DNA of 64,000 bases from an uncultured Planctomycetia bacterium (lineage in GTDB: Bacteria > Omnitrophota > Gorgyraeia > Pluralincolimonadales > Pluralincolimonadaceae). Under the pieces are notes generated by a model. It had not been told where the DNA came from and searched no databases. It saw nothing but the letters and a program-made list of their open reading frames with translations. The stretch lies in NCBI GenBank assembly GCA_964650515.1, contig CAZYUB010000006.1:13858-77857 (forward strand), written 5' to 3'. Each line of letters begins with the position of its first letter. Within the stretch, counting starts at the first letter, position 1. The translations under genes were made by a program, and so were the position numbers. Shown piece after piece: positions 1 to 64,000 of this stretch.

Positions 1-1
1 G

Positions 2-244
2 CTTTTGACCCGTATACCGGCAAGCGGCGGCTGGGTCACCGCGCCGATGAATGCCACGCAATGCACCATCTCGCTGTGTTCATGGCATACGGGGTCCGCG
101 TGGATCGCCGCAAGTTTCGACGACTTACAGCTTATCGAGCAGGGTGCCACAGTCCTGGTCCCGCTAACGGATACGCCCGTTATAGAAGATGTCAGCATGA
201 CCTATCTGCCCAAGACACGGGTATTATACAGCAGGGAGTTTTAG
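2..244 (+). CDS. 3' end of an upstream gene that continues beyond the window. Its C-terminal tail is homologous to the tail of the 1325..4387 product.
   Basis: Open frame from the window edge to a stop at 242-244. The last ~25 aa (…TPVIEDVSMTYLPKTRVLYSREF) align with the C-terminus of the 1020-aa protein (…TPVLDDVTVTYMQEAQFLYRREF). Confidence 0.4.
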   Translation, partial: LLTRIPASGGWVTAPMNATQCTISLCSWHTGSAWIAASFDDLQLIEQGATVLVPLTDTPVIEDVSMTYLPKTRVLYSREF

Positions 245-246
245 GG

Positions 247-1323
247 ATGCTCATTATGGCCGGCAGGGTATTTGTTATCCTGGCCGGCCTTTTTTTTATT
301 TTCGAAGGCCGCGTGGCGGCCGACGAAGTGTATCTTAGGAACGGAAGGGTCCTGCAGGGCGAGATAGTCGAGGAGTACGACGGCGAGGTCGTCCTTAGGA
401 TGAAGCTCGGGAAGACGGTCGTTCCGAGGAAAGATATCGCATCGATAGAGAAGAAGGTACTGCCTGAGGATTTCTTCGAAACTCCGGATGATGCTCCCGC
501 CAAGGCCCCCGCCTCTGCTGATGAAAAAACGCGGGACAACAAAGTACCGTATGATTTCAAGGTGACCGCTTCATATGAGCCGCAGGGCGAAAGCGCGCGC
601 ATTACCGTGTCCGGCGAAGCGACCTTGCCCAACGGCGCGACGGTCGAGGTCTTGATAAAGAGGCGGGACAGGTTCATCGCGTCCGGCAGGACGAGCGTCT
701 TCGACAACAGGATATCGATGGATTTCAGGTTCTCGAAGAGGAGATTTTTCCCGGCCGTCTATACCGTTTCGGCGATATTCATGCCGGAACGCCAATCCCC
801 GGATGTAAAGAAGATACTGCAAAGCAATTTCGCGTTCGGCACGAAGGTAAAGACCGTAGAGGCCTCATGCGCCCTTTACGCCGGTAAGATCAAGGAGATA
901 ATCGAGGCGGAAGTCGATGCGAAGTGTGAGGTCGGCACCGCTATGGCGAAACTCGAGATGATGCAGTCGGAGCTTTCCGTAAAATTTGCGGCCGCGAAGA
1001 AGAGCTTCAACGCGAGGGATTGGGACAAATGGTCCTATACGTGGATGCTGTACATGAGGGGCATCCAGAAGAAACAGGACCCGCGGAATTCCTTCTTCCC
1101 TAAAGCGGATGAGGCCGTGGCAATGGCCGCCAATTCTTTGCTGAAGCTCTGGCAGTACTGCAACCTCGAGCTCAGGGATCCCGCCGCCTATAATAAGATA
1201 AAGAACGACCCGAAGACGAGGATAAGACCCGAGGACCTGAAGAAGCTGTTGGATAAGGGCCCGTTCAACGAGTTGCTGGATAACATAAGGAAAGAAGCGT
1301 CCATGCTGGAGATGTATAAATAA
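247..1323 (+). CDS. Hypothetical exported or membrane-anchored protein. The first in-frame ATG after the upstream gene is at 247; the track ORF extends back to 61.
   Basis: ORF 61..1323. A hydrophobic N-terminal segment (MLIMAGRVFVILAGLFFIF) follows the ATG at 247. The stop is 1 nt before the next gene. Confidence 0.5.
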   Translation: MLIMAGRVFVILAGLFFIFEGRVAADEVYLRNGRVLQGEIVEEYDGEVVLRMKLGKTVVPRKDIASIEKKVLPEDFFETPDDAPAKAPASADEKTRDNKVPYDFKVTASYEPQGESARITVSGEATLPNGATVEVLIKRRDRFIASGRTSVFDNRISMDFRFSKRRFFPAVYTVSAIFMPERQSPDVKKILQSNFAFGTKVKTVEASCALYAGKIKEIIEAEVDAKCEVGTAMAKLEMMQSELSVKFAAAKKSFNARDWDKWSYTWMLYMRGIQKKQDPRNSFFPKADEAVAMAANSLLKLWQYCNLELRDPAAYNKIKNDPKTRIRPEDLKKLLDKGPFNELLDNIRKEASMLEMYK

Positions 1324-1324
1324 A

Positions 1325-4300
1325 ATGCGCGCGAAAAAAGGCGTCGCGATACTCATAGCGCTCGGCGTGCTTACATTCCTGTCTTTTGTGGGGGTCTCAT
1401 TCACGATAGGGTCTATCATAAGCCTGAAGGCCGCATATAACCATTATTATGCCGCAAAAGCGAGGATGATGGCCGACGCCGGCATCGCCCACGCGTTATC
1501 CGAGCTCAGGTGCGGCGCCAGCGGGGCGACGACGGACGCCATAGATACAGCCGCTATGCCCTATAACGGCACGGTCGCCCTGGACAGGGGGCTCACCGGC
1601 GCCTACAATGCGGTTGCGGTCGATAGCGCGAGCCGCATCAACATCAATGATAATAACCCGAACCTCGCGCAGATACTCAAAAACCTCAGCAGGACTTCCA
1701 GCCCCGCCCTGCTTACCGACGCCGATTGCGATAATATAGCGGATAACCGCCCTTATTCCTGCAAGGAGGAGATAAAGCTGCAGATAAGCGGCGCTACGCA
1801 GCAGGAAAGGGAGGACAAGTATGCGGGTGTGGCCGATTACCTTACCGTATACGGGTATATAGACCCGTATACGGTAAACCCGGTCGATGTCACGTCGCCG
1901 TATGCCGTCCAGCCGAGGTCCCCGGTAAACGTTAATACCGCGAGCAAAGAGGTAATACAGGCGGTCCTTGCCGGGATCAGCGCGTCGCATGCATGCCCGA
2001 AATGCGGAGGCGACGGACAGATCAACGGGCCCTCCTCGAGCACCGCGTGCGACTCCTGCTCATCCGGCGCGTTATCGATAGACAGCACCGAAGCCGACCT
2101 GCTCGCGCAGTATATCGTATCCCACAGGCCTTATTCGAGCTGGAGCCAGTTCTACCTTTCCGTTAAGGCCTGCGGATCGATAGGGGCGAGGGACGCCGAC
2201 CTTGTCATGGCTAACGCCTGCCCGAATACGGGTTTTTCGTGGATACGCAATTATGGATGGGCGAGCAAGATGGGTTACCTCGGAAAATACCTTATCGACT
2301 GGAACAAGAACGGCGTGCCCGACGCGAGCGACAAGGGCCTTGCGGTATATACGACGGAGTTCAGTTTCAATTCCGGGGGTTACTATGAGATCGCTTCTTA
2401 CGGGGAGGTCAACCGTTCGGGCATACCGCTTGCCCGCAAGAATATCTTCACGGTCGTGAAGATCTACGACATATACAGGCTGACCAACCAGCAGCAGATG
2501 GAGGCATCGGGGTCTTCCAAGGCGGAAGTCACGACATATCCCGAGCCCGTCGAGGCGGATAGTTCGCCGCCGTCGGCCGCGGCATACGACGGCCAGGTAA
2601 TGCTCGCGAAGAAGACGACGGGCGGGCCGGACGCGTCCGGAGGCCCGGGATGGCTGAACGCGCCCTACAGGATATCGTTAAGCGCTATGGGTGCCGGCGG
2701 GAATAAGGACCCTGTAGACGTTACGGGGGACGGGACGAAGCCCAATGTTGAGAGCGTGGCCAATTTTTCCGACAGGGGAGAGCTGATGCCTGACGGCATG
2801 CTCGTCGACATGTTCGAAAAGGTAAGGGCGGCATACAAATCAGCCGGCAACCTGCTCGCGGGCAACGGCACGATGGAGATATGGTTCAAGACGCAGTGGA
2901 ACAGCTTTGATTCGAGGGTATACGGCGACACCGATATAGACAGGAAGATGTTCCGGCTGACGAGCGGCGACGCTATAGACGGTTTTACGGACCCGAACGG
3001 CGTGCCTTATATGACTCTTTTCATGTGGTCGGACGGCGGCGGGACATACGCGCGCGGGATGTGGGGCGGCGGGGCATGGAACTCTTCGGCTAATGCATGG
3101 GGATTTGCCGGGGCAGATTTTTACTGGGGCGATACCTGGTTCGGTTGGCCCTACGGCGGCGCGGGCTGGGGCCATTGGGACGCGGGCAAGTGGAACCATC
3201 TTGCCGTCACATGGATAAATCCCGCTCCTATAAAAGGCAATCCCGAGGGAACTTATACCTCAGAGGTCTGCCCGTTGCATATATACTTGAACGGCGAGAG
3301 CAGGCTAAATAACAACTCCGGACAGGCCGGCACCGACAACATGAACGTTTACTATTACCACACCGATTACCTGGACAAAGGGGACATCGATTACGATTTC
3401 ATGTGCGGCAACGAATACAGCAAGTGGAACACGAACTGGGGCACATTTGAGTTCTCTAACGCTGTCATCGGATCGGTATGGGTATGGAGCAGCCAGCGTT
3501 CGGATGCCCAGGTGATCGCGGACCTGAACAACGGCATTTATGCCGCGAACGGGACTTATGAAGCCCCGGTGATAGATATCGGCAAGGACGTCCATTGGGG
3601 CGCCATAACATGGACGCAGGCCATACCCGATGAGATAGCGGATGAAGGCGGCGGCATCACAATGTCCGTAGACACGACCGGCGCAAAGACGGCATGGACC
3701 GGCGGATGGACCGACCCGTCGGCCGGCCAGGCGATAGATGCCGTATCGGATAAGCTTGCGATAAAAGCGAAACTGACCGCGACCGGGACAGAGACGATCG
3801 AAGAGAAGGATAATGTCCTGTCCAACGGGAATTTTGAGACGGGAGGGCTCGGCGGATGGACGGTCGCGTTGGCAAGCGGCGCGGAAGCGAGCAGCGTCGC
3901 GCCGTACGAAGGGACGTACCACCTGCAGCACGGGAGGCGTTCAGGCACGGGGAGCGACAAGCTGGATACCGAGATATACCAGGAAGTGGCGTGCGTCAAG
4001 GGCGCGAAATACAGGTTCAGCGGGTGGTACTCGTGGTCTAATGACAACTGGAGCTGGCACGGCGATCTCGAGCTCAAATTTTACGATAGCAGCGGAAACC
4101 TCGTGTTGACGAGGTCGGACGCGACCTCGTCCGGGACCAATGTGGGCAGCGGTTATATATTCAAGGACCTGGGCTGGGTCGCCGCGCCGGTCAACGCCAC
4201 AAAGATACGCGCCGGGATCGGGGTTTACGGGAAATATATACCGACATGGAACAGGTGGGATGACCTGAAGCTCCAGCAGGCGGCGATCTCGACGACCGGC

Positions 4301-4387
4301 ACGCCCGCGCTCGAGACCCCCGTCCTCGATGATGTGACCGTAACATACATGCAGGAAGCGCAGTTCCTATACCGCCGCGAATTTTAA
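1325..4387 (+). CDS. GspK/PilX-like minor pseudopilin (1020 aa) with C-terminal lectin-like domains (LamG-like and CBM4/9-like).
   Basis: The N-terminus (MRAKKGVAILIALGVLTFLS) resembles a prepilin-like hydrophobic segment. VNVNTASKEVIQAVLAGIS matches the GspK NxNTAS motif. A Gly/Trp-rich region with WNHLAVTW looks LamG-like. NGNFETGGLGGWT is a CBM4/9-type signature. Confidence 0.6.
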   Translation: MRAKKGVAILIALGVLTFLSFVGVSFTIGSIISLKAAYNHYYAAKARMMADAGIAHALSELRCGASGATTDAIDTAAMPYNGTVALDRGLTGAYNAVAVDSASRININDNNPNLAQILKNLSRTSSPALLTDADCDNIADNRPYSCKEEIKLQISGATQQEREDKYAGVADYLTVYGYIDPYTVNPVDVTSPYAVQPRSPVNVNTASKEVIQAVLAGISASHACPKCGGDGQINGPSSSTACDSCSSGALSIDSTEADLLAQYIVSHRPYSSWSQFYLSVKACGSIGARDADLVMANACPNTGFSWIRNYGWASKMGYLGKYLIDWNKNGVPDASDKGLAVYTTEFSFNSGGYYEIASYGEVNRSGIPLARKNIFTVVKIYDIYRLTNQQQMEASGSSKAEVTTYPEPVEADSSPPSAAAYDGQVMLAKKTTGGPDASGGPGWLNAPYRISLSAMGAGGNKDPVDVTGDGTKPNVESVANFSDRGELMPDGMLVDMFEKVRAAYKSAGNLLAGNGTMEIWFKTQWNSFDSRVYGDTDIDRKMFRLTSGDAIDGFTDPNGVPYMTLFMWSDGGGTYARGMWGGGAWNSSANAWGFAGADFYWGDTWFGWPYGGAGWGHWDAGKWNHLAVTWINPAPIKGNPEGTYTSEVCPLHIYLNGESRLNNNSGQAGTDNMNVYYYHTDYLDKGDIDYDFMCGNEYSKWNTNWGTFEFSNAVIGSVWVWSSQRSDAQVIADLNNGIYAANGTYEAPVIDIGKDVHWGAITWTQAIPDEIADEGGGITMSVDTTGAKTAWTGGWTDPSAGQAIDAVSDKLAIKAKLTATGTETIEEKDNVLSNGNFETGGLGGWTVALASGAEASSVAPYEGTYHLQHGRRSGTGSDKLDTEIYQEVACVKGAKYRFSGWYSWSNDNWSWHGDLELKFYDSSGNLVLTRSDATSSGTNVGSGYIFKDLGWVAAPVNATKIRAGIGVYGKYIPTWNRWDDLKLQQAAISTTGTPALETPVLDDVTVTYMQEAQFLYRREF

Positions 4388-4399
4388 GGCCATTTTTGC

Positions 4400-4428
4400 T
4401 TGACAACATTTTTTAGCGGAGTTATATT
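4400..4428 (+). promoter_or_regulatory. Sigma70-like promoter, TTGACA-17-TATATT.
   Basis: TTGACA at 4400-4405 and TATATT at 4423-4428, separated by 17 bp, about 60 bp upstream of the 4485 start. Confidence 0.5.
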
Positions 4429-4484
4429 AACTGATACTTATCTGAAGATGGACCTCACCAGTAAAATATCAAAGGAAGGCTTCC

Positions 4485-6533
4485 ATGGAAAGATACCCCG
4501 TTGAGAGCATCCGCAACATAATCTTCGTGTCACATTCCGGTTCGGGCAAGACCTCGCTGGTCGAGGCGCTCCTCTACGACGCCAAGATGACCACCCGTCT
4601 CGGGAAGATCTCGGAAGGCAACACGCATTCCGATTATAACTCCGATGAGATAGAGCGCAAGATATCTATAAGCTCGAAATTCCTGCACCTTATATGGAAG
4701 AACACGAGGGTCCATATCCTCGATACGCCCGGTTACGCGGATTTCGTCGGCGACGTCATATCGCCGATGCGCGCGGCCGACGCGGCCGTGCTGCTGGTCG
4801 AAGCGGTCCACGAGATAGAGGTCGGCACCGAACGCGTCTGGGATCTACTCGAGCAGAGGGGCCTGCCGCGCATAATATTCATAAACAAGCTCGATAAGGA
4901 GAACGCGAATTTCGAGAATACGCTGAACATGATACGCGACAGGTTCGGCAGGCAGTGCGTCGCGCTTAACTCGCCCGTCGGCGAACAGCAGTCGTTGAAA
5001 TCGGTCGAGAGCGTGCTCGCTAAGGGCGGGAAACTGAAAGAGGACCTTCTTGATGCCGTCGTGGAGACCGACGATACGCTCACCGAGAAATACCTCGAAG
5101 GCAAGGAGCTCTCGGCGGACGAGATAACGAATGCGCTGAAGTCCGCATGCGTATCTGGCAAGATAATACCGGTCTTCTGCGGTTCCGCCGTGCAGAATAT
5201 CGGCGTCCAGGAACTGCTCGACGGCGTTACCGGCCTTTTGCCTTCACCGGCTGACCGCCCCGCGGCCGAGGGAATAAACCCGAAGACGAAAGAAACGGTT
5301 TCGAGGAAACCTTCCGAATCGGACCCGTTCTCGGCTTTTATATTCAAGGACATATTCGACCCGTATGTCGGGCACCTTACGCTCTTCAGGGTATATTCCG
5401 GGTCCGTGGAGTCGAACACGGGTTTCTATAACTCATCTAGGGACCTGAAGGAGAGGATAGGCCAGATATATATCCTGCAGGGCAAGGAACAGGTCCCGGT
5501 GCAGAAGGCCGCTGCGGGAGATATAGCGGCGGTCGCGAAACTCAAGGATACGCACAATAACGATACCGTATGCGACGAAAAGAACCCGGTCGTCTTCGAG
5601 CCGACCGCCTACCCCGAACCGTGCATATCGAGCTCGGTAAAACCGAAGACGCGCCAGGATGAGGAGAAGATAATGGGCACGCTCACGCGCCTGGCTTCCG
5701 AGGACCCGACGTTCAAGATCAGCCGCGACGAGCAGACGCACGAACTTGTGATATCCGGTATGGGGGACCTGCATCTCGATGTAATGCTCGACAGGATGAA
5801 GAAGCGTTTCGGCGTCGACGTCGAGGTGGGTGTGCCGAAGGTCCCGTACAAGGAGACGATAAAGAAGGCCGTAAAGATCCAGGGCAAGTTCAAGAGGCAG
5901 TCCGGCGGCCGCGGACAGTACGGCGACTGCTGGCTTGAGCTCGAGCCCCTTCCTCACGGGCAGCAGTTCGAATTCGTCGACAAGGTCGTCGGCGGCGCGA
6001 TACCGAGGCAGTTCATACCTTCCGTCGAGAAAGGCGTGAAGGAAGCGATGACGAAGGGCTTCCTCGCGGGATACCCGGTTGTCGATATCAGGGTCACGGT
6101 CTTCGACGGTTCGTTCCACGAGGTCGACTCGTCGGATATGGCGTTCCAGATAGCCGGCTCCATGGCGTTCAAGAACGGACAGGAACAGGCGAGCCCAGTC
6201 CTGCTTGAGCCGATAATGAGCGTTGAGATAATCGTGCCGAACGATTATCTCGGGCAGATAACGGGCGATATAAACTCCCGCCGCGGGAGGATCATGGGCA
6301 TCGAGGGGAGGGGCAAGCAGGAGTATGTGAAGGCGTCGATACCCCTGTCCGAGATGTTCAAATACGCCACGGAACTGCGCTCGATGACGGGCGGCCGCGG
6401 CTCATATTCGATGAAATTCGACCATTACGAGGAAGTCCCGGCCAAGATTACCCAGATCATAGTCGCCAACATGAAGAAGGCGGCTGAGGAAGCGGCCGGG
6501 GGCCACGCGGGGCACGGCCACGAGCATAAGTAA
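4485..6533 (+). CDS. EF-G family translational GTPase paralog (EF-G2-like) with a His-rich C-terminal tail.
   Basis: G1 motif SHSGSGKTS, a DTPG motif and NKLD are present. Length (682 aa) and domain order match EF-G. The canonical AHVDAGKTT is replaced, which is typical of paralogs. The tail is GGHAGHGHEHK. Confidence 0.75.
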   Translation: MERYPVESIRNIIFVSHSGSGKTSLVEALLYDAKMTTRLGKISEGNTHSDYNSDEIERKISISSKFLHLIWKNTRVHILDTPGYADFVGDVISPMRAADAAVLLVEAVHEIEVGTERVWDLLEQRGLPRIIFINKLDKENANFENTLNMIRDRFGRQCVALNSPVGEQQSLKSVESVLAKGGKLKEDLLDAVVETDDTLTEKYLEGKELSADEITNALKSACVSGKIIPVFCGSAVQNIGVQELLDGVTGLLPSPADRPAAEGINPKTKETVSRKPSESDPFSAFIFKDIFDPYVGHLTLFRVYSGSVESNTGFYNSSRDLKERIGQIYILQGKEQVPVQKAAAGDIAAVAKLKDTHNNDTVCDEKNPVVFEPTAYPEPCISSSVKPKTRQDEEKIMGTLTRLASEDPTFKISRDEQTHELVISGMGDLHLDVMLDRMKKRFGVDVEVGVPKVPYKETIKKAVKIQGKFKRQSGGRGQYGDCWLELEPLPHGQQFEFVDKVVGGAIPRQFIPSVEKGVKEAMTKGFLAGYPVVDIRVTVFDGSFHEVDSSDMAFQIAGSMAFKNGQEQASPVLLEPIMSVEIIVPNDYLGQITGDINSRRGRIMGIEGRGKQEYVKASIPLSEMFKYATELRSMTGGRGSYSMKFDHYEEVPAKITQIIVANMKKAAEEAAGGHAGHGHEHK

Positions 6534-6537
6534 ACTG

Positions 6538-6567
6538 TTGCCAATACCCTCCTGAAAGTGGTATAAT
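6538..6567 (+). promoter_or_regulatory. Sigma70-like promoter with an extended -10 (TTGCCA-18-TGgTATAAT).
   Basis: TTGCCA at 6538-6543 and TGGTATAAT at 6559-6567, upstream of yebC. Confidence 0.5.
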
Positions 6568-6615
6568 TCCCTATCAAAATCCACAAGACAATCCTAATCG
6601 GAGGTATTTTCTGAG

Positions 6616-7368
6616 ATGTCCGGACATTCAAAATGGAAGACACAAAAGAACAAGAAGGCCGCTGCTGACGCGGTAAAAGGCAGGGCGTTCACGAAGGCGA
6701 CGAAAGAGATCACCGTAGCCGCGAAAGACGGCGGCGGCGACCCCGATACGAACCCGAGGCTGCGTTTCGCGCTGGCAAAAGCCAGGGAAGTGAACATGCC
6801 GAAGGATAACATCGAAAAGGCGATAAAAAAGGGCACCGGCGAGCTTCCCGGCGTCGTTTACGAGACGATCTACTACGAGGTATACGGGCCCGGCGGCGTG
6901 GCTATCATAGTCGAGGCGCTTACCGACAACAAGAACAGGGCTTCGGCGGAAATAAAGAACATCCTTTCGCGCAAGGGCGGCAGCATGGCGGGGACGGGCT
7001 CGGTATCGCGCCTGTTCCACAAAAAAGGCCTTATCGTCGTCGAAAAGTCGAAGATAGACGAGGATAAGCTCATGGATATCGTCCTCAACGCCGGCGCCGA
7101 GGACATGGCGACCGAGGATACCGTTTACGAGATAACGACGGACCCGAAGGATTTCGAAAAGGTAAAGAAGGCGCTTGACGACAACAAGGTCGAATGCCAG
7201 AGCGCGGAAGTCACGACGCTGCCGACGATGACGGTGAAGGTGGCGGGAGCCGCCGCGAAACAGGTGCTCGCGCTCGTCGAGATGCTGGAAGATTACGAGG
7301 ACGTCCAGAACGTCTACGCGAATTTCGATATCCCCGACGAGATACTGGAGCAGCCCAAGGACTCATAA
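6616..7368 (+). CDS. yebC: YebC/PmpR family DNA-binding regulator.
   Basis: MSGHSKWKTQKNKKAAADAVKGRAFTK… is the typical YebC N-terminus. The gene lies immediately upstream of ruvC, a conserved synteny. Confidence 0.85.
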   Translation: MSGHSKWKTQKNKKAAADAVKGRAFTKATKEITVAAKDGGGDPDTNPRLRFALAKAREVNMPKDNIEKAIKKGTGELPGVVYETIYYEVYGPGGVAIIVEALTDNKNRASAEIKNILSRKGGSMAGTGSVSRLFHKKGLIVVEKSKIDEDKLMDIVLNAGAEDMATEDTVYEITTDPKDFEKVKKALDDNKVECQSAEVTTLPTMTVKVAGAAAKQVLALVEMLEDYEDVQNVYANFDIPDEILEQPKDS

Positions 7369-7889
7369 TGAGGATACTGGGTATCGACCCAGGGTTATGC
7401 ATAACGGGTTACGGGCTCATAGAAGCCGGCCCGCGCGGCCTCAGATTGATAGAGGCGGGCGTGGTCAGGACGTCCGCAAAAGATGATATAGAAGCGAGGC
7501 TAGCGAGGATATACGAAGGCCTCGAAGGGCTCGTAAAAGAGCATAAGCCCGAAGTGTTTGTGCTCGAGCAGCTCTATTCGCATTACAAGCACCCTATGAC
7601 CGCGATACTCATGGGGCACGCGAGGGGCGTCATATGCCTGCTAGCGAAGCGGTCGGGCGCAGAGCTCGTAGGATATCCCGCGACCCGCATAAAGAAGGCA
7701 TTGACGGGCGCAGGGCACGCCGGCAAGCACCAGGTCCAGCGCATGATACAGGGCCTCTTCGGCATGGCGGCAGCGCCGGAACCGCCCGATATTTCGGACG
7801 CTCTGGCACTCGCGGTCGCCCATGCGTATATGGCGCAAAAGGAGCCCGTCACGAGATTAACCCTGAAGGTCAACCGGGGGAACAAATGA
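7368..7889 (+). CDS. ruvC: Holliday junction resolvase RuvC.
   Basis: MRILGIDPGLCITGYGLIE… is the RuvC N-terminus. The ATG at 7368 overlaps the yebC TAA stop (TAATG). Confidence 0.85.
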   Translation: MRILGIDPGLCITGYGLIEAGPRGLRLIEAGVVRTSAKDDIEARLARIYEGLEGLVKEHKPEVFVLEQLYSHYKHPMTAILMGHARGVICLLAKRSGAELVGYPATRIKKALTGAGHAGKHQVQRMIQGLFGMAAAPEPPDISDALALAVAHAYMAQKEPVTRLTLKVNRGNK

Positions 7890-8518
7890 TATCCCATATC
7901 CGCGGAAAGATCGCGAAGCGCAAGCCGTCGTCGCTCATCCTCGACGTGGACGGCGGTTTTTCATACGAAGTGCTTATACCCGGCTGCGTCATGAAGGCGA
8001 TAGACGGAAGCACAGCCCCCGACGGGACTGTCAAGCTGATAACATACCATTACCACCATACCGACCCCGCACGCAGCATACCCGTCCTCATAGGTTTCCT
8101 CAACGAGATAGAGAAGGAATTCTTCGAAAAGTTCATAACAGTTTCCGGCATAGGGCCGAAGGCCGCCGTCAAGGCGCTCAACGCGTCAATACCTCAGGTG
8201 GTCAAGGCGATAGCCGACGGCGACCTCTCCACTCTGAAGTCCCTGCCGGGGATAGGAGAGCAGAGGGCGAAGGAGATAGTCGCGAAACTGCAGAACAAGG
8301 TAGGGAAGTTCGGCCTCATACGCGAATACGGCATAGAGGTCACGGTATCGAAGGCGCAGGATTTTGTCGAGGAGGCGGTCGATGTCCTGCTGCAGCTGCA
8401 GTATACGAAGCAGGAAGCGAAGGATATGGTCCAGAAAGCGCTGCAGCGTTCCCCGAAGATAGATACCGCAGAGGACCTCTTGAACGAGGTATACAAGAAT
8501 AAGAAGGGCGCGAAATGA
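7886..8518 (+). CDS. ruvA: Holliday junction DNA helicase RuvA.
   Basis: [32 protein letters not shown]… is RuvA. The start overlaps the ruvC stop (ATGA). Confidence 0.85.
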
Positions 8519-9567
8519 GCTCCGATAAGGCCAGGGAAGAAGGGCAGCTGCGCGAGAAGCTGGTCGTCGCGCAGGAGGCCGAAGAAGACGCGATACTCAA
8601 CCTGTCGCTGAGGCCGGCGAAGGCCGGCGATTTCGTCGGGCAGAAGGCCGTCGTAGATAATGTGCTGATCGCAATAGCCGCGGCCAAGGGCCGCAAGGAA
8701 CCGCTCGAGCACGCGCTATTCTCGGGCCCTCCCGGGCTCGGTAAGACGACGCTCGCCCATATCATCGCGGGCGAGATGGGCACGAAGATAACGGCGACGT
8801 CGGGGCCCGCTATAGAGCGCGCGGGAGACCTTATAGGCATCCTCACGAACCTCGGCGAAGGAGATATACTTTTCATAGACGAGATACACCGGCTCTCCAA
8901 GGTCGTCGAGGAGTTCCTCTACCCGGCTATGGAGAATTACCAGATAGATTTCACCATAGATAAGGGGCCGTACGCGAAGACGATAAAGTTCAACCTTAAG
9001 CGCTTCACGCTGATAGGAGCGACGACCCGTTCCGGCCTTTTGAGCGCGCCGATGCGCGGAAGGTTCGGCATGCATTATACCCTGGATTTCTATCCCCCGG
9101 AGGACCTTGTCCGGATAGTGAAGAGGTCGGCCGACATACTGAAGATCAGCCTCGATAAGGAGAGCGCCGCGGAGATAGCGCGCCGCGCGCGCGGGACCCC
9201 GCGCATCGCGAACAGGCTGCTGCGCAGGGTAAGGGACTACGCCGAGGTCAAGAACGGCGGCAAGGTCGACGCGAATACGGTCGACAGGGCGCTCGCGATG
9301 CTCGGCATCGATAATATGGGCCTCGACGCGCTCGACAGGAAAGTGCTCAAAGCGGTAATAGAGACATATAAGGGCGGGCCGGTCGGCATAGAATCGCTTG
9401 CCGCGACGCTGAACGAAGAGCCCGATACGATATCCGATGTCGTCGAACCGTTCCTGCTTAAGATAGGGTTCCTGAAACGGACCCCGAGAGGCAGGGAGGC
9501 GACGGACGCCGCCTGCGAACATATGAAAGTCCCCTCCAAAAAAGAGCCCCGGAAGGAGCTGTTTTAG
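8515..9567 (+). CDS. ruvB: Holliday junction ATPase RuvB.
   Basis: Walker [12 protein letters not shown], the motif DEIHRL, and the protein length are consistent with RuvB. Confidence 0.9.
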
Positions 9568-9573
9568 CCGGCC

Positions 9574-10728
9574 ATGCGCAATCGCCTCCTTTTGTCCATC
9601 ATAACGTTGCTTGCCTTGAATTTTACCGACGCGACAGCCGCGCCGGTGGTCCGCGTTGCCATAGCGAAGGACTCGGATTCGGTGAAGATATTCATAGCCG
9701 GCAACTACAGGATAACCGACCTCATCTCGAAAGCGGTCCTGCTCGAGGGCAAATATGCGGCCGAGACGTCTTTGGCAGCCGACGGACCCGGGGGTTTCCG
9801 TATGGGGGATTCCCGCGTTTCCTCCGACGCTATAGGCATTGAGCCGCTCGGAGGCGCGAGGGCGTATATAAACGACCGCATATTCAGGGGCGGCATAAGG
9901 GTATACAAGAACGCGGGGAAGATCACGGTGGTCAACGCGGTCGACCTCGAAGAGTACCTTTACGGCGTCATACGCAACGAGGTGTCGACGTGGTGGCCCA
10001 TGGAAGCGCTGAAGGCGCAGGCGATCGCGGCGAGGACATACGCGCTCAACCAGATGAAGGAATCGAAGGGCAGGGACTATGATGTGCAGGCGGACGTCAG
10101 CTCGCAGGTCTACGGCGGGATCTTTTCGGAGAAGTGGAGGACGAACAGGGCGGTCGACCAGACGAAGGGCCTCGTGCTGGCCTATAACGGCGCGATATTC
10201 CCGGCATTCTTCCACGCGACATGCGGCGGAAACACCTTCGACGCCGCGAACCTCTGGAACGTAAACCTGCCTCCGCTCAGGGGAGTCAAATGCGACTGGT
10301 GCAAGAAATCCCCGCATTATTACTGGGAGCGCTGGACGCCCGTGAACGAGGTGGAGAATAAACTCGAAGCGGCCGGTTACCCGGTCGGCGATATCCTCGG
10401 CTTCGAAGTGCTCAGGAAGGACCCGTCCGGAAGGGTGCTCGAATTGAGGGTAAAGGGCAGCAAGGGGGACGCGGTCATTCTCGCGAAGGATTTCAGGAGG
10501 ATCATAGGCGCGGATATAGTAAGGAGCACGAACTTCAAGGTAACGGTCGTCGGGGAATACGCCGCTTTCGAGGGGCTCGGATGGGGGCACGGGGTCGGCC
10601 TGTGCCAGTGGGGCGCTTACTACATGTCGCGCGCGGGGAAGAAGGCCGACGAGATACTCTATTTTTATTATCCGGGGTCGAAGATAATGAAGGATTACGG
10701 CGTCTCCGAGGCAAAGGGGAAGAAATGA
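9574..10728 (+). CDS. SpoIID/LytB-domain protein (amidase enhancer-like).
   Basis: Signal peptide present. VDLEEYLYGVIRNEVSTWWPMEALKAQAIAARTYAL is a SpoIID-domain signature. Confidence 0.7.
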   Translation: MRNRLLLSIITLLALNFTDATAAPVVRVAIAKDSDSVKIFIAGNYRITDLISKAVLLEGKYAAETSLAADGPGGFRMGDSRVSSDAIGIEPLGGARAYINDRIFRGGIRVYKNAGKITVVNAVDLEEYLYGVIRNEVSTWWPMEALKAQAIAARTYALNQMKESKGRDYDVQADVSSQVYGGIFSEKWRTNRAVDQTKGLVLAYNGAIFPAFFHATCGGNTFDAANLWNVNLPPLRGVKCDWCKKSPHYYWERWTPVNEVENKLEAAGYPVGDILGFEVLRKDPSGRVLELRVKGSKGDAVILAKDFRRIIGADIVRSTNFKVTVVGEYAAFEGLGWGHGVGLCQWGAYYMSRAGKKADEILYFYYPGSKIMKDYGVSEAKGKK

Positions 10729-11768
10729 GGCTCAGCGAATTCGATTATAAGCTTCCGGAAGAGCTTATAGCACAGTATCCCGCGCAGGCGCGCGACGCCT
10801 CGCGCCTCATGGTAGTCCATAAGATATCGAAGAAGATAGAGCACAGGAATTTCTCCGACATCGCGGATTATATCGGCCCGGCGGACTGCGTCGTCGTCAA
10901 CGATACGAAGGTCATCAAGGCGCGCATACCGGGCAAGCGCGCCGATACCGGCGGCAAGGCCGAGGTCATGCTCATAGAGAAGCTCAGCGACAAGCTCTAC
11001 AAATGCCTGATAGACACTTCGACTAAGGTAAAAGTCGGCACGAAGTTCGTCTTCGGCGGCGGGGAGCTTACGGGCGTGATACGCGCAGAGAGCGAAGGCA
11101 TCAGGCTCATAGAATTCAGCATAAACGGCGCGGACTTCAATTCGATACTCGAGAAGATAGGCATAGTGCCGCTGCCCCCGTATATCAAGAGGGCGCCCGA
11201 GAAGGCCGACGAAGAGAGGTACCAGACCGTCTACGCGAGGTCGCCCGGGGCGGTCGCGGCGCCGACGGCAGGCCTGCATTTTACGGATGAGATCATGGAT
11301 AAGATCAGGTCGAAAGGCGCGCAGATCGAGCCGGTCACGCTGCACGTCGGGTACGGGACGTTCAAGCCGGTCACATCCGACGACGTGGCGAAGCACAAGG
11401 TGGAGCCCGAGCTCTTCGACCTGAAACCTGAGACGGCCCAGAAACTAAACGGCATAAAGGAGAAGGGCGGAAAGATATTCGCCGTCGGGACGACGACCTG
11501 CAGGGTCCTCGAGAGCCAGGCGCAGCTTGTCAAGGGCTCGAGGAACAGGGTAGGGCCGGGGAAGGGATGGACGAACCTCTTTATTTATCCGCCGTATAAC
11601 TTTAAATTTGTGGACGCGCTCGTGACGAATTTCCACCTTCCGAAGACGACGCTGCTGATGCTCGTCGCCGCGTTCTGCGGCAGGGAGGTCATGCTGCAGG
11701 CGTATGACGAGGCCGTAAAAGAGAAGTACAGGTTCTACAGTTACGGCGATTCGATGCTGATAATATGA
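10725..11768 (+). CDS. queA: S-adenosylmethionine:tRNA ribosyltransferase-isomerase QueA.
   Basis: MRLSEFDYKLPEELIAQYP… is the QueA N-terminus. The start overlaps the previous stop (ATGA). Confidence 0.85.
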   Translation: MRLSEFDYKLPEELIAQYPAQARDASRLMVVHKISKKIEHRNFSDIADYIGPADCVVVNDTKVIKARIPGKRADTGGKAEVMLIEKLSDKLYKCLIDTSTKVKVGTKFVFGGGELTGVIRAESEGIRLIEFSINGADFNSILEKIGIVPLPPYIKRAPEKADEERYQTVYARSPGAVAAPTAGLHFTDEIMDKIRSKGAQIEPVTLHVGYGTFKPVTSDDVAKHKVEPELFDLKPETAQKLNGIKEKGGKIFAVGTTTCRVLESQAQLVKGSRNRVGPGKGWTNLFIYPPYNFKFVDALVTNFHLPKTTLLMLVAAFCGREVMLQAYDEAVKEKYRFYSYGDSMLII

Positions 11769-12886
11769 AGATAGAGATAATAGCCAGGGACACGCTTACG
11801 CGAGCGAGGGCCGGCAAAGCCGTGACCGCGCACGGGGAGTTCGAGACGCCGGCGTTCATGCCGGTCGGCACGCAGGCGACGGTAAAGACACTTTCGAACA
11901 ACGAGCTCATGGAATGCGGCGTGCAGATACTGTTATCGAACGCGTACCATTTATACCTGCGGCCCGGAGAAGATATCATAAGGAACGCAGGGGGCCTGCA
12001 TAAGTTCATGGGCTGGGACAGGCCCATACTGACCGACTCGGGCGGTTTCCAGGTATTCAGTTTGGCGGTACTGCGCAAGGTCACCGATGAGGGCGTCGAG
12101 TTCCAGTCGCACATAGACGGCTCGAAGCATTTCCTGACCCCGGAGAAGATGGTAGGGTTCCAAACAGCGCTCGGAAGTGATATAATGATGGTCCTTGACG
12201 AGTGCGTCCATTACCCGTGCGAACATGAGATGGCCAGGCGCGCGGTAAAGAGGACGCTCGACTGGGCAAAGCTCTCGAAGCAGGCATTCGACCCCGGCAC
12301 AGGTCAGCACCTCTTCGGCATAGTCCAGGGCGCTTCATACAAGGACCTTAGGAAGGAATGCGCCGAGGAGCTCGCGGGGATGGATTTCGACGGTTACGCG
12401 CTCGGCGGGCTCGCGGTAGGAGAGCCGAAGGAGATCACGGCGGAGATGACGGCTTTTACGGCCGCGCTGCTTCCGGAAGGGAAGCCCCGCTATCTCATGG
12501 GCGTCGGCGAGCCGCAGGATATCCTCGAGGCGGTCTCGTCGGGCATAGACATGTTCGACTGCGTCGTGCCTACGCGCAACGGGCGAAACGGCACCGCGTT
12601 TACTTCGAACGGTCGTTTTTCCGCCAGGAACGCGTCTAATTCGCGGGACCTCGGGCCCATCGAGGACGGATGCGGATGTTACGCGTGCAGGAACCATACG
12701 CGCAGTTATATAAGGCATCTCTTCAATACGGATGAGATACTCGGTTTGAAACTTGTCTCGCTGCATAACGTATATTTCTACCAGAAACTTATGCGCGAGA
12801 TAAGGCAGGCGATAAGGGACGGCAAGTTCACGGAATACAAAAACGAAAGGATAGGAAGATGGAACAGCAGGCAGCAGGTTCAGTGA
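11765..12886 (+). CDS. tgt: Queuine tRNA-ribosyltransferase.
   Basis: Tgt motifs DSGGFQ, LGGLAVGE and the zinc site CxCxxC…H are present. The queA-tgt-yajC-secDF order is conserved synteny. Confidence 0.9.
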   Translation: MKIEIIARDTLTRARAGKAVTAHGEFETPAFMPVGTQATVKTLSNNELMECGVQILLSNAYHLYLRPGEDIIRNAGGLHKFMGWDRPILTDSGGFQVFSLAVLRKVTDEGVEFQSHIDGSKHFLTPEKMVGFQTALGSDIMMVLDECVHYPCEHEMARRAVKRTLDWAKLSKQAFDPGTGQHLFGIVQGASYKDLRKECAEELAGMDFDGYALGGLAVGEPKEITAEMTAFTAALLPEGKPRYLMGVGEPQDILEAVSSGIDMFDCVVPTRNGRNGTAFTSNGRFSARNASNSRDLGPIEDGCGCYACRNHTRSYIRHLFNTDEILGLKLVSLHNVYFYQKLMREIRQAIRDGKFTEYKNERIGRWNSRQQVQ

Positions 12887-13152
12887 TCAGCTTTATAACC
12901 TTGATACTGATATTCGTGGTATTCTATTTTCTGCTTATCAAACCGCAGCAGAAGGAGCGCAAACGCCACGAGGAGATGGTCAAGAACCTCGCGAAGAACG
13001 ATGAGGTCGTCACCTCCGGAGGCATCCACGGCACGATAGTCAACGTCAAGGAGACGTCCGTGGTGCTGCGCGTCGACGAGAACGCGAAGATGGAAGTCGA
13101 CAAATACGCGATATCCTACACGGTCAAGAAGAGGTCAGGAGAAGAGAAATGA
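12859..13152 (+). CDS. yajC: Preprotein translocase subunit YajC.
   Basis: A single TM segment followed by QQKERKRHEEMVKNLAKNDEVVTSGGIHGTIV is YajC-like. The start is ambiguous because it overlaps the tgt 3' end. Confidence 0.7.
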   Translation: MEQQAAGSVISFITLILIFVVFYFLLIKPQQKERKRHEEMVKNLAKNDEVVTSGGIHGTIVNVKETSVVLRVDENAKMEVDKYAISYTVKKRSGEEK

Positions 13153-15368
13153 GAAAAGCCCTTATCTGGAAATTAGCGCTTGTCCTTTTGCTCGCGGGCG
13201 TTTCCGTTTGGCTCATAAACCCGGTGCTCGACATAAAGGACAAGGACGGCAAGGTGGTAAGGGAAGGGAAGATAAACCTCGGCCTCGACCTGCAGGGCGG
13301 CATGCACCTCGTGCTGAAGGTCGATACCTCGAAGATACCGGAGGATGCCAGGAAGGACGCGGCAGACCGCGCGCTTGAGGTCATCCGCAACAGGATAGAC
13401 GAGTTCGGCGTGAAGGAACCGCAGATATCCCCGCAGGGCAAGGACGAGATAGTAGTCCAGCTGCCGGGCATCACCGACAGGGACAGGGCGCTCGAACTGA
13501 TAGGCAAGACGGCGCTCCTCGAGTTCAAGCTCGTCTCGACGGACGCCGACAAGATGAACAAGGCGCTGCAGGGCGATGTGCCTGCAGGGTTCGTTCTGCT
13601 GAAGGATGAGAACGGCGACCCGCTGTTGCTTGAAAAGGACGCGGTGCTGACCGGTGACGCGCTGACGACCGCGTTCATGAGTTTCGACCAGTCGCGTTTC
13701 AACGAGCCGTACGTTTCCATACAGTTCAACGCGGACGGCGCGAAAAAATTCGCGAAGATAACGCAGGATAACGTGGGCAAGCGGCTCGCGATAGTGCTAG
13801 ACGGCAAGGTCAAGTCCGCCCCGCAGATAAAAGAAGCGATCCCGTCGGGGCAGGCGCAGGTGACCGGAAGGTTCTCGAAGGAAGAGGCGAGCGACCTCGC
13901 GATAGTGCTTAAGGTCGGCGCGCTTCCGGCCCCCGTATATATCGAGGAGGAGAGGACCGTCGGCCCGCTGCTCGGGCAGGACTCGATAAACGACGGTATC
14001 AGGGCCACGCTTCTCGGCGCGGCATTCGTAGGGGCTTTCATATTGGTATATTACCTGTTCGCTGGATTTGTGGCGGACATCGCGATGGCGCTGAACATAC
14101 TTCTGCTGCTTGGCGCGATGGCGTATTTTAAAGTCACGATGACGCTGCCCGGTATCGCGGGTATCGTGCTGACCCTCGGCATGGCGGTCGACGCGAACGT
14201 GCTTATACAGGAGAGGATGCGCGAGGAGCTCGAGGCGGGCAAGACGCTCGCTCAGGCGATAAGGCTCGGTTACGACAGGGCCATGACCGCTATCATCGAC
14301 TCGAACCTCACGACGGTCGTAGCCGCCATATTCCTGTTCCAGTTCGGCACGGGCCCGATACGCGGGTTCGCGCTGACGCTCATCATCGGCCTGCTGATAA
14401 GCATGTTCACGTCCGTTTTCGTGACAAGGGCCATATTCGAGGCGCTGTTAGGGCTTAAACTCCTGAAGGGCCTGCCGATGCTCAAGATCATCGGGACCCC
14501 GAAGTTCGATTTTATCAGGATACGCTGGATAAGCTACGCGCTTTCGATCGCGGTGCTCGCGGTCGGCATGGGCGCTTATTTCATGAAAGGCCCGGATGTA
14601 TACGGAGTGGATTTCAAGGGCGGCCAGGTCCAGGAGTTCAAGTTCCGCGACACGGTGGATGCGAAGGACGTGCGCGCCGCGCTTGCGGAGATCAACCTCG
14701 GCAACGCTTCCGTCCAGCAGCTCAGGGACGACCCGAAGGTCTTTATAATACGCACTCAGGAGGAGATAACCGACGAGATATCCAAGAAATTCGAGACAAC
14801 CTTCAAGGAGAACAAGGCCGAGATAATTAAGATAGACAAGGTCGGGCCTTCCGTAGGCGGCCAGCTGAGGACGAAAGCATTATACGCGATCGTCTTCTCG
14901 ATGCTCGGCATCATGGTATACGTCGCGTTCAGGTTCAAGCACTGGTATTTCGCGCTGGCTGGCGTTATCGCGCTGTTCCATGACGTCTTTGTCGCGATGG
15001 GATTCATGGCGCTTGCCGGGCGCGAGATGACGCTGCTGATAGTCTCGGCCCTGCTGACTATCGCCGGTTTTTCGATAAACGACACTATAGTCATTTATGA
15101 CAGGATAAGGGAGAACGCGAAGCTGAACCATAAGATGTCCTTAAGGGACCTCGTAAACCTCAGCGTGAACCAGATGATGTCGAGGACGCTGCTGACATCC
15201 TTCACGGTGCTCGTGGTCGTGGCCGTGCTCTATATGTACGGCGGCGAAGTCCTCAATGATTTCGCGTTCTGCCTTCTCGCAGGGTTCATATCGGGCATCT
15301 ATTCGACGGTCTTCATCGCGAGCCCGCTGATACTGCTGTTCCACGGCAATAAAAAAAGGAGTTTATGA
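13149..15368 (+). CDS. secDF: Protein translocase subunit SecDF (fused SecD-SecF).
   Basis: 739 aa with a periplasmic domain and two RND-like TM bundles. Position after yajC. Confidence 0.85.
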   Translation: MRKALIWKLALVLLLAGVSVWLINPVLDIKDKDGKVVREGKINLGLDLQGGMHLVLKVDTSKIPEDARKDAADRALEVIRNRIDEFGVKEPQISPQGKDEIVVQLPGITDRDRALELIGKTALLEFKLVSTDADKMNKALQGDVPAGFVLLKDENGDPLLLEKDAVLTGDALTTAFMSFDQSRFNEPYVSIQFNADGAKKFAKITQDNVGKRLAIVLDGKVKSAPQIKEAIPSGQAQVTGRFSKEEASDLAIVLKVGALPAPVYIEEERTVGPLLGQDSINDGIRATLLGAAFVGAFILVYYLFAGFVADIAMALNILLLLGAMAYFKVTMTLPGIAGIVLTLGMAVDANVLIQERMREELEAGKTLAQAIRLGYDRAMTAIIDSNLTTVVAAIFLFQFGTGPIRGFALTLIIGLLISMFTSVFVTRAIFEALLGLKLLKGLPMLKIIGTPKFDFIRIRWISYALSIAVLAVGMGAYFMKGPDVYGVDFKGGQVQEFKFRDTVDAKDVRAALAEINLGNASVQQLRDDPKVFIIRTQEEITDEISKKFETTFKENKAEIIKIDKVGPSVGGQLRTKALYAIVFSMLGIMVYVAFRFKHWYFALAGVIALFHDVFVAMGFMALAGREMTLLIVSALLTIAGFSINDTIVIYDRIRENAKLNHKMSLRDLVNLSVNQMMSRTLLTSFTVLVVVAVLYMYGGEVLNDFAFCLLAGFISGIYSTVFIASPLILLFHGNKKRSL

Positions 15369-16231
15369 GCAATAATAAGTTTGCCCAGATACGCAAACTG
15401 CTCCTGGTCATCCTTGCCCTGAACTGGGGCGTGGCCATCGCTAAGATCGTCTACGGCCACCTGACGGGCTCCGTTTCGATGTTCGCGGACGGCATCCATT
15501 CGCTCTCGGACGGCTCGTCAAACATAATAGGGCTGATAGGCATAGGTGTGGCCTCGCGCCCGAGGGACGTCGGGCATCCTTACGGCCACAGGAAGTACGA
15601 GACGCTCGCGTCGATGGCAATAGCCGTCGCGCTCTTCATGATAGCGTTCAGGCTGCTGAGCGATTCGGTCCATAAGCTGTGGAACCAGGAGCTGATAAAT
15701 CCCGAAGCGAACCTGCTGAGCTTCGTCGTGATGGGCGTAACGATCGCGGTCAACATAAGCGTGATGAGGTACGAGCGCAGGAAGGGCAAGGAACTTAACA
15801 GCGATTTCCTTGTCGCCGATTCGCTGCATACTGGATCCGACATACTCGCCTCCATCATGGTCGTCGTCAGCTTGATAAGCGTGAAACTCGGCCTGCCTAT
15901 AATCGACGTCATCGCGGGTATGGTCATATCGCTGCTGGTCGGCTATGTCGGTGTAAGCATACTCAGGGACAGCTCACGCGTCTTGACCGATTACGCGGTC
16001 ATAAATTCCCAGCAGATAACGGAGACCCTCTCCGACATGAAGGAGGTCATCGGCTGCCACCGTATACGCACGCGCGGACGCACCGACGATGTCCATGTAG
16101 ACCTGCACATCACCGTGGACAGGAACATGAGCGTAGGAAAGGCCCATGACCTCTCCACCGCGATAGAGAAACGCATACGCGAAAAATTTTCAGGCGTTAC
16201 CGACGTGATGGTCCACATCGAGCCCGCGTAG
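15365..16231 (+). CDS. Cation diffusion facilitator family metal efflux transporter.
   Basis: N-terminal 6-TM region (HLTGSVSMFADGIHSLSD… has CDF motifs) plus a C-terminal cytoplasmic domain. Confidence 0.75.
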   Translation: MSNNKFAQIRKLLLVILALNWGVAIAKIVYGHLTGSVSMFADGIHSLSDGSSNIIGLIGIGVASRPRDVGHPYGHRKYETLASMAIAVALFMIAFRLLSDSVHKLWNQELINPEANLLSFVVMGVTIAVNISVMRYERRKGKELNSDFLVADSLHTGSDILASIMVVVSLISVKLGLPIIDVIAGMVISLLVGYVGVSILRDSSRVLTDYAVINSQQITETLSDMKEVIGCHRIRTRGRTDDVHVDLHITVDRNMSVGKAHDLSTAIEKRIREKFSGVTDVMVHIEPA

Positions 16232-16232
16232 C

Positions 16233-17948
16233 ATGCAAAAGGCCTGGGAGATAGATTCGATAGACCTTGCAAGGACCGAAGGCCTTTGCGGTCCGTTAGG
16301 CATTTCGCCGATACTTGCCCACCTGCTGGCAAAAAGAGGGGTAAAGTCCGCCGAAGACGCGCGCGCTTTCCTCGAATGCGGCCTCGATTCGCTGCACGAC
16401 CCGTCCCTCTTCAAAGACATGCCGAAAGCCGTCTCGCGCATAAAGTCCGCCATAGACAATAAGGAAAAGGTGGTCATTTTCGGCGACTATGATGTCGACG
16501 GGCTCACCGCGACCGCGCTGCTTTATAACACGCTGAAGGCATACGGCGCCGACGTCCATAACTATATCCCTGACCGCGTGAAAGAGGGTTATGGCTTGAA
16601 TCTTTCCGCACTCGAAAAGGCATGCGACGGAAAGATGAAGCTCGCTATTGCCGTCGATTGCGGCATCACCTCGGCGGAAGAGATAGATTTCCTTAACAAG
16701 CACGGCATAGATTCCATAATAATAGACCACCACGAACCGGTCGAAGGTAAAATTCCGCACGCGTGCGGAATTTTAAATCCCCTGGTGCCGGGATCGGGGT
16801 ATCCCTATAAGTATCTTGCCAGCGTCGGATTGGTGTATAAGCTTTCCCAGGCCATGAGCAAGTCCCTTAAGCATCCCGGCAGGACCGTCGAGGATGACCT
16901 CGATCTTGTCGCGCTCGGCACGATCGCAGACGTCGCGCCGCTGACCGGCGAGAACAGGATCCTCGTGAAGCACGGCCTGAAATACCTCGCGAAGACGAAG
17001 AGGCCGGGACTGCGCGCGCTTATGGAAGTCGCGGGCATCGGCAGGAAGAAGGAGTTCTATTCCGAGACGGTCGGTTTCATCCTCGGCCCCCGCATAAACG
17101 CCTCGGGCAGGATGAACTCTTCCTCGCATTCGCTGAAACTGCTGCTGACGGAGGATAAGGAAGAAGCGCTCAAGCTTGCGGAAGAGCTCGACAGGAGCAA
17201 CCGCGAGCGGCAGAAGATGGAAGAGGTAATACTTAAGGAAGCCGTCTCGAAGGTCGAGCGCGAAGTCAACTTTAAGGAACATAAGGTCATAGTCCTGCAC
17301 TGCGATTCGTGGCATCCCGGCGTGATAGGGATAGTCGCATCGCGCATAGTCGAGAGGTTCTACCGCCCCACGATACTCGTTGCCTTCGACGGTGAAGGCG
17401 CCGGGCACGGCAAGGGTTCCGGGAGGTCTATAAAGAGGTTCCACCTTTTCGACGCCATCTCGAAATGCAAGGAACACCTGGTAGAGTTCGGCGGGCACGA
17501 GCACGCGGCCGGCATAACGATAACGAAGGGCAATATCGATAATTTCCGGGACGCGATCAACCTCGTCGCGCATGAGACGCTGCAGCCGCTCGACCTCGTG
17601 CCGACGCTCGATATAGACGCCTGGATATCCCTTAAGGACATAACGCCGGAATTGATGAAGGAACTTGCGCTGCTTGAGCCGTACGGGGTGGGCAACAGGA
17701 AGCCGGTATTCGCGGTCAAAGGGCTAAAGCTGAAAGCCCCGCCGAAGGTACTCGGCTCGAATACCCTGAAGATCTGGGTGACGGACGGGCAGATGACTTA
17801 TGAGGCGGTGGGTTTCAGGAAAGCCCTGGATTATAAACTCGATGCCGCCTCGTCGAACTTCGACCTGGCTTTCACGCCTTCGGTTAACGTATGGCAGGGA
17901 CAGGAGATGGTGCAGCTGCAACTTAAGGACCTGAAGGTTAAGCTTTAA
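16233..17948 (+). CDS. recJ: Single-stranded-DNA-specific exonuclease RecJ.
   Basis: DHH motifs (VVIFGDYDVDG, IIIDHHE) and a DHHA1 region (GGHEHAAGI). Confidence 0.85.
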   Translation: MQKAWEIDSIDLARTEGLCGPLGISPILAHLLAKRGVKSAEDARAFLECGLDSLHDPSLFKDMPKAVSRIKSAIDNKEKVVIFGDYDVDGLTATALLYNTLKAYGADVHNYIPDRVKEGYGLNLSALEKACDGKMKLAIAVDCGITSAEEIDFLNKHGIDSIIIDHHEPVEGKIPHACGILNPLVPGSGYPYKYLASVGLVYKLSQAMSKSLKHPGRTVEDDLDLVALGTIADVAPLTGENRILVKHGLKYLAKTKRPGLRALMEVAGIGRKKEFYSETVGFILGPRINASGRMNSSSHSLKLLLTEDKEEALKLAEELDRSNRERQKMEEVILKEAVSKVEREVNFKEHKVIVLHCDSWHPGVIGIVASRIVERFYRPTILVAFDGEGAGHGKGSGRSIKRFHLFDAISKCKEHLVEFGGHEHAAGITITKGNIDNFRDAINLVAHETLQPLDLVPTLDIDAWISLKDITPELMKELALLEPYGVGNRKPVFAVKGLKLKAPPKVLGSNTLKIWVTDGQMTYEAVGFRKALDYKLDAASSNFDLAFTPSVNVWQGQEMVQLQLKDLKVKL

Positions 17949-17963
17949 CCTCCCGTCGGGGGG

Positions 17964-18191
17964 CTATGCTTTTACTATCTTACCGGACCTGATGCAGGCG
18001 GTGCAGACCTTGATGGTCTTAATCACGCCTTTCATTTTGACCTTGATCTTTTGCAGATTGGGGGTAAAGCGCCTTATGCTCCTGCCGGTAATCTTACGCC
18101 CGACACCGCCGTCCTTCTTGGCCATACCGCGGCGCTTGATCTTCATACCGGCCATTTTGCCTTTTCCGCATATATCGCATACTTTTGACAT
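17964..18191 (-). CDS. rpmB: 50S ribosomal protein L28 (zinc-ribbon type).
   Basis: MSKVCDICGKG…RRFTPNLQKIKV…VCTACIRSGK matches L28. Confidence 0.8.
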   Translation of the reverse strand: MSKVCDICGKGKMAGMKIKRRGMAKKDGGVGRKITGRSIRRFTPNLQKIKVKMKGVIKTIKVCTACIRSGKIVKA

Positions 18192-18223
18192 TACTTCCTC
18201 CTTAATGTATTATTGAGTGTATA

Positions 18224-20335
18224 ATGATAGCACATCAGGATAAAAACATCAACAGTAAAAAGCAGCCCTTAAGCGACATCCCCGTACGTTTCGTGAAGGG
18301 CGTAGGGCCGGCGAGGGCCGAGATACTCAAGAAGCTCGATATCGGGACCGTCGAGGACCTGCTTTACCATTTCCCGCGAAGGTATGAGGACCGCAGCCGC
18401 TTCAATCCGATAAACAAACTAAAAGAGGGCGAGTACGCCGCCATCAGGGGAGAGGTACTGACGTCGGGCGTGCGCAGCGGCAGGCCCCGTTTCGGACGGG
18501 GCAAAGGTATGGCTGTATATAAGATGGCGTTCGGCGACGATACCGGCGTCATCTACGCCGTCTGGTTCAACCAGCCCTACATGCAGGATGTCTTCAAGCA
18601 AGGGGATAAGGTCATACTGTACGGTAAAGTGGAGAGATACAAGGACCTCCAGATCTCTAATCCCGAATTCGAGATAATAAACGACGAAGGCAAGGAAACT
18701 ATCCATACCGGAAGGATAGTCCCCATATATCCGTTGACCGAAGGGATAAGCCAGAGGGGCATGCGCACCGTGATAAAGAACCTGCTCGACAGGTACCTTG
18801 AAGATGCGGAGGAGTTCCTGCCCGAGGATATCAGGCAGAGGAACAACCTGCCCGCGCTGAAGCAGGCCCTTTCCAATATGCATTTCCCGGAGAGCGAGGA
18901 ACTGCGCATGGCCGCGTATGAGAGGGTCGTCTTCGACGAGTTCTTCGTGTTGCAGGTCGCGCTTGCGCAGAGGAGGCAGAAGATCAAAGGGCTCGGCACC
19001 GGCGTCGCGCATAAGACGGGCGGAGAGCTCGTCGGGTCGTTCAGGGCCATGCTGCCTTTCAAGCTTACCGACGCTCAGGAACGGGCCATAGAAGATATCG
19101 AAAAGGACATGGCGAGCGATAAGCCGATGAACCGCCTGCTCGAGGGCGATGTCGGGTCGGGAAAGACCATAGTCGCCGCGCATGCGCTCGTGCTGACGGT
19201 CTCGAACGGCTACCAGGGCGCGTTGATGGCGCCGACGGAGATACTCGCGCAGCAGCACTTCGCCGCGCTTAATAAAATCCTGAGCCCGCTCGGTATCAAT
19301 GTGATACTGCTTGGGGACGGGGAGCGGGAGGAGGCGCTGCGGATGATAGAGGAGGGGCGGGCGAATATCGCGGTCGGCACGCACGCTCTCATACAGGAAG
19401 GTGTCAGGTTCAAGCGCCTCGGGCTTGCCGTTGTGGACGAACAACATAAGTTCGGCGTTGACCAGAGGGCGCAGTTGAAGCAGAAAGGCATCAATCCCGA
19501 CATGCTGTTCATGACCGCGACACCGATACCGCGGACGCTCGCGATGACGCTCTACGGCGACCTCGACCTTTCGGTGCTGGATGAGATGCCGAAAGGCAGG
19601 ATACCGTCGAAATCATTCCTTGTCGGGGAGGATAAGCGCGAGGGCGTATATAAGTTCATCGCGCAGGAGGCCGCCGCCGGCAGCCAGGTGTTCATAATAT
19701 GCCCGCTGATAAAAAAGACCGGGAACAACGAGCTGAAGGCGGCTACCGAAACGTATGACAGGTTCAGGAAAAGTGTCTTCCCGGGGCTCAATGTAGGGCT
19801 CATCCACGGGAAGCTCGATAACGACGAGAAAGAGCGCGTGATGCGGGATTTTGGGGCGGGGAAGGTGCAGATACTCGTCTCGACCACCGTGGTCGAGGTC
19901 GGCATCGATAACCCGAACGTCTCGGTCATGCTCATAGAGAATCCCGAAAGATTCGGGCTTAGCCAGCTCCATCAGCTGCGCGGCAGGATAGGCAGGGGTA
20001 ACCAGCGCTCATACTGCATAATGATATCCGATACGGAGTCGGAAGAGGCGCGCAAGCGCATAAAAGCCCTGGTCAGCAACACGAGCGGGTTCAGCATCGC
20101 CGAAGAGGACCTCCAGCTGCGCGGCCCGGGACAGTTCTTCGGGACGAGGCAGCACGGCCTCCCGGAGCTGCGCTACGCGAACCTTCTCGCAAACGTCAGG
20201 CAGCTCGAGGCGGCGCGCAGGGAAGCGTTCGGGCTGGTCAGCGACGACACTCAGCTCGCGAAACCGCAGAACAGGCGCCTCAAAGAGGCCGTCAGGAGGA
20301 AGTTCCCCGATGAGGATAACAAGCGGGACTCATAA
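18224..20335 (+). CDS. recG: ATP-dependent DNA helicase RecG.
   Basis: Wedge domain, Walker A GDVGSGKT, DEQHKFG, and helicase C motifs. Confidence 0.9.
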   Translation: MIAHQDKNINSKKQPLSDIPVRFVKGVGPARAEILKKLDIGTVEDLLYHFPRRYEDRSRFNPINKLKEGEYAAIRGEVLTSGVRSGRPRFGRGKGMAVYKMAFGDDTGVIYAVWFNQPYMQDVFKQGDKVILYGKVERYKDLQISNPEFEIINDEGKETIHTGRIVPIYPLTEGISQRGMRTVIKNLLDRYLEDAEEFLPEDIRQRNNLPALKQALSNMHFPESEELRMAAYERVVFDEFFVLQVALAQRRQKIKGLGTGVAHKTGGELVGSFRAMLPFKLTDAQERAIEDIEKDMASDKPMNRLLEGDVGSGKTIVAAHALVLTVSNGYQGALMAPTEILAQQHFAALNKILSPLGINVILLGDGEREEALRMIEEGRANIAVGTHALIQEGVRFKRLGLAVVDEQHKFGVDQRAQLKQKGINPDMLFMTATPIPRTLAMTLYGDLDLSVLDEMPKGRIPSKSFLVGEDKREGVYKFIAQEAAAGSQVFIICPLIKKTGNNELKAATETYDRFRKSVFPGLNVGLIHGKLDNDEKERVMRDFGAGKVQILVSTTVVEVGIDNPNVSVMLIENPERFGLSQLHQLRGRIGRGNQRSYCIMISDTESEEARKRIKALVSNTSGFSIAEEDLQLRGPGQFFGTRQHGLPELRYANLLANVRQLEAARREAFGLVSDDTQLAKPQNRRLKEAVRRKFPDEDNKRDS

Positions 20336-20888
20336 AAGCAGGATAATAAAGGCCCCGGACAGCATAAGGCCCACGCTCGATAACGTCCGGAAGGCCATAT
20401 TCGATATACTGGGCGAGGGCGTAAATGGCTCCAGGGTGCTCGACCTCTTTGCCGGCTCAGGCGCGCTGGGCATCGAAGCCCTCAGCAGGGGGGCGGCCTC
20501 ATGTACGTTCGTCGATAACAGCCGCGCCTCCATAAAGGCCATAAAGGCGAACCTTGAGGGGCTGGGGCTCACGGGGGCCGGTCACGGGCCGTCGGAGAGT
20601 TCTGTCGTATACGCCGATTCCGAGGCCGCCATCGGCAGGCTCGCGGGCGACGGCGCCGCCTTCGACATAATACTGATGGACCCCCCGTATTATAAGGAAT
20701 TAGCCAAAAAAACCTTGTCTTTGCTGGGCGATTGTGATATATTGTCAGGGACTGGCGTAGTGGTTATAGAGCATTCCAAGCACGATGGCCCACTACCGCC
20801 TGTATGCGGGGGCCTAAAGCTCTTGCGTACCGCCAGGTACGGTGATACGCTGGTTTCATTTTATCGCAAGGACCAAGGCAAATCATGA
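20310..20888 (+). CDS. rsmD: 16S rRNA (guanine966-N2)-methyltransferase RsmD.
   Basis: VLDLFAGSGALGIEALSRGA and DPPY are the RsmD SAM and catalytic motifs. Confidence 0.75.
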   Translation: MRITSGTHKSRIIKAPDSIRPTLDNVRKAIFDILGEGVNGSRVLDLFAGSGALGIEALSRGAASCTFVDNSRASIKAIKANLEGLGLTGAGHGPSESSVVYADSEAAIGRLAGDGAAFDIILMDPPYYKELAKKTLSLLGDCDILSGTGVVVIEHSKHDGPLPPVCGGLKLLRTARYGDTLVSFYRKDQGKS

Positions 20889-21364
20889 AGAATAAGGCGG
20901 TCTATCCCGGGACTTTCGACCCGGTCACATTCGGCCATATCGACCTGATAAAAAGGGCCTTAAAGATCTTTGATACCGTCATAATCGCCGTCGCGCATAA
21001 CGCGGACAAGGCGCCGCTCTTCGGCGTCGGGGAGCGTATAGCGATGCTGAGGCAGGCGACCAAGGGCATGAAGGGCGTCGTCATAGAGAGCTTCGACGGG
21101 CTCGCGGTCGATTACGTCAGGAGGAAGGGCTCCGTCGTAATGGTCCGCGGCCTCAGGATGCTTTCGGACTTCGAATACGAGTTCCAGATGGCGCTGACGA
21201 ACAGGAAGCTCGGACAGGATATCGAGACGATATTCATGATGCCTTCGGAATCCTACTCATACCTTTCATCAAAACTCATCAAGGAGGCGTTCGCGCTCGG
21301 CGCAGACGTGAAGGACTTTGTCCCGCCGTTCGTCGCCAAGGCGCTCGCGAAAAAACTAAGATGA
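20885..21364 (+). CDS. coaD: Phosphopantetheine adenylyltransferase.
   Basis: AVYPGTFDPVTFGHIDLIKRA is the CoaD HxGH motif. Confidence 0.9.
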   Translation: MKNKAVYPGTFDPVTFGHIDLIKRALKIFDTVIIAVAHNADKAPLFGVGERIAMLRQATKGMKGVVIESFDGLAVDYVRRKGSVVMVRGLRMLSDFEYEFQMALTNRKLGQDIETIFMMPSESYSYLSSKLIKEAFALGADVKDFVPPFVAKALAKKLR

Positions 21365-21807
21365 AGATAAAAGTAAACGACATCCCGAAGGACGGCATCA
21401 CGCTGGAAGAGAAGCGGGACGCCGCGGCGCTTGACCTTGCGCGCGACGACCTTAAGTTCGTGACCCCCGTAGCCCTTTCGGCGTTCCTGACACGCGATAA
21501 GGACGACGTTTACGCGCACGTGAAGGCGAGCGGGCGCATAGAGGCGGTCTGCGGCAGGTGCCTCGCGGCGTATACGATAGATTTCGACAAGGAATTCGAT
21601 TTCAGTTATGATGTGAAGGGCAAGACCACCCTCGACTTGACGGACGACATAAGGGCGGAGATAATCCTCGAGTACCCGATCAAGCCGCTTTGCAGGGAGA
21701 ACTGCAAGGGGCTGTGCCAGGTGTGCGGCAAGAACCTTAACGAAGGCGATTGCGGGCACATGCCTGACGCGCAAAAATGGAACGAAGCGAAAAAGAACGG
21801 TAATTAA
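21361..21807 (+). CDS. yceD: YceD/DUF177 family protein (large-subunit accumulation factor).
   Basis: CxxC…CxxC at the C-terminus. Lies immediately upstream of rpmF, the conserved yceD-rpmF-plsX synteny. Confidence 0.75.
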   Translation: MKIKVNDIPKDGITLEEKRDAAALDLARDDLKFVTPVALSAFLTRDKDDVYAHVKASGRIEAVCGRCLAAYTIDFDKEFDFSYDVKGKTTLDLTDDIRAEIILEYPIKPLCRENCKGLCQVCGKNLNEGDCGHMPDAQKWNEAKKNGN

Positions 21808-21828
21808 GGAAAGAAGGAGAAGAGATAA

Positions 21829-22026
21829 ATGGCACTGCCAAAGAGAAAACATTCGAAAGCAAGGCGCGACAAATCCCGCACGCACCAGGTCCTGTCGGCA
21901 CCCCAGATAACGAAGTGCCCGCAATGTTTCGCGTCCGTAAAGACACATTGCGTGTGCCCGAGCTGCGGATATTATAAGGGGCGCAAGGTCCTTGACGTTA
22001 AGGTCAAGGAAGAGAAGAAGAAATGA
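21829..22026 (+). CDS. rpmF: 50S ribosomal protein L32.
   Basis: MALPKRKHSKARRDKSRTH… with CPxC…CxxC. Confidence 0.85.
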   Translation: MALPKRKHSKARRDKSRTHQVLSAPQITKCPQCFASVKTHCVCPSCGYYKGRKVLDVKVKEEKKK

Positions 22027-23015
22027 GGATAGCCGTAGATGGGATGGGAGGCGACTACGCGCCAAAGGTAGTCGTCGAAGGCGCTGTAATGGCCGCATCC
22101 GAATACGGGCATGAGGTTATAATCGTCGGCGACAGGCCGAGGATAGACGCGGAACTCGGAAGGATCGGCTCCATTCCTCCGGCTGTAAGCGTAGTGCATG
22201 CCTCGGAAGTCATCGACATGCACGAGCCGGGCGCTACCAGCGCCCGCGCGAAGAAGGACTCCTCGATATGCGTCGCGACGGAGCTTGTGAAGGAAGGCAA
22301 GGCCGACGCGGTAGTGTCGGCCGGCAATACGGCGGCATTCGTAAGCGCGGCGATGCTGTCGCTGCGCAGGCTTCCCGGCGTCGAACGGCCCGGCATCGCG
22401 ATACCGCTGCCGTCGATCAAGGGGCCGGTGGTGCTGATAGACGTCGGAGCGACGATAAACCCGGAGCCGGAGCACCTGTTGGGTTTTGCCGTCATGGGCG
22501 GCGTCTATGCCCGCCATATATTGCGGATGGAAAATCCTTCGATAGGCCTGCTGAATATCGGCGAAGAATCCTCGAAGGGCCCCGATTACCTTAAGCAGGC
22601 GCACCAGCTGCTCGAGTCGAGCAACTTGAATTTCAAGGGCAACGCGGAAGGCAAGGACATATTCGCCGGCCATTTCGACGTCGTTGTATGCGACGGTTAT
22701 ACGGGCAACGTGGTGCTGAAGGTATCGGAATCGATAGCGACCACGATCGCCTCGTTCATAAAGGACCAGATCAAAAAAGACCCGCTGAGGATGCTCGGCG
22801 GGCTTCTTACTAAATCGGCGTTCGAGGCCGTGAAGAAACAGATCGACTACGCCGAATACGGGGGCGCCCCGCTGCTGGGCGTCAACGGCATATGCATAAT
22901 AAGCCACGGCCGCTCGTCGGCTAAGGCCGTCAAGAACGCGATCAGGGTCGCGGGCGAATTCGTAGAGCACAAAGTGAACAACCATATCCTCGAAGCGGTA
23001 AAGACCCTCAAATGA
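22023..23015 (+). CDS. plsX: Phosphate acyltransferase PlsX.
   Basis: MRIAVDGMGGDYAPK… and the full PlsX length. Confidence 0.9.
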   Translation: MRIAVDGMGGDYAPKVVVEGAVMAASEYGHEVIIVGDRPRIDAELGRIGSIPPAVSVVHASEVIDMHEPGATSARAKKDSSICVATELVKEGKADAVVSAGNTAAFVSAAMLSLRRLPGVERPGIAIPLPSIKGPVVLIDVGATINPEPEHLLGFAVMGGVYARHILRMENPSIGLLNIGEESSKGPDYLKQAHQLLESSNLNFKGNAEGKDIFAGHFDVVVCDGYTGNVVLKVSESIATTIASFIKDQIKKDPLRMLGGLLTKSAFEAVKKQIDYAEYGGAPLLGVNGICIISHGRSSAKAVKNAIRVAGEFVEHKVNNHILEAVKTLK

Positions 23016-24028
23016 CGCCAAAACCGAAAACCACCCGGAAACGATCTAATAAGGTAAAGGCCGGCATAATAGGCCTCGGCGCGTACCTGCCGGCAAAGGT
23101 CATGACGAACCTTGACCTCGAGAAACTTGTCGAGACCTCGGACGAATGGATACGCACGAGGACCGGGATCTCCGAACGCAGGATAGCGTGCAAGGAGGAG
23201 ATGACATCGGACCTCGCGGTACATGCGGCCAGGGCCGCGATAAAAGACGCGAAGCTTGACCCGAAGGACATAGAGCTCATAATACTCGCGACGATAACAC
23301 CGGATATGCCTTTCCCCGCAACGAGCTGTTTCGTGCAGGCGAAGATCGGCGCCGTGAATGCCGCGTGTTTTGATATCAGCGCCGCGTGTTCCGGTTTTAT
23401 ACACGAGATTACGATAGCGCAGCAGTTCATAGAGAGCGGGATGTATAAGAATATACTTGTTATCGGCGTCGAGCTGCTTTCCCGTTTCGTCGACTGGAAG
23501 GACCGCTCGACATGCGTGCTCTTCGGCGACGGCGCGGGGGCGGCCGTCATAGCGCCGGTCAAGGAAGGCGGCATATTGTCTTCTTATCTCGGGGCAGACG
23601 GAACAAAGAGCGGGTTGCTGATGTTCCCCGCGGGCGGTTCGGTGAATCCCGCTTCGCACGAGACGGTGACGCAGGGCCTGCATTTCCTGAAGATGGAAGG
23701 CAATGAGGTGTTCAAGAACGCCGTTCGGGTAATGACGGACGCGGTCGGTAAAGCTATCGCGAAGGCGGGCCTTTCGACCGAGGATATAGATTGCATAATT
23801 CCCCACCAGGCCAACAAGAGGATAATAGAAGCTGTTATCTCCCGGGTCGGTATACCTGCAGAGAAGGCCTTCGTGAACGTCGAAAAATACGGCAACATGT
23901 CTGCCGCCTCGGCGATCGTCGCGCTTTTTGAAGCCGTAAAGGAGGGGCGCGTGAAGAAGGGTGATAATGTCCTTCTTGTAGCGTTCGGGAGCGGTTTTGT
24001 CTGGGGGTCATGCGTAATAGAATGGTAG
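23012..24028 (+). CDS. fabH: 3-oxoacyl-ACP synthase III.
   Basis: Active-site C in AACSGF, plus the H and N region; FabH-typical. Confidence 0.9.
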   Translation: MTPKPKTTRKRSNKVKAGIIGLGAYLPAKVMTNLDLEKLVETSDEWIRTRTGISERRIACKEEMTSDLAVHAARAAIKDAKLDPKDIELIILATITPDMPFPATSCFVQAKIGAVNAACFDISAACSGFIHEITIAQQFIESGMYKNILVIGVELLSRFVDWKDRSTCVLFGDGAGAAVIAPVKEGGILSSYLGADGTKSGLLMFPAGGSVNPASHETVTQGLHFLKMEGNEVFKNAVRVMTDAVGKAIAKAGLSTEDIDCIIPHQANKRIIEAVISRVGIPAEKAFVNVEKYGNMSAASAIVALFEAVKEGRVKKGDNVLLVAFGSGFVWGSCVIEW

Positions 24029-24957
24029 ATACCGCTATAATATTCCCCGGACAGGGGGCCCAGTATATAGGAATGGGCAAGGAGCTATACGGACAGTTTC
24101 CCGCCTCGAAAGTAATATTCGAAAAAGCCAGCAGGACCCTCGGTTTCGACATTGCAAAACTCTGTTTTGAAGGGCCCAAGGAAGAGTTGACAAGGACAGA
24201 TATCTGCCAACCGGCGATACTTACCGTTTCTATTGCTGCGCTGAGGGCGCTTGAATCCGCGCTGCCGGCCCCGTTGGCGCCGAAGGCGGCCTTAGGGCTA
24301 AGTTTGGGCGAGTATACCGCTCTTGTGGCGGCGGGATCGATAGCATTCGACGACGCGGTCGCGCTCGTCAGGAAACGCGGGCAGTATATGGAGGAGGCCT
24401 CGCGCGAGAACCCCGGCACGATGGCGTCGGTGATAGGTTTTCCGCTCGAAGAGACGAAGAAGGCCTGCGATGAGACGGGCGCCGAGATAGCGAACCTGAA
24501 CTCTCCCGGGCAGATAGTGATATCCGGGACCAAAGAGAAGGTCGAAGCGGCCTCTAACCTCGCGAGGGAAAGGGGAGCGAGGAAGGTAATACCGCTCGAT
24601 GTAAGCGGCGCTTTCCACTCCGGCCTCATGGAACCGGCAGCGCGCAGGCTGAGGGCCGAGGTGGATAATATAGATATAAAGGAACCGAAGATAAGGGTAG
24701 TCACGAATGTCAGCGCGGGATATGAATCCTCCCCGGACGAGATCAGGGCGAACCTCGTGACGCAGGTAAAGTCGTCCGTGCTCTGGGAGGACTCTATTAA
24801 GCTCCTCGCGCATGAGGGTATAAAGAGGTATATTGAAGTCGGGCCGGGAAAGGTGCTCGCAGGGCTGTTGCGCAGGATCGACCCGGCGCTCGAGTGCCTT
24901 AACGTGGAGACCGCCTCCGACGTTTTAGCCGTAAAAGAAGCGTTGGCGCAGGGGTAG
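24010..24957 (+). CDS. fabD: Malonyl-CoA:ACP transacylase.
   Basis: FPGQGAQ and GLSLGEY motifs. Confidence 0.9.
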   Translation: MRNRMVDTAIIFPGQGAQYIGMGKELYGQFPASKVIFEKASRTLGFDIAKLCFEGPKEELTRTDICQPAILTVSIAALRALESALPAPLAPKAALGLSLGEYTALVAAGSIAFDDAVALVRKRGQYMEEASRENPGTMASVIGFPLEETKKACDETGAEIANLNSPGQIVISGTKEKVEAASNLARERGARKVIPLDVSGAFHSGLMEPAARRLRAEVDNIDIKEPKIRVVTNVSAGYESSPDEIRANLVTQVKSSVLWEDSIKLLAHEGIKRYIEVGPGKVLAGLLRRIDPALECLNVETASDVLAVKEALAQG

Positions 24958-24970
24958 AGAGGAGAAACTC

Positions 24971-25711
24971 ATGATATTCAAGGATAGGGTGTGCCTCGTG
25001 ACCGGAGGAGCAAGGGGTATAGGCAGGGAGATAGCGCTTGCGTTCGCAAAAAACGGCGCGGATATAGCGCTCTGCGACGTGAACCAGGAGGCCCTTGACG
25101 TTACGAGCAAAGAGATAGAAGCGCTCGGGCGTAAAGCGGCGACGTTCGTCGTCGACGTGACGAACCTCTCGCAGGTCGAGGATATGGTCAATAAGACGCT
25201 TGACAAATTCCAGAAAATCGATATACTGGTTAACAATGCAGGCATAACCAGGGACGCCTTGATAGTCCGCATGAGCGAGCAGGAGTTCGACTCCGTGATC
25301 GCCGTAAACCTAAAGGGGACATTCAATTGCACCAAGGCGTGCTCAAAGGTCATGATGAAGCAGAGATACGGGAAGATCGTGTCGATAGCTTCGATCATCG
25401 GGATAATGGGTAATGCCGGGCAAGCCAATTACGCGGCTTCCAAGGCGGGCATAATAGGGATAACTAAGAGCGTCGCGAAGGAACTGGCTTCGCGGAACGT
25501 GAACGTGAACGCGATCGCTCCGGGCTTCATAGAGACCGATATGACGGCCAAGCTTCCCGAGAACGTAAAGGCCCAGATGCTGTCCCTGATCCCTTTAAAT
25601 AGATTCGGGAAAGCGAACGACGTAGCTGAACTGGCGATGTTCCTGGCATCTGAAGCGTCGTCATATATAACAGGGCAGGTTATAAAGATCGACGGCGGGA
25701 TGGTCATGTAG
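24971..25711 (+). CDS. fabG: 3-oxoacyl-ACP reductase.
   Basis: SDR with [12 protein letters not shown] and YAASK. Confidence 0.9.
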
Positions 25712-25733
25712 TCAACCCAACAAGGAGGAGTAC

Positions 25734-25979
25734 ATGTCGGCTGTAGCAGATAAAGTAAGGGAGATAATAGCAAAGCAGTTAGGCGTAAAACTCGAAGAAG
25801 TCACCCCCCAGGCGACGTTCATAGACGACCTCGGCGCGGATTCGCTCGATACGGTCGAGATAGTCATGGCGCTTGAAGAGGAATTCAAGGCGGAGATACC
25901 GGATGAAGACGCCGAGAAGATGAAGACGGTCGGCGAGGCCATAAAATATATCGAAGAGAAATCGGGCGGTAAGGCCTAG
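25734..25979 (+). CDS. acpP: Acyl carrier protein.
   Basis: The DLGADSLD phosphopantetheine site. Strong RBS AAGGAGGAG. Confidence 0.9.
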
Positions 25980-25987
25980 CATTGTAG

Positions 25988-27235
25988 ATGGAAAGAAGAA
26001 GAGTCGTAGTCACCGGCCTTGGCGCCGTCACTCCGGTAGGGAACAGCAAAGACGAACTTTGGGCCTCCCTTCTCGCGGGAAAGAGCGGCGCAGGCAGGAT
26101 AACCCAGTTCGATCCCTCGGAATTTGACAGCCAGATCGCCTGCGAGGTCAAGGGTTTCGACCCCTCCAATTATATCGCGAACCAGAAGGACATCAGGAGG
26201 ATGGACCGGTTCGTCCAGTTCGCGGTCAGTTCCACTAAAATGGCGATCGATGATTCCGGGCTGGACATCTCAAAAGAGGACCCCTACAGGATCGGCGTAC
26301 TCGTCGGTTCAGGCATAGGGGGCCTTAAGGTTATCCAGGACCAGACCCTTATTTGGAAGGAGAAAGGCCCCGGAAGGCTCGCGCCTCTCCTGATACCCAT
26401 GCTTATAGTCAATATGGCACCCGGCCAGATATCCATACAGTTCGGGCTCAAGGGCCCGAACTCGTGCGTTGCGACGGCATGCGCGACGGGTAACCATTCG
26501 ATAGGCGAAGCCCTGAGGCTTATCCAGCACGGCTATGCCGATGTCATGGTATCCGGAGGAACGGAGGCGGCGGTTGTGCCTACGGGAGTCGGCGGTTTTT
26601 GCGCACTGACCGCGCTTTCCAAGAGGAATAATGAGCCGGAGCGCGCGAGCAGGCCGTTCGAGAAGGACAGGGACGGCTTTGTCATAGGCGAGGGCTGCGG
26701 TATCGCGATACTTGAAGAACTCGGGCACGCGCAGAAACGCGGCGCGAAGATATATGCCGAAGTAGCAGGATACGGCATGTCGGGCGACGCCTATCATATG
26801 ACGGCCCCTGACCCGAACGGGGAAGGCGCCGCGATGTGCATGAAGCTCGCGCTTAAGGACGGCGGGCTGAAACTTGAGGACGTATCCTACATAAATGCCC
26901 ACGGCACTTCCACGCAGCTTAACGACAAGATAGAGACGCTCGCGATAAAGAAGGTCTTCGGCGAGCTAGCATACAAGATACCCGTAAGCTCGACTAAATC
27001 AATGACGGGCCACTGCCTCGGCGCGGCCGGCGGTGTCGAGTTCGCCGCGTGCGTCATGGCGATAAAGGAGGATATAGTGCCTCCGACCGTAAATTACGAG
27101 ACGCCAGACCCGGCCTGCGATCTCGATTATGTACCGAACAAGGCAAGGAAGGTCAAGGTCAACGTCGCGATATCCAACGCATTCGGCTTTGGCGGGCACA
27201 ATGCGTGCATCGCCGTCAAGAAATTCCTGCCTTAA
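25988..27235 (+). CDS. fabF: 3-oxoacyl-ACP synthase II.
   Basis: KAS I/II with active site ACATG and HGTST. Confidence 0.9.
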
Positions 27236-27253
27236 AAATTATGGAGTAAAAAA

Positions 27254-28408
27254 ATGGATTACCTTTTAACCGAACAGCAGGTAATGGTGCGCGACCTTGC
27301 GCGCAAGATCGCGAAAGAGAAGATAGCCCCGGTTGCGGCCGAGCATGACGAGAAGGAGACCTTTCCCTGGGAGATAATGAAGGTCATGGCCGAATCCGAC
27401 CTCTGCGGCGTGTATATAGAGGAGAAGTACGGCGGCCTCGGCGGCGGCGCGATGGAGCTCTGCCTCGTGACCGAGGAACTCTCCCGCGCGTGCGGAGGCA
27501 TCGCGATATGCTTCGCGGCAACCGCGCTCGGCACTTACCCGATAATACTGTTCGGAAGCGACGCGCAGAAGCAGAAGTACCTTCCGGAGATAGCGAGCGG
27601 CAGGAAGCTCGCGGCTTTCGCCCTTACCGAGGCCGGCGCGGGCTCGGACGCGGGTGCCATCGCCACGACCGCCAGGAAAGAGGGCGACTATTACGTCCTG
27701 AACGGCGTGAAGCAGTGGATAACCAACGGCGGGGAAGCGGAGATATACACGGTCATAGCGATGACCGACAGGGACAAGGGAGCCCGCGGGGCGAGCTTCT
27801 TCATAGTCGAAAAGGGGACCCCCGGTTTCGATTTCGGCAAGAAAGAGAAGAAACTCGGCATCCGCGCGTCGGCGACGCGAGAGCTCATATTCAATGAGTG
27901 CAAGGTCCATAAGGATAACCTGCTCGGCCGCGAGGGCATGGGTTTTATAGTAGCCATGAAGACCTTCGATAAGTCGCGCCCGGGTGTCGCGGCTCAGGCC
28001 GTAGGCATAGCGCAGGGCGCGCTGGACCACGCGGTCAAATATTCGCGCGAACGCAAACAGTTCGGCAAGACCATATCGTCGTTCCAGGGGCTCCAGTTCA
28101 TGCTCGCGGACATGGCTACGCAGGTCGAGGCGGCGCGCGCGCTGACTTACGCCACCGCTAGGATGGTCGACGCGGGCGCGAGGGATGTATCGAAGGAATC
28201 CGCGATGGTGAAATTGTTCGCCTCAGATACCGCGATGAAGGTCACGACGGACGCGATACAGGTCCTCGGCGGGTACGGTTACATGCGCGATTACCCGGTC
28301 GAGAAGTACATGCGCGACGCGAAGATAACACAGATATACGAAGGCACGAACCAGATACAGCGAAACATAATAGCGCTTGAGGTGCTGAAAGAGCAGTTGA
28401 AGAAATGA
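27254..28408 (+). CDS. Acyl-CoA dehydrogenase (short/medium-chain type).
   Basis: ACAD fold motifs, including the catalytic YEGTNQIQR end. Confidence 0.8.
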
Positions 28409-29211
28409 ACATTATCGTCTGCATAAAACAGGTCCCCGATACGCAGGACATCAGGATAAATCCCGAGACGAACACCCTCATGCGCGAGGGCGTCCAGTCG
28501 ATAGTCAACCCGTTCGATATGTACGCGATAGAAGAGGCGCTCAGGATAAAGGAAAAACTCGGCGCCGCCACGACGAAGATAACGGTCCTTTCGATGGGCC
28601 CGCAGCAGGCCGAAGAGGCGCTGCGCGAGGCGGTCTCGATGGGCGTCGATGAGATGGTGCTGATGTGCGACAGGGCTTTCGCGGGTTCCGATACCTGGGC
28701 GACCAGCTACACTCTCGCGAAGGGCATACAGAAACTCGGGAAGTTCGACCTTATAATATGCGGCAAGCAGGCCATAGACGGCGACACGGCGCAGGTCGGC
28801 CCCGGCATCGCCGCGACGCTCGATATCCCGCAGGTGACCTACGTCAAGAAGACCGAAGAGATCAAGGAAGGTTCCGCGCGCTTCGAGAGGATGACAGAGG
28901 AGGGATATGAGGTCATAGAGACGCCGCTGCCCTGCCTGATAACGGTCGTGAAAGAGATAAATATCCCGCGCCTGCCGTCGTTGAAGGGTAAGATAAAGGC
29001 GAAGCAGTCGAAGGCAGCGGTCATATGCGCTAAGGATATAGACGCGGACCCGGAGAGGTTAGGCCTGAAGGGGTCGCCTACGGTGGTCAACAAGATATTC
29101 TCCCCGCCGAAGAGGACGGGCGGCCAGATGCTCCAGGGGGAGGTCCCGGAGATAGTAGGAAAGCTGGCGGATTCCATCAAGGATGTGGTCATATCTGTGA
29201 GCAAGACATAA
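28405..29211 (+). CDS. etfB: Electron transfer flavoprotein beta subunit.
   Basis: [13 protein letters not shown]… is the EtfB N-terminus. Coupled to the ACAD stop (ATGA). Confidence 0.8.
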
Positions 29212-29212
29212 A

Positions 29213-30457
29213 ATGGCTGATAACAATTCAAGGGAATGTTCGATACAGATACTCGTTGATAAATGCACGGGCTGCACACTCTGCGTGAAGGCGTGCCCGT
29301 TCGGCGCGATAACGATGAAGGATGACGCGCAGGCCAAGAAGGGCAAGCTCGCCGTAATAGATTTCGTCAAATGCACGCTCTGCGGCGCGTGCGTCGAGAC
29401 GTGCAAGTTCAATGCCATTGAGAAGACCGTATGCAAGGTCGCACCGAAAGTGAAGCTCGACGACTATAAGGGCGTATGGGTCTTCGCCGAACAGAAGAAG
29501 GGCAAGGTCCAGAGCGTGGCGTTCGAGCTCCTGGGCAAGGGCAGGGAACTCACGAACGACCTCGGCGTAGAGCTCGCGGCGGTACTGATCGGCGATAATG
29601 TCGCCGATCGGGCGGACGAACTCTTCTCGCGCGGCGCGGACAAGGTCTATCTTGTCGAGAGCCCGAAACTCAAGGATTACCAGGACGAGCCATATACCAA
29701 CATAATCGTCGAGCTCGTGAAGGAGTTCAAGCCGGAGATACTGTTGTACGGGGCGACCTCGATAGGCAGGTCCCTCGCGTCACGCATCGCGGTCAAGTTA
29801 TATACGGGCCTCACGGCCGACTGCACCGGCCTCGCGATAGACAAACAGAAGAAGTTGCTGCTGCAGACCCGCCCGGCGTTCGGCGGCAATATCATGGCCA
29901 CGATCCTCTGCGAGAACTACCGGCCGCAGATGGCAACGGTCCGCCACAAGGTCTTCAAGGAAGCCGCCGTGGACAAGGCGAAAAAGGGCCAGGTAATAAA
30001 GAAAGATTATCCCGTCGGTATTTACGATTCGCGGACAAAGATAACAAACGTCGTGGAAGAGCTGTCGGCGACGGTCAACCTTACCGAGGCGGACATCATC
30101 GTCTCCGGAGGCAGGGGGCTCGGGAAAGCGGAGAACTTCAAGGTCATAGAAGAACTCGCGAAAGTGCTCGGAGGCGCTGTCGGCGCGTCGCGTTCGGCGG
30201 TGGACGCCGAGTGGATACCTTACTCGCACCAGGTCGGCCAAACGGGCAAGACCGTTTGTCCGAAAATATACATTGCTTGCGGCATATCGGGGCAGATACA
30301 GCATCTCGCCGGGATGTCTTCATCGGAGATCATAATCGCGGTCAATAAAGACCCGCAGGCGCCGATCTTCTCCGTAGCGACCTACGGGATCGTCGGGGAC
30401 CTGTTTGAGGTGGTCCCCGCGTTGACGCAGAAGTTCAAGGAGATCCTTAAAAAGTAG
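29213..30457 (+). CDS. etfA: Electron transfer flavoprotein alpha subunit with an N-terminal 2x[4Fe-4S] ferredoxin domain.
   Basis: Two CxxCxxCxxxCP motifs at the N-terminus, followed by the EtfA FAD-binding region. Confidence 0.8.
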   Translation: MADNNSRECSIQILVDKCTGCTLCVKACPFGAITMKDDAQAKKGKLAVIDFVKCTLCGACVETCKFNAIEKTVCKVAPKVKLDDYKGVWVFAEQKKGKVQSVAFELLGKGRELTNDLGVELAAVLIGDNVADRADELFSRGADKVYLVESPKLKDYQDEPYTNIIVELVKEFKPEILLYGATSIGRSLASRIAVKLYTGLTADCTGLAIDKQKKLLLQTRPAFGGNIMATILCENYRPQMATVRHKVFKEAAVDKAKKGQVIKKDYPVGIYDSRTKITNVVEELSATVNLTEADIIVSGGRGLGKAENFKVIEELAKVLGGAVGASRSAVDAEWIPYSHQVGQTGKTVCPKIYIACGISGQIQHLAGMSSSEIIIAVNKDPQAPIFSVATYGIVGDLFEVVPALTQKFKEILKK

Positions 30458-30481
30458 CCTCTCTTTAACAGGGGGATCAAA

Positions 30482-32059
30482 TTGGCAGAAGTCCCGCTCA
30501 GCAGTACCAGAGAGAAGATCCCTTTTACCTCAAGCATAAACTTCAGGTTCATCCTCATATTCATCCTGCTCGTTACCGTGACGACCTTCCTCAGCGGAAT
30601 GATACTTATATACCAGGGCCAGAGGTCGCTCGAGGACGCCGTCCTCAAGAAGAACCTGACCGCGTGCGAGAACGTCCGCAGCAGGATAGAGAGTTTCATC
30701 CAGGAAGCCAGGTCATCCGTCGAGCTTATGACGATGATGCCGGGGATAAAAGACCTCGACCTGTTCCAGATAGACAAGATGATGTACGAGGTCATATCGG
30801 AGCATGAGCGGCTCGACCCGGTGGCGGTCCTGAACGACCAGGGCATCATGATATCCTCGCGCAATCCTTCCGACCAGAACAAGGACATGTCCGGCAGCGA
30901 CCTTTTCCTGAAGACCAAGAGCAAGAGCTATATCTCGGACATATATTTTTCCTCCGACGGCCAGCCGTTGATAACCATCGCGGCGCCGATATTCGATTAC
31001 GACAGTTTCGGTAGGAGGATAGGCGTGCTTGTGACGGCCGTAAAGCTGCGCAGCCTCTGGCCTACTCTCGACAGGACCAAGGTCGGAGAGAAGGGCGTGA
31101 TAGTGGTTACGGACAGGAAAGGCGAGCTGGTCTACAGGTCCGGGGAAGCGAAGACGGGCAACGTCGGCAGTGACAGGACCGTGAAACTCGCGCTTGAAGG
31201 AAAGACAGGCAGCGTTAATTACGGCAACATGCTGAGTTCATACATGCCGCTTACGGGTACGGTCACCGGTTCCGTAGTCGTGAAGCAGCCGGCGCAGGAA
31301 GCCCTTTACGGCGTAGCTAAGATGAGGGGCCAATCGATGGTCCTGCTCGTGCTGAGCATTATGGTCGCTATCGCGATAGGCCTCGTGCTGTCGAACAGCA
31401 TGCTCGTCTCGGTCAGGAAGCTCCTTGTCGGCACGAAGATAGTCGCCGAGGGCGACCTCGGTTATAAGATAGACATAAAGACGGATGACGAGATCGGCGA
31501 GCTCGCGAGGTCGTTCAACGTGATGACCGTCGAACTCAAAAAGCAAAGGGAGAGGGCGATAACCGACGAGCTCACGCATCTCTACACGCATTCGTATTTC
31601 CTCGAGACGCTGAAGGCGGAGGTCTACAGGGCAAAGAGGTACAGGGCAAAGCTTTCCCTGATGATGCTCGACATCGACCACTTCAAGTTGTTCAACGACA
31701 ATTACGGGCACCAGGTCGGCGATGAGGTGCTTATCAGGATATCCGAGATGCTGAAATCGAGCCTCAGGGAATCCGATGTCGCGTCAAGGTACGGCGGCGA
31801 GGAACTCGTCGTGCTTGCGGCCGAGACCGACAAGGAAGGCATATACATACTCGCCGAGAGGGTGCGCAAGAAGATCGCCGAGGACGTTATCGTCGAGCAC
31901 GAGGACAAGAAGCTCAAGGTCACGGTCAGTATCGGCGTCACGACCCTTACCGAGGACGACATCAAGAGGGACATATTCCCCGACGACTTCCTGAAGCGGG
32001 TCGATATGGCGCTCTATAAGGCAAAGGACAAGGGAAGAAATTGCGTCGTACAGCTTTAG
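30482..32059 (+). CDS. Sensor diguanylate cyclase (periplasmic Cache-like domain, HAMP, GGDEF with a GGEEL active site).
   Basis: An N-terminal TM, a ~250-aa loop, then a second TM; HAMP; DIDHFKLFND…RYGGEELVV. TTG start at 30482 with a G-rich RBS. Confidence 0.8.
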   Translation: MAEVPLSSTREKIPFTSSINFRFILIFILLVTVTTFLSGMILIYQGQRSLEDAVLKKNLTACENVRSRIESFIQEARSSVELMTMMPGIKDLDLFQIDKMMYEVISEHERLDPVAVLNDQGIMISSRNPSDQNKDMSGSDLFLKTKSKSYISDIYFSSDGQPLITIAAPIFDYDSFGRRIGVLVTAVKLRSLWPTLDRTKVGEKGVIVVTDRKGELVYRSGEAKTGNVGSDRTVKLALEGKTGSVNYGNMLSSYMPLTGTVTGSVVVKQPAQEALYGVAKMRGQSMVLLVLSIMVAIAIGLVLSNSMLVSVRKLLVGTKIVAEGDLGYKIDIKTDDEIGELARSFNVMTVELKKQRERAITDELTHLYTHSYFLETLKAEVYRAKRYRAKLSLMMLDIDHFKLFNDNYGHQVGDEVLIRISEMLKSSLRESDVASRYGGEELVVLAAETDKEGIYILAERVRKKIAEDVIVEHEDKKLKVTVSIGVTTLTEDDIKRDIFPDDFLKRVDMALYKAKDKGRNCVVQL

Positions 32060-33273
32060 CATTAGCCGCGTTCATAGCGGTTGCTGCATTCCTGTCCGCG
32101 GAGGTGCTGGTCCGCGAGAGGGCCCTGAAGAAGCCCGAGACGATACAGAATATCGCCTTCACCAAAGGGACGACGGTGTATTTCGACGAATCCGGACGGC
32201 TGCAATTCGCGAGCCTCGGCGCCGACCAGCAGGTCATGGGCATCAGGTTCGCGAAAAGCACGTCCGTCTATTTTGACGGTTCCGGAAGGATCGAGTATGC
32301 GTACCTCGCAGCCGACCAACAGGTACTCGGATTGGACGTAAAGAGAGGGACCTCGGTATATTTCACGAAGAGTGGCAGGCTGGATTATATTATAGTCACG
32401 GGTGACGAGCAGATAGGCGGCCTGCTTTGCGCCAAGGGCTCAAAGGCGGGTTTCTATGAGTCGGGTAAACTCCGTTATGCCACGCTCGGCAAGGACCAGA
32501 TGGTCCAGGGTATAACCTGCGCGAAGGGCTCGATAGCGGGTTTCTATGAGTCGGGTAAACTCCAGCACGGGATATTATCCGGCGATTCGTGTGTGCAGGA
32601 TATAATGTTCGCGAAGGGCACCTACCTTCTTTTTTATGAGACGGGCAGCATAAAGAGCGCGTACCTGGTTGCGCCCACCGAGATAATGGGTATTGTCTGC
32701 GCGAACGGCCCGAGCGCGAGTTTTTACGAGAACGGGAAACTTGACTGGGCCGTCCTCGCGAACGTAAGCGAGGTCCAGGGGATATCCTGCGCGAAGGGCT
32801 CGACGATAGGGTTTTATAACACCGGCAGGCTGCAGTATGCCACGCTGTCGTACGAACAGGATATCGACGGCATCACCTGCGCTAAAGGCACGAAGGCCGG
32901 TTTTTACCAGTCAGGCAAACTCCAGTTCGCGACCCTTGCGTCAGACCAGCAGGTTTTCGGGGTCCCGTGCGCAAAAGGAACGGTAGCGGGCCTGTATGAG
33001 AACGGCAAGCTCCAGTATGCGACCCTAAACGCCGACAGGGAGATAAACGGCATACCCTGCGCGAAGGGAACGAAGGTCGATTTTTATGAGTCCGGAAACC
33101 TGCAGAACGCCACGTTGTCCAAGGACCATAAGATAGGGAAGACCGATTGTCCTAAAGGAGCGGTCGTCGGTATACGCGAATCCGGCACGCTCAAGTACCT
33201 GATATCCGGAGGATCGAAGGTGAGCTTCGACGAGAACGGAAACCGGAGAGATACCGAAAAGACCGCGGATTAA
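32041..33273 (+). CDS. Secreted tandem-repeat protein (MORN-variant/YwqK-like 23-aa repeats, ~15 copies).
   Basis: Signal peptide, then repeats with consensus CAKG(T/S)xAGFYESGKLQYATLxxDQxVxGI. TTG start overlapping the GGDEF gene 3' end. Confidence 0.6.
   Translation: MRRTALALAAFIAVAAFLSAEVLVRERALKKPETIQNIAFTKGTTVYFDESGRLQFASLGADQQVMGIRFAKSTSVYFDGSGRIEYAYLAADQQVLGLDVKRGTSVYFTKSGRLDYIIVTGDEQIGGLLCAKGSKAGFYESGKLRYATLGKDQMVQGITCAKGSIAGFYESGKLQHGILSGDSCVQDIMFAKGTYLLFYETGSIKSAYLVAPTEIMGIVCANGPSASFYENGKLDWAVLANVSEVQGISCAKGSTIGFYNTGRLQYATLSYEQDIDGITCAKGTKAGFYQSGKLQFATLASDQQVFGVPCAKGTVAGLYENGKLQYATLNADREINGIPCAKGTKVDFYESGNLQNATLSKDHKIGKTDCPKGAVVGIRESGTLKYLISGGSKVSFDENGNRRDTEKTAD
32150..33230. repeat. 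Intragenic tandem array of ~69-bp units encoding the 23-aa repeat. Some copies carry 28-bp exact identity.
   Basis: gcgggtttctatgagtcgggtaaactcc occurs identically at ~32441 and ~32543. Confidence 0.6.
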
Positions 33274-33312
33274 GCCCCCTCCCCATTTTTTGCCCTTTTT
33301 GTAAAAAACCCC

Positions 33313-33341
33313 TTGACGGCCTTCCGTACGAGTAATACAAT
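33313..33341 (+). promoter_or_regulatory. Sigma70-like promoter, TTGACG-17-TACAAT.
   Basis: TTGACG at 33313-18 and TACAAT at 33336-41. An RBS GGAAGGAGAG lies upstream of the ATG at 33374. Confidence 0.5.
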
Positions 33342-33373
33342 TATATACGAAATATGAGGGAAGGAGAGTCCAT

Positions 33374-33568
33374 ATGGACACAGGCACGAAGTACATAACT
33401 ATGGATGAGGTCACGAATTACTTAAGCCTCAGCGAGGGAAGTATCCGTAAGCTTATACGGGAACAGAGCTTTCCGCATGTTAAGGTCCTGAGAAAGTACC
33501 TGTTCAATAGGCAGGATATCGATGAGTGGCTTAAGATGCATTCGCAGGGCCTCAGGGCGAAAAAGTAG
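33374..33568 (+). CDS. Small HTH DNA-binding protein (excisionase/MerR-like HTH_17 family).
   Basis: 64 aa. ITMDEVTNYLSLSEGSIRKLIREQSFP is a helix-turn-helix. No adjacent integrase. Confidence 0.6.
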   Translation: MDTGTKYITMDEVTNYLSLSEGSIRKLIREQSFPHVKVLRKYLFNRQDIDEWLKMHSQGLRAKK

Positions 33569-33592
33569 CATTACCTAACCATAAAAGGGGTC

Positions 33593-36500
33593 ATGCTAAG
33601 CCAAAATTGCAGTAAATATGTTATATCCATATCTATCGCGCTCGCGATATCATTCCCTTCGATATCGTGTTCCGGCGGCGAGGAGTTAGATTACAATAAA
33701 CTTTCGCTTGAAGCCGCGCTGAACATTATGTATGAGATAGACCCCGAAATACAGTCAAGTAAACTTGCCGTAGATTCCGCCCATCTCGAGATAAGGGCGA
33801 GGAAACTTGATACGTTCCTCCCGAAGATAAGCGCGGGCGCCACGCTTGTAAAACCGGTAAACGTCTTCTCCTCGCTTGAGCAGCAAAAGGAGATGTTCTT
33901 TGAGCAGCAGCTCGTAATAGAATTCGCCGTTACTTCTGACAGCCTGAAACAAATTGCCAGGGAAAGGAAGAATTACGAAACAAGCATGCTCGAGCTGAAA
34001 CAGGACATATCTATCAAGAGCCGCAGGCTGATCGCCGTATATTACGCGGTCGCCAGGGCGCAGGAAAACTACAGGTCAAGCTGCGATAATGTCGAGACGA
34101 TCGAGAAATATTTAAAGGAAGTGGAGAACAGCAATGAATATTCGGAAGTGGAGAAGTTCGAACTGAAGAACTATCTCGGGGTAGTGATCGAGGAAAAATT
34201 GGGGGCGTTGAACACGCTTATCAATACGAGAAGGGACCTTCGCGGGCTTCTCGGGCTTGAGGACAGGGAAGACATCATAATAACGGTCGAGGAACTCCCG
34301 GATAACATAAACAAGGACGCGGCTTTTGCGGAAAACCCGTTCATCAGGCCGGTAGACTATACGATGGACATATACAAGAAAAGGGAGGAAGCGGCTGGCA
34401 TCGCCGCTCGTATCAGCGCGTCGCCCCTGTTGGGGCTTTCGTCCTCGACTATCTTCGGAATAGGCGAAGGTAAAGGGACGAAGTTCCAGAAGAAGGCGAT
34501 AACGGATACCCAGGTGGAATTATTCTTAACCGACTTCGGCTATACCGCGGGGTTGAATAATGCCGGAAGGATCGGGTCGCAGATAGCCCGGCTCGAGCTG
34601 CTGAAGGCCGAGGAGGACCTGGAATACGCGGACCGCATAACGAGCGATAAGCTCTCCGAGCTGAGCGCGCTTATAGATAATTACAGGGATTATATAACCA
34701 AGACCGAAGATACTTTCAGGATGTTCAAGGAGCGGCTGTCCCTGCCTGTTATCGAGATAATAAGGATGAACGATAACATATATAAAGCGAGGTACGCGCT
34801 GCAGCAGGCGCTCGTTGATTATACGGTCATGCTGTCCAAGCTTAACGGTGTCGAATTGAAGCCGGAGCAGTCGAGCCCGCAGTACCAGGATATGGGCCTT
34901 GAGGACCTTTTGGCAAGGGGAGAGAGGAGCGATATCCTTACCGCAAAGCGGGTAGCCGAAAATAAGCTCAGGATGGAGAACGTCAGGGTCAAGGCCATGA
35001 AGGCGGGATACCTGCCGAAGATAACCGGGGCCGCGGTGCTTGAGAACGCCAATATAGACGGCACGCCGTACACGAACACGAGGGCTTATCTCGCGCTCGA
35101 AGCCCGCCTTTTTAACGGTAAGACCGGCCAGGCAGTGAAGGCGGCAAAGGCAGGCGCGGAGGCGGCGGGATACGAGGGGGCCGCGTTACAGAACTATGTC
35201 GCGGACGAGATAATAAGGAATTACCTGGCGATATTAAGGAACAAGAACACCTTAAAGAGACTGGAAGAGATAAAGGAGATAAAGGCCGGCATTGTCGGGC
35301 GCATGATGGAGGAGGCGCAGGGCGTAAACCCGAAATACAGCAATTCGGACATACTCCCTCTTGTCCTCCAGCAGATGGAGCTCGACAGGGTCATGGCGGA
35401 TGTGGAGTTCTCGCTGGCGGTGGTCGAATACGACCTGAAGAGATGGACAGGCATACCGCTCAACGAAAATATAAGCGTGAAGGAGCTGCCGGGTTTCGGG
35501 ACAGACGAAGGCCTCTCGAAGTTCAAGGCGCTCATCAGCTCCAGGGTGGCGCCGTATTTCGACGGCAAGGCCCCGGTCAAACAGGCCTTCAGCGCGGTCG
35601 AGAAGAACAGGGCCGGGGAGGCGCAGGCCGTCGCGTACGAAGGCGCGCTCTTAAATGTGAAATACGAGACGAAGGGGGCGGATTATTACGGATGGAAGAA
35701 CCCGGACAAGCAGTTGTCTTTCAGCGTCTCCGTGCCGTGGGGCGACCGCCGGGAGCGGCTGGCACAGTCGGACGCTTCAAGGGCGCGCATCAGGTCCGAG
35801 ATAGAGTATATAAAAAGCATGGATGAGTATGAAAAGGAAAGGCTGGCCGTAAAGACCGCTTATGACGCTTCGAAGGAGCTTATCGAGAACCTGCGCAGCA
35901 AGATGGAGAACATGGAGTCGCAGTACCGCATAACGGACGAGCTTTACAGGTTCGGCGGCAGGACGCAGAGGCAGATGGTCGACGCGAAGCTGGATTATAC
36001 CGTGGCCTGCATGAGCTATGAGGAAGCGGTCCTTGACAACTATTACCATAACGCGAGGGAGATACTGATTGTAGAGAAGGACGCGGGGCCCGAAGGCGGC
36101 GAGAAGATACTTCTGTCAGGGCTGCAGGAAGCGATAGACATGGCGCTGGAGAACAGCCGGCAGGTCAGGAAATACGAAGAGTTGCTCGAACTGGAGAAGG
36201 AGACGCTCAAGTACTACAAGACGTTCAGGGTGAAAGGTGACATTATCGAGAAGTACTACAGGATAGACAATAAGGGTTGGGAAAAACAGAAGGACCTGCT
36301 TACGACAGGTGCCGTAACGACCGTTGAAGCGGACCTTGTGAATAAATTTATGAGCAAGAGGCAGCAGCGAAGGATCGAACTGGCGGAAAAGGACGTGGTC
36401 CAGGCGAAGTTCGACCTTACCCTGAAGGTCGCGGACGCGTATTCCGATTACCTCGGCTCCCTGGCCGAAGCGTCTGAAGTCGAGGCGGAATATGAAAAGC

Positions 36501-37408
36501 AGAAGACGGTCCTCGCGGAGATGGAAGAGCTGTTCAGGGCAAAGGCGATAGCGCATGTCGACCTCTTAAAGCAGAGGGAGTTCGTCGAGAGCATGTATCA
36601 GAAATATATAGACATCAACAGGTATACCGAAGGATACAGGAACAACCTCGGTATAGCGGTCGGAGGCCTCGATCCGCGGTTCTCGATAGTGAATACCGAG
36701 GTCTACGACAAGTCCGCCAAACGAGTCGCCCTTACCGGGGATTTTGAGATTAAGCAGAGGTTATTGGACGAGCTGACCGCGGCGAGGCAGTCGCTGCAGG
36801 GTCCGTTGACGGACGACCTGCTGGAACGCGCGGAAATCGATATAAGCATGGCCAGGCTCGATACCGAAGCCATATCAAAACAGATCAAGACGCTTGCGAT
36901 AAACCTCGAGTATAATTACCTTACCGATTATATGGGATTATTGACCAAGGATGAGGCCGCTTTCTCGCGTTATGATAACATGTCGGAATTTATCTCGCTG
37001 AACTCGATGGACAAGATATTTGATCCCGTGACCGGCACGAAAGCGAGAGTCGCCGCAATAAAGGAGAAGGTGGCGGCGTTGAGGTCTAAATCATACACGA
37101 AGGACGTGGTCCAGGACGCGTTGAGGAGGTTTACAGATTACCAGATAGCCGTTGCCGACTACGGGAACTACGAAAAGCACGAGTCGGCGCTGGAAAAAGA
37201 GATGTCAGAGAAGATGCGTATAGAAGAGGCGGCCGGAGAGACGGCCCTGATCAGGCAAAGGGAGCTGAAAGAGACGGTGCTTAACAACAAGATCAATAAG
37301 ATACAGGCGTTCTACCGCATGATGAAATTTATGAACGAGCTTGACCGTTATCTGATAAGATATACGTCAAAGGGGATAGAATCATACGTAACGTTCACGG
37401 ATAAATGA
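33593..37408 (+). CDS. Giant TolC-like outer-membrane efflux lipoprotein (1271 aa, internally duplicated OEP-like modules).
   Basis: Lipoprotein-type signal (…SFPSISCSG). An OEP N-terminal signature LSLEAALNIMYEIDPEIQ, and a second one at LSGLQEAIDMALENSRQVRK (~36110). Extended coiled-coil content. Confidence 0.6.
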   Translation: MLSQNCSKYVISISIALAISFPSISCSGGEELDYNKLSLEAALNIMYEIDPEIQSSKLAVDSAHLEIRARKLDTFLPKISAGATLVKPVNVFSSLEQQKEMFFEQQLVIEFAVTSDSLKQIARERKNYETSMLELKQDISIKSRRLIAVYYAVARAQENYRSSCDNVETIEKYLKEVENSNEYSEVEKFELKNYLGVVIEEKLGALNTLINTRRDLRGLLGLEDREDIIITVEELPDNINKDAAFAENPFIRPVDYTMDIYKKREEAAGIAARISASPLLGLSSSTIFGIGEGKGTKFQKKAITDTQVELFLTDFGYTAGLNNAGRIGSQIARLELLKAEEDLEYADRITSDKLSELSALIDNYRDYITKTEDTFRMFKERLSLPVIEIIRMNDNIYKARYALQQALVDYTVMLSKLNGVELKPEQSSPQYQDMGLEDLLARGERSDILTAKRVAENKLRMENVRVKAMKAGYLPKITGAAVLENANIDGTPYTNTRAYLALEARLFNGKTGQAVKAAKAGAEAAGYEGAALQNYVADEIIRNYLAILRNKNTLKRLEEIKEIKAGIVGRMMEEAQGVNPKYSNSDILPLVLQQMELDRVMADVEFSLAVVEYDLKRWTGIPLNENISVKELPGFGTDEGLSKFKALISSRVAPYFDGKAPVKQAFSAVEKNRAGEAQAVAYEGALLNVKYETKGADYYGWKNPDKQLSFSVSVPWGDRRERLAQSDASRARIRSEIEYIKSMDEYEKERLAVKTAYDASKELIENLRSKMENMESQYRITDELYRFGGRTQRQMVDAKLDYTVACMSYEEAVLDNYYHNAREILIVEKDAGPEGGEKILLSGLQEAIDMALENSRQVRKYEELLELEKETLKYYKTFRVKGDIIEKYYRIDNKGWEKQKDLLTTGAVTTVEADLVNKFMSKRQQRRIELAEKDVVQAKFDLTLKVADAYSDYLGSLAEASEVEAEYEKQKTVLAEMEELFRAKAIAHVDLLKQREFVESMYQKYIDINRYTEGYRNNLGIAVGGLDPRFSIVNTEVYDKSAKRVALTGDFEIKQRLLDELTAARQSLQGPLTDDLLERAEIDISMARLDTEAISKQIKTLAINLEYNYLTDYMGLLTKDEAAFSRYDNMSEFISLNSMDKIFDPVTGTKARVAAIKEKVAALRSKSYTKDVVQDALRRFTDYQIAVADYGNYEKHESALEKEMSEKMRIEEAAGETALIRQRELKETVLNNKINKIQAFYRMMKFMNELDRYLIRYTSKGIESYVTFTDK

Positions 37409-40400
37409 GCGGGGACATGTTAATAAGAGCAAGAAAGATATTTGTCATACTCATAGCGGCGGCGGCCGTCCTTTTCACGGCGCGTTCATGTGTGCGCCGT
37501 CTCCCGGATGCGGATGACGCAGCCGGCAAGCAGCGGCCCGCTGCAGCCGATGCCGCGCGCGCCGGGAACCCTCTCGACCATCCGGCGCAGAGAGATACCG
37601 CGATAAACGCGGGTGAGCTCGTATCCTTCATCCTGGAATGGTCGAACCCTGAGACCGGCCTCGTCCCGACAATGATATCGAAGAGCGGCACGAAGAACCC
37701 TTTCGCGGACATGACCTACTCTTACGCGCAGGCGGTCGCCCACCAGAATCTCTTGATGGCCGGGCAAACGGACATTTCCTTGAAAGCCGCGGAAGTGTTA
37801 AGGCAGAGAGGCGAGGCGCGCGACATCCCGAACGGGCTTAATACGCGCACCGGGTTAAGCGAGGACCCCCTGATAACAGCCGGGCCGAACGCGTACTGGG
37901 GCATAAGTTTCATCAGGGAGTACAGGTTGGCAGGCGACGAGAAGTGGCTGGTTGCAGCTAAGCGGCGCGCGGATTTCCTGCTGAAACTGCAGGCGGATAA
38001 CGGCGGCATACGCAAGAGCCCTTACCAGGGCAATATAGAATACGAGGCGAAATCCACCGAGGAGAACCTCGATTGTTACGCGCTGTTCGACCTGCTGTCG
38101 CAGCTCACGGGTGAGGAGAAGTACGCCACGGCAAGATCAAGGATACTCGGCTGGCTCTCCGCGAGCGGTGTGTACAACAAGGATGCGGGGTATTTTACGG
38201 CCGGCACATCCAAGGACGCCGTGAATCCCATTTATGCTACCGACGCGAACGCGCTCGCAATAATCATACTCGGCCCTGAGCTGCTCGATTCCGAAGGCGA
38301 GGTCCGGTTCGGCGGGGCCGGAACAAGCCGCAGGATATTGGACAGCCTTGATGCGGCCAGGGTGAAAGTGGATTATCTCCACCCGTCCGGCATCACTGTA
38401 AAAGACCTAGAAGGGTTCGATTTTACCGATAAGCTCGGCAGGCCCGGCAGGAAACCCGTCCTGAGCCCCGAGTTCACTTCCCAGGCGGTGCTGGCATATC
38501 TGGTGATGGCGAGGCATGCGAAAGAAAAAGGCGATGTCGAATATTCGGCCAAGCTTATAGAAGACGCGCGCCGTTATCTCGATAACCTCGGAAGGATGGC
38601 AGCGCGCACAGGGAAGTCGGCGTCCCTGCCTTATGCCTCGGAGAAAGGGATAAGGCGTTATCCCTTCGACAACTGGCTGACGCCTCAGGGAGACGCGGAT
38701 ATATCGGCGACATGGGCGTCGTTCCCGCTGTCGGGGTTCAACCCGTTTGCGCTTGAAGGGTTCGGGCTGCGAGATGCGATGAAGGATTCCGCGGAATGGA
38801 TGTCCGATACAGGCGAAGCCATAAAGCCGGAAAAATCTTTTGTTGTCCCCGAACCGGAGAAGATCGTGTCGGAAGCCGAGCTCATCGCCCAGCAGGAAGC
38901 GGCAAGGGAAGAGGCGATGAGGAAGCCGATCGTGTATTATAAGGTCCTTTACGACCAGGTCAATAAGGACGCGACTATCGCGAGAAGGAGGGTGATAGCC
39001 GTCCTGATGACAAGCTACAATTGCTGGTTCGACGGCGTGCTGGATACGGCGTCGCGGGACTATGACGTGATCGGCGTCGACGGAAATTACAAGGTCTTCT
39101 ATAAGAGATTCCAGGACCTTCCCGAAGCTACGAGGAAGGCCGTGCAATCGGAATATTCCTATCTTGACGAGTCTACGGGTATCAAATGGAGGATGGCCCC
39201 TAAGTACAATTTGAGCCTCGACGGGCAGTATAAGCCGTATTACGCCTTCGAGATGGACGGCGATTACAACATAATCAGGCAGTTCGCGTCCGAGAGCGAC
39301 GTCCCTGAAGAGAACAGGGCCGACCTGAAGAACGTAAAAGCCCAGTTCCAGTCCTCCAGCGGCCTTCCCGAAGGCCACCTCATAGCGAGGTATTTCACCG
39401 CGCTCGAGGTGGACAGCGAGATGAATATAATGGACTATTACGAAGCGATAGACGACCTTCCGGGCCTCGTCTCCAAAGTCCCGATTAGCGAAGATGAGTT
39501 CAGGAGGTATACCAAGGCGAAGGACTGGGAGAGGCAGGACCTGGTCTCCGCCGGCATCATCCCCGATGAAAAAGGCCTGCTTGCCGTCCAGGAGAGAGGC
39601 ATATATTATGCAAAGGTCCTCGGCCTCGATGAGACAAGGAGGCTGCGCGTAGGCGGCGTCTCCGTAGCCAGCGGACGCGAGATAATCATGGGAACCAGGT
39701 TCAGCCTGACGAACTGGCGCATCGGGGAGGCATCGAAGACGAACGCCGTCAAATATGAAATAGGGCTCATAAAGGGCATGGTCATAAAGCCGCGCGAACA
39801 GTTCAGCGGAAGCGGCCCATCGCCGACACAGCCGCTTTGGATATACCTCGGGGAAGACATGATCGCCTCAGAGACCGCGGAATTCAAGAGGAGGCTCCTG
39901 GACCTGCTGAAGCGCATCAAATCGGAGAAGGACGCGCAGACGCGCCTAGAGCTCGTGGAACAATACGACCGGCTGGCCGGAGAGCTCGCCTGGTACGACG
40001 AGAACGGGCTCATTCATGTCATCTATTACGGCGCAAAAGCCGCCGAGAAGAGGTTCGGGGATTTCGCATCTGCGAAGGCAAGGGCGGAGAACAGCCTGAG
40101 GACCTACGAATCGATCCTGGGCAGGGACCAGCTCGGGCGGGACCTGCGCGATTCATACGGGCGCGTCTGGCTTAAGGTAATAAACGAGGCGACCGGCCGC
40201 ATATTATACGTCGAAGTCTATGATATGGCGGGAAACCTCGAGACGATATATTCCGGGGAGATCGATATCGACCCGCTCACTAAAGAGGTCAGGTCCGAAA
40301 TAAGGACCGACCTCGAATACGACAAGGATACCCTGCAGGTCGTCGGCAGCCACACATACCGCACCGATGAGAACGGGGACTGGGTCTCCGACATATCCGA

Positions 40401-43400
40401 GAGCATATTCAAGGGGTATACGCCCGACAAGAAGTATTTCGTTTCGGAGGTGCATATATTCGAGAGGGGCGAGGACGGCAGGATAATATTCGAGGACGGG
40501 AAAGCCAGGTATACGAAGAAGATAGAATATTACACGCCGGAAGGCGATATATCGGCCCAGATGGTGAAGAACATAATAACTATAGTCAGGTACGGCGCCA
40601 ACCGTGAGGTCGTGAAAGAGGTCTTCCTCGAGCGGCCGGGCAAGACCCTGACAGGGGAGAACACGGACCTCGATAACCTGACGCAGGGCCTTGCGTGGGT
40701 CCGCAGGTACAAGACGACAGGCAAGATATTGACCTTCAAGGACGCGCTCGTGAAGTCCCTGACATCGCTGCCCGAAGAAGACAGGGAAACGACCGCGTTG
40801 CTGATATTGAACAGGCTCGGCGCGGAGAAGGTAGGCAGGATCAGCGATACGCTTATGCTGGAAGAGAACGAGGTCACGAACAACCTTACCGGCGACCCGG
40901 CCGCGCCCGGAGAGGCGCCCTATTTCGTGTTCTACGAACCGGGCGACAGTTTGGGCCGGCAAAGGCTCATAGTGCGCGGCGGCACGATGGAGGTCCCCGT
41001 CGACTGGATACCCGAGGCCGATATACCTTCGAAGACGCTCACGTTCAACCTTGCCGGCGAGCTGGTCTCGATAAGCGACGTCGACAGCTCTGTCCGAGCG
41101 GATTCAGTACTGCCTCCCGGATACATAGAGAGGGTGGCGCCGCTCGGCATCAACGCCGATACGTTGCTGCCCCAGATGAAGAAGAGGATATTCAGGATGG
41201 TGACCGGCGATGACGGCCTGCCGCATTTCACGAATACGGTGGCCATTACGACGGTCAGCTACATGATACCCGACGACGTGCTCGGCAGGGAGCTCCTGAA
41301 CGTCAAGTTCGTCATGCTCGGGGACGAGACGACGCTCCACAACGGCAGCACGCTTAAGCTCAAGCGCAATATATTCGGCAAGGACACGCTTATCGAGTCG
41401 TGGAAGGACGAGAGGGGCGAGGCCCGCACCCGGGCAATAGCTAAGAAAGAGGATACCGTAGTATATGAATGGTATAAGGAGGGCCTCGACGCCGGCGAGC
41501 TGCGCGAGCGCCTGAAGTCCGAATGCGGCAAGCTCGTGAAACGCGAAATACTGGAGGAGGCGCTCGTGAACGTCGCGGAGTCGCCGTTCGGCACGATGCC
41601 GGGCTACCACGTGATAAAGCCGAACGGGCGTATAGGCGAGATCAAGTATTTCTCCGGCACCGTCGAATACCCGCGCAGCGTCTTCAGCCATGCCGGGGTA
41701 AAGGTGCCTTATGAATCGGAAGCGCCGCCGTTCAAGCTCCCGGACGGGCCCGCGATAAGAGGAGTGAAATACGGCGTGTTGAACTCAGATTACGCGTTCT
41801 ACGACGTGCATTCGCTCAGCGGTCAGCTGATAGTACTCGAACGCCGTTTCATAATCCTGCGCCTCATGAACATACTGCCGGTGCAGGGCGGCAGGCAGAC
41901 GGAATATTATGACCCGCTCGTCCCGTATTCATACCTGAGGCCGATAAAGATAGAAAGGGATTTCAGGCCCGGCACTCAACCCGAGGGCACGCAGCCGGGC
42001 ACCCAGATCGTCGCGGTCTTCATCGGCGACGCGAGCATCTACCATCGTAACGGGTGGCAGACCCAGACGTTCCTCGAGAGGAGGCCGTTCGATATAGAGC
42101 ACTGGATACGCTCTGATTACGAGTTCGACGATAACGGCGTATATAAGTTCAAGAAAGAGCATATCGAAAGCAGCTCGATATACCTTATGAGGTCTATCGA
42201 ATGGCAGAAGCCGCTCGCGTTCTTCGCGCTTGTGGCAGGACTCTTCTTCCTTGCCGGCTATGTCTCGCGCAGGAGGCTTAGGGCCGGAAGGGAATCCAGG
42301 ATCAACGCCGCATGCGCGGCCTCAAGGCCGTTCAGCAGGGAAATGCTCGCGCGGCTCTCAGTGCCCGAAGAGCTGAAAGCCGCATGCATAAAGGTATATG
42401 AAGGGCGTGAGCCGGCATCGGGGCTCTTCGCCGCATCCGAAAAGGTCTTCAGGCCAAGGATCGAGGAATGCCTGCGCGGTTTCGGGGCCGACCCGGCCGA
42501 GCATACGGCGAGCGTTAACGTCCTGCTGGACAGGATCGCGTGCCGTCTCGGCAGGGAGGAGATAAATTTAAGCAACCTGTTTGCGGCCGAAGCGAAAGAG
42601 TTCGTGGAATGGTCGAAGAGGAACGGTCATTCCGTCAGCATCGCCGCGGGCAAGACCGGAACGGATGACCTGTCGTTAATAGTCCTGTTCAGGCTTGTAT
42701 TCGACGAGTCGATGGAATTCAGGGCAGCCGTTACCGGCTTCAGGTATTATCTCTTCGATAAGTCGCTCGTCCTGCTCGCCGCGGGCAGGAAAGGCGATAT
42801 ACTGCGCGAGATACGCGGCGATACTCTCGCTTTCCTCGAGGCACTGAGGCCCGGTTATGACAAGAAACTGGGGCTAATAAAGGAATATATTTTTACATAT
42901 GACGACATGAACGAGCTTTTTGAGGGCAAGAGGCCCGGGTTCATCGCCTCATTTGCCCGGCTGGAGGGAAAGACCGCCGCGCAGAAACTCTCCTGGCTCG
43001 CGTCGAAGGCGGGCAAGGATGCCGCCGCCGACGTGATGTCATATAAGAGCTACGCATGGCTTAAGACGTTCCCCGATAAGGCCGGCGTCCCGCAGTTCGT
43101 CTCAAACCTTAGGCGTTTCTGGGGATTCCTCGTGCCTATGTTCGCGGCCGTGACTTTGGGCGGTGTCGCTATAGCGCTGAAACGCATACCGTTCGCCCAA
43201 CGCCTCGAAGGCGCGATGGGACCTGTAGGGGCCGCATTCGTCGAGGTAACGGCCCTAATACTCATAGGCCTTGTCATAACAATGGCTTTCATGAAAGGCA
43301 CCTTAGGCGATTACAAGCCGGCGCCGAAGGGCGCGGCAGGGAATAAGGAGCTCAGGCGGTCGATACGGCTGTTCTGGATAATGTACGGCTCGGCCTCTTA

Positions 43401-46400
43401 CCTCTGGGGCCTCTTCAGCATATTCGTGATAATCTGGACCGTCAGGATCATAAGCAAGCTCACGTTCGTGAACGCCGGATGGGGCCTGTTCATCAACGCG
43501 AGCGCGCTGCTGCTTACGTTCACGTTCATACTGTCGAGCTTCTTCTCGCTCTTCTATATCATAATAGCGTTGATAGGGTTCTACCGCGGCAAGAGGGAAG
43601 GCGTAGGCCAGGTCATATCATGGATCCAGATGAGGAGGAAGTTCGAGGCCTCAAAGCGTCGTTTTGGGCAGGTCATCGCGCCGGCCGAAACGCTATGGAG
43701 GTCATATTGGAATCTGATGATAAAAGAGCTTTACGATTATTATGTCATCAGCGCTCCGGAGAGGGATGCCCTCTCGTATTCCGAGAAAAATACAGCGCCG
43801 AAACTCGAGGGGCTACCGCGCGCAGATGAGGCCTCCGAAAGGATGCGCCTCTATGTCAACAGCTGGCTCATGGAGATGCCGAAGGCGTGCTCCTGGAACG
43901 ACCTGCCGACGTTCACTGCGATGGTGACGGCGTTCAATGAACCGGTCAGCTTCTCGTTCGATGAGCTCAACGGCTGCGACAGGGGCGCCGAAGTCACGAG
44001 GCTCAACCACCTGATCGGGTTCTACAGGCCGCAGTGGGAAGAGTTCGTCGGCCGGCTCGATACCGCCGACCTCGGGCAGTATATCACGAGGGAGCAACTG
44101 AAGCTGCTCTTCGGCCTGAAGAAACTGCCCGAAGGGTTGCCGGAACAGCTGAAGGAGAAGATCAGGAAATGGGCAAACCTCACGGTCCAGTGCGTCGAGA
44201 AAACGGCCGTGGAGGTATACAGGATACGCGATGCCTTTGCCGCCTATGCCGGGGCGTGCTATCCCGGCGCGTCCGCCGCGGACATAGAGGAGCTCGTATC
44301 CCGCAAGGTCCAGATACTGCTTAATTACGAGGGGTTCCACAGCCCTGCGACCCGCGATTACGACAGGGAGTCCCTGAAGAGGCTCATGAAAGAGCTTCCG
44401 CGGTTGGATGTCTATTGGGCGGCGGCAGAGGGCGACGATAAGGGCCTCGACCGCGGGCTCCACCGCTATAACCCGGCGACGGACGGCATCGAGCTTATAG
44501 AGACCGCGCCGTTCACCGCTACGGTAAAGAAAGGCAAGCCGAGCGGCCTGAACCAGGCGCTGCCGTTCGTGAAGGGCGAGACGGTCCTCTTCTTCGACGC
44601 GAACTGCTCGGTCAGGATAGAGGATGCCCTGAAACTTCCCGTCGCGCTTTCCGAGTTCGCGGACGACCCGTCGCTCGGAGAGGTCCTGTTCGCCGAGTAC
44701 ATATTCAACAAGAACTATTCATGGATCTCGCAGGCGATAGGTTTCAACGAGGAGACATTCGTCTCGGTAACGCAGAGGACGTTGAATATCTTCCAGGCCT
44801 GCGGTTTTTACGGCCACAGCGCGATAATAAAGACGGACATGATCACCGCGGCCTGCGGCCTGCCGCAGGATTATATATCCGAGGATATACTGCTGGCCAC
44901 GGCATTGTGGAAGAAGGGGCTGAAGACCTCGCATAAGGAATACCTGACTTTCGGCAAGGGCAGGGAGACATCGTATTTTACGAGTTTAGTGCCGCTGACG
45001 AAATGGGCAATGGGCTCCTCCGACGCCGCGATAGGCCGCGTCATGCGCGGCATACTCGACTCGCGGAATATCCATGTCGCGCAGAAGTTCATGCTGATGT
45101 TCGGGTTCTCGTTCTTCTACCAGACCCCGCTGATGTTCGTGATAAATTTCCTTTACCTGTGGCTTATGATCTGCTGGGGCATAAACGGTTTCATGGCGGT
45201 CCCGTACCCGATCGTCTTCGGCATCCTCGGCCTGCTCTTCAACCAGGCGATAACAGCTACCGGCGTCGCGTATCTCGTGGAGCATTACGGCTTCAGGAGG
45301 TCCTTCTCCGCATACATGAAGCTTGTCGCGAAGAACCACTTCTTCTACGCGTCGGTCATACCCGCGTACGCGTTCGGTTTCCTCGCGGGCCTGAAGGGAA
45401 AGGCGGTCTTCATCATAAGCCCGAAGGGATGGAACCTCGGCCACCTGCCCCTGAAAGTAATATGGGGGGAGAAGAGGGCAATACTGAAGGCGGCATTATT
45501 CAGCACGATGGTGGGCCTCCCGCTTGCGTACCTGCTTGTGTCGGCCGAGATGGTCCCTTTATGGATAAGCCCGTTCATACCGTTCCTGCCGTTCGCCGTC
45601 GTGGCGGCGATGTACGCGGCGGGCCTCGAATGGAAAAAGACGGGCTTGGGTTTCCTGAAGGACTGGCGCGACGAGATCGTCCCCGACGGGGATATCCGCA
45701 AGATGTCCGTGATAAAACTGCAGATGATCTACGCGATGGTGCTGCTCGTCTTCACAGGGGTCGGCTTCGTCATGTGGGGCCTCATATTCTCGTCGCTGGC
45801 GGTCAAGGCGCTGTTCATATTCTCGGTCCTTTATATAAGCACGACGATGTCGTTCATAATAATGCCGCTCTTTGCGCATTCCCAGCCGGTCGCGCTGTTC
45901 AAGGAGATAACGATATCGAAGTTCTGGAATTATGCGGCGATACCGGCGCTGTTCGCGAGCATCGTTTTCGGCGCTGCCTCTATCTTATCGAGCCCGGCTA
46001 CGGCTTCGCCCGAATCGGTCGTCTATACGCTTCTCGGCATATCGTTGCTTGTCGGATGGGCGCTGCTTAAATGGAAACTCAGCGGGTACGCGAGGCTTGA
46101 CAGGTGGCTAAAGCAGAACCTGGCCGGGTACGCCGGCGCGCCCGCGTACCGTAAAGCAGACCTGATGGATGACGTATACTTCGCGCACCAGGAGCTGATA
46201 CAGGGCGACAGGCAGGAGGAGTTGAGATATAAAAGGAAAGCCGGGAAGGCCAAGGCGGTGTTCGTGTTCACGCTGTCTGCCGCGCTGCTGATGTATTTCG
46301 CGTCGGAATTCTACCCGAGGTTATTCAGAAACTGGATATGGCTCCTGATAGCGGCCGAGGCGGTCTATTTGCTGATACTCAACGTCGAGCACACGAAAGA

Positions 46401-46629
46401 CGACAGGATATACCTCGGCAAGCTCTACGGCGGGATAATTATAAATGACTTCAACAGGCTCAACGAAAATGTCAGGGCCATGGAAGATATCTGGAAGAAA
46501 CTGGACAGGGTATACAAGGCCAGGCTCGTCAGGATCTACGAGGACGAATTAAGGGCCAAGAGGGCGATGACCGTTTACATGTCCAGGTGCATCAGGTCTT
46601 GGGAGGCGGGGCAGCAGAGGCCTACCTAG
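37405..46629 (+). CDS. Giant (3074 aa) multi-domain membrane polysaccharide synthase-like protein. It combines an N-terminal (alpha/alpha)6 glycosidase-like domain, a long central region, and a C-terminal polytopic GT2-type processive glycosyltransferase core.
   Basis: The start overlaps the TolC-like stop (ATGA). GT2 motifs: KPSGLNQALPFVKGETVLFFDAN (K-G-LN-AL…FDAD-like, ~44533), ISEDILLATALWKKGLK (TED-like, ~44876), and LTKWAMG (degenerate QxxRW, ~44995). Over 20 predicted TM helices flank the core. Confidence 0.6.
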   Translation: MSGDMLIRARKIFVILIAAAAVLFTARSCVRRLPDADDAAGKQRPAAADAARAGNPLDHPAQRDTAINAGELVSFILEWSNPETGLVPTMISKSGTKNPFADMTYSYAQAVAHQNLLMAGQTDISLKAAEVLRQRGEARDIPNGLNTRTGLSEDPLITAGPNAYWGISFIREYRLAGDEKWLVAAKRRADFLLKLQADNGGIRKSPYQGNIEYEAKSTEENLDCYALFDLLSQLTGEEKYATARSRILGWLSASGVYNKDAGYFTAGTSKDAVNPIYATDANALAIIILGPELLDSEGEVRFGGAGTSRRILDSLDAARVKVDYLHPSGITVKDLEGFDFTDKLGRPGRKPVLSPEFTSQAVLAYLVMARHAKEKGDVEYSAKLIEDARRYLDNLGRMAARTGKSASLPYASEKGIRRYPFDNWLTPQGDADISATWASFPLSGFNPFALEGFGLRDAMKDSAEWMSDTGEAIKPEKSFVVPEPEKIVSEAELIAQQEAAREEAMRKPIVYYKVLYDQVNKDATIARRRVIAVLMTSYNCWFDGVLDTASRDYDVIGVDGNYKVFYKRFQDLPEATRKAVQSEYSYLDESTGIKWRMAPKYNLSLDGQYKPYYAFEMDGDYNIIRQFASESDVPEENRADLKNVKAQFQSSSGLPEGHLIARYFTALEVDSEMNIMDYYEAIDDLPGLVSKVPISEDEFRRYTKAKDWERQDLVSAGIIPDEKGLLAVQERGIYYAKVLGLDETRRLRVGGVSVASGREIIMGTRFSLTNWRIGEASKTNAVKYEIGLIKGMVIKPREQFSGSGPSPTQPLWIYLGEDMIASETAEFKRRLLDLLKRIKSEKDAQTRLELVEQYDRLAGELAWYDENGLIHVIYYGAKAAEKRFGDFASAKARAENSLRTYESILGRDQLGRDLRDSYGRVWLKVINEATGRILYVEVYDMAGNLETIYSGEIDIDPLTKEVRSEIRTDLEYDKDTLQVVGSHTYRTDENGDWVSDISESIFKGYTPDKKYFVSEVHIFERGEDGRIIFEDGKARYTKKIEYYTPEGDISAQMVKNIITIVRYGANREVVKEVFLERPGKTLTGENTDLDNLTQGLAWVRRYKTTGKILTFKDALVKSLTSLPEEDRETTALLILNRLGAEKVGRISDTLMLEENEVTNNLTGDPAAPGEAPYFVFYEPGDSLGRQRLIVRGGTMEVPVDWIPEADIPSKTLTFNLAGELVSISDVDSSVRADSVLPPGYIERVAPLGINADTLLPQMKKRIFRMVTGDDGLPHFTNTVAITTVSYMIPDDVLGRELLNVKFVMLGDETTLHNGSTLKLKRNIFGKDTLIESWKDERGEARTRAIAKKEDTVVYEWYKEGLDAGELRERLKSECGKLVKREILEEALVNVAESPFGTMPGYHVIKPNGRIGEIKYFSGTVEYPRSVFSHAGVKVPYESEAPPFKLPDGPAIRGVKYGVLNSDYAFYDVHSLSGQLIVLERRFIILRLMNILPVQGGRQTEYYDPLVPYSYLRPIKIERDFRPGTQPEGTQPGTQIVAVFIGDASIYHRNGWQTQTFLERRPFDIEHWIRSDYEFDDNGVYKFKKEHIESSSIYLMRSIEWQKPLAFFALVAGLFFLAGYVSRRRLRAGRESRINAACAASRPFSREMLARLSVPEELKAACIKVYEGREPASGLFAASEKVFRPRIEECLRGFGADPAEHTASVNVLLDRIACRLGREEINLSNLFAAEAKEFVEWSKRNGHSVSIAAGKTGTDDLSLIVLFRLVFDESMEFRAAVTGFRYYLFDKSLVLLAAGRKGDILREIRGDTLAFLEALRPGYDKKLGLIKEYIFTYDDMNELFEGKRPGFIASFARLEGKTAAQKLSWLASKAGKDAAADVMSYKSYAWLKTFPDKAGVPQFVSNLRRFWGFLVPMFAAVTLGGVAIALKRIPFAQRLEGAMGPVGAAFVEVTALILIGLVITMAFMKGTLGDYKPAPKGAAGNKELRRSIRLFWIMYGSASYLWGLFSIFVIIWTVRIISKLTFVNAGWGLFINASALLLTFTFILSSFFSLFYIIIALIGFYRGKREGVGQVISWIQMRRKFEASKRRFGQVIAPAETLWRSYWNLMIKELYDYYVISAPERDALSYSEKNTAPKLEGLPRADEASERMRLYVNSWLMEMPKACSWNDLPTFTAMVTAFNEPVSFSFDELNGCDRGAEVTRLNHLIGFYRPQWEEFVGRLDTADLGQYITREQLKLLFGLKKLPEGLPEQLKEKIRKWANLTVQCVEKTAVEVYRIRDAFAAYAGACYPGASAADIEELVSRKVQILLNYEGFHSPATRDYDRESLKRLMKELPRLDVYWAAAEGDDKGLDRGLHRYNPATDGIELIETAPFTATVKKGKPSGLNQALPFVKGETVLFFDANCSVRIEDALKLPVALSEFADDPSLGEVLFAEYIFNKNYSWISQAIGFNEETFVSVTQRTLNIFQACGFYGHSAIIKTDMITAACGLPQDYISEDILLATALWKKGLKTSHKEYLTFGKGRETSYFTSLVPLTKWAMGSSDAAIGRVMRGILDSRNIHVAQKFMLMFGFSFFYQTPLMFVINFLYLWLMICWGINGFMAVPYPIVFGILGLLFNQAITATGVAYLVEHYGFRRSFSAYMKLVAKNHFFYASVIPAYAFGFLAGLKGKAVFIISPKGWNLGHLPLKVIWGEKRAILKAALFSTMVGLPLAYLLVSAEMVPLWISPFIPFLPFAVVAAMYAAGLEWKKTGLGFLKDWRDEIVPDGDIRKMSVIKLQMIYAMVLLVFTGVGFVMWGLIFSSLAVKALFIFSVLYISTTMSFIIMPLFAHSQPVALFKEITISKFWNYAAIPALFASIVFGAASILSSPATASPESVVYTLLGISLLVGWALLKWKLSGYARLDRWLKQNLAGYAGAPAYRKADLMDDVYFAHQELIQGDRQEELRYKRKAGKAKAVFVFTLSAALLMYFASEFYPRLFRNWIWLLIAAEAVYLLILNVEHTKDDRIYLGKLYGGIIINDFNRLNENVRAMEDIWKKLDRVYKARLVRIYEDELRAKRAMTVYMSRCIRSWEAGQQRPT

Positions 46630-48001
46630 TATTGTAGCTTTCCTTCAAAACTTCGTGGTAGTAGAGCCAATCGTCGCTTACCTTCTTCATCGCGCTGTAG
46701 AGGTTCCTGTAATCGTCGTAGATATCGCATTCGAACTCGATATTACGCCTTCCGCTCAGGAAGTGCGCGAAGAGCTTGTAGTTCATCTCCTTGCGCAGGA
46801 AGTTCTTCTTCTTCAGCGCATAGAAGAGGGAGCCGCTGCCTTCGAAGCAGTTCATTATCCTTACCCATTCGCAGGCGATGAATATGCAGTTCTTATAGCT
46901 GCCGAAGAGGTCGACCGTGTCGCAGTCGATGAAGACGCATGATTCGAGCTTGCTCGACGGTTTTATCTTCTTGCTCCTGACGAAATAGTTGCCGTTCTCG
47001 TCCGGCTTGGATATCTGCGCGGTCAATTTGCGCAGCAGCTCGAGGTAGGTCATTATGTTCGAAGCCCAGTCGATCCAGTAGCCCTTGGCGATGGCGCCGC
47101 CGACGCTGATCTCGTATTGCTGGAGGCATTCCCTCATCGCGAGCTGTATCTTCGACAGTGCCTTCTTCTCGAGGACGAGCGACTCGCAGATGAGCTTGTT
47201 GAAGCTCCATTCGGTCGCGTTCAGGTGTGAGATGAAGTCCTTGTTCTTCTCCTTGGAGCAGAAGAGGTCGACAGCGCTCTGCATCTTATCCAGGTTCTCT
47301 TTTGTCGTGAAGAGCTGGAACGTATTCGCGAGCGTCATGCCTTTTGAATACTTCGGTATCAGTTTTTCATCGAAGGTCTTCTCGTAAAACGACGATATGC
47401 GGTTATCCGCGTCTATCTTCGCCGTGCCGAGGCTTCCAAGGGCCCTATTCACCTGTATCGGGGTCAGCAGCATGGAAGCGGAGTGTGAGTTGAGCGATTT
47501 CAGCAGTCCGTTTATGTCCACATCGGCATAATCGAAGCACTGGTCGATCGGAAGTATGATGACCGTATTTTTCAAGAGGGGGATGCTCTTCGCGATGCAC
47601 GGGAGAAGCATGTCCGGCGCGCGGCCCTCGGGGAACCTTATGCTCGCCTTTGAAGGCGTGCCGAACTCGTAGGAGAGGGGGAATATCCTCGTGGCGAGGC
47701 CGGCGTCGTGGATATATATTATGGTGTCGAAGGAATCGAGCTTCTTTTTGGAAAGAAGCTTCTTTATGCGCTCGTGTGTCTTCAGGTAGCCGGTAAGGTT
47801 GCCGCGGGTCTGGCCCATCTCGGCCATCCCGACAAGCTCGACGTCTATAGTCTTATTATAACGCTCCCTGAGCTTCTTCTTGAAGAGCTGCTTGAGGTCG
47901 AGCGAGAATTCAAGCTTATCGTAAGAGTTCAGGACGAGCAGGACCCTGTCCGCGACCTCATTTTTTACGCTTAAGTTCTCCAACGGAGCCGTTTTAGCCA
48001 T
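46622..48001 (-). CDS. Sugar-1-phosphate nucleotidyltransferase-like protein (459 aa). Convergent with the giant gene, overlapping it by 8 bp.
   Basis: HDAGLATRIFPLS…KASIRFPEG…MLLPCI resembles the GxGTRxxPxT nucleotidyltransferase signature. Lys-rich, with somewhat lower GC than the neighbours. Confidence 0.5.
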   Translation of the reverse strand: MAKTAPLENLSVKNEVADRVLLVLNSYDKLEFSLDLKQLFKKKLRERYNKTIDVELVGMAEMGQTRGNLTGYLKTHERIKKLLSKKKLDSFDTIIYIHDAGLATRIFPLSYEFGTPSKASIRFPEGRAPDMLLPCIAKSIPLLKNTVIILPIDQCFDYADVDINGLLKSLNSHSASMLLTPIQVNRALGSLGTAKIDADNRISSFYEKTFDEKLIPKYSKGMTLANTFQLFTTKENLDKMQSAVDLFCSKEKNKDFISHLNATEWSFNKLICESLVLEKKALSKIQLAMRECLQQYEISVGGAIAKGYWIDWASNIMTYLELLRKLTAQISKPDENGNYFVRSKKIKPSSKLESCVFIDCDTVDLFGSYKNCIFIACEWVRIMNCFEGSGSLFYALKKKNFLRKEMNYKLFAHFLSGRRNIEFECDIYDDYRNLYSAMKKVSDDWLYYHEVLKESYNTR

Positions 48002-48008
48002 TTACGAA

Positions 48009-48037
48009 AATATACCCTTTTTTGTTAAAAAAGTCAA
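48009..48037 (-). promoter_or_regulatory. Minus-strand promoter TTGACT-17-TATATT. The transcript would be nearly leaderless for the 48001 start codon.
   Basis: Reverse complement of 48032-37 is TTGACT. Reverse complement of 48009-14 is TATATT. The ATG is at 48001-47999. Confidence 0.4.
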
Positions 48038-48052
48038 GCATTTTGGCTTACC

Positions 48053-48081
48053 TTGACTTTTCTAACCCTATGTGGTATACT
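48053..48081 (+). promoter_or_regulatory. Plus-strand promoter TTGACT-17-TGgTATACT (extended -10) for cvpA.
   Basis: TTGACT at 48053-58 and TGGTATACT at 48073-81. Confidence 0.5.
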
Positions 48082-48107
48082 TTCTTCCAAATATCAGGAG
48101 AGTGATC

Positions 48108-48638
48108 TTGCCGGAAGCGGTCCAACGCATAAATTGGGTTGATGTCTTAACCGTAATCCTTTTGTTAAGAACATGTTATATCGGCGCTAAGACGGGCCTG
48201 TCTGAAGAGGTATTCAGGATAATCGGAGTTGTCTTCGCCCTGTATATTTCGATGAGTTTTTACTCTCCGCTCGGTAGCAGGATAAACTCGGGTTTCTCGC
48301 TGCCCCAGGAACTTGTCGACGGGGTTTCTTTTTTAATTCTAATTTTACTGTGTATGTTAAGTCTTAAGTTAGTCGCCCTCGGCGTGACTAAAGTCGTCAA
48401 GCTCGCGTTTGCCGACAAGATAAACCAGTGGGGCGGTTTCATATCGGGATTGCTGAGGGGCGCTATTCTCCTCAGTATGCTCTTTACGCTGTTCGGGATA
48501 TTGCAGGTGGATTACCTCGTTAAGTCGGTCGAAGAACGTTCCCTGACCGGCCCGTATATAAGCAGGATCGCGCCGTACGCATACCATGTCGTCGCAAGGA
48601 ACTCCCCCGAAGCTATAAAAATAGAAGAACAAAAATAA
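48108..48638 (+). CDS. cvpA: Colicin V production protein CvpA family membrane protein.
   Basis: INWVDVLTVILLL… is CvpA-like with 4 TM segments. An RBS AGGAGA at 48096-101 suggests a TTG start at 48108. The track ORF begins at GTG 48072. Confidence 0.7.
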   Translation: MPEAVQRINWVDVLTVILLLRTCYIGAKTGLSEEVFRIIGVVFALYISMSFYSPLGSRINSGFSLPQELVDGVSFLILILLCMLSLKLVALGVTKVVKLAFADKINQWGGFISGLLRGAILLSMLFTLFGILQVDYLVKSVEERSLTGPYISRIAPYAYHVVARNSPEAIKIEEQK

Positions 48639-48650
48639 CAGGAGGATGAA

Positions 48651-49610
48651 TTGAAATTATCGAAGATCTATGATCTCGTGGTAAGGGAAGGTATTGCCGC
48701 CGATCCGCGCGGAAAAGACGCGGTCGCGAAGGTCCTCTCGAAAGCCAGGAAAGATTACGAGGCGCTGAAAGAGAAGGATAAGCAGTATTTCGACAAGGAG
48801 AGGCTGCAGAACCCTTACGCGGACACGAGGATACTGTACGGCAGCGGTTCGACGGAGGTCAAGCGGATAATCGTCGGCGTCGATATGGAAGTGGGCGAGG
48901 TCGTGCTGGCCGACAGGCTCAGGCAGAAAGGCATGAAGATAGACCTCGTGCTGGCGCACCACCCGGAAGGCCGCGCTTGGGCGAATTTCTATGAGGTCAT
49001 GAATATGCAGCCGGACATATGGGCGAAGTTCGGCGTGCCTATAAATGTCGCGGAAGGGATAATGAAGGACAGGGTAAAGGAGGTCGAGCGCAGGGTCATG
49101 CCGGCCAACCATACCCGCACGGTCGATGCCGCGAGGTTGCTCGACATCCCGATGATGTGCGCGCACACCGTTGCGGACAACCATGTCGTCTCGTATCTGC
49201 AGAAGCTTATGGACTCGAAGGCCCCGGATACGGTCGCCGAGGTCATAGACATACTTAAGGATATACCCGAATACCAGCAGGCTATGAAGGTCAATGCCGG
49301 GCCGCGCGTGTTCTTCGGGGATCCGAAAAATAGCGCGGGCAAGGTCTTTGTCGACATGACCGGCGGGACAGAAGGCCCGACGAACATGTTCGAGAAACTC
49401 GAAAACGCCGGGGTCGGGACGATCGTCGCGATGCACCTCGGTGAGGACCACCTGAAGAACGCGCAGAAGGGCCACCTGAACGTGGTCATCGCGGGGCACA
49501 TATCGAGCGACAACCTCGGCCTGAACCTGCTTTTCGACAAGCTCGCGAAAGAGGAGAAGCTTGAGTTCATCGGCTGTTCGGGTTTCGAAAGGGTAAGCCG
49601 CGGCAAATAA
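48651..49610 (+). CDS. Nif3-like (DUF34/GTP cyclohydrolase 1 type 2 homolog) dinuclear-metal protein.
   Basis: …EVKRIIVGVDMEVGEVVLADRLRQKGMKIDLVLAHHPEG… and a C-terminal VVIAGHISSD match Nif3 metal-site motifs. Confidence 0.6.
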   Translation: MKLSKIYDLVVREGIAADPRGKDAVAKVLSKARKDYEALKEKDKQYFDKERLQNPYADTRILYGSGSTEVKRIIVGVDMEVGEVVLADRLRQKGMKIDLVLAHHPEGRAWANFYEVMNMQPDIWAKFGVPINVAEGIMKDRVKEVERRVMPANHTRTVDAARLLDIPMMCAHTVADNHVVSYLQKLMDSKAPDTVAEVIDILKDIPEYQQAMKVNAGPRVFFGDPKNSAGKVFVDMTGGTEGPTNMFEKLENAGVGTIVAMHLGEDHLKNAQKGHLNVVIAGHISSDNLGLNLLFDKLAKEEKLEFIGCSGFERVSRGK

Positions 49611-51382
49611 TGGCGTTTTCGGAACAGGTACTAGAAGAGATACAGAGCAAGTCCGATATCGTCGAGATCATCGGAAGCTACATACCGCTCAGGCGCGCCG
49701 GAAGGAATTATAAGGCGAACTGCCCGTTCCACAAGGAAAAGACCCCGTCGTTCATGATAAGCCCCGCGAAACAGATCTTCCATTGTTTCGGGTGCGGCGC
49801 CGGGGGCAACGTCTTCGGGTTCGTGATGAAGATGGAGAACATCGACTTCCCGGAGGCGGTAAGGACCCTGGCGGAAAAAGCCGGGGTGAAGCTTCCGAGC
49901 TTCACGCGCAGCCAGTTCGAGACGAGCAGTTACGCGGTTCAGATATACAAGACGAACGAGATGGCCGCGGCATATTACCGTTCGATGTTGTTGAACACGG
50001 ATGCCGGGAAACGCGCCGCGGCGTACCTGAAAAGCCGCGGCATAAGCGAAGAGGCCGCGCAGAAGGCGAGCCTCGGGTTCGCGCCGGACGAATGGAGCGG
50101 GCTCATAAACTACGCGAAGGGCAAGGGCGTAGACATTGCGGTGCTCGAGCGTTCGGGCCTCGTCGTCCCGAAGGAGGGAGGCGGGCACTACGACAGGTTC
50201 AGGAACAAGATAATCTTCCCGATATTTGACATAAAGGACAGGGTAGTCGCTTTCGGCGCAAGGGTGCTGGACAACTCGGTCCCGAAATACATAAATTCCC
50301 CCGAGACGGAGGTCTATATAAAGAGCAGGCACCTCTACGGCCTTAACTTCTCGGTCAAGGAGGTAAAGGAGAAGGACCTCTGCGTGATAGTGGAGGGCTA
50401 TCTCGATTTCCTCGTGCCCTACGATATGGGCGCCGGGAATATCGCGGCTTCCCTCGGGACGAGCCTCACGGACTCGCAGGCGAGGCTTATCAAAAGATAT
50501 ACGAAGAACGTGGTAATGCTCTATGACGGGGATTCGGCGGGCGAAGCGGCGTCCCTGCGCGGGCTTGATGTTTTCCTTGAGGAGAACGTCAACGTGAAGG
50601 TCGCGGTCCTGCCGAAGGGCTTGGACCCGGATTCTTTCATAAGGAGCAAGGGGCTTAAGGCGTTCGAAGAGCTCATATCGTCGGCTTCGGACCTGTTCGA
50701 TTATAAGCTCGGGATATTGTCGTCGAGATACGACAGCCGCATATCATCGGGCAAGGCGAAGATATGCTCCGAGATGCTGCCGACGATAGCGAAGGTCTCC
50801 GACGCGGTCTTGAAGTTCGAGTTCATCAGGCGGTTGTCGGAGAAGCTCCAGATACGGGAGGAGGCGCTCCTTTCGGAGATCAAGAAGGTCAAGCCCCAGG
50901 GCCGCGGATACGAACTCCCGGAGGAGTTCGCCTCGGAGGGCAGGCCGCAGGCCGCGATGGCCGAGAAGATAATAGTCGGGCTAATGCTCGAGGACCCGGA
51001 CGTCATAGCCGAGGTAAAGGGGAAGCTGAAACCCTCGGACTTCGAGGACGGGCCGGCCAGGAAGGTCGTAGAGGAGATATTCGCGAATTACGGCGACGGG
51101 AAGTCGTTCAACCCTTCCCGGCTCATAAACAAATTGTCGGACCCGGAACTTACAAGGCTCATTGCGGAGTCGACGAGCCTTATCGAGGATATAAAGGACA
51201 AGCAGAAGAACCTCGAGGACTGCATCAGGTGGATGGCGGCCAAGCACGCGAAAGCGAGGCTCGCGGAATTGCAGAACCTCATTAAGGCGGCCCAGGTAAT
51301 GGGCGACGAAGGCAAGGTGAACCAGCTCGTCGCCGAATACAGCGGCCTGATAAAATACCAGAAAGAATTTGCCAGGAGATGA
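49610..51382 (+). CDS. dnaG: DNA primase.
   Basis: Zinc finger [11 protein letters not shown]…CFGCG, TOPRIM EGYLD, and DGD. Confidence 0.9.
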
Positions 51383-52974
51383 CCGCAGTGAAGAAGACCG
51401 ACATAAGGAAAAGGATAAAGGGCCTTGAGAAGCTCATTGCCCTCGGCAAGGAGAAGGGCCACCTCACTTTCGAAGAGGTGAACAACCTGCTGCCCGAGGA
51501 AGTGACTTCTTCCGAGGATATCGACGAGATATTCGCGGTCCTCGACAAGGAGAAGATCGAGATAATCGACTCCGAAGAGGAGAAGGAACTCAAGGAAGAG
51601 GCGATGGAGGAGGAGAAGGAAGAGCACCATAAGCACGAGGCAGAGGCAGAGGAGCTCCCCCGCATGGCCGTGATGGAAGACCCTGTTCGTATGTACCTTA
51701 AGCAGATGGGGCAGATCTCGCTCTTGACGCGCGAGCAGGAGCTCGAGCTCGCGAAAAAGATAAAAGAGGCGGAGTTCAGGTTCCGCGAAGCGGTCTTCGA
51801 GTGCAAGTTCTGCAGGAGGGAGATCCTCCAGCTAGTAAACGATATCCTCGCGAGGCAGGTCAACATAGACGAGGTCGTAGACATAGACCCGACCGAGAAG
51901 ATAGAAAAGGTCGTGAAGAAGATGCAGCGCCTGACCAAGAGGCTGCGCGGCGCAAAGAAGACGACGAACCTCGTGCCGCTGCTGATGGAATTCAGGTTCT
52001 CGACTTCCGTTGTCGAAGACCTTTCGAACATGATGAAATACCTCGTCGCCGACATCGAGAAGATAGACAGGGACGTCGTCAGGTTAAGGGGCAGGGCGCC
52101 GAGGGGCCACATCTCCGGGATCAAGGAGAGGAAGCGCAAGATACTCCGCGATTTCGGCGAACCGCTGCTGAAGATAAAGGACAGGTTAGCTTACGTAAGG
52201 CGCCGCGAAAGGCAGTTCGAGAGCGCGCAGAAGAAACTCGTCGAGGCGAACCTAAGGCTTGTCGTATCGATCGCGAAGAAATACACGAACAGGGGCCTCT
52301 CGTTCCTCGACCTCATCCAGGAAGGCAATATCGGCCTGATGCGCGCGGTCGACAAGTTCGAATACGAGCGCGGATATAAATTTTCGACATACGCGACCTG
52401 GTGGATAAGGCAGGCGATAACCCGCGCCATTGCGGACCAGGCGCGCACTATCAGGATCCCGGTCCACATGACCGAGACGATAAACAAGCTCATACGCGTA
52501 TCGCGCAACCTCGTGCAGGAGACAGGCCGCGAACCGCTGCCCGAGGAGATCGCGCACGAGATGAGGATGGCGACCGAGAAGGTGCGCGGTATCCTTAAGA
52601 TAGCGCAGGAACCTATATCCCTGCAGACGCCGGTCGGCGACGAGGGAGATACGCATTTCGGCGATTTCATCGAAGACAAACGCGCTGTATCGCCGGCGAA
52701 CGCGACCGCATATTCGATGCTCAAGGAACAGCTCGAGGACGTACTGACCACGCTGACCGAAAGGGAGAAGAAGGTGTTGAAGCTGCGTTTCGGCATCGGC
52801 GACGGCTGCCCGAGGACGCTCGAAGAGGTCGGTTCGATATTCAATGTCACGAGGGAGAGGGTAAGGCAGATAGAAGCTAAGGCCCTGCGCAAGCTGCGCC
52901 ATCCGATACGCTCGAAGAAGCTCAAGACCTTCCTCGAGATGGGATTGGGCCTGGGAGAGGAGAGCGGGACTTAA
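51379..52974 (+). CDS. rpoD: RNA polymerase sigma factor RpoD (sigma70).
   Basis: Region 1.1, the acidic insert, the region 2 motif [10 protein letters not shown], and a region 4 HTH. Confidence 0.9.
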
Positions 52975-52983
52975 GGAGGATTC

Positions 52984-53913
52984 GTGAGATCGCTTGAATA
53001 CGCAGCGGTTCTGATTGCTGTCGCTTTCGCATATATATTATTCAATTTCGGGATCCGCGCCAACAAGTATAAAAAGGCCGGGTCCCGAAATCTTTTTATG
53101 GGTACGCTTTTCGTTGCGCTTGGCCTGTTGTCCTGCGGGACTGCGTCCGGAGCGGCGCAACCGGCTCAGGCCGTTCGGTCGGAGAAAGAGGCGCAGAGGC
53201 CGTTAAAGGAGCTTTTTGCTACGGAGCAATGGAAGCAATTCGGGGATTTTTGGAAAAAACTGGATGCCCTGGAGCCGAAACGCGGCAAGTATGAGGAGTC
53301 CATATCCGCTGAGCAGCAAAAGTCCCTGAGAGCGGAGATGGAGGAAAGGATAACGGGCCTCAGCGGACTGGACGGAAAGCTTATATCTGCCGGACAGATC
53401 GACCTTCTGAGGCGCATCTGCAGCGAGAGGATAGATATCTATTCGTTTGATATGACGATGTTGTCCCGCATGATGCCGCCGCCTTCCGTCGGCATTAATA
53501 AGATGCTGCTTGTCGATATCGAATCCAGGATAGACAAGCTTTCGGAGCTGAAGAAGAAAGGTAAGGTCAGCGAGGCCGAGTTCGGGGAGGCGCTGTCGAA
53601 CATACAGCAGGATATCGAAGCGGTCTGCGCGATAAGCATAATCAGGTCGAAGTACGGGCCCAGCTATCGCCTAAGAAAGCCGGTCGCTTTCTCCGGGGAC
53701 GCCGGCAAAATGACGGACGAAGCCGTTGAAGCTTTTGAGAAGGATTATGCCGATTCCGAAGCTAAGCGTAAGCAGCAGGAAGAGACGGCGGACCAGCGCG
53801 CGCACTATGAAAGGCTGGCCGTTCAGTACCGCGAGACGAAGAACGCGATCGAGCAATTGAGGTCTGATAGATCCCGCCTATACGGGATGATCTCCGATCT
53901 GGAGAATGACTAA
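52984..53913 (+). CDS. Hypothetical lipoprotein. An internal start at 53098 gives MGTLFVALGLLSCG, a classic lipobox.
   Basis: ORF 52984..53913. Lipobox LLSC. The rest is low-complexity and coiled-coil. Confidence 0.5.
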   Translation: MRSLEYAAVLIAVAFAYILFNFGIRANKYKKAGSRNLFMGTLFVALGLLSCGTASGAAQPAQAVRSEKEAQRPLKELFATEQWKQFGDFWKKLDALEPKRGKYEESISAEQQKSLRAEMEERITGLSGLDGKLISAGQIDLLRRICSERIDIYSFDMTMLSRMMPPPSVGINKMLLVDIESRIDKLSELKKKGKVSEAEFGEALSNIQQDIEAVCAISIIRSKYGPSYRLRKPVAFSGDAGKMTDEAVEAFEKDYADSEAKRKQQEETADQRAHYERLAVQYRETKNAIEQLRSDRSRLYGMISDLEND

Positions 53914-54838
53914 ACCCTTCTTCATATACGAAATAACCCCGCGTTGCAACCGCGACTGCGTATACTGTTATAATGTCTGGAAGGAATCCCCTGATTATCC
54001 GACGAATGAGCTCTCCGTTCCGCAGATCAAGGCGCTATTCGACAAGGTCCTGTCAGATGTCAGGCCGTCCGGAGTCACCTTGACCGGCGGTGAACCCTTG
54101 TTACACGAAGGCATCTTCGAGGTCGCATCGTACCTTGATTCAAAGGGGGTCCGGCTCGGTATCGCGACGAATGGCTCACTGCTTGATGATGCGGCGGTCC
54201 GTTCGCTCATCGGCCGCGGCGTAAAATATTTCGAGGTCTCCCTGCCGCGCGCGGATGAGCCGGGCGCAAGGAAAGCCGTACTTTCGGTCAAGAAGCATAA
54301 AGCCGTGCTTAACGTTTCAGTCGTCGTGACCGGGCAGAACAAAACCGAGATAGCGGATATAATAGATCTCGCGTTCGCCTTTTCGGCGGACTCCGTCTCG
54401 CTTAACAGGTTCGTGCCGGGCGGCCGCGGATTGTCGAACATCCCCGCATGTATGATAAGCGACAAGGAACTCGCCGGGGTATTATACGTGGCGGACAAGA
54501 AGGCCGGCGAGCTGGGCCTTCAGGTGAACGTCACTGTCCCCGTGGAGGATTGCCTGATAAACCACGGTGATTACAGGCACCTGAACTTCGGGACCTGCAC
54601 GTGCGGTGAATGGAAATGGGTCATCGATCCTTCCGGCAATCTCAGGACATGTGAACAGAACCCTGAAATATTGGGAAATCTATTTGAGAAAAGGTTCCGG
54701 GAGCTTGCGGCATCGGGGAAAGTGTCCGCGTTCCGGGACAGGGGACTGAACCGCGGATGCGATGATTGTGCAAGAAGAGATGAATGCGGCGGCGGATGCA
54801 GGATCCTGCACGCGCGCGAAAAGGTCATGAAGATATGA
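53906..54838 (+). CDS. Radical SAM enzyme with a C-terminal SPASM/twitch Cys cluster.
   Basis: The radical SAM CxxxCxxC motif (CNRDCVYC) near the N-terminus. C-terminal CTCGEW…C…GCDDCARRDECGGGC. Confidence 0.75.
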   Translation: MTKPFFIYEITPRCNRDCVYCYNVWKESPDYPTNELSVPQIKALFDKVLSDVRPSGVTLTGGEPLLHEGIFEVASYLDSKGVRLGIATNGSLLDDAAVRSLIGRGVKYFEVSLPRADEPGARKAVLSVKKHKAVLNVSVVVTGQNKTEIADIIDLAFAFSADSVSLNRFVPGGRGLSNIPACMISDKELAGVLYVADKKAGELGLQVNVTVPVEDCLINHGDYRHLNFGTCTCGEWKWVIDPSGNLRTCEQNPEILGNLFEKRFRELAASGKVSAFRDRGLNRGCDDCARRDECGGGCRILHAREKVMKI

Positions 54839-56139
54839 CGGTAAAGAAGTGGGTCGTAGCGAGGAGGATCGTCCAGGGCTGCTTCTTTGCCCTGTTCATA
54901 CTGCTTTTACTGCCCGTAGGGATCGACCCGCTGGTAACAGTATTCGTATCAATCAGCGAGAGGGTCTTGCTGCCTGGCCTATTATTGGCGGCGGCCATGC
55001 TTTTTCTGTCAACGGTCTTCGGCAGGTTCTTCTGCGGTTGGATCTGCCCGCTCGGTACGCTGCTAGATGTTTCCGGGACGTTTGCCCGTAAAGAGAGGGA
55101 ATCAGGCGAGAAGTTCAATGCCGCCGCGAGGAAAGGGAAGTTCGTTCTGCTTGCCGTTGTCGCCGCGGCGTCCGTTGCGGGGGTACAGATCGCATGGGTG
55201 CTCGATCCGCTCGGTATAGTCTCGCGCCTGGTCGGCACGTTCCCCGGTTCGCCGGCCATGCTCGCCGTACTGCTTGCCGTCTGTTCGACCGTATTCATAA
55301 GGAAGCGTTTCTGGTGCCGCGGCATCTGTCCGCTCGGGGCGCTCTACGCCATCACAGCAAAGATATCGCCTTTTGTGCGCAGGGTAAGGGATTGCGGCGA
55401 CTGCAAGGCCTGCGTTCCGCGCTGTAGGATGGGCGCTATACGCGATGACCTCAGTTATGCCAAGAGCGAATGTATCCTCTGCATGGACTGCATTTACGAC
55501 TGCCTGACGTCCGGGACAGATTTCGGGTTCGGCGACGGGAACAGCGAAGCGGTGGATCCGTCAAGAAGGGGCCTGCTGCTGCTGATATCTTCATCAGTAC
55601 TATTATCGGGTTTCGGCAGGTTCAGGTTTCCCGCGCGCGAGCGTGCGGTCATAAGGCCTCCGGCCGCCCTGCCGGAGGACGAGTTCGTCGACCGCTGTAT
55701 CAGGTGCGGAAACTGCATGAGGGTATGCATTACGAACGGCCTGCAGCCCGCGATTGGAGAATGCGGCGTTGCGGGTATATGGACACCGAAACTTGTTCCC
55801 GAGATAGGGTATTGCGAGTATAATTGTACGTTGTGCGGCAACACGTGCCCGACCGGCGCGATACGAAGGGTATCGCTCACGCAGAAGCATGATACGAAGC
55901 TCGGGCTCGCGGTGGTAGACCGCGTAAGGTGCATATCGTGGGCCGACGGGAAACAGTGCATGGTATGCGAGGAACACTGTCCCGTCCCGCGGAAAGCGAT
56001 CAAGGCGGCCGAGGAGACGGTCAACGGCAAGGTAATACGCAAACCGGTCGTCGACGGCAACCTCTGCGTCGGCTGCGGCATCTGCCAGAACAAATGCCCG
56101 GTGGGCCCGGTAAGGGCCATTAGGGTCAAGCCATTCTGA
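54835..56139 (+). CDS. Polytopic membrane protein with multiple 4Fe-4S ferredoxin motifs (NapH/MauN-like polyferredoxin).
   Basis: Several TM helices, a CGWICPLG motif, and at least four CxxCxxCxxxCP clusters. The ATG at 54835 overlaps the rSAM stop. Confidence 0.65.
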   Translation: MTVKKWVVARRIVQGCFFALFILLLLPVGIDPLVTVFVSISERVLLPGLLLAAAMLFLSTVFGRFFCGWICPLGTLLDVSGTFARKERESGEKFNAAARKGKFVLLAVVAAASVAGVQIAWVLDPLGIVSRLVGTFPGSPAMLAVLLAVCSTVFIRKRFWCRGICPLGALYAITAKISPFVRRVRDCGDCKACVPRCRMGAIRDDLSYAKSECILCMDCIYDCLTSGTDFGFGDGNSEAVDPSRRGLLLLISSSVLLSGFGRFRFPARERAVIRPPAALPEDEFVDRCIRCGNCMRVCITNGLQPAIGECGVAGIWTPKLVPEIGYCEYNCTLCGNTCPTGAIRRVSLTQKHDTKLGLAVVDRVRCISWADGKQCMVCEEHCPVPRKAIKAAEETVNGKVIRKPVVDGNLCVGCGICQNKCPVGPVRAIRVKPF

Positions 56140-56153
56140 AAGGAGAGCGACAA

Positions 56154-57275
56154 ATGTTCGGAAGGAGAGCGGCGCCGAGGGTCAAGTCATCCGATACGAT
56201 CTACGCTTACCTTAAGCGCGGGATAAGGGAAGGCGCTTCCGATATCCATTGGGAGCCGTACAGCGACGGCAGCAGGGAGAGCATAGTAATACGTTTCAGG
56301 GTAGACGGGATCCTGAAGGACGCGGGCAAACTCTCCAGCGAGGCGTTCTCGAGCACAGTCATAAACGCGATCAAGATAATGTCCGCAATGGACCCGACGA
56401 AGAAGCGCACCAACCAGGACGGGCGCTTCAATTTCACGCAGGACGGCACCGGATACGACGTCAGGGTCGCGATAATGCCGACGATATCCGGCGAGAAGGT
56501 CGTCATGAGGATAACGAACAGGGGCACATACTGCAAGAATATCTCCGAGCTCGGCATGGGCGGCGAAGCCCTGAAAAATTTCGAACAGATGATACACAGG
56601 CCGGAAGGTTTCGTGCTTATAACAGGCCCGTCCGGCGCCGGAAAGACGACGACGCTCTATTCGATACTGCAGAACGTCTACAGGCGCGAGATAAACATCT
56701 GCACTATCGAGGACCCGGTCGAGCTGCAGTTCGGCGGGATAAACCAGATACAGGTCAACTACGAGTACGGCATGACGTTCGTAACGGGTTTGCGCGCGAT
56801 AATGAGGCAGGACCCAAATATAGTCGCGGTGGGCGAGATAAGGGACCTCGAGACCGTCCGGATAGCGTTCCAGGCGTCGCTCGCGGGCTCCATGGTATTC
56901 TCGACCCTGCACGCGAGGGACGCGGTCAATACGGTAACGCGGCTAATGGACATGGGAGTCGAGCCGTTCTTCATAGCGACCGCGCTGACCGGCATAGTGT
57001 CGCAGCGGCTCATCCGCCTTACGTGCCGCGACTGCGCGGGCCAGGGCTGCAAACAATGCAACTTTACCGGGTTCAGGAAAAGGATAGGCGTCTTCGAAGT
57101 GCTCCGCATGAACGATCCCCTGAGGCAGTTGATATTGAAACGGCCGAATTTCGAGGAGCTGAAGGCCGCGGCGATAGGCCAGGGGATGGTGCCGTTCGCG
57201 TCGCTTATTGAGCCGATGATAAAGCAGGGCCTGACCACCTCAGAAGAGGTCAACAGGGTCCTCGCGCTGGAATAG
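56154..57275 (+). CDS. Type II/IV secretion-system ATPase (GspE/PilB family), short form lacking the N-terminal domains.
   Basis: Walker A GPSGAGKTTT, Asp box, His box, and the tetracysteine CRDC…CKQC. Confidence 0.75.
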   Translation: MFGRRAAPRVKSSDTIYAYLKRGIREGASDIHWEPYSDGSRESIVIRFRVDGILKDAGKLSSEAFSSTVINAIKIMSAMDPTKKRTNQDGRFNFTQDGTGYDVRVAIMPTISGEKVVMRITNRGTYCKNISELGMGGEALKNFEQMIHRPEGFVLITGPSGAGKTTTLYSILQNVYRREINICTIEDPVELQFGGINQIQVNYEYGMTFVTGLRAIMRQDPNIVAVGEIRDLETVRIAFQASLAGSMVFSTLHARDAVNTVTRLMDMGVEPFFIATALTGIVSQRLIRLTCRDCAGQGCKQCNFTGFRKRIGVFEVLRMNDPLRQLILKRPNFEELKAAAIGQGMVPFASLIEPMIKQGLTTSEEVNRVLALE

Positions 57276-57276
57276 G

Positions 57277-57305
57277 CCGCCCCGGAGCGGCGCGCGGCTT
57301 ATTTT
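57277..57305 (+). terminator. Possible intrinsic terminator (GC hairpin followed by TTATTTTA).
   Basis: GCCGC…GCGGC stem followed by a T-rich run immediately after the GspE-like stop. Confidence 0.3.
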
Positions 57306-57309
57306 AGGC

Positions 57310-57338
57310 TTGCTAAATCCGTCTTAAAATAGTATCAT
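57310..57338 (+). promoter_or_regulatory. Candidate promoter for the tRNA pair (TTGCTA-17-TATCAT).
   Basis: Correct spacing, ~12 bp upstream of the tRNA 5' end. Confidence 0.35.
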
Positions 57339-57350
57339 ATCTATCACTTT

Positions 57351-57427
57351 GGGCCCATAGCTCAGTTGGTTAGAGCAGCTGACTCATAATCAGCGGGTCA
57401 TAGGTTCAAGTCCTATTGGGCCCACCA
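57351..57427 (+). tRNA. tRNA with a CAT anticodon (elongator Met, or Ile2/lysidine type), with encoded CCA.
   Basis: Cloverleaf GGGCCCA/TGGGCCC acceptor stem, anticodon loop CTCATAA, TTCAAGT T-loop. G1:C72 excludes initiator tRNA. Confidence 0.8.
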
Positions 57428-57434
57428 AATTTCC

Positions 57435-57511
57435 GGGCGATTGGCTCAGTTGGTTAGAGCGCCACATTCACATTGTGGAGGTCAAAGGTTCGAATCCTTT
57501 ATCGCCCACCA
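57435..57511 (+). tRNA. tRNA-Val (anticodon CAC), with encoded CCA.
   Basis: GGGCGAT/ATCGCCC acceptor stem, anticodon loop TTCACAT, T-loop TTCGAAT. Confidence 0.8.
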
Positions 57512-57533
57512 TCTCACACCCCGGGAGCGCCAT

Positions 57534-58268
57534 ATGCAAAAGATAAATGTTGAAGAACAGATAGGCCACCTGAAAAAACTCCAGGCCGTCGACGGCGATA
57601 TCTTCCGGCTGCGCAGGGAAAGGGCGTCGAAACCCAAGCTTATCGAGGACCTTGAAGCGCGCCGCAACGACGAACAGGCCGCGGTCAGGGGCATTGAGGA
57701 GAAGATAAAGGCGAACCAGGTAAAGCGCAAACAGCGCGAACTCGACCTGCAGGCGAAAGAGGACGGGGTAAAGAAACTCCAGGTCCAGCTCTACCAGCTG
57801 AAGACGAACAAAGAATACCAGGCGATGCAGCAGGAGATAGAGGGGCATAAGGCGGACAAGTCCCGCGTCGAGGATGACATACTTGTGCTCATGGAAGAGG
57901 CGGATGCGCTGAATAAGGACCTCGCGAAGGAGAAGGCGCTTTTCGCCGACGCGGAGAAGCACCTGAACGAGGACAAGAGGGTGATTGAGGGCGAGATCGC
58001 CGCGCTCGACAAGCGGATAACGGAGCTCGAGGCGGAACGCTCCGCCGCCGCCGCGCAGGTCGATAAGAAGGTCCTCGCGCATTACGAGAAGGTATTGTCG
58101 GGAAGGGACGGCGTCGCGATCGTGGCGGTGAAGGACAACGCGTGCCAGGGGTGCTTCATGAACCTGCCGCCGCAGATGATAAACGAGATAAAAATGAACG
58201 ATAAGGTCATCACCTGCGAGAGCTGCGCGCGCATATTGTACATTGAGAAAGAAGCCGATGCGCCATAA
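57534..58268 (+). CDS. Zn-ribbon coiled-coil protein (DUF164/COG1579 family).
   Basis: Long coiled coil, then CQGC…CESC at the C-terminus. The track ORF start (57441) overlaps tRNA-Val, so I trimmed it to the ATG at 57534. Confidence 0.7.
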   Translation: MQKINVEEQIGHLKKLQAVDGDIFRLRRERASKPKLIEDLEARRNDEQAAVRGIEEKIKANQVKRKQRELDLQAKEDGVKKLQVQLYQLKTNKEYQAMQQEIEGHKADKSRVEDDILVLMEEADALNKDLAKEKALFADAEKHLNEDKRVIEGEIAALDKRITELEAERSAAAAQVDKKVLAHYEKVLSGRDGVAIVAVKDNACQGCFMNLPPQMINEIKMNDKVITCESCARILYIEKEADAP

Positions 58269-58674
58269 ACGCCTCGTCATATATACGGACGGCGGTTCCC
58301 GCGGGAATCCCGGGCCGTCGGGCATAGGCGTCATCGTATGCGGCGAAGGCGGAGAGGCCGTAAAGAACGTATCGAAGTATATCGGCGAGACGACGAACAA
58401 CGTCGCGGAATATATGGCGCTGATATACGGCCTGCAGGAGGCCTTGATTTTAAGGGCCGATGAGGTTATAATCAACTCGGATTCGGAACTGCTTGTAAAG
58501 CAGCTGAAAAAGGAGTATAAGGTCAAGGATAAGGACCTGAAGGTGCTGAACGGCCAGGTCGAGCACCTGTTGTCGGGCTTCAGGAAATACGAGATAAACC
58601 ATATCGACCGTTCCCTTAACAAGGGAGCGGACAGGCTGGCCGATAAGGCGGTAGGCCAGGAGTCGCTCTTTTAG
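58243..58674 (+). CDS. rnhA: Ribonuclease HI.
   Basis: VIYTDGGSRGNPGPSGIGV, plus the DEDD catalytic residues. Confidence 0.85.
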   Translation: MRKKPMRHKRLVIYTDGGSRGNPGPSGIGVIVCGEGGEAVKNVSKYIGETTNNVAEYMALIYGLQEALILRADEVIINSDSELLVKQLKKEYKVKDKDLKVLNGQVEHLLSGFRKYEINHIDRSLNKGADRLADKAVGQESLF

Positions 58675-58684
58675 ATCACAGGAT

Positions 58685-59117
58685 TTGGGCAGGCCGGATG
58701 GTCGGTCCTGGCTGATTTGCTTCGGCTTCTTGCCAGAAGCAAATCAATACGCCTGGACAGGAAAGTCCGAGCTCCAAAGGACAGCGTAGCGGGTAACGCC
58801 CGTCCGTCGTAAGGCGAGGATAATCCCAAGGCTAGTGATAGCCGCAGGATCCCGATGCCGGACTTCTCCGAAGTCCTGGCTCGGGAGAGCCACAGTGACG
58901 AACAATCCCATGCGGGAGGCCTGACGGCCTTAACGCCGGGACGAAGTGAAACGCGGCAATCTCTACGCGGTGCAAGGCCAAATAGGCGCATCTCTTGGGG
59001 CTGTCCGTCCCAAGCCCGCAAGGGCGGATGCGCGGGTTGGCTGCTTGACCCCGGCGGTAACGCCGGGGCTAGATGGATGATCATCGAACACGAAACTCGG
59101 CTTATAGGCCTGCCCAA
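58685..59117 (+). ncRNA. rnpB: RNase P RNA (bacterial type A).
   Basis: P4 strands: GGAAAGTCCGAGCTCC (5') and ACGAAACTCGGCTTATAGG (3'). A P1 pairing GGGCAGGCC…GGCCTGCCC. About 430 nt. Confidence 0.7.
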
Positions 59118-59138
59118 AATAATTTTCAGGAGAAGGAA

Positions 59139-59510
59139 TTGGCTATAGAAAGCCGCGCCGGCATAAGGGTAAAGATAGACGCGACCATAATGGTCGAGAT
59201 CGATACGGGCATGAAGGACAAGGTCCGCATAATCCGCGAACCCCAGAAGGCCGTCGTCGTCGACATAAGCATCATCGGCCTCGGCGTGATATCGCCGATA
59301 TTCCTTCCGAAAGGCGCCATCCTCGTCATACAGCTTGATACTACGATCTTCGATACAGACAAACCCGCGAGGGTAATAGGCGAGGTCAGGTACTGCAGGC
59401 CTTCGAAGAACAAGGATTACAGGACCGGCGTGAAGTTCCTCGATATAGACAAGACCCTGCTCGCGAAGATAAAAGAGTATGTCGAGCAGCATAAGCACAA
59501 CGCGGTATGA
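59139..59510 (+). CDS. PilZ-domain c-di-GMP-binding protein.
   Basis: RxxxR-like start and DISIIGLGV (DxSxxG). RBS AGGAGAAGGA, then a TTG at 59139. The track ORF start at 59073 would lie inside rnpB. Confidence 0.6.
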   Translation: MAIESRAGIRVKIDATIMVEIDTGMKDKVRIIREPQKAVVVDISIIGLGVISPIFLPKGAILVIQLDTTIFDTDKPARVIGEVRYCRPSKNKDYRTGVKFLDIDKTLLAKIKEYVEQHKHNAV

Positions 59511-59535
59511 ACCTACGGGAGACGCGGCGCGGCAT

Positions 59536-60636
59536 ATGGACATAAAAGCGATATTCAAGTCGATGGTAGATACCGGGGCTTCCGACATCTTCTTCAAGGT
59601 GGGAAGCCCCGTTAATTTTCGGGTGGACGGGATGCTGGCTCCGCAGGGTTCCGAAGCCCTTACCGAAAAAGACGTCTCGAAGATGATCGACGAGGTCTTG
59701 TCCGCGGACCAGAAGAAAGCCTTTGAAAGGGACCGCGAGATAGATTTCGGCGTTAACTTCGAGGGGCTCGGGAGGTTCCGCGGCAGCATATTCCACCAGA
59801 ACGGATTGCCCGGCGCCGTCTTCAGGTTCATCAAGGGCAAGATAGAGGCGTTCGACCCGCTGAACCTGCCGTCGAAGGTGCTCAGCAAACTCGCGCTCGA
59901 GAAGAGGGGCCTCATACTAATTACGGGCGCGACCGGAAGCGGCAAGTCCACGACTATCGCGAGCATAATAGAATACATCAACCAGAACCTTCCGTCCCAT
60001 ATAGTCACTATCGAGGACCCGATAGAGTTCGTCTTCGAGGATAAGAAATCGCTCGTCGAACAGCGCGAACTCGGCCTCGATACGCCGTCTTACCTCGATG
60101 CGCTGAAACATGTCATGTACCAGAGCCCGGACGTTATATTCATCGGCAACATACGCGACATGGAGACGATGGCGGCCGCCATGACAGCCGCCGAAACGGG
60201 CCAGCTCGTCGTAAGCACGATACATTCCGTGAACGCTATACAGACCGTAGAGAGGATAGTGAATTTCTACCCGCCCCACCAGCATGAGGAGATACGCATG
60301 CAGCTCTCGCTGCTGCTGAAGGGCGTCATCTCGCAGAGGCTGATCCCCGTAAAGGAAGGCAAAGGCAGGATGCCCGCCTGCGAGGTCATGCTCAATACCC
60401 CCACGATCTCCGCCCTGATAAGGGAAGGCAAGACGAACGAGCTCCTGCAGTATATAGAGGAAGGCGGAATATTCGGCATGCAGACGTTCGACCAGTGCCT
60501 CGCCAAGCTTTGCCTCGACGGCCGCATATCAGTCGAAGAGGCTAAGCGATTCTGCGATTCCGTCGCGATACTCGACCTCGCCCTTAAGGGCATCAAACGC
60601 ACCGAACGCGGCACTCCATTCACCCCCAACCGCTAA
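59536..60636 (+). CDS. pilT: Twitching-motility ATPase PilT.
   Basis: MDIKAIFKSMVDTGASDIFFKVGSP… is PilT-like. Walker A GATGSGKST. An alternative upstream start is at 59479. Confidence 0.85.
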   Translation: MDIKAIFKSMVDTGASDIFFKVGSPVNFRVDGMLAPQGSEALTEKDVSKMIDEVLSADQKKAFERDREIDFGVNFEGLGRFRGSIFHQNGLPGAVFRFIKGKIEAFDPLNLPSKVLSKLALEKRGLILITGATGSGKSTTIASIIEYINQNLPSHIVTIEDPIEFVFEDKKSLVEQRELGLDTPSYLDALKHVMYQSPDVIFIGNIRDMETMAAAMTAAETGQLVVSTIHSVNAIQTVERIVNFYPPHQHEEIRMQLSLLLKGVISQRLIPVKEGKGRMPACEVMLNTPTISALIREGKTNELLQYIEEGGIFGMQTFDQCLAKLCLDGRISVEEAKRFCDSVAILDLALKGIKRTERGTPFTPNR

Positions 60637-60648
60637 TCTAGTAATCTA

Positions 60649-60737
60649 GGAGCCATCCTCCAGGGGGACACCCTCAGATATAATGAAGGACGGAGTCTGT
60701 CCAGTGTGTCCCCTCGGAGGATGGCTCCCTTTTTTTG
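60649..60737 (+). terminator. Large intrinsic terminator: a ~23-bp bulged stem with a structured loop, followed by TTTTTTT.
   Basis: GGAGCCATCCTCC…GGAGGATGGCTCC is a perfect 13-bp inverted repeat. The inner AGGGGGACAC/GTGTGTCCCCT arm extends the stem. A T7 run at 60730-36. Confidence 0.6.
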
Positions 60738-60763
60738 GCTCCCTTTTTTCCCTATTATTTCCC

Positions 60764-60792
60764 TTGACACAAGTGGAGGTGGGGTGTATACT
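60764..60792 (+). promoter_or_regulatory. Sigma70-like promoter TTGACA-17-TATACT for the mraZ (dcw) cluster.
   Basis: TTGACA at 60764-69 and TATACT at 60787-92. Confidence 0.5.
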
Positions 60793-60802
60793 TTGTAGCG
60801 TC

Positions 60803-60830
60803 AGGTGGAGTAAAGTGGTTTAAAGTGGAG
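60803..60830 (+). promoter_or_regulatory. Putative MraZ operator: three direct repeats (c)AGGTGGAG / AAAGTGGTT / AAAGTGGAG at exact 10-bp phasing.
   Basis: GTGG cores at 60805, 60815 and 60825. Additional GTGG(A/G) copies at 60773, 60779 and 60840. Confidence 0.45.
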
Positions 60831-60836
60831 AATATG

Positions 60837-60947
60837 GTTGTGGGTCCAAATTAGCCTTTGTCGGGGAGCCCTCGCAAGAGGGAAAGGCAAAGCAAAAAGG
60901 GTCCAGCCGGTCCTTATAAATTTTGGGCCCACAACCTTTTTGTTCTT
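60837..60947 (+). promoter_or_regulatory. Structured mraZ 5' leader: a long-range stem (GTTGTGGGTCCAAA … TTTTGGGCCCACAAC) followed by CTTTTTGTTCTT, a candidate attenuator or terminator.
   Basis: The inverted repeat encloses ~70 nt, which contains a CCCTC-GCAA-GAGGG GNRA hairpin. A T-rich tract lies 25 nt upstream of the mraZ RBS. Confidence 0.4.
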
Positions 60948-60972
60948 ATCTTCGCTATTGGGGGGATGATAG

Positions 60973-61419
60973 ATGTTTTACGGGGAATACGAACATACTA
61001 TCGACAGGAAGGGCAGGATCATCATACCCTCCAAGTTCCGCGAGGTCTTCAAGGAAAATTTCGTCGAAAAATTCTACGTGACGCGCGGCCTCGACAAGTG
61101 CCTCTTCGTTTTTACCGAGGAAGAATGGAAGCTCGCCGAACAGAAATTCAAAGGCATGTCTTTTACCAAGGCCGACTCGAGGAAGTTCAACCGCCTGTTC
61201 TTCTCGGGCGCCGTAGATGTCACATGCGACAAGCAGGGAAGGGTCCTGTTGCCGCAGTACCTGAAGGATTACGCCGGGATAAAACGTGACGTAATGATAG
61301 TCGGCGTCTCGAACAGGATGGAGATCTGGTCGAAGGAGGAGTGGAACAGGTACTACGATAACGCGGCGCCTTCGTTCGAGAAGACCGCGGAGAACCTATT
61401 GGAACTTGACAACACATAA
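60973..61419 (+). CDS. mraZ: Transcriptional regulator MraZ.
   Basis: MFYGEYEHTIDRKGRIIIPSKFRE… is MraZ, with duplicated DxxxR domains. Confidence 0.9.
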   Translation: MFYGEYEHTIDRKGRIIIPSKFREVFKENFVEKFYVTRGLDKCLFVFTEEEWKLAEQKFKGMSFTKADSRKFNRLFFSGAVDVTCDKQGRVLLPQYLKDYAGIKRDVMIVGVSNRMEIWSKEEWNRYYDNAAPSFEKTAENLLELDNT

Positions 61420-62305
61420 GCCCGTTCTTTTAAAAGAGGTTCTTGAGGCGCTTGAGCCTGCGCCGGGGAAGACGATAGTCGACTGCACGGTCGGCCTCGG
61501 TGGCCATGCCGAGGCGATACTAGCGGCGATATCACCCGGAGGGCGGCTGGTCGGAATCGACAGGGATGCTCAGGCGCTTGAGATAGCGAAGGAAAGATTA
61601 GGGAGGCCCGGGGAGAGGGTGGACCTGATCAAGGGAAGGTTTGACGAGCTCGACGCGATCTTTGAGAGGGCCGGGATAAAAGGGGCCGACGGTTTCCTGT
61701 TCGACCTCGGCGTATCCTCGATGCAGTTCGACGAGGCGGGCCGCGGGTTCAGTTTCCGCGCCGACGCGCCGCTCGATATGCGCATGGATACCGAGGCGGT
61801 AAAAGACGCCGCGGAGCTCATCAATACAACGAGCGAAGCGGAGCTCGACCGCATACTCGAGGAGTACGGCGAGGAGAGGTTCCACCGCAGGATCGCTTCG
61901 GCGATCGTAGAGGAGAGGAAGAAGGCCCGGATAGAGACGACCGGAAGGCTTGTCGATATAATCGTGCACGCGATGCCTTATAAGATGAGGCACGGCAGGG
62001 TGCACGCGGCGACAAGGAGCTTCCAGGCGTTCAGGATAGCGGTCAACGACGAGCTGGGCTCGCTCGACAGGGCGCTTGACCAGGCGATCGGGCTGCTGAA
62101 CACGGCGGGTGTCATATGCGTTATATCATACCACTCGCTGGAAGACAGGATAGTGAAGAACAAGTTCAGGGAAGCCAAGGCCCGGAAGATATTGGAATTG
62201 AAGAGCAAGAAGCCGGTGACGCCGACCGAGCAGGAGATCGGTGGTAATCCGCGGGCGCGCAGCGCGAAAATGCGCGCGGCTAAGGCGGCGCGAAGCGACG
62301 CCTAG
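61406..62305 (+). CDS. rsmH: 16S rRNA m4C1402 methyltransferase RsmH.
   Basis: HKPVLLKEVLEAL…DCTVGLGGH is RsmH. TTG start overlapping the mraZ 3' end. Confidence 0.9.
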   Translation: MTTHKPVLLKEVLEALEPAPGKTIVDCTVGLGGHAEAILAAISPGGRLVGIDRDAQALEIAKERLGRPGERVDLIKGRFDELDAIFERAGIKGADGFLFDLGVSSMQFDEAGRGFSFRADAPLDMRMDTEAVKDAAELINTTSEAELDRILEEYGEERFHRRIASAIVEERKKARIETTGRLVDIIVHAMPYKMRHGRVHAATRSFQAFRIAVNDELGSLDRALDQAIGLLNTAGVICVISYHSLEDRIVKNKFREAKARKILELKSKKPVTPTEQEIGGNPRARSAKMRAAKAARSDA

Positions 62306-62316
62306 ACAGGGGAGAG

Positions 62317-62709
62317 ATGAAGGTTTACAGGTTCCTTATAATGACGGTAGCAGCCACGGCGGTCGCGTTGGTCTATGTGACGCAGCAGACCTCGCTGATA
62401 CGCCTCAGTTATGACATAAAAGCCAAGGAGCAGGCCTACTCGGAGCTTCTTGACCGCAATAAGATACTGCTGTATAATGTAAGGCAGTTGGAATCCCCGG
62501 CGCGTCTCGAGAAGACACTCCTGGCAAAGAACGTAAAGATGGAGGTCCCCTCAAAAGAGCGCTTTATACTGTTGTCTTCGGCCCAGGGATACAGCGCCGC
62601 GGATAACGCCGTGAACGCAGGCGCGGTCGGGTTCCTCGGAAGGGTCCGGCAGACCGTAGCGGGCCTGTTCGCATTGGGGCCCGAAGCGCAGGCTAAACCT
62701 TTAAAATAA
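62317..62709 (+). CDS. ftsL: Cell division protein FtsL-like (small bitopic protein).
   Basis: A single N-terminal TM plus a coiled coil, positioned between rsmH and ftsI. Confidence 0.6.
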   Translation: MKVYRFLIMTVAATAVALVYVTQQTSLIRLSYDIKAKEQAYSELLDRNKILLYNVRQLESPARLEKTLLAKNVKMEVPSKERFILLSSAQGYSAADNAVNAGAVGFLGRVRQTVAGLFALGPEAQAKPLK

Positions 62710-62765
62710 TCGTAACTACTTATATACCCTAATAGTTTTCCGCCGAAAACAAGGGTTGGTTATAC

Positions 62766-64000
62766 GTGTACACTAGAGCCCACAAGAGACGCCTGAATCT
62801 TGTCTTTTCTTTATTCATTGTTTTATTAAGCCTCCTTCTTATCCGCGTAATATACATCCAGCTCGCAAAAGCGTACGACCTTGCGCTGCTCGCGAAGAAA
62901 CAGCATACGGCCGTCATCGAGCTCCAGCCGAAACGCGGCACAATCTACGACAGGAACCTGACGCCGCTCGCGGTCTCGCTTAACCTCGATTCCGTTTTCG
63001 CCAACCCGAGGGAGATAAAGGAAAAGAGGGCCGCGGCCAAAAAACTTGCCTCGGCGATGGGCCTAAGCGAACAGTTCGTTTATGACCGCATATGCAGGGA
63101 CAAGGGGTTCGTCTGGCTGAAGAGGAAGCTGAACCCTTCCGAATCCGAAAGGGTAAGGGCGCTGAAGATCAAAGGGGTGGAATTCATAAAAGAGCCGAAG
63201 AGGGTCTACCCGAACAATTCGCTCGCGAGCCAGATAATCGGTTATGCCGGCACGGATGACAGGGGGCTTGAGGGGCTCGAGCTCAGGTATGACGAATACC
63301 TGAAAGGCGCGCCCGGATATAGGGCGACGCTGCGCGACGCGCGCAGGAGGGCTATCGCCTCGTTCGAGTACGAATATTACCCTTCCGTCGACGGGCTCGA
63401 CCTCGTGCTGACGATAGACGACGTGATACAGTATATCGCGGAACGCGAGCTCGAAGCGGCGGTCGAGAAATACCACCCGATAGGCGCCTGCATAATAGTA
63501 ATGGACCCGAGGACCGGCGACATCCTCGCGATGTCTAACAGGCCGACATTCGACCTCAACTCCTTCCAGAAAGTGACCCCGGAGAGGAAGCGCAACCGCG
63601 CCGTGACCGACATGTACGAGCCGGGCTCGATATTCAAGATCGTCACGGCCGCCGCGGCGCTGCAGCAGGATGCCGTCGGACTCAACGACCGTTTTTACTG
63701 CGAGAACGGGGCGTGGAAACGCGCGGGCGGAAAGGTCCTGCATGACCACAAGCCGCACGGGTGGCTCACGTTCAGGCAGGTCATCGAGAAGTCGTCGAAC
63801 ATCGGAACAGTCAAGGTCGCGATGAAACTCGGCTCGAACAACCTTTACGATTACATAAAGAAATTCGGTTTCGGCGACATTACCGGCGTAGACCTTCCGG
63901 GCGAAGTGCCGGGTTTCATTCGCCCGCCCTCGAAATGGTCCGGGACCTCTATCTACGCGATACCTATGGGGCAGGAGGTCGTCGTCTCCCCGCTGCAGAT
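62766..64000 (+). CDS. ftsI: Peptidoglycan D,D-transpeptidase FtsI (PBP3/PBP2-class), 5' partial; the gene continues past the window.
   Basis: GTG start. RGTIYDRNLTPLA, SIFK (SxxK) and SSN motifs. No stop before position 64000. Confidence 0.8.
   Translation, partial: MYTRAHKRRLNLVFSLFIVLLSLLLIRVIYIQLAKAYDLALLAKKQHTAVIELQPKRGTIYDRNLTPLAVSLNLDSVFANPREIKEKRAAAKKLASAMGLSEQFVYDRICRDKGFVWLKRKLNPSESERVRALKIKGVEFIKEPKRVYPNNSLASQIIGYAGTDDRGLEGLELRYDEYLKGAPGYRATLRDARRRAIASFEYEYYPSVDGLDLVLTIDDVIQYIAERELEAAVEKYHPIGACIIVMDPRTGDILAMSNRPTFDLNSFQKVTPERKRNRAVTDMYEPGSIFKIVTAAAALQQDAVGLNDRFYCENGAWKRAGGKVLHDHKPHGWLTFRQVIEKSSNIGTVKVAMKLGSNNLYDYIKKFGFGDITGVDLPGEVPGFIRPPSKWSGTSIYAIPMGQEVVVSPLQ

Follow-up and report, generated by a model that had tools for sequence, protein, structure and literature searches.

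In both type II secretion and type IV pili, the GspH-I-J-K tip complex is capped by its K-type minor (pseudo)pilin, GspK/XcpX/PilK (PilX; PDB 3CI0 and 5VTM). This pilin has a prepilin-like hydrophobic N-terminal helix without Glu5, a helical insert with an HhH motif (P.N.NTAs..vL) followed by C-terminal β-strands, and a gene placed after H/I/J-like pilin genes. The proteins described here, which we call K-giants, share the N-terminus and the gene position and are predicted to share the insert and strands, but are 2–7 times larger (~650–2200 aa), add LamG or PA14 modules, a β-sandwich, sometimes a CBM and a conserved terminal hairpin, occur as up to three paralogs per operon, and carry a DnaJ-like CxxCxGxG insert inside the helical insert; their matches to the GspK HMMs are collinear but weak, falling below the family cut-offs. 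The large tip adhesin PilC/PilY1 ends in a short strand, the plug, which pairs with the terminal β-strand of the K-type minor pilin and is unstructured without this partner; an engineered PilK-plug fusion is functional, and PilY1 plugs are little conserved in sequence (Denic et al. 2026 preprint, 10.64898/2026.09.18.752573). Finally, Streptococcus sanguinis PilB and PilC consist of a pilin module with C-terminally grafted ligand-binding modules, PilC sharing a ConA/LamG-like lectin with the K-giants, and both being predicted at the pilus tip (PMC8179133, PMC9934059). Unlike the K-giants, PilB and PilC belong to monoderm T4P, do not count among the K-type pilins and lack the conserved terminal hairpin.

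We analysed a 64,000-nucleotide stretch of DNA from an uncultured Planctomycetia bacterium (the window). The initial annotation had reported that an incomplete ORF at the start of the window and a pseudopilin-like protein end in a shared C-terminal tail, and the tail is real: TPV[LI][ED]DV[ST].TY…LY.REF forms the C-terminal end of both ORFs, and a regex search through all six frames of the window returned these two tails in total, at 170–241 and 4310–4384. The cut ORF (2–244, frame +2) reads LTDTPVIEDVSMTYLPKTRVLYSREF up to its stop codon, and the ORF at 1325–4387 (1020 aa) closes with LETPVLDDVTVTYMQEAQFLYRREF before its own. The features are as follows.

2..244, + strand: 3' end of the upstream putative giant GspK-like minor pilin, paralog K-A (80 codons and stop; equals the P0017 C-terminus)
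170–241, + strand: tail of K-A, DTPVIEDVSMTYLPKTRVLYSREF, following the end of the CBM-like insert, which is also in the window
247..1323, + strand: 358-aa signal-peptide accessory protein between both pilin genes; its N-terminal ~50 aa resemble Lepto_7_Nterm
1325..4387, + strand: putative giant GspK-like minor (pseudo)pilin, paralog K-B (P0001), 1020 aa
1325..2509, + strand: GspK/PilK-like pilin module, aa 1–395 (NCBIfam T2SS_GspK, E=6e-8; Pfam T2SSK at 201–223; AF2)
2381..2482, + strand: terminal β-strands of the K module, aa 353–386, candidate docking site for the last tail strand (AF2 strands 353–364, 367–379 and 382–386; best MI-APC window, not robust to permutation nulls)
2762..3544, + strand: LamG/ConA-like jelly-roll region, ~aa 480–740 (Pfam Laminin_G_3 on homologs and P0031; β-rich AF2 model)
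3545..3802, + strand: first six strands of the ~105-aa C-terminal β-sandwich, aa 741–826
3803..4282, + strand: CBM4/9-like module, aa 827–986, inserted in the loop that leads to the final sandwich strand (Pfam CBM_4_9, E=1.2e-5; Foldseek CBM16/22/61)
4316..4351, + strand: tail strand 1, TPVLDDVTVTYM, aa 998–1009, which closes the sandwich domain (AF2 strand 1000–1009; strand 85–95 in the isolated-domain model)
4358..4384, + strand: tail strand 2, AQFLYRREF, aa 1012–1020, an extra terminal strand and proposed inter-domain 'plug' (AF2 strand 1013–1019)

The 80 visible residues of the cut ORF matched the 1020-aa protein with E=4e-12 in BLASTP (28/76 identical over 76 aa), a similarity that is far above chance and reaches beyond the 25-aa tail, the aligned stretch taking in the end of the CBM4/9-like domain. 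P0017 (1038 aa) ends in exactly these 80 residues, and its whole length aligns collinearly with P0001 (identity 38% in BLAST, 43% with MAFFT). As judged by these alignments, the cut ORF is the last part of a full-length paralog, 1038 aa long, of the 1020-aa protein. The initial annotation's description of the two proteins as otherwise different was therefore wrong, while its alternative, a paralogous family, was right: the upstream gene is a paralog over its whole length, and the complete tail-bearing proteins found all belong to the GspK-like superfamily, save two non-pilin proteins that share strand 1 only.

On sequence grounds, K-A and K-B are giant GspK/PilK-like minor (pseudo)pilins. Both begin with a prepilin-like signal and a hydrophobic α1 without Glu5 (MRAKKG/VAILIALGVLTF… and MIKKG/VAIVFALGVL…), P0001 having no Glu at +5 of MRAKKG/VAILIAL, and K-giant N-termini with the reading RKG/VAI… lack it too; the neighbouring H/I/J-like genes of syntenic loci, unlike the K-giants, have G/FTLIE. 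NCBIfam T2SS_GspK matched at E=6e-8 and 1e-9, though the scores stay below the curated cut-offs of the GspK HMMs (NF037980, 32.6 bits against 130 at E=6e-8; PF03934, 18.6 against 24.2). Precomputed PF03934 matches are present on several homologs, and the family profile reaches 453-aa proteins with Pfam T2SSK_1st and T2SSK. In the full-length AF2 model of P0001 (pLDDT 81, pTM 0.75), the K module has a long α1 helix (5–63) and terminal β-strands at 353–386, and its helical insert bears the HhH motif QPRSPVNVNTAS; the nearest PDB match of this module by sequence is XcpX/GspK 5VTM (E=0.07). LamG-like, sandwich and CBM4/9-like modules follow the K module, an arrangement of the kind seen in modular type IV pilins.

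The initial annotation had reasoned that its proposal of a tag would lose its ground if the upstream gene was simply a close paralog and no other protein carried the tail. The former half stands, as the upstream gene is a paralog; the latter does not, as the tail is not limited to the pair in the window: an HMM of the tail, the check that had been proposed, matched at least 202 clusters (50% identity, E<=1e-3) among 1.84e9 representatives. The TP motif lies 21–25 residues from the C-terminus in 160/173 tails, and a GspK-like N-terminal module is present in 106 of the 110 tail proteins of at least 600 aa, only 54 of which have a LamG match and 17 a CBM match. Across 80 loci, we found 87 ORFs with both the GspK module and the tail and 7 with the tail only; five of the latter run off the contig end, and the loci of the remaining two look fragmented (an assembly gap in L023; in L044, a short masked run and a gene broken into several ORFs). 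With 3.1 bits per column, the final 25 residues are one of the three best-conserved segments of the protein. The family comes mostly from Omnitrophota, plus related candidate phyla (Auribacterota, Planctomycetota). These three phyla are taken as diderm.

Position after GspH/I/J-like genes was found in loci L001, L002, L004 and L005 and in many loci with a single K gene; for the window, which is cut upstream, this position rests on orthologous loci (69–74% identity). The syntenic operons read GspH-I-J-like, K1 (PA14), K2 and K3, with all three K paralogs bearing the tail and interleaved with conserved accessory proteins. Other loci have two to four small prepilin genes immediately upstream of one K-giant, and paralogs of the 358-aa accessory protein come after K-giants in many loci. 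Of pilus machinery, only a PilT-like ATPase was found in the window.

The models and the non-pilin copies show strand 1 (TPV[LI][ED]D[VI][TS][IV]TY, here TPVLEDVTITY) to be the final strand of the ~105-aa β-sandwich, a domain with generic jelly-roll matches only (Foldseek E>=0.016). The non-pilin surface proteins P0094 and P0110 have the same sandwich ending in TP[VI]L.DVTI.Y, either internal or terminal, without strand 2; strand 2 ([IV]L[Y][WY][RK][ED]…) was found on pilin-borne copies of the sandwich only. The CBM4/9-like module is missing from shorter family members, and alignment A7 shows it as an insertion before strand 1; in K-A and K-B the inserted CBM interrupts the sandwich, so that strand 1 zips the domain shut behind it. 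In the full-length model of P0001, the tail forms strands at 1000–1009 and 1013–1019 with pLDDT ~90, whereas in the isolated-sandwich model strand 1 is formed but the final 10 residues stay coil and drop to pLDDT 66–77, a comparison between different proteins (P0001 and its shorter homologue P0009) modelled from shallow alignments of 30 and 21 sequences.

Covariation support for a partner of strand 2 is weak. In mfDCA, pair 62–1012 is the strongest in the whole matrix and 62–378 is in the top 10; pair 1006–1017 fits the tail hairpin and pair 780–1004 fits strand 1 within the sandwich. By MI-APC, the best window for strand 2 was 356–386 on two alignments and in 19/25 bootstraps. Global shuffling of the tail rows retained about half of the MI-APC statistic, and within-clade shuffles matched the observed value in 4–7 of 40 trials; the covariation signal is therefore clade-level. 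With permutation-corrected MI, the best window shifts to α1 residues 20–50 (z<=2.4).

Taken together, we consider it likely that the tails are homologous C-terminal β-hairpins of tandem giant K-type paralogs that are sorted N-terminally, with strand 2 at an inter-domain interface. The initial annotation had favoured a sorting, secretion or anchoring tag, which would be read by a dedicated enzyme or translocon. Like the signals of LPXTG/sortase, PEP-CTERM, exosortase/rhombosortase, T9SS CTD and OMP β-signal systems, the tail is strongly conserved and strictly C-terminal, ending within 21–25 residues of the TP motif, and LPxT follows TY in 42/173 tails; unlike them, it has no G after LPxT (LPxTG in 0/173 tails), no TM helix with a basic cluster, no CTD match and a restriction to one protein superfamily. 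Only 10–14 residues come after TY, with no hydrophobic segment behind the motif (longest run <=5 residues in 173 tails), and the last residue varies (E in 81/173, F in 14/173), with no conserved terminal aromatic of the kind that marks the OMP β-signal; nor does the AF2 model predict a barrel. On the window protein, neither PEP-CTERM/GlyGly-CTERM nor the T9SS Por_Secre_tail/gliding CTD gave an NCBIfam or Pfam match at E<=0.1 (the initial annotation had not recognised the tail as a known sortase, PEP-CTERM or T9SS signal either), and the proposed search for a co-occurring processing enzyme returned no sortase-, exosortase- or rhombosortase-like gene among the scanned window ORFs or in the syntenic operons. 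Among the complete proteins found, none outside the GspK-like family carries the full tail, which sets it apart from portable tags, and strand 1 is also internal in other proteins. With no conserved basic tail, TM stretch or sorting-domain match, no enzyme among the ORFs scanned, and the tail confined to one superfamily, we rejected a C-terminal sorting tag as highly improbable; targeting would instead proceed by the N-terminal GspK-type prepilin-like signal.

The tail could also be a plain element of the fold, both strands belonging to the sandwich and being conserved for closing the domain round a large insert, without any pilin contact or plug role. Strand 1 as the last sandwich strand, the mfDCA pair 1006–1017, which is that of a plain hairpin, and the K-module covariation, which is not significant against within-clade nulls, all fit this explanation. 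We nevertheless regard it as rather unlikely: strand 2 is coil in the isolated-domain model and missing from non-pilin copies of the sandwich, its consecutive L-Y-W implies packing on both of its faces, and the tail is equally conserved in short members without the CBM insert and in long ones. A strand that is disordered in the isolated domain might alternatively enter another subunit, by β-augmentation or donor-strand-like exchange, and so assemble or order the tip complex, the proposed partners being another K paralog, a GspI/J-like pilin or the adjacent ~350-aa accessory protein. Such docking would suit operons with three tail-bearing paralogs and conserved accessory proteins between them, and the PilC/PilY1 plug does work in trans; yet the strand is already ordered in the monomeric full-length model, a lone K-giant without any accessory gene is found in many loci, and the 1020-aa protein, the last paralog of its operon, has no accessory gene behind it, which makes docking in trans improbable.

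Returning to an inter-domain interface within the K-giant itself, the models suggest that strand 2 may dock on another domain. The most plausible one is the K pilin module, on which it would pack back and which it would stabilise. Homology and domain content suggest that the K-giants are most likely tip proteins of a type IV pilus or pseudopilus, seated on a GspH/I/J-like complex, where they would display lectin-type modules (LamG, PA14, CBM4/9). [quoted passage not shown] Like that plug without its partner, it is predicted to be unstructured in the isolated domain, as modelled for homologue P0009; unlike PilC/PilY1, the K-giants combine adhesin modules and K pilin in a single chain, within which docking would take place, their tail motif is strongly conserved, and strand 2 forms a hairpin with the preceding sandwich strand. 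The PilC/PilY1 β-propeller (IPR008707/PF05567) had no Pfam match on the window protein or the called genes of the syntenic operons. That nature has fused a PilY1-like tip adhesin to a K-type minor pilin in the K-giants, with …ILYWRE… as a built-in cis plug that β-augments the terminal strand of their own K module, is a possibility that we put forward tentatively and with some doubt. If true, the cis plug would turn the multi-domain protein into a closed ring and make the tip complex more stable, evolution would have produced a counterpart to the engineered PilK-plug fusion, and stabilisation of K pilins by a plug would reach beyond PilY1-bearing T4aP.

Verru_Chthon cassette protein A (TIGR02600) resembles the K-giants in being large (~1300 aa), encoded beside prepilin-type genes and found in a PVC-group phylum. 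The window proteins gave no match to TIGR02600; the distant family member P0035 has a weak N-terminal match (E=1e-4, 20 bits against a cut-off of 332).

The initial annotation had noticed a common C-terminal tail of about 25 residues in two otherwise different proteins and had suggested a sorting, secretion or anchoring tag or, alternatively, the mark of a paralogous family. The tail, TPV[LI][ED]DV[ST].TY…LY.REF, closes both an ORF cut by the window start, of which the last 80 codons are visible (2-244, + strand; C-terminus …LTDTPVIEDVSMTYLPKTRVLYSREF before the stop), and a 1020-aa protein, P0001 (ORF 1325-4387, + strand; C-terminus …LETPVLDDVTVTYMQEAQFLYRREF before the stop); a six-frame regular-expression scan of the whole 64 kb revealed no tails beyond these two. 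In BLASTP, the visible 80 residues align with the 1020-aa protein over 76 residues (E=4e-12), a stretch that takes in the end of the CBM4/9-like domain (Pfam CBM_4_9, aa 830-908, E=1.2e-5). While the common tail is thus confirmed as real and non-random, the likeness extends beyond 25 residues and ‘otherwise different’ does not describe the pair. When the 1020-aa protein was used as query, 35 homologs were recovered, nearly all from Omnitrophota MAGs, P0001 being the window protein itself. One of them, P0017 (1038 aa), is identical to the cut ORF over its C-terminal 80 residues, is listed on a contig as long as that of P0001 (125,768 bp) and is collinear with P0001 over the whole protein, N-terminal signal and final residue included, with an identity of 38% by BLAST and 43% in a MAFFT alignment. 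The two are full-length paralogs, and the paralogous-family reading was the right one.

The tail marks a large, unannotated family, for which neither Pfam nor NCBIfam has a model. The motif is found at the C-terminus of all 35 first-round homologs (759-1765 aa), with TP located 21-25 residues from the end. When 32 sequences are aligned, the final 25 residues (3.1 bits per column) rank among the three best-conserved segments and the CBM region shows the lowest conservation. Looking for other carriers, as the initial annotation had proposed, we searched 1.84 billion cluster representatives with a 48-column tail profile and have so far recovered 202 clusters at E<=1e-3, with 27 reaching E<=1e-10, the terminal hairpin serving as a compact, searchable family signature; in an indexed 5.8-billion-protein database the profile found only 8 short contig-end fragments. 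All retrieved proteins were then scanned with HMMs made separately for the individual regions of the protein. The GspK-like module, i.e. the N-terminal pilin part, is present in 106 of the 110 tail-bearing proteins of at least 600 aa, as compared to only 54 for LamG, 75 for the C-terminal beta-sandwich and 17 for the CBM. All of the 68 shorter tail matches are without the N-terminal module, and most resemble contig-end fragments. Across 80 loci from genomes and metagenomes, module and tail occur together in 87 ORFs. Tail-only ORFs number 7, five of which run off the contig end; the remaining two sit in loci that look fragmented, L023 being interrupted by an assembly gap and L044 containing a short masked run and a gene broken up into several ORFs. 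Module-only ORFs are mostly 3'-truncated or carry divergent yet recognisable tails. The hosts are Omnitrophota, plus some Auribacterota and Planctomycetota MAGs. Some members (P0007 and P0008; loci L009, L012, L014 and others) bear the NCBI labels ‘Dehalococcoidales bacterium’ or ‘uncultured Planctomycetia/Actinomycetota’; these are 65-69% identical to Omnitrophota proteins, and the discordant labels probably reflect binning or taxonomy noise.

As judged by their sequences, the giants are modular K-type minor pilins with predicted lectin-type modules. Their N-termini (MRAKKG/VAILIALGVL… and MIKKG/VAIVFALGVL…) are prepilin-like and lack Glu at +5, the absence of which is a hallmark of K-type minor pilins. 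The NCBIfam model T2SS_GspK matches aa 5-223 of the 1020-aa protein (E=6e-8) as well as P0017 (E=1e-9), both under the equivalog cut-off, and Pfam T2SSK matches the HhH motif at aa 201-223 of the 1020-aa protein. Searched against PDB sequences, the family profile matches XcpX/GspK (5VTM) best, at two collinear motifs (E=0.07). A profile of 67 diverse members reaches 453-aa canonical GspK-like proteins (Pfam T2SSK_1st and T2SSK) with almost no gain in family members, because the search picks candidates by shared words. The helical part of the module also contains an insert with a DnaJ-type zinc-finger-like motif, CPKCGGDG…CDSCSSG (CxxCxGxG twice; ~1994-2068, + strand; aa 224-248 of the 1020-aa protein), which is kept in the family consensus, weakly matches the DnaJ zinc-finger domain 2CTT in the PDB (E=0.68) and is unusual in an exported pilin.

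The genomic context was read from loci carrying orthologs of P0017 and P0001 at 69-74% identity. These syntenic loci start with three small prepilin-type genes with canonical G/FTLIE signals (GspH-like; 123-aa and GspI-sized; GspJ-like), followed by a ~950-aa PA14-containing protein, two proteins of ~340-400 aa, the P0017 ortholog, a ~355-aa protein and the P0001 ortholog, and then by EF-G, YebC and RuvCAB, exactly matching the window from 4485 on. The relevant features of the window and of two relatives' loci are:

247-1323, + strand: 358-aa signal-peptide protein, located between both pilin genes
56154-57275, + strand: T2SSE-family ATPase of 373 aa (Pfam E=7.5e-102), the size of a PilT-type retraction ATPase
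L001 4871-7720 and L004 820-3795: PA14-domain protein, the third GspK-like paralog with the tail, immediately 3' of the GspH/I/J-like genes

Since the PA14 protein combines a pilin-like N-terminus with the tail (C-terminus …TPVLEDITVTFLPKVEVEYWREGQ), the operon encodes three tail-bearing paralogs, predicted to be alternative K-type giants. Further copies are found at other loci in several genomes (four each in JBAZJG01 and CAZAEH01), and at many other loci a lone giant comes immediately after two to four small prepilin genes. The N-terminal ~50 aa of the 358-aa protein (ADEVYLRNGRVLQGEIVEE…) match NCBIfam Lepto_7_Nterm (E=3e-8) and PTPDL-family models, and the remainder is helical or without a recognised domain. 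Its paralogs of ~330-450 aa recur 3' of K-giants at many loci, pointing to a role as dedicated partner or chaperone. Pilins aside, the window shows only one gene for pilus machinery, the T2SSE-family ATPase. In L001, the ~3 kb before the GspH-like gene (1-3170) hold no ORF of at least 135 aa on either strand and may be a non-coding region or an RNA gene.

The full-length AF2 model of the 1020-aa protein (pLDDT 81, pTM 0.75) has the following order:

aa 5-63: helix, followed by a beta-hairpin and a helical insert
aa 337-386: strands ending the K module
next: beta-rich LamG-like region
aa 742-825: sandwich
aa 830-985: CBM (Foldseek matches CBM16/22/61)
aa 1000-1009 and 1013-1019: the two tail strands, pLDDT ~90

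When the full model was compared with the PDB by Foldseek, CBM matches dominated and nothing informative was found on the tail. Its first strand (TPVLEDVTITY) has a counterpart in two non-pilin proteins matched in the tail search: P0094 (1297 aa, Sec signal) and P0110 (1382 aa; DUF2341, BACON, Ig and dockerin domains). Both proteins have a ~100-aa unit, …W.T..WT…I.F..RT…W…RYIQY.A.LST…TP[VI]L.DVTI.Y, in duplicate, the copies being mostly internal:

P0094: aa 873-969 and 1201-1297
P0110: aa ~385-477 and ~685-776

In these surface proteins the repeated, unannotated unit lies downstream of ConA/LamG-like modules; Pfam has no model over this ~100-aa beta-sandwich ending in TPVL.DVTI.Y. The P0094 unit matches the family sandwich by hhalign with a probability of 97% (E=1e-10) and the P0110 unit matches it at the final strand (E=7e-5). 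After …DVTI.Y comes a linker or the protein end, with no …ILYWRE… strand. An alignment of the C-terminal regions shows a compact ~105-aa domain in short family members; in the window's two paralogs the loop that joins the strand I.Y+A.F to TPVLEDVTITY carries an inserted CBM of ~165 aa. Finally, the AF2 model of the isolated domain (last 105 aa of the homolog P0009; pLDDT 84) has seven strands, the last being VLEDVTITYLP (residues 85-95), while the final 10 residues, RTQLLYWRGY, are modelled as coil with pLDDT dropping to 77 and then 66. Foldseek with the isolated sandwich gave generic jelly-roll matches only (PNGase C-terminal domain, GOLD, furin P-domain; E>=0.016). Taken together, the isolated-domain model, the P0094 and P0110 units and the alignment show that the first strand closes a widespread sandwich domain and that the second (…ILYWRE…) is an addition restricted to pilin-borne copies, predicted to be ordered only within the full-length protein.

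The other reading in the initial annotation, that of a sorting, secretion or anchoring tag, is not borne out: the tail is a structural element of giant GspK-like pilins with a predicted tip location. Portable tags are found on unrelated proteins; this tail is not. The initial annotation had not recognised a known sortase, PEP-CTERM or T9SS signal, and PEP-CTERM and other sorting-domain models of NCBIfam and Pfam do not match the window protein at E<=0.1. While LPxT follows TY in 42 of 173 tails, LPxTG does so in none; only 10-14 residues come after TY, with a hydrophobic run of at most 5, and 81 of the 173 tails end in E and 14 in F. A co-occurring processing enzyme, which the initial annotation had proposed to look for, was not found either: the scanned window ORFs and the syntenic operons hold no sortase, exosortase, rhombosortase or T9SS component. 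From the motif statistics, the lack of model matches and the lack of enzymes in those ORFs and operons we rejected the sortase, exosortase-type, T9SS CTD and OMP beta-signal readings, and the tail should not be labelled a sorting signal in genome annotation.

Omnitrophota are ultra-small, probably host-dependent bacteria, and we know of no description so far of their pilus-tip proteins that would touch host or substrate. T4aP are encoded almost universally in the phylum, are thought to mediate host attachment, and type IV pili are its most widespread predicted attachment device (PMC10066038). A search of the literature combining Omnitrophota with pseudopilin gave no result. The family provides candidate tip proteins: K-type pilins with LamG, PA14 or CBM lectin modules, in several alternative paralogs per operon. 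Relative to known systems they are a variant of modular minor pilins of the K type and form the diderm, K-type equivalent of the modular pilins of Streptococcus sanguinis (PMC8179133, PMC9934059).

What might the second strand do? Its three consecutive conserved residues, L-Y-W/Y, suggest that both of its faces are packed, which would put it at an inter-domain interface; besides it, only the GspK module is invariant in the architecture, which would make this module the most likely partner. In PilC/PilY1, a short extreme C-terminal segment, the plug, adds to the terminal strand of PilK by beta-augmentation and has a stabilising effect, and a PilK-plug fusion bypasses PilC (10.64898/2026.09.18.752573). 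The Omnitrophota giants, with K pilin and adhesin modules in one chain, could be a natural cis version, the conserved terminal strand returning to the protein's own pilin module. We regard such a built-in plug as a tentative and somewhat doubtful proposal; if the last strand does dock on the pilin module, the newly described plug principle would extend to cis, in uncultivated phyla.

Covariation is suggestive of this partner and not robust. In 96 full-length sequences, and again in 119 non-redundant, independently realigned ones, the best 20-25-column partner window of the second strand by APC-corrected MI was 353-386, the terminal strands of the K module; in reverse, the tail was the best partner of 353-386, and the first strand, as a control, coupled best with the sandwich (742-784). 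The K-module window was kept in 19 of 25 bootstraps, the other six falling elsewhere in the module. By mean-field DCA, the strongest pair of the whole matrix was 62-1012 (end of alpha1 to tail turn), with 62-378 in the top ten, 1006-1017 consistent with the hairpin and 780-1004 with the first strand in the sandwich. Global shuffling of the tail rows retained half of the MI-APC statistic, and within-clade shuffles reached the observed value in 4-7 of 40 trials. With permutation-corrected raw MI the top window shifted to alpha1 residues 20-50 (z<=2.4 against the within-clade null).

Elsewhere in the window, two translationally coupled genes may, from their domain content, form an exopolysaccharide synthesis and export pair:

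33593-37408, + strand: 1271-aa protein with outer-membrane efflux protein (OEP) repeats
37405-46629, + strand: 3074-aa giant protein with a PF02364 1,3-beta-glucan-synthase-like match (E=1e-23), a GT2 domain and a GH76-like region

Follow-up and report, generated by a model that had tools for sequence, protein, structure and literature searches.

Among the closest described systems is BgsA-BgsB-TolC of Sinorhizobium meliloti, a proposed tripartite apparatus for the secretion of a mixed-linkage glucan, in which a synthase activated by c-di-GMP acts with a periplasmic partner and TolC (PMC13438883). The site at which BgsA takes c-di-GMP is of a kind other than PilZ (PMC13438883), and a cyanobacterial cellulose system, as cited in that paper, has likewise been proposed to secrete its beta-glucan by a TolC-using tripartite route (cited in PMC13438883).

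In a stretch of 64,000 nucleotides of Omnitrophota DNA (the window, in whose coordinates all positions are given, with all features on the plus strand), the gene for a sensor diguanylate cyclase was found to overlap that for an uncharacterised repeat protein, here termed REP. We judge it probable, by a modest margin, that the two genes head, as its first two cistrons, a module conserved in Omnitrophota and made up of cyclase, REP, TolC-family protein and FKS1-like synthase. Omnitrophota are an uncultured phylum of very small, partly predatory bacteria, and our literature search found no account of this module.

With one exception, the Omnitrophota lineages with enough contig carried the cyclase, REP, a TolC-family (OEP) protein of ~1270-1300 aa and an FKS1-like synthase of ~3040-3120 aa as adjoining genes in that order. 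Four lineages (L012, L013, L020 and L021) had cyclase-REP-HTH-OEP-synthase, with a small helix-turn-helix (HTH) gene in the middle, and three others (L014, L017 and L025) had cyclase-REP-OEP-synthase, with L024 showing cyclase-REP-OEP before its contig ended; the HTH gene was absent from these last four lineages, and the etf genes upstream were absent from L014, L017 and L025. Cyclase, REP and TolC-like gene stood in sequence in L005 and L006, the synthase lying beyond the end of the locus, and in L019 and L023 the upstream part of the module was present up to the contig end. When the cyclase tree was rooted at its midpoint, the module occurred on either side of the root, and its order was stable despite changes in the flanks (etf and HTH genes present or absent) and divergence of the proteins to 37-65% identity, although all lineages observed belong to one phylum-level group and shared ancestry inflates such synteny. 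In the exception (L015/L016) the positional orthologue of the cyclase was retained beside cvpA-NIF3-dnaG-rpoD, with the REP, TolC-like and synthase genes jointly missing, which suggests that REP is tied to the machine and not to the cyclase. This conserved gene order supports placing the cyclase-REP pair with the synthase locus.

The cyclase gene (30482..32059) encodes 525 aa from a TTG start, with a Shine-Dalgarno sequence, AGGGGGA, ~6 nt 5' of it. The first-pass annotation had named the product as a membrane sensor cyclase with Cache-like, HAMP and GGEEL parts, and profile searches bore this out, with Pfam and NCBIfam matches above their cut-offs: dCache_1 at 65.1 bits (cut-off 45; aa 50-224), HAMP at 42.6 bits (aa 303-353), GGDEF (PF00990) at 150.1 bits (cut-off 23.8; domain aa 359-520) and TIGR00254 at 168.9 bits (cut-off 37.4). 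Two TM-like segments (aa 24-42 and 285-303) enclose the predicted extracytoplasmic dCache_1 domain of ~240 aa, after which come HAMP and then GGDEF. The active-site motif GGEEL (31793-31807; aa 438-442) lies five residues C-terminal of an RESD I-site (31766-31777, or 31766..31807 together with GGEEL; aa 429-432), which was kept in all 12 orthologues, and the fifth residue of the active-site motif varies among the orthologues (GGEEL, GGEEM or the canonical GGEEF). The Bacillus subtilis cyclase DgcP is given the same active-site motif, GGEEL, in a legend of PMC5422440. The motifs DIDHFK..ND, GHQVGD and KDKGRN align with those of solved cyclases (PleD, WspR and others; E = 1e-28 to 1e-32), and dN/dS was 0.06-0.08. 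In sequence the protein shows every feature expected of an active cyclase that is inhibited by its product and carries a dCache sensor outside the cytoplasm, and it is likely to be active.

The gene for REP (32041..33273; 410 aa, TTG start) begins 19 nt before the end of the cyclase gene, as the first-pass annotation had indicated in describing an overlap with the start of a secreted repeat protein. The same 19-nt overlap was present wherever the junction was read (L005, L006, L012, L013, L014, L017 and the contig of P0161), and supports translational coupling of the cyclase to a MORN-variant repeat protein with a predicted export signal. The N-terminus of REP is hydrophobic (MRRTALALAAFIAVAAFLSA), a helix that would serve as signal peptide or signal anchor, and from it we take REP to be exported or membrane-anchored; a short linker follows, then twelve units and a partial 13th. 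The twelve units, each of 90 nt (30 aa), occupy 32152..33231 and align with no gaps in any orthologue, under the consensus I-x-C-A-K-G-T-x-V/A-G-F-Y-E-S-G-K-L-Q-Y-A-T-L-A-x-D-Q-x-I-x-G; this replaces the ~15 copies of a 23-aa unit given at first. A look-up in public assemblies found no record of the exact REP sequence.

An AlphaFold2 model of REP (pLDDT 89.1) has four short strands per unit and predicts, with high confidence, an elongated all-beta repeat. Against Pfam MORN_2 (PF07661) the whole protein scored 34.8 bits (cut-off 29.6) as the sum of weak repeats, none of which passed singly, with the HMM covering ~positions 3-16 of 22; MORN_2 was also matched by 29 of the 36 best-scoring REP-family proteins scanned (window protein included). 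REP has the 'FYE(N/S)GKL' beta-hairpin turn in common with MORN_2 proteins (YwqK-type, Fusobacterium MORN2), but it repeats every 30 aa and has two hairpins in each unit, against ~22-23 residues and one hairpin per repeat in that family, and in contrast to them it is predicted to be exported and is encoded in a polysaccharide cluster. The best Foldseek matches were beta-hairpin repeat modules (E = 1e-8 to 1e-3), at TM-scores of 0.09-0.25 and sequence identity of 10-16%. Like the TcdB/TcsL CROPs, the glucan-binding region of alternansucrase, the choline-binding repeats of LytC, Rhs/YD repeats and the single-layer sheet of OspA, REP is modelled as an elongated stack of short beta-hairpins, a likeness which is generic and no proof of membership; several of these matches (TcdB CROPs, the alternansucrase region, LytC) are known binders of carbohydrate or cell wall. 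Searching the PDB with a profile gave no sequence relative of REP.

A word-indexed homologue search with REP returned five matches only, and the family as a whole is large and unannotated, with 1080 cluster representatives at E <= 0.001. At three loci of REP homologues (P0001, P0002 and P0004) the cyclase was beside REP in none, and around twelve distant REP-family loci from metagenomes there was no cyclase, OEP or synthase homologue nearby. At one of the three former loci a PilZ gene stood two genes from the REP homologue.

Downstream of REP the organisation differs between clades. Just 3' of the REP stop lies a promoter-like site, TTGACG-17-TACAAT (33313..33341; 10 of 12 matches), the best-scoring site in 25.5-34 kb and invariant in three genomes, followed by the gene for an HTH_17 (excisionase-type) DNA-binding protein of 64 aa (33374..33568). 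Only the clade whose REP proteins are at least 61% identical has this gene in the interval from REP to the TolC-like gene. Conserved promoter and HTH gene part REP from the OEP and synthase genes in the window's clade, and as the cyclase begins 24 nt after etfA, with no promoter-like site between, the transcription units differ from a simple four-gene operon, a point against the module reading. A leader motif conserved in the distant clade was not present in the window.

The TolC-family protein (33593..37408; 1271 aa) has an N-terminal hydrophobic segment and matches Pfam OEP (PF02321) at 8.9e-19 in four stretches, two in each of its first and second thirds; it is named 'TolC family protein' in the sources and is about three times the usual length. 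As regards a possible single-chain TolC, self-comparison by blastp found no internal repeat, and hhalign between the thirds was not significant even for the two thirds that both match Pfam OEP, so that the test was without power. An AlphaFold2 model of residues 1-1200 built with eight close orthologues (pLDDT 38) was unusable. Of the parts of a TolC-dependent tripartite system, the locus encodes the TolC-family outer-membrane factor but not the HlyD-type, or membrane-fusion-protein (MFP), adaptor: there was no MFP gene among the window ORFs scanned, and REP gave no match to HlyD in Pfam or NCBIfam.

The synthase gene (37405..46629; 3074 aa) overlaps that for the TolC-like protein by 4 nt, and an outer-membrane export component is thereby encoded with the synthase. 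An N-terminal TM segment and a ~1580-aa predicted extracytoplasmic region with a weak GH76-like match precede TM clusters that flank an FKS1-like, or GT2-like, glycosyltransferase domain at aa ~2138-2590. The protein matches Pfam Glucan_synthase at 1.3e-23 and, among PDB sequences, FKS1 at 5.6e-13 and BcsA at 1e-6, which identifies it by similarity as a predicted membrane-embedded processive glycosyltransferase of the glucan synthase kind.

The position of the pair just upstream of the synthase had been taken at first to suggest c-di-GMP control of the polysaccharide module, and a PilZ protein encoded at 59139 had been noted. The link to polysaccharide synthesis is supported by synteny and not by this PilZ, and searches of the cluster gave no receptor. 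The segments of the synthase and its C-terminus were without a match to PilZ or another receptor family at E up to 1; synthase, OEP, REP and HTH protein alike gave no c-di-GMP receptor domain; and Rfam searches of the window and of L014, L017, L024 and L025 gave no c-di-GMP riboswitch. The PilZ, degenerate GGDEF or other receptor domain expected in or next to a c-di-GMP-activated synthase was not detected here, an observation against the module reading, as is the finding that distant members of the REP family do not stand beside cyclases, TolC-like genes or this synthase. The synthase may have a non-canonical c-di-GMP site, as in BgsA, the relative of BcsA. The PilZ gene itself exists (59139..59510, or from 59073; 43.3 bits, cut-off 22.5), directly 3' of the RNase P RNA and running into the 5' end of a pilT-like ATPase gene (59479-60636), but is outside the cluster and unlinked to the synthase, 12.5 kb downstream of it with cvpA, NIF3, dnaG, rpoD, two tRNAs and the RNase P RNA between.

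Taken together, we lean towards reading the locus as a c-di-GMP-linked trans-envelope glucan secretion module. The dCache domain of the cyclase would sense an envelope or external cue, and the cyclase would supply local c-di-GMP by which the synthase would be activated; cellulose, alginate, Pel, PNAG and rhizobial mixed-linkage glucan would offer parallels for such activation. For REP we envisage a structural role in the periplasmic portion of this machine, as a component of fixed length: it might act as a strut or as an adaptor linking the synthase to the TolC-like channel, or might bind the nascent glucan and guide it, and it would take the place of the HlyD-type adaptor (BgsB) or BcsB of known systems. 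This role for REP is inferred from its position, topology and phyletic pattern. A bolder version, which we hold only tentatively and think doubtful, makes REP a new kind of periplasmic adaptor, all-beta, of 12 x 30 aa, inner-membrane-anchored or secreted, and replacing the HlyD-type protein, in a TolC-dependent, c-di-GMP-controlled machine with a giant FKS1-like (GT48-like) synthase and a triple-length TolC possibly made of fused protomers. On that view the number of units would be so strictly kept because REP acts as a ruler, matched to the width of the Omnitrophota periplasm. The all-beta REP is unlike the known adaptors that dock to TolC by alpha-hairpins, which speaks against an adaptor role.

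Alternatively, REP could serve the cyclase in the periplasm as a co-sensor or regulator, binding the dCache domain or presenting a ligand to it and so setting cyclase activity, with adjacency to the synthase secondary. For this there is a precedent in YfiR, which regulates the cyclase YfiN/TpbB. The 19-nt overlap of cyclase and REP is the tightest coupling in the cluster, REP and dCache domain would both be at the periplasmic face of the inner membrane, and in the window's clade REP shares its transcription unit with the cyclase and not with the synthase. Yet the cyclase of L015/L016 persists where REP has gone together with OEP and synthase, REP overlaps the OEP gene as well in L014, and a fixed, elongated repeat of 12 units and ~360 residues would seem to exceed the needs of a ligand presenter, and we consider this role unlikely.

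A little less probable again is adjacency with no shared mechanism, in which the cyclase would be a general source of c-di-GMP, serving the PilZ/PilT pilus genes for instance, and REP would be an envelope or adhesion protein with no tie to the synthase genes beyond chance proximity in this lineage. Such an arrangement would account for a cluster in which no receptor was found and for a PilZ gene that forms a pair with pilT, 26 kb 3' of the cyclase, and it is in keeping with the many unrelated contexts of REP relatives and with synteny drawn from a single phylum-level group. It does not sit well with an order kept while the etf and HTH flanks change, with the joint absence of REP, OEP and synthase, or with L014, where every junction of the module overlaps and the four genes are joined by overlapping stop and start codons.

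The internal DNA repeats of REP had been taken as a sign of recent duplication or ongoing recombination, with possible copy-number variation, on the ground that some units were identical over 28 bp. One such pair exists, in units 4 and 5 (32446..32473 and 32536..32563, both encoding AGFYESGKL), and the plural was an overstatement: after it the longest run shared in register measures 18 nt, and unit-to-unit DNA identity is 37-68%. The run is longer than expected when synonymous codons are redrawn with the protein unchanged (P = 0.0008), but it was absent from both close relatives, with three synonymous differences in L005 and four in L006, and the data are compatible with a single unit-4-to-unit-5 conversion tract and also with two point changes. 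Tandem Repeats Finder returned no rows for 31900-33400, synonymous sites between units were saturated, and codon identity between units was 0.44 against 0.47 expected from codon usage, all of which ran counter to recent duplication and to ongoing recombination. Full-length REP orthologues from genomes and metagenomes, at 91, 89, 74, 62, 51 and 50% identity, all had 12 units and aligned over the repeats with 0 gap columns, and copy number was thus fixed across related genomes, the outcome that the first-pass annotation had itself named as refuting its proposal. A corresponding unit was 72-96% identical in DNA between genomes, against at most 71% for different units in one genome, and in protein 63% identical across orthologues, against 39% between units within one protein. 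With dN/dS at 0.09-0.16, REP is under purifying selection, and its units are ancient, individually conserved and constant in number. The repeats are a relic of old duplications, and the 28-nt match arose by local chance or, at the most, from a single short tract of conversion. Neither near-identical head-to-tail DNA units nor a copy number differing between related genomes, the marks of a hypervariable, contingency-type gene, were found. That REP is a recently expanded surface protein whose near-identical DNA units recombine to vary its copy number from strain to strain is therefore highly improbable, despite the one 28-nt run and a wider family whose members range from 88 to 1629 aa, and for this orthologue group it is refuted.

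The partly identical DNA repeats are thus ordinary, belonging to an old and stable protein repeat, and the point of interest is the conserved Omnitrophota module, with its dedicated cyclase, FKS1-like 3000-aa synthase, triple-length TolC-family protein and uncharacterised REP of 30-aa period. If the module reading is true, the paradigm of synthase-dependent polysaccharides activated by c-di-GMP would gain a new phylum and come to include a GT48-like enzyme, a c-di-GMP receptor other than PilZ would be indicated by the module, and one branch of the large unannotated REP family would gain a function.

Compared with known systems, the pair resembles YfiBNR (TpbB) of Pseudomonas and E. coli in that the gene for a periplasmic protein accompanies that for a membrane cyclase whose sensor domain is periplasmic; however, there is no relation of sequence or fold, REP is a 410-aa repeat protein, and REP was lost with the synthase and not with the cyclase. 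With the Bcs cellulose system (cyclases AdrA/DgcC and DgcQ) the locus would share a membrane diguanylate cyclase dedicated to a synthase-dependent glucan machine, and a synthase accompanied by a periplasmic accessory (BcsB there) and an outer-membrane channel, whereas BcsA has a C-terminal PilZ domain, with none detectable in the synthase here, the outer-membrane part is TolC-like here and a TPR and beta-barrel protein, BcsC, there, and REP is without similarity to BcsB. Differences from BgsA-BgsB-TolC lie in the partner, which is here the all-beta, MORN_2-like REP of 12 x 30 aa in place of an HlyD-type membrane fusion protein, in the synthase, of 3074 aa and by sequence nearer to eukaryotic FKS1 than to BcsA, in the 1271-aa TolC-like protein, in the cyclase encoded within the cluster, and in c-di-GMP binding, which is putative here; control of synthesis by c-di-GMP, described there, would be common to both. 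Both loci nevertheless encode a processive glucan synthase (of the inner membrane in S. meliloti) alongside a candidate periplasmic partner and a TolC-family protein.

The diguanylate cyclase gene lies in a chromosomal stretch of mostly plus-strand genes from an Omnitrophota-type genome, whose closest relatives among public genomes are two 'Candidatus Omnitrophota' MAGs. Its ORF (30482-32059, plus strand; ORF scan) encodes 525 aa from a TTG start, with a Shine-Dalgarno sequence (AGGGGGA) about 6 nt 5' of the TTG, and the product matches dCache_1 (65.1 bits), HAMP (42.6 bits) and GGDEF (150.1 bits) in Pfam and TIGR00254 (168.9 bits) in NCBIfam. The Cache domain is flanked by hydrophobic segments at aa 24-42 and 285-303 and therefore faces outwards. 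Five residues before the GGEEL motif of the active site stands an I-site, RESD, and the DIDHFK..ND, GHQVGD and KDKGRN blocks match those of PleD, WspR and other solved cyclases in alignment (E = 1e-28 to 1e-32). As the fifth residue of the motif is L, M or F among 12 orthologues, GGEEL is a conservative variant of GGEEF; according to its legend, GGEEL is also the active-site motif of the B. subtilis cyclase DgcP (PMC5422440). The dN/dS of the cyclase is 0.06-0.08.

The repeat protein ORF (32041-33273, plus strand; ORF scan) encodes 410 aa, also from a TTG start, and overlaps the end of the cyclase gene by 19 nt, its TTG-CGT-CGT start sitting within the codons for the conserved ...GRNCVVQL of the cyclase. 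Both genes, their overlap, the GGEEL motif, a 28-nt identical run in the repeats and a PilZ gene in the window had been proposed in the first-pass annotation and all are real, with the repeat count of about 15 copies of 23 aa needing correction: a hydrophobic N-terminus and a linker are followed by 12 units, each of exactly 30 aa and free of insertions and deletions, and a partial 13th unit. The unit consensus is I-x-C-A-K-G-T-x-V/A-G-F-Y-E-S-G-K-L-Q-Y-A-T-L-A-x-D-Q-x-I-x-G. The whole protein passes the Pfam MORN_2 cut-off (34.8 bits against 29.6) and no single repeat passes it by itself, the HMM covering only the FYE(N/S)GKL hairpin; no NCBIfam model covers the protein.

Searched exhaustively with HMMER, 1.84 billion cluster representatives yielded 1080 relatives of the repeat protein at E<=0.001 and 66 at E<=1e-30, with lengths from 88 to 1629 aa. 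MORN_2 was matched in 29 of the 36 top-scoring family proteins scanned (the window protein included), no other domain recurring among these 36, and the repeat protein therefore belongs to a large, unannotated MORN_2-like sub-family with a 30-residue period. The closest non-orthologous relatives (P0006, P0007 and P0020; 42-43% identical) carry the same 30-aa unit in as many as about 20 copies and then a shared, non-repeat C-terminal domain of about 330 aa, so the number of units differs greatly from branch to branch of the family, but not among orthologues of the repeat protein. A weak PD40 match occurs in only one of the 36 scanned proteins and is not tied to these three relatives. An AlphaFold2 model of the repeat protein, built from six sequences (pLDDT 89.1, pTM 0.74), predicts that a helix at the N-terminus is followed by a disordered linker (aa 18-34) and then by units of four short strands each, some 48 strands altogether. 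Comparison of this model with the PDB by Foldseek returned only generic beta-hairpin repeat modules, with no TM-score above 0.25 (TcdB/TcsL CROPs, Rhs/YD shells, engineered OspA sheets, the glucan-binding region of alternansucrase, and LytC), and a profile search of the PDB found no chain related in sequence.

The DNA repeats are not young, and their copy number is fixed. Tandem Repeats Finder reported no repeats in the region, and DNA identity between units compared in register is 37-68%. When all 66 pairs of units are taken together, a shared amino acid is encoded by a shared codon 44% of the time, against the 47% predicted by codon usage alone, so synonymous sites between units are saturated, which contradicts the recent duplication suggested earlier. 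Each unit is 72-96% identical in DNA to the same-position unit in two related genomes and at most 71% identical to any other unit; in protein sequence, a given unit is 63% identical across six orthologues, against 39% between units inside one protein. The suggestion of units identical over 28 bp holds for one stretch only, the 28-nt run at 32446-32473 and 32536-32563 that encodes AGFYESGKL (P = 0.0008 if codons are drawn independently), the runner-up being 18 nt. This stretch carries three synonymous differences in one close relative of the window (L005) and four in the other (L006), and the run arose either by two point changes or by one short conversion tract in the lineage of the window. 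Full-length orthologues of the repeat protein at 91, 89, 74, 62, 51 and 50% identity, gathered from a genome scan, a metagenome scan and look-ups of cyclase orthologues, are 410-430 aa long, their length differences being confined to the signal region and to the final, partial unit. There are no gap columns over the 12 units in any of them, so the copy-number variation once proposed is refuted by a number that is constant across related genomes. The dN/dS of the repeat protein is 0.09-0.16.

Upstream of the pair in the window lie plsX, fabH, fabD, fabG, fabF and the genes for an acyl-CoA dehydrogenase, EtfB and a ferredoxin-fused EtfA, the last three within 27254-30481. The cyclase starts 24 nt past the stop of the ferredoxin-etfA gene, no promoter-like site was found between the two, and in the clade of the window the cyclase and repeat protein genes may be co-transcribed with those for the electron-transfer flavoprotein. 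Downstream, a near-consensus promoter-like site (TTGACG-17-TACAAT, 33313-33341), the best in 8.5 kb and invariant in three genomes, precedes a gene for a 64-aa HTH_17 (excisionase-type) protein, together forming a block at 33313-33568.

Beyond this block is the gene for a TolC-family outer-membrane protein (33593-37408, plus strand) of 1271 aa, about three times the length of a normal TolC protomer. Its four Pfam OEP stretches fall two each in the first and second thirds, as in one TolC protomer, and the last third has no Pfam match. Judged by length and domain layout it may be a fused, single-chain TolC of several protomers, perhaps a trimer; profile comparison (hhalign) between the thirds has low power, and the AlphaFold2 model is unusable (pLDDT 38). 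The synthase gene (37405-46629, plus strand), overlapping that of the TolC-family protein by 4 nt, encodes 3074 aa. Its glycosyltransferase region matches Pfam Glucan_synthase (1.3e-23) and, in the PDB, eukaryotic FKS1 (GT48; 5.6e-13) ahead of BcsA (1e-6). Hydrophobicity suggests an N-terminal anchor, an outward-facing region of about 1580 aa and transmembrane clusters flanking the glycosyltransferase domain; the probably extracytoplasmic region has a weak GH76-like match, and about 1400 aa before the glycosyltransferase domain are without any Pfam match. The parts predicted to lie in the cytoplasm are aa ~1622-1906, the glycosyltransferase domain (aa 2138-2590) and the C-terminal tail. A convergent ORF (46622-48001, minus strand; 459 aa) runs 8 nt into the end of the synthase gene and has only a weak NTP_transferase and GlgC-like match (E = 0.06 and 8e-4). 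Its product may supply the synthase with sugar nucleotides; cvpA, NIF3, dnaG, rpoD and more housekeeping genes lie beyond it.

Searching with the sensor region of the cyclase gave Omnitrophota orthologues whose identity grades from 98% down to 61%, and gene order was read on their contigs and on metagenome loci as far as these reach. Where the repeat protein is at least 61% identical, the order is etfA, cyclase, repeat protein, HTH gene, TolC-family gene and synthase (L012, L013, L019, L020, L021 and L023); L005 and L006 share it through the TolC-like gene, and L022 covers the repeat protein, HTH and TolC-family genes. In the more distant clade, at about 50% identity, the order is cyclase, repeat protein, TolC-family gene and synthase (L014, L017 and L025; L024 stops inside the TolC-family gene), with no etf genes upstream. 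The promoter-like site and HTH gene are confined to the first clade; in the distant clade genes overlap instead, at every module junction in L014. Synthase orthologues are 3038-3119 aa long at all module-bearing Omnitrophota loci, and in two further cyclase orthologues the next gene is an unannotated one of about 400 aa. The cyclase gene of the distant clade is preceded by a leader of its own, about 240 nt between a terminator and the cyclase start. This leader holds a block of about 70 nt (GCCGATAACTAAGGTCGGAACGA...GGGAGAAyTGTCTCC...GACGTTC...GTGTGCC; L014 395-470, identical in L024, and L017 about 983-1060, identical in L025 upstream of 4367), which is near-invariant between diverged flanks and has two predicted hairpins, although only two distinct sequences are represented. 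It has no match in Rfam and no copy in the window.

A different arrangement was found in the 'Omnitrophica WOR_2' lineage (L015 and L016), where the cyclase is kept at the same chromosomal position, before cvpA-NIF3-dnaG-rpoD. At 2481-5713 of these loci the cyclase is followed by a 554-aa multi-transmembrane protein with C-terminal TPR repeats, which begins at the same overlapping LRRS codons as the repeat protein; cvpA-NIF3-dnaG-rpoD come directly after it, and the repeat protein, TolC-family protein and synthase are all missing. In a neighbour-joining, midpoint-rooted tree of the cyclase, the module is present on both sides of the root and the module-less lineage is nested beside two homologues, P0162 and P0163. 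The simplest history places the four-gene module in the ancestor and has the repeat protein, TolC-family protein and synthase lost together once. Synteny thus upholds the proposed operon membership of the pair and its link to the synthase locus. The main alternative, that the repeat protein modulates the dCache sensor of the cyclase, draws on the overlap of these two genes, which is universal, and is spoken against by the L015 lineage. The best-supported reading is that cyclase and repeat protein belong to a conserved module for an envelope polysaccharide.

The link of c-di-GMP to the synthase is one of synteny. Up to E = 1, no segment of the synthase matched PilZ or another receptor family, and neither the window nor the DNA 5' of the distant-clade operons gave a c-di-GMP riboswitch. 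The PilZ ORF of the window (43.3 bits; 123 aa), cited earlier in favour of c-di-GMP control, has the DxSxxG motif and RIIR at the place of the expected RxxxR; it is unlinked to the synthase, lying 12.5 kb beyond it and overlapping a pilT-like ATPase gene. It is directly 3' of a class A RNase P RNA (58686-59120, 177.6 bits), and its start is therefore likely to be the TTG at 59139. Genes for tRNA-Met and tRNA-Val (57351-57511) lie upstream of the RNase P RNA. Mechanical ORF starts fall inside these RNA genes for a Zn-ribbon protein (57441) and the PilZ ORF (59073), so that the true starts are further downstream. Elsewhere in the repeat family, P0001 (303 aa; 33% identical to the repeat protein) is followed by an opposite-strand EF-hand/dockerin-like gene and a PilZ-domain gene (L001 990-2724, L002 717-2361), which may be a second, independent link of the family to c-di-GMP, or chance. 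As BgsA of S. meliloti binds c-di-GMP via a non-PilZ C-terminal region (PMC13438883), control of the synthase by c-di-GMP is still compatible with the lack of a PilZ domain.

Within such a module the repeat protein could be a strut or adaptor of fixed length, or a guide for the glucan. We infer this role from its export signal, elongated fold and invariant unit number, from its place between the cyclase and TolC-family genes and from its joint loss with the TolC-family protein and synthase. The closest known kinds of system are c-di-GMP-activated, synthase-dependent glucan systems, the nearest being the proposed tripartite BgsA-BgsB-TolC system and the related cyanobacterial cellulose system (PMC13438883). 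Where these have an HlyD-type adaptor as periplasmic partner, the Omnitrophota module has an all-beta repeat protein. It further differs from both in its giant, FKS1-like synthase, in a TolC-family protein of three times the normal length, and in encoding the cyclase inside the cluster.

What the first reader, a model, noticed from the sequence alone, without database searches (positions are those of the whole stretch)
33313..48110. Giant-gene polysaccharide synthesis and export module: HTH regulator, 1271-aa TolC-like lipoprotein, 3074-aa synthase, and a convergent nucleotidyltransferase
A 64-aa HTH gene with a near-consensus promoter is followed 25 bp later by a 3.8-kb TolC-like outer-membrane gene. 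The stop of that gene overlaps the start (ATGA) of a 9.2-kb gene. Its product has an N-terminal six-hairpin glycosidase-like domain and a C-terminal processive GT2 core (K-G-LN-AL…FDAD, a TED-like ISEDILLA…WKKG, and a QxxRW-like LTKWAMG) embedded in more than 20 TM helices. The 3' end of this gene overlaps by 8 bp a convergent gene with a sugar-1-P nucleotidyltransferase signature. Together these supply the substrate, polymerise and degrade it, and export it. I do not recognise this arrangement as a described bcs, pel, psl, alg or cgs type system.
Basis: partly seen in the sequence, partly recalled or inferred. Interest (0 to 1): 0.9.

Follow-up and report, generated by a model that had tools for sequence, protein, structure and literature searches.

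The report
Bacterial callose-type glucan synthase with duct
An uncultured Omnitrophota bacterium pairs a 3074-residue enzyme, whose catalytic core belongs to the beta-1,3-glucan (callose) synthase family of fungi and plants, with a triple-length TolC-like outer-membrane channel; I found no description of this kind of sugar-polymer export machine in the literature I could search.

Summary
The interpretation needs one major correction. The catalytic core of the 3074-aa protein is GT48 (FKS1/callose-synthase type), not GT2. It scores 83.7 bits on Pfam Glucan_synthase, and a family profile hits yeast FKS1 at 7e-21 against BcsA at 1e-5. The GT48-specific D-A-N motif and 12 of 15 FKS1 active-site residues are kept.

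The 1271-aa partner holds six tandem OEP half-repeats, where TolC has two. It is probably a single-chain version of the TolC trimer.

Wherever upstream DNA is held, across loci down to 43-46% synthase identity, the long OEP gene lies directly upstream of the synthase. A remote GlgC-like protein (the 459-aa gene) and a dCache-HAMP-GGDEF plus repeat-protein pair stay linked but change position. The HTH gene is found only in close relatives.

Best reading: an envelope-spanning, probably c-di-GMP-controlled, beta-1,3-glucan synthase and exporter. Product and export route are inferred. Both AlphaFold models failed.

The family is almost confined to Omnitrophota. It is annotated as GH76 or GT2, and no paper I could search describes it.

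The parts
30482..32059 (+). Membrane sensor diguanylate cyclase (dCache-HAMP-GGDEF). It has a GGEEL active-site variant and an intact RESD I-site.
   Evidence: Pfam GGDEF 6e-44, dCache_1 9e-18, HAMP 8e-11. Sequence. Homologues lie next to the synthase either upstream (L005) or downstream (L001, L014).
32041..33273 (+). Secreted repeat protein: a signal peptide followed by about ten 37-residue MORN-variant repeats. It overlaps the GGDEF gene by 19 bp and travels with it.
   Evidence: Pfam MORN_2 1e-8. Sequence. Homologue directly after the GGDEF gene in L001, L005 and L014.
33313..33341 (+). Sigma-70-like promoter candidate, TTGACG-17-TACAAT, 32 nt upstream of the HTH start codon.
   Evidence: 10 of 12 matches, but 1.1 such sites are expected by chance in this stretch.
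33374..33568 (+). 64-aa excisionase/MerR-type HTH protein. It is a lineage-specific local regulator at best.
   Evidence: Pfam HTH_17 1e-11, TIGR01764 8e-12. Present in L005/L006 (74% lineage) but absent from the same position in L001, L004 and L027.
33593..37408 (+). 1271-aa outer-membrane-factor (TolC-family) protein made of six tandem OEP half-repeats. It has a signal peptide with a conserved Cys26 (probable lipoprotein). Proposed to be a single-chain, pseudo-trimeric exit duct.
   Evidence: Pfam OEP 8.9e-19. The first to fifth sixths hit OEP separately at 29, 19, 29, 25 and 14 bits. The fifth repeat scores 30-33 bits in homologues, and the sixth 15-17 bits in L001. Six hairpin-like segments start near aa 76, 277, 474, 685, 878 and 1101. 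Always directly upstream of the synthase.
37405..37476 (+). Synthase N-terminal signal-anchor helix (aa 6-24).
   Evidence: Hydropathy scan.
37477..38844 (+). Periplasmic six-hairpin (alpha/alpha)6-like domain (aa 25-480), distantly GH76-like.
   Evidence: Pfam GH76 25.0 bits against a cutoff of 25.9. Family profile vs Bacillus GH76 mannanase structures 1e-7 over about 88 residues. The domain recurs in other GT48 giant proteins: P0063, P0032, P0059.
38845..42204 (+). About 1120 residues of conserved periplasmic sequence (aa 481-1600) with no detectable relatives.
   Evidence: No Pfam hit. No PDB hit with family profiles. Conserved across the family.
42211..42267 (+). Second TM helix (aa 1603-1621), which returns the chain to the cytoplasm.
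   Evidence: Hydropathy scan.
42268..43122 (+). Cytoplasmic accessory region (aa 1622-1906), shared with other bacterial GT48 proteins.
   Evidence: No PDB or Pfam match. phmmer hits in 11 other GT48-domain proteins.
43123..43581 (+). TM bundle preceding the catalytic domain (aa 1907-2059, 4-6 helices).
   Evidence: Hydropathy scan. The family-profile alignment to FKS1 starts in this region, at FKS1 residues 556-601 onward.
43582..45084 (+). GT48 (FKS/callose-synthase-type) catalytic domain (aa 2060-2560), with K2378, D2398-A-N2400, E2431, H2471, S-E2493-D2494, K2518-G-R2520 and K2533.
   Evidence: Pfam PF02364 1.3e-23, 83.7 bits (gathering cutoff 37.2). phmmer vs FKS1 1e-10. Profile vs FKS1 6.6e-21, BcsA 1e-5. 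Residue map, using the active site listed in PMC10499315.
45085..46386 (+). C-terminal TM bundle (aa 2561-2994, about 10 helices). Presumed glucan channel.
   Evidence: Hydropathy scan. Strong conservation.
46387..46629 (+). Conserved cytoplasmic C-terminal helical tail and stop codon.
46622..48001 (-). 459-aa cytoplasmic protein remotely similar to glucose-1-phosphate adenylyltransferase (GlgC). Proposed role: supply of NDP-glucose, or regulation.
   Evidence: TIGR02091 glgC 8e-4. Four of six family members hit glgC (best 2e-4) and Pfam NTP_transferase (best 1e-3), all far below cutoffs. The motifs AGLATRIFPL, SFYEKT and GYWIDW are invariant or nearly so. Linked to the synthase in different positions in L001, L017, L018, L021 and L027.

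Best explanation
This is a chromosomal, envelope-spanning synthase-and-export system of an Omnitrophota bacterium, most likely for a beta-1,3-glucan.

Shown:
- The 3074-aa protein carries a GT48 (FKS1/callose-synthase-type) catalytic domain between two TM bundles.
- Ahead of that lie a roughly 1580-residue periplasmic module, held by a TM helix at each end and beginning with a six-hairpin domain, and a 285-residue cytoplasmic accessory region.
- The gene immediately upstream, coupled by an ATGA overlap, encodes a TolC-family protein with six OEP half-repeats in one chain.
- The long-OEP plus synthase pair is invariant in the family. A GlgC-like protein and a dCache-HAMP-GGDEF plus repeat-protein pair stay linked but change position.

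Inferred:
- The GlgC-like protein makes, or gates the supply of, NDP-glucose.
- The GT48 domain polymerises it processively and threads the chain through its own TM channel, as FKS1 and BcsA do.
- The periplasmic module receives the chain (the six-hairpin domain binding or trimming it) and docks 1:1 onto the periplasmic end of the single-chain duct. That duct forms by itself the 12-stranded barrel that three TolC protomers normally make, and releases the glucan outside.
- c-di-GMP from the neighbouring sensor cyclase switches the system on. No receptor site was found.
For: GT48 identity:
- Pfam Glucan_synthase 83.7 bits against a cutoff of 37.2, while GT2 models fall below cutoff.
- phmmer vs yeast FKS1 1e-10 against BcsA 5e-6. 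Family profile 6.6e-21 against 1e-5.
- The D-A-N motif and 12 of 15 FKS1 active-site residues are identical and invariant in the family.
- Eukaryotic GT48 proteins are retrieved by the family profile at 1e-27 to 1e-51.
- Foldseek on the poor model returned only Fks1/Fks2 below E=1.

Six-repeat OEP: with weak TolC/OprM/CusC fold hits, each covering about one third of the chain.

Linkage:
- The long OEP gene lies directly upstream of the synthase in L001-L012 (except L006, not needed), L015, L016, L019 and L027, that is in every locus that holds upstream DNA, down to 43-46% synthase identity.
- The GlgC-like gene is linked upstream and co-directional in L001, and convergent downstream elsewhere.
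- The GGDEF pair is upstream in L005 and downstream in L001 and L014.

Glucose and beta-glucan context: a GH16 gene beside the pair in L004, and phosphoglucomutase in L001. The only models the 459-aa protein hits are GlgC models.

The six-hairpin domain recurs in other GT48 giant proteins.

The module sits among core genes (Fab genes, ETF, DnaG, RpoD), so it is not contamination or a mobile island.
Against: - No structure: both AlphaFold2 models were unusable (mean pLDDT 49 and 42). The GT-A fold, the channel and the single-chain barrel therefore rest on sequence alone.
- Linkage specificity of the product cannot be read from sequence. Three FKS1 active-site positions differ (D1080 to K, K1172 to N, N1220 to S).
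- The internal OEP repeats do not detect each other, and the sixth repeat is only weakly supported.
- A TolC-type duct exporting a polysaccharide, with no periplasmic adaptor protein, has no precedent that I know of.
- No PilZ or other c-di-GMP site was found in the synthase.
- The GlgC-like assignment is far below every family cutoff, and a profile search of the PDB was not significant.
- No expression data.
Confidence: 0.55

Rival explanations
1. One reading: a new type of GT2 (cellulose-synthase-like) processive synthase. Its own N-terminal glycosidase degrades the polymer, a standard TolC lipoprotein exports it, and the HTH protein controls it.
For: BcsA and Glyco_trans_2_3 are matched (E 5e-6 and 7e-6).
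Against: GT48 models and FKS1 score 15 orders of magnitude better than BcsA. The DxD position reads D-A-N, the GT48 hallmark (PMC10499315). The OEP protein has six repeats, not two. The HTH gene is missing in distant family members.
Confidence: 0.08
2. The GT48 synthase makes a glucan that stays in the envelope, as a periplasmic or wall-associated layer or a sheath primer. The long OEP protein is a trans-envelope structural anchor, or serves another export task, and is not the glucan's exit.
For: There is no precedent for polysaccharide export through TolC-type ducts and no adaptor gene is present. The 1580-residue periplasmic module could itself retain or organise the polymer. Other GT48 giant proteins of Omnitrophota lack any long OEP neighbour.
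Against: The long OEP gene is invariably adjacent and often translationally coupled across 43-90% synthase identity. That argues for a 1:1 physical partnership. Six OEP repeats amount to a complete duct.
Confidence: 0.2
3. The GT48-like domain has diverged in function and makes a different glycan (another linkage, a mixed or branched glucan, or a glycolipid or protein glycan). The 459-aa protein is then a regulator rather than a nucleotidyltransferase.
For: Identity to FKS1 is low. Three of 15 active-site residues differ. The family is deeply diversified: D-M-N, D-I-N, D-S-N and D-A-D variants occur at the DAN position among relatives. The 459-aa protein is far below GlgC cutoffs.
Against: The donor- and acceptor-site residues that matter in FKS1 mutagenesis are kept. 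Neighbouring genes point to glucose and beta-glucan: GH16, phosphoglucomutase and GlgC-like hits.
Confidence: 0.15

Closest known systems
Fungal FKS1/FKS2 and plant callose synthases (CAZy GT48; PDB 7XE4, 7YUY, 8JZN)
   Same: The catalytic domain is homologous over FKS1 residues ~600-1274. It shares the D-A-N motif, the E-D acceptor motif, K-x-R and the IF2 lysine, and it is inserted between TM bundles.
   Different: The host is bacterial. There is no FKS1_dom1 hit and no match to the FKS1 N-terminal accessory domain or C-terminal TM region. A 1580-residue periplasmic module is added. The genomic partners are an outer-membrane duct and a GGDEF cyclase, in place of Rho1 GTPase control.
Bacterial cellulose synthase system BcsA-BcsB-BcsC-BcsZ (GT2, c-di-GMP activated)
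   Same: The logic matches: an inner-membrane processive synthase-translocase, a large periplasmic part, an outer-membrane exit, an (alpha/alpha)6 glycosidase-fold component (BcsZ, from my own knowledge), and a neighbouring c-di-GMP source. BcsA is a detectable distant relative (1e-5).
   Different: The family is GT48, not GT2. No PilZ domain was found. The periplasmic part and the six-hairpin domain are fused to the synthase. The exit is a TolC-type duct, not a TPR plus 16-stranded porin.
Curdlan synthase CrdS of Agrobacterium (the known bacterial beta-1,3-glucan synthase; GT2)
   Same: Predicted product and substrate class.
   Different: CrdS is a GT2 enzyme with a DxD motif (my own knowledge; see also PMC6821405 on GT2 beta-glucan synthases). 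It has no GT48 signature and no long OEP partner.
TolC / OprM / CusC outer membrane factors (Pfam PF02321)
   Same: OEP repeats with a helix / beta-hairpin / long-helix pattern, and an N-terminal signal peptide with a Cys.
   Different: There are six repeats in one 1271-aa chain instead of two per 430-490-aa protomer. No adaptor (MFP) or ABC/RND/MFS pump gene is nearby. The partner is a glycosyltransferase.
Giant proteins of Omnitrophota (West-Roberts et al. bioRxiv 10.1101/2023.11.21.568195; Seymour et al. PMC10066038; bioRxiv 10.64898/2026.06.07.730766)
   Same: Same phylum. The proteins are very long and multi-TM with large extracytoplasmic parts. Many relatives of this GT48 domain sit in proteins of 5000-7900 aa.
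   Different: Term searches of those papers found GT1, GT5, starch-synthase, adhesin and dockerin content, but no GT48/glucan-synthase domain and no TolC partner.

Membership tests
GT48 (1,3-beta-glucan synthase, FKS/CalS) | Significant match to the family model PF02364 above its gathering score | tested here: met
   83.7 bits against a cutoff of 37.2, E 1.3e-23, aa 2138-2587. The same domain is recorded for all family members.
GT48 (1,3-beta-glucan synthase, FKS/CalS) | D-A-N motif in place of the GT-A DxD motif (metal-independent; PMC10499315, PMC12715860) | tested here: met
   D2398-A2399-N2400 aligns to FKS1 D1102-A-N1104 and is invariant in 12 homologues.
GT48 (1,3-beta-glucan synthase, FKS/CalS) | FKS1 active-site residues shown by mutagenesis to be needed | tested here: met
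   12 of 15 are identical: E851, K1082, D1102, N1104, E1155, E1173, H1195, E1221, D1222, K1246, R1248, K1261. Three differ: D1080 to K, K1172 to N, N1220 to S.
GT48 (1,3-beta-glucan synthase, FKS/CalS) | GT domain inserted between two TM bundles that form the glucan channel | tested here: met
   TM helices at aa 1907-2059 and 2562-2994 flank the domain. The channel itself was not modelled.
GT48 (1,3-beta-glucan synthase, FKS/CalS) | N-terminal FKS1_dom1 / accessory domain and Rho1 regulation | tested here: not met
   No PF14288 hit. The cytoplasmic region aa 1622-1906 has no PDB match. This is typical of eukaryotic members and is not part of the CAZy family definition.
GT48 (1,3-beta-glucan synthase, FKS/CalS) | Makes beta-1,3-glucan from UDP-glucose | not testable with these tools
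   Needs biochemistry.
GT48 (1,3-beta-glucan synthase, FKS/CalS) | GT-A fold resembling FKS1 | tested here: inconclusive
   AlphaFold2 mean pLDDT 49. Foldseek still returned only Fks1/Fks2 at E 4e-5 to 7e-4, but with TM-scores near 0.2.
GT2 processive synthases (BcsA/CesA type) | Family model above threshold, with DxD, TED and QxxRW motifs | tested here: not met
   Glyco_trans_2_3 26.4 bits against 27; CelA 17.6 against 699. The motifs read D-A-N, S-E-D and T-K-W.
Outer membrane factor (TolC family, PF02321) | OEP repeats above the family threshold | tested here: met
   68.5 bits against 22. Repeats 1, 3 and 4 pass singly in the window protein, and repeat 5 passes in three homologues.
Outer membrane factor (TolC family, PF02321) | Two OEP repeats per protomer, three protomers per channel | tested here: not met
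   Six repeats in one chain, about 205 aa apart. This makes it a variant architecture.
Outer membrane factor (TolC family, PF02321) | 12-stranded barrel plus a long helical tunnel | tested here: inconclusive
   AlphaFold2 pLDDT 42. Foldseek hits to TOprJ1, CusC, TolC and OprM at E 0.01-0.3, each aligned to about 320-390 columns.
Outer membrane factor (TolC family, PF02321) | Genomic partner adaptor (HlyD/AcrA type) and inner-membrane pump | tested here: not met
   None in the window neighbourhood or in related loci.
Sugar-1-phosphate nucleotidyltransferase (GlgC / PF00483) | Family model above threshold and a GxGxR...K signature | tested here: inconclusive
   Best scores 13-19 bits, against cutoffs of 21 (Pfam) and 425 (TIGR02091). 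GlgC models are the only consistent hits, in 4 of 6 members. The signature is degenerate: A-G-L-A-T-R...K. Profile vs PDB GlgC 0.86.
GH76 alpha-1,6-mannanase | Family model above threshold and the catalytic Asp-Asp pair | tested here: not met
   25.0 bits against 25.9. The profile hit covers only about 88 residues. The residues just before the aligned block are P161-N162, where I recall GH76 has D-D; that motif position is from memory and was not verified.

The most novel reading that the evidence does not exclude
Omnitrophota harbour a large and ancient radiation of GT48 glucan synthases. The GT48 enzymes of fungi, plants and algae are either one offshoot of it or its sister. This locus would then be the first synthase-dependent polysaccharide secretion system built on GT48, and the first TolC-type duct encoded as a single pseudo-trimeric chain docking 1:1 with its inner-membrane partner and needing no adaptor protein.
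Probability: 0.25. Interest if true: 0.9.

Novelty: new variant of a known kind. Interest (0 to 1): 0.78.

Why it matters
- **GT48 in bacteria.** GT48 enzymes make fungal wall glucan (the echinocandin target) and plant callose. The literature I could search treats them only as eukaryotic enzymes. A diverse bacterial branch with conserved catalytic residues would give the family a prokaryotic context. It might also give simpler, Rho1-independent proteins for mechanistic and structural work, and a way to ask where eukaryotic beta-1,3-glucan synthesis came from.
- **Single-chain TolC.** A single-chain TolC would show that the trimeric duct can be hard-wired into one asymmetric polypeptide. It would extend TolC-type ducts to polysaccharide export.
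- **Omnitrophota biology.** For these mostly ultra-small, host-dependent bacteria, a regulated surface glucan is a candidate for a coat, an attachment matrix or a biofilm.
- **Annotation.** These genes are currently labelled GH76 or GT2 family proteins.

Tried and rejected
- **AlphaFold2, synthase C-terminal 1185 residues** (8-sequence alignment): mean pLDDT 49.
- **AlphaFold2, OEP protein aa 37-1236** (8 close sequences): pLDDT 42.
- **Foldseek on both models** is cited only as weak support.
- **Internal repeat detection in the OEP protein** failed with self-BLAST, hhalign of thirds (E 0.08-0.33) and jackhmmer from repeat 1. Only the general Pfam OEP model sees the repeats.
- **The second homologue search**, with the GT core alone, returned only three fragments.
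- **Profiles of periplasmic aa 481-1600 and cytoplasmic aa 1622-1906** found nothing in the PDB.
- **The profile of the 459-aa family vs the PDB** gave only spurious gp41 hits, with GlgC at 0.86.
- **PilZ-motif regex searches** of the four proteins and of all window ORFs found nothing.
- **Eukaryotic contamination or a mobile island** was rejected: the flanking genes are bacterial core genes and GC content is even.
- **The HTH gene as a core member** was rejected.
- **Literature searches** for bacterial GT48, PF02364 in Omnitrophota, and single-chain TolC found nothing relevant.

Full report
**1. Observation**

- The ATGA overlap (37405-37408) and the 8-bp tail-to-tail overlap (46622-46629) are read directly from the sequence.
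- A TTGACG-17-TACAAT site lies at 33313-33341, but about one such site is expected by chance in that stretch.
- Three small errors. The motif is FFDAN, not FDAD. The HTH-OEP gap is 24 bp. Hydropathy gives about 16-19 TM helices rather than more than 20.

**2. Organism and setting**

Full-length homologues (43-90% identity, 3035-3136 aa) all come from Candidatus Omnitrophota MAGs. There they are annotated as 'glycoside hydrolase family 76 protein' or 'glycosyltransferase family 2 protein'.

The window is ordinary core chromosome. It carries EF-G, RuvAB, QueA/Tgt, SecDF, RecJ, RecG, PlsX-FabHDGF and acyl-CoA dehydrogenase/ETF upstream, and CvpA, NIF3, DnaG and RpoD downstream. GC content is even. 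Contamination and a mobile island are therefore excluded.

**3. The 3074-aa protein is a GT48 enzyme, not GT2**

- Pfam Glucan_synthase (PF02364) matches aa 2138-2587 at 83.7 bits (cutoff 37.2). The GT2 model stays just below its cutoff.
- Against PDB sequences the single protein finds yeast FKS1/FKS2 at 1e-10 and BcsA at 5e-6.
- A profile of eight family members finds FKS1 at 6.6e-21 (77 bits, FKS1 residues ~600-1274) and BcsA at 1e-5.
- The FKS1 structure paper lists E851, D1080, K1082, D1102, N1104, E1155, K1172, E1173, H1195, N1220, E1221, D1222, K1246, R1248 and K1261 as active-site residues (PMC10499315). Twelve of these are identical here. They include the metal-independent D-A-N motif (D2398-A-N2400) that separates GT48 from DxD enzymes (PMC12715860).
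- These residues are invariant in 12 homologues.
This moves the expected product from an unspecified glycan to beta-1,3-glucan.

**4. Architecture of the 3074-aa protein**

| Region (aa) | Feature |
|---|---|
| 6-24 | Signal-anchor helix |
| 25-1600 | Periplasmic module |
| 1603-1621 | Second TM helix |
| 1622-1906 | Cytoplasmic accessory region |
| 1907-2059 | TM bundle |
| 2060-2560 | GT48 catalytic domain |
| 2562-2994 | About ten TM helices |
| 2995-3074 | Conserved cytoplasmic tail |

- The first 450 periplasmic residues are six-hairpin-like. The single sequence misses the GH76 cutoff by 0.9 bit. The family profile hits GH76 structures at 1e-7, but over only about 88 residues.
- Where I recall the GH76 Asp-Asp pair, the sequence reads Pro-Asn, so hydrolytic activity is unproven.
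- This domain recurs in other, larger GT48 proteins (P0063, P0032, P0059). That argues for a functional tie to the synthase.
- Residues 481-1600 have no detectable relatives.

**5. The 1271-aa protein**

- Pfam OEP matches at 68.5 bits.
- I cut the protein into sixths. The first to fifth sixths each match the 187-position OEP model (29, 19, 29, 25 and 14 bits).
- In homologues the fifth repeat scores 30-33 bits, and the sixth 15-17 bits in L001.
- Six segments with the OMF-like pattern 'LPxΦxΦxΦ ... turn ... ΦxΦxΦ' start near aa 76, 277, 474, 685, 878 and 1101, about 205 residues apart.
- TolC protomers have two such repeats and three protomers build the 12-stranded barrel. Six repeats in one chain imply a single-chain pseudo-trimer. 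This is an inference: the repeats do not detect each other and the AlphaFold model failed.
- A conserved Cys26 after the signal peptide's hydrophobic core fits a lipoprotein, although the -3 residue of the lipobox is atypical.
- A large review of tripartite systems and my literature searches gave no example of a fused TolC.

**6. Linkage**

I used contigs that encode homologues, a scan of one genome per species (19 loci), and phmmer of the window proteins against all locus ORFs.

- **Long OEP gene.** It is directly upstream of the synthase in every locus that holds upstream DNA (L001-L012, L015, L016, L019, L027), down to 43-46% synthase identity and 27-29% OEP identity.
- **459-aa gene.** It is convergent downstream in most loci, including distant ones (L017, L018, L021, L027). 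In L001 it lies upstream on the same strand.
- **dCache-HAMP-GGDEF gene and its overlapping repeat-protein gene.** They are upstream in the window and L005, but downstream in L001 and L014.
- **HTH gene.** It occurs only in close relatives.
- **Other neighbours.** L004 carries a GH16 gene and a two-component system beside the pair. L001 carries phosphoglucomutase and a PilZ protein within 7 kb.
- **Specificity of the pairing.** A different GT48 giant protein (P0015, 5338 aa) has no OEP neighbour. The pairing is therefore specific to the ~3.1-kaa subfamily.

**7. The 459-aa protein**

- It is cytoplasmic and better conserved (50%) than the synthase.
- The only models it hits consistently are GlgC models: TIGR02091 8e-4 for the window protein, 4 of 6 members with a best E of 2e-4, and Pfam NTP_transferase in 4 of 6 with a best E of 1e-3. 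All are far below cutoffs.
- The invariant or near-invariant motifs AGLATRIFPL...K, SFYEKT and GYWIDW resemble the GlgC signature blocks as I remember them.
- I treat it as a remote GlgC-like protein. Catalytic competence is open.

**8. Distribution**

- A profile of the GT region was searched against 1.84 billion cluster representatives. It found 800 proteins at E<=1e-3 and 112 at E<=1e-30.
Several bacterial members are fragments or giant proteins of 5000-7900 aa.
- Eukaryotic GT48 proteins appear from 1e-51 (Cyanophora) to 1e-27 (a chytrid FKS).
- A crude neighbour-joining tree of 130 domains places the eukaryote-labelled sequences in one region, among several deep, largely unlabelled clades in which every named member I looked up is from Omnitrophota. 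This is suggestive only. Just the top 150 hits were used, so eukaryotes are under-sampled.
- Labels such as Spirochaetes, Elusimicrobia, Planctomycetia, Njordarchaeales or Dehalococcoidales on a few contigs are probably binning artefacts.

**9. Mechanism**

- Shown: family assignments, conserved catalytic residues, topology by hydropathy, repeat count, and conserved linkage.
- No c-di-GMP receptor site was found.

**10. Comparison and novelty**

- The system works like the synthase-dependent systems (Bcs, Pga, Alg, Pel). It uses a GT48 core, a fused periplasmic part and a TolC-type exit.
- The known bacterial beta-1,3-glucan synthase, CrdS, is GT2.
- Term searches of three papers on Omnitrophota giant proteins found no mention of GT48/glucan synthase or of TolC. 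Searches for bacterial GT48 found nothing.
- I cannot check the CAZy listing, which may hold a few bacterial GT48 entries.
- I rate it a new variant of a known kind. Two elements would each be new if confirmed: bacterial GT48 in an export system, and a single-chain TolC.

Noticed in passing
L024:1-21410, L020:1-12713, L022:1-12599; proteins P0057 (7886 aa), P0094 (7809 aa), P0101 (7525 aa), P0032 (6932 aa): The GT48-like domain also sits inside much larger proteins. P0032 is labelled Omnitrophota, and L024 and L020 come from Omnitrophota MAGs; the other proteins were not looked up. In L024 the reading frame stays open over all 21.4 kb held. One of these giants, P0015 (locus L026), has no long OEP neighbour.
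   Followed up: partly
protein P0071 (Cyanophora paradoxa, 2113 aa): This glaucophyte GT48 is the best-scoring eukaryote (189 bits). It matches the whole bacterial profile, including the TM helices after the GT domain. It groups away from the Tribonema clade in a crude tree, so it could be a transfer or a contaminant.
   Followed up: no
window 30482-32059: The diguanylate cyclase has GGEEL instead of GGEEF/GGDEF, together with an intact RESD inhibitory site. Whether it is active is unclear.
   Followed up: no
window 32041-33273: This 410-aa secreted protein is made of about ten 37-residue repeats (CAKGxxxxFYESGKLxYATL). It overlaps the cyclase gene by 19 bp and travels with it in distant genomes. 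Its function is unknown.
   Followed up: partly
window 61-1323, 1325-4387 and 52984-53913: Three sizeable ORFs (420, 1020 and 309 aa) have no Pfam match at 1e-5.
   Followed up: no
L004:3673-4590 and L001:22214-26686: In distant family members the pair sits beside a GH16 (laminarinase-type) gene and a histidine kinase/response regulator (L004), or near phosphoglucomutase and a 444-aa PilZ protein (L001).
   Followed up: partly
proteins P0017, P0024; loci L014, L016, L019: Close homologues carry the labels Njordarchaeales, Dehalococcoidales, Spirochaetes, Elusimicrobia or Planctomycetia. They are 47-92% identical to Omnitrophota proteins and several lie on short contigs, so mis-binning or mislabelling is likely.
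   Followed up: no
L027:15399-16763: The GlgC-like gene is split into two adjacent ORFs on the minus strand in this contig. This is either a frameshift or a sequencing error.
   Followed up: no
window 57351-57511: tRNA-Met (CAT) and tRNA-Val (CAC) genes lie 7 bp apart.
   Followed up: no
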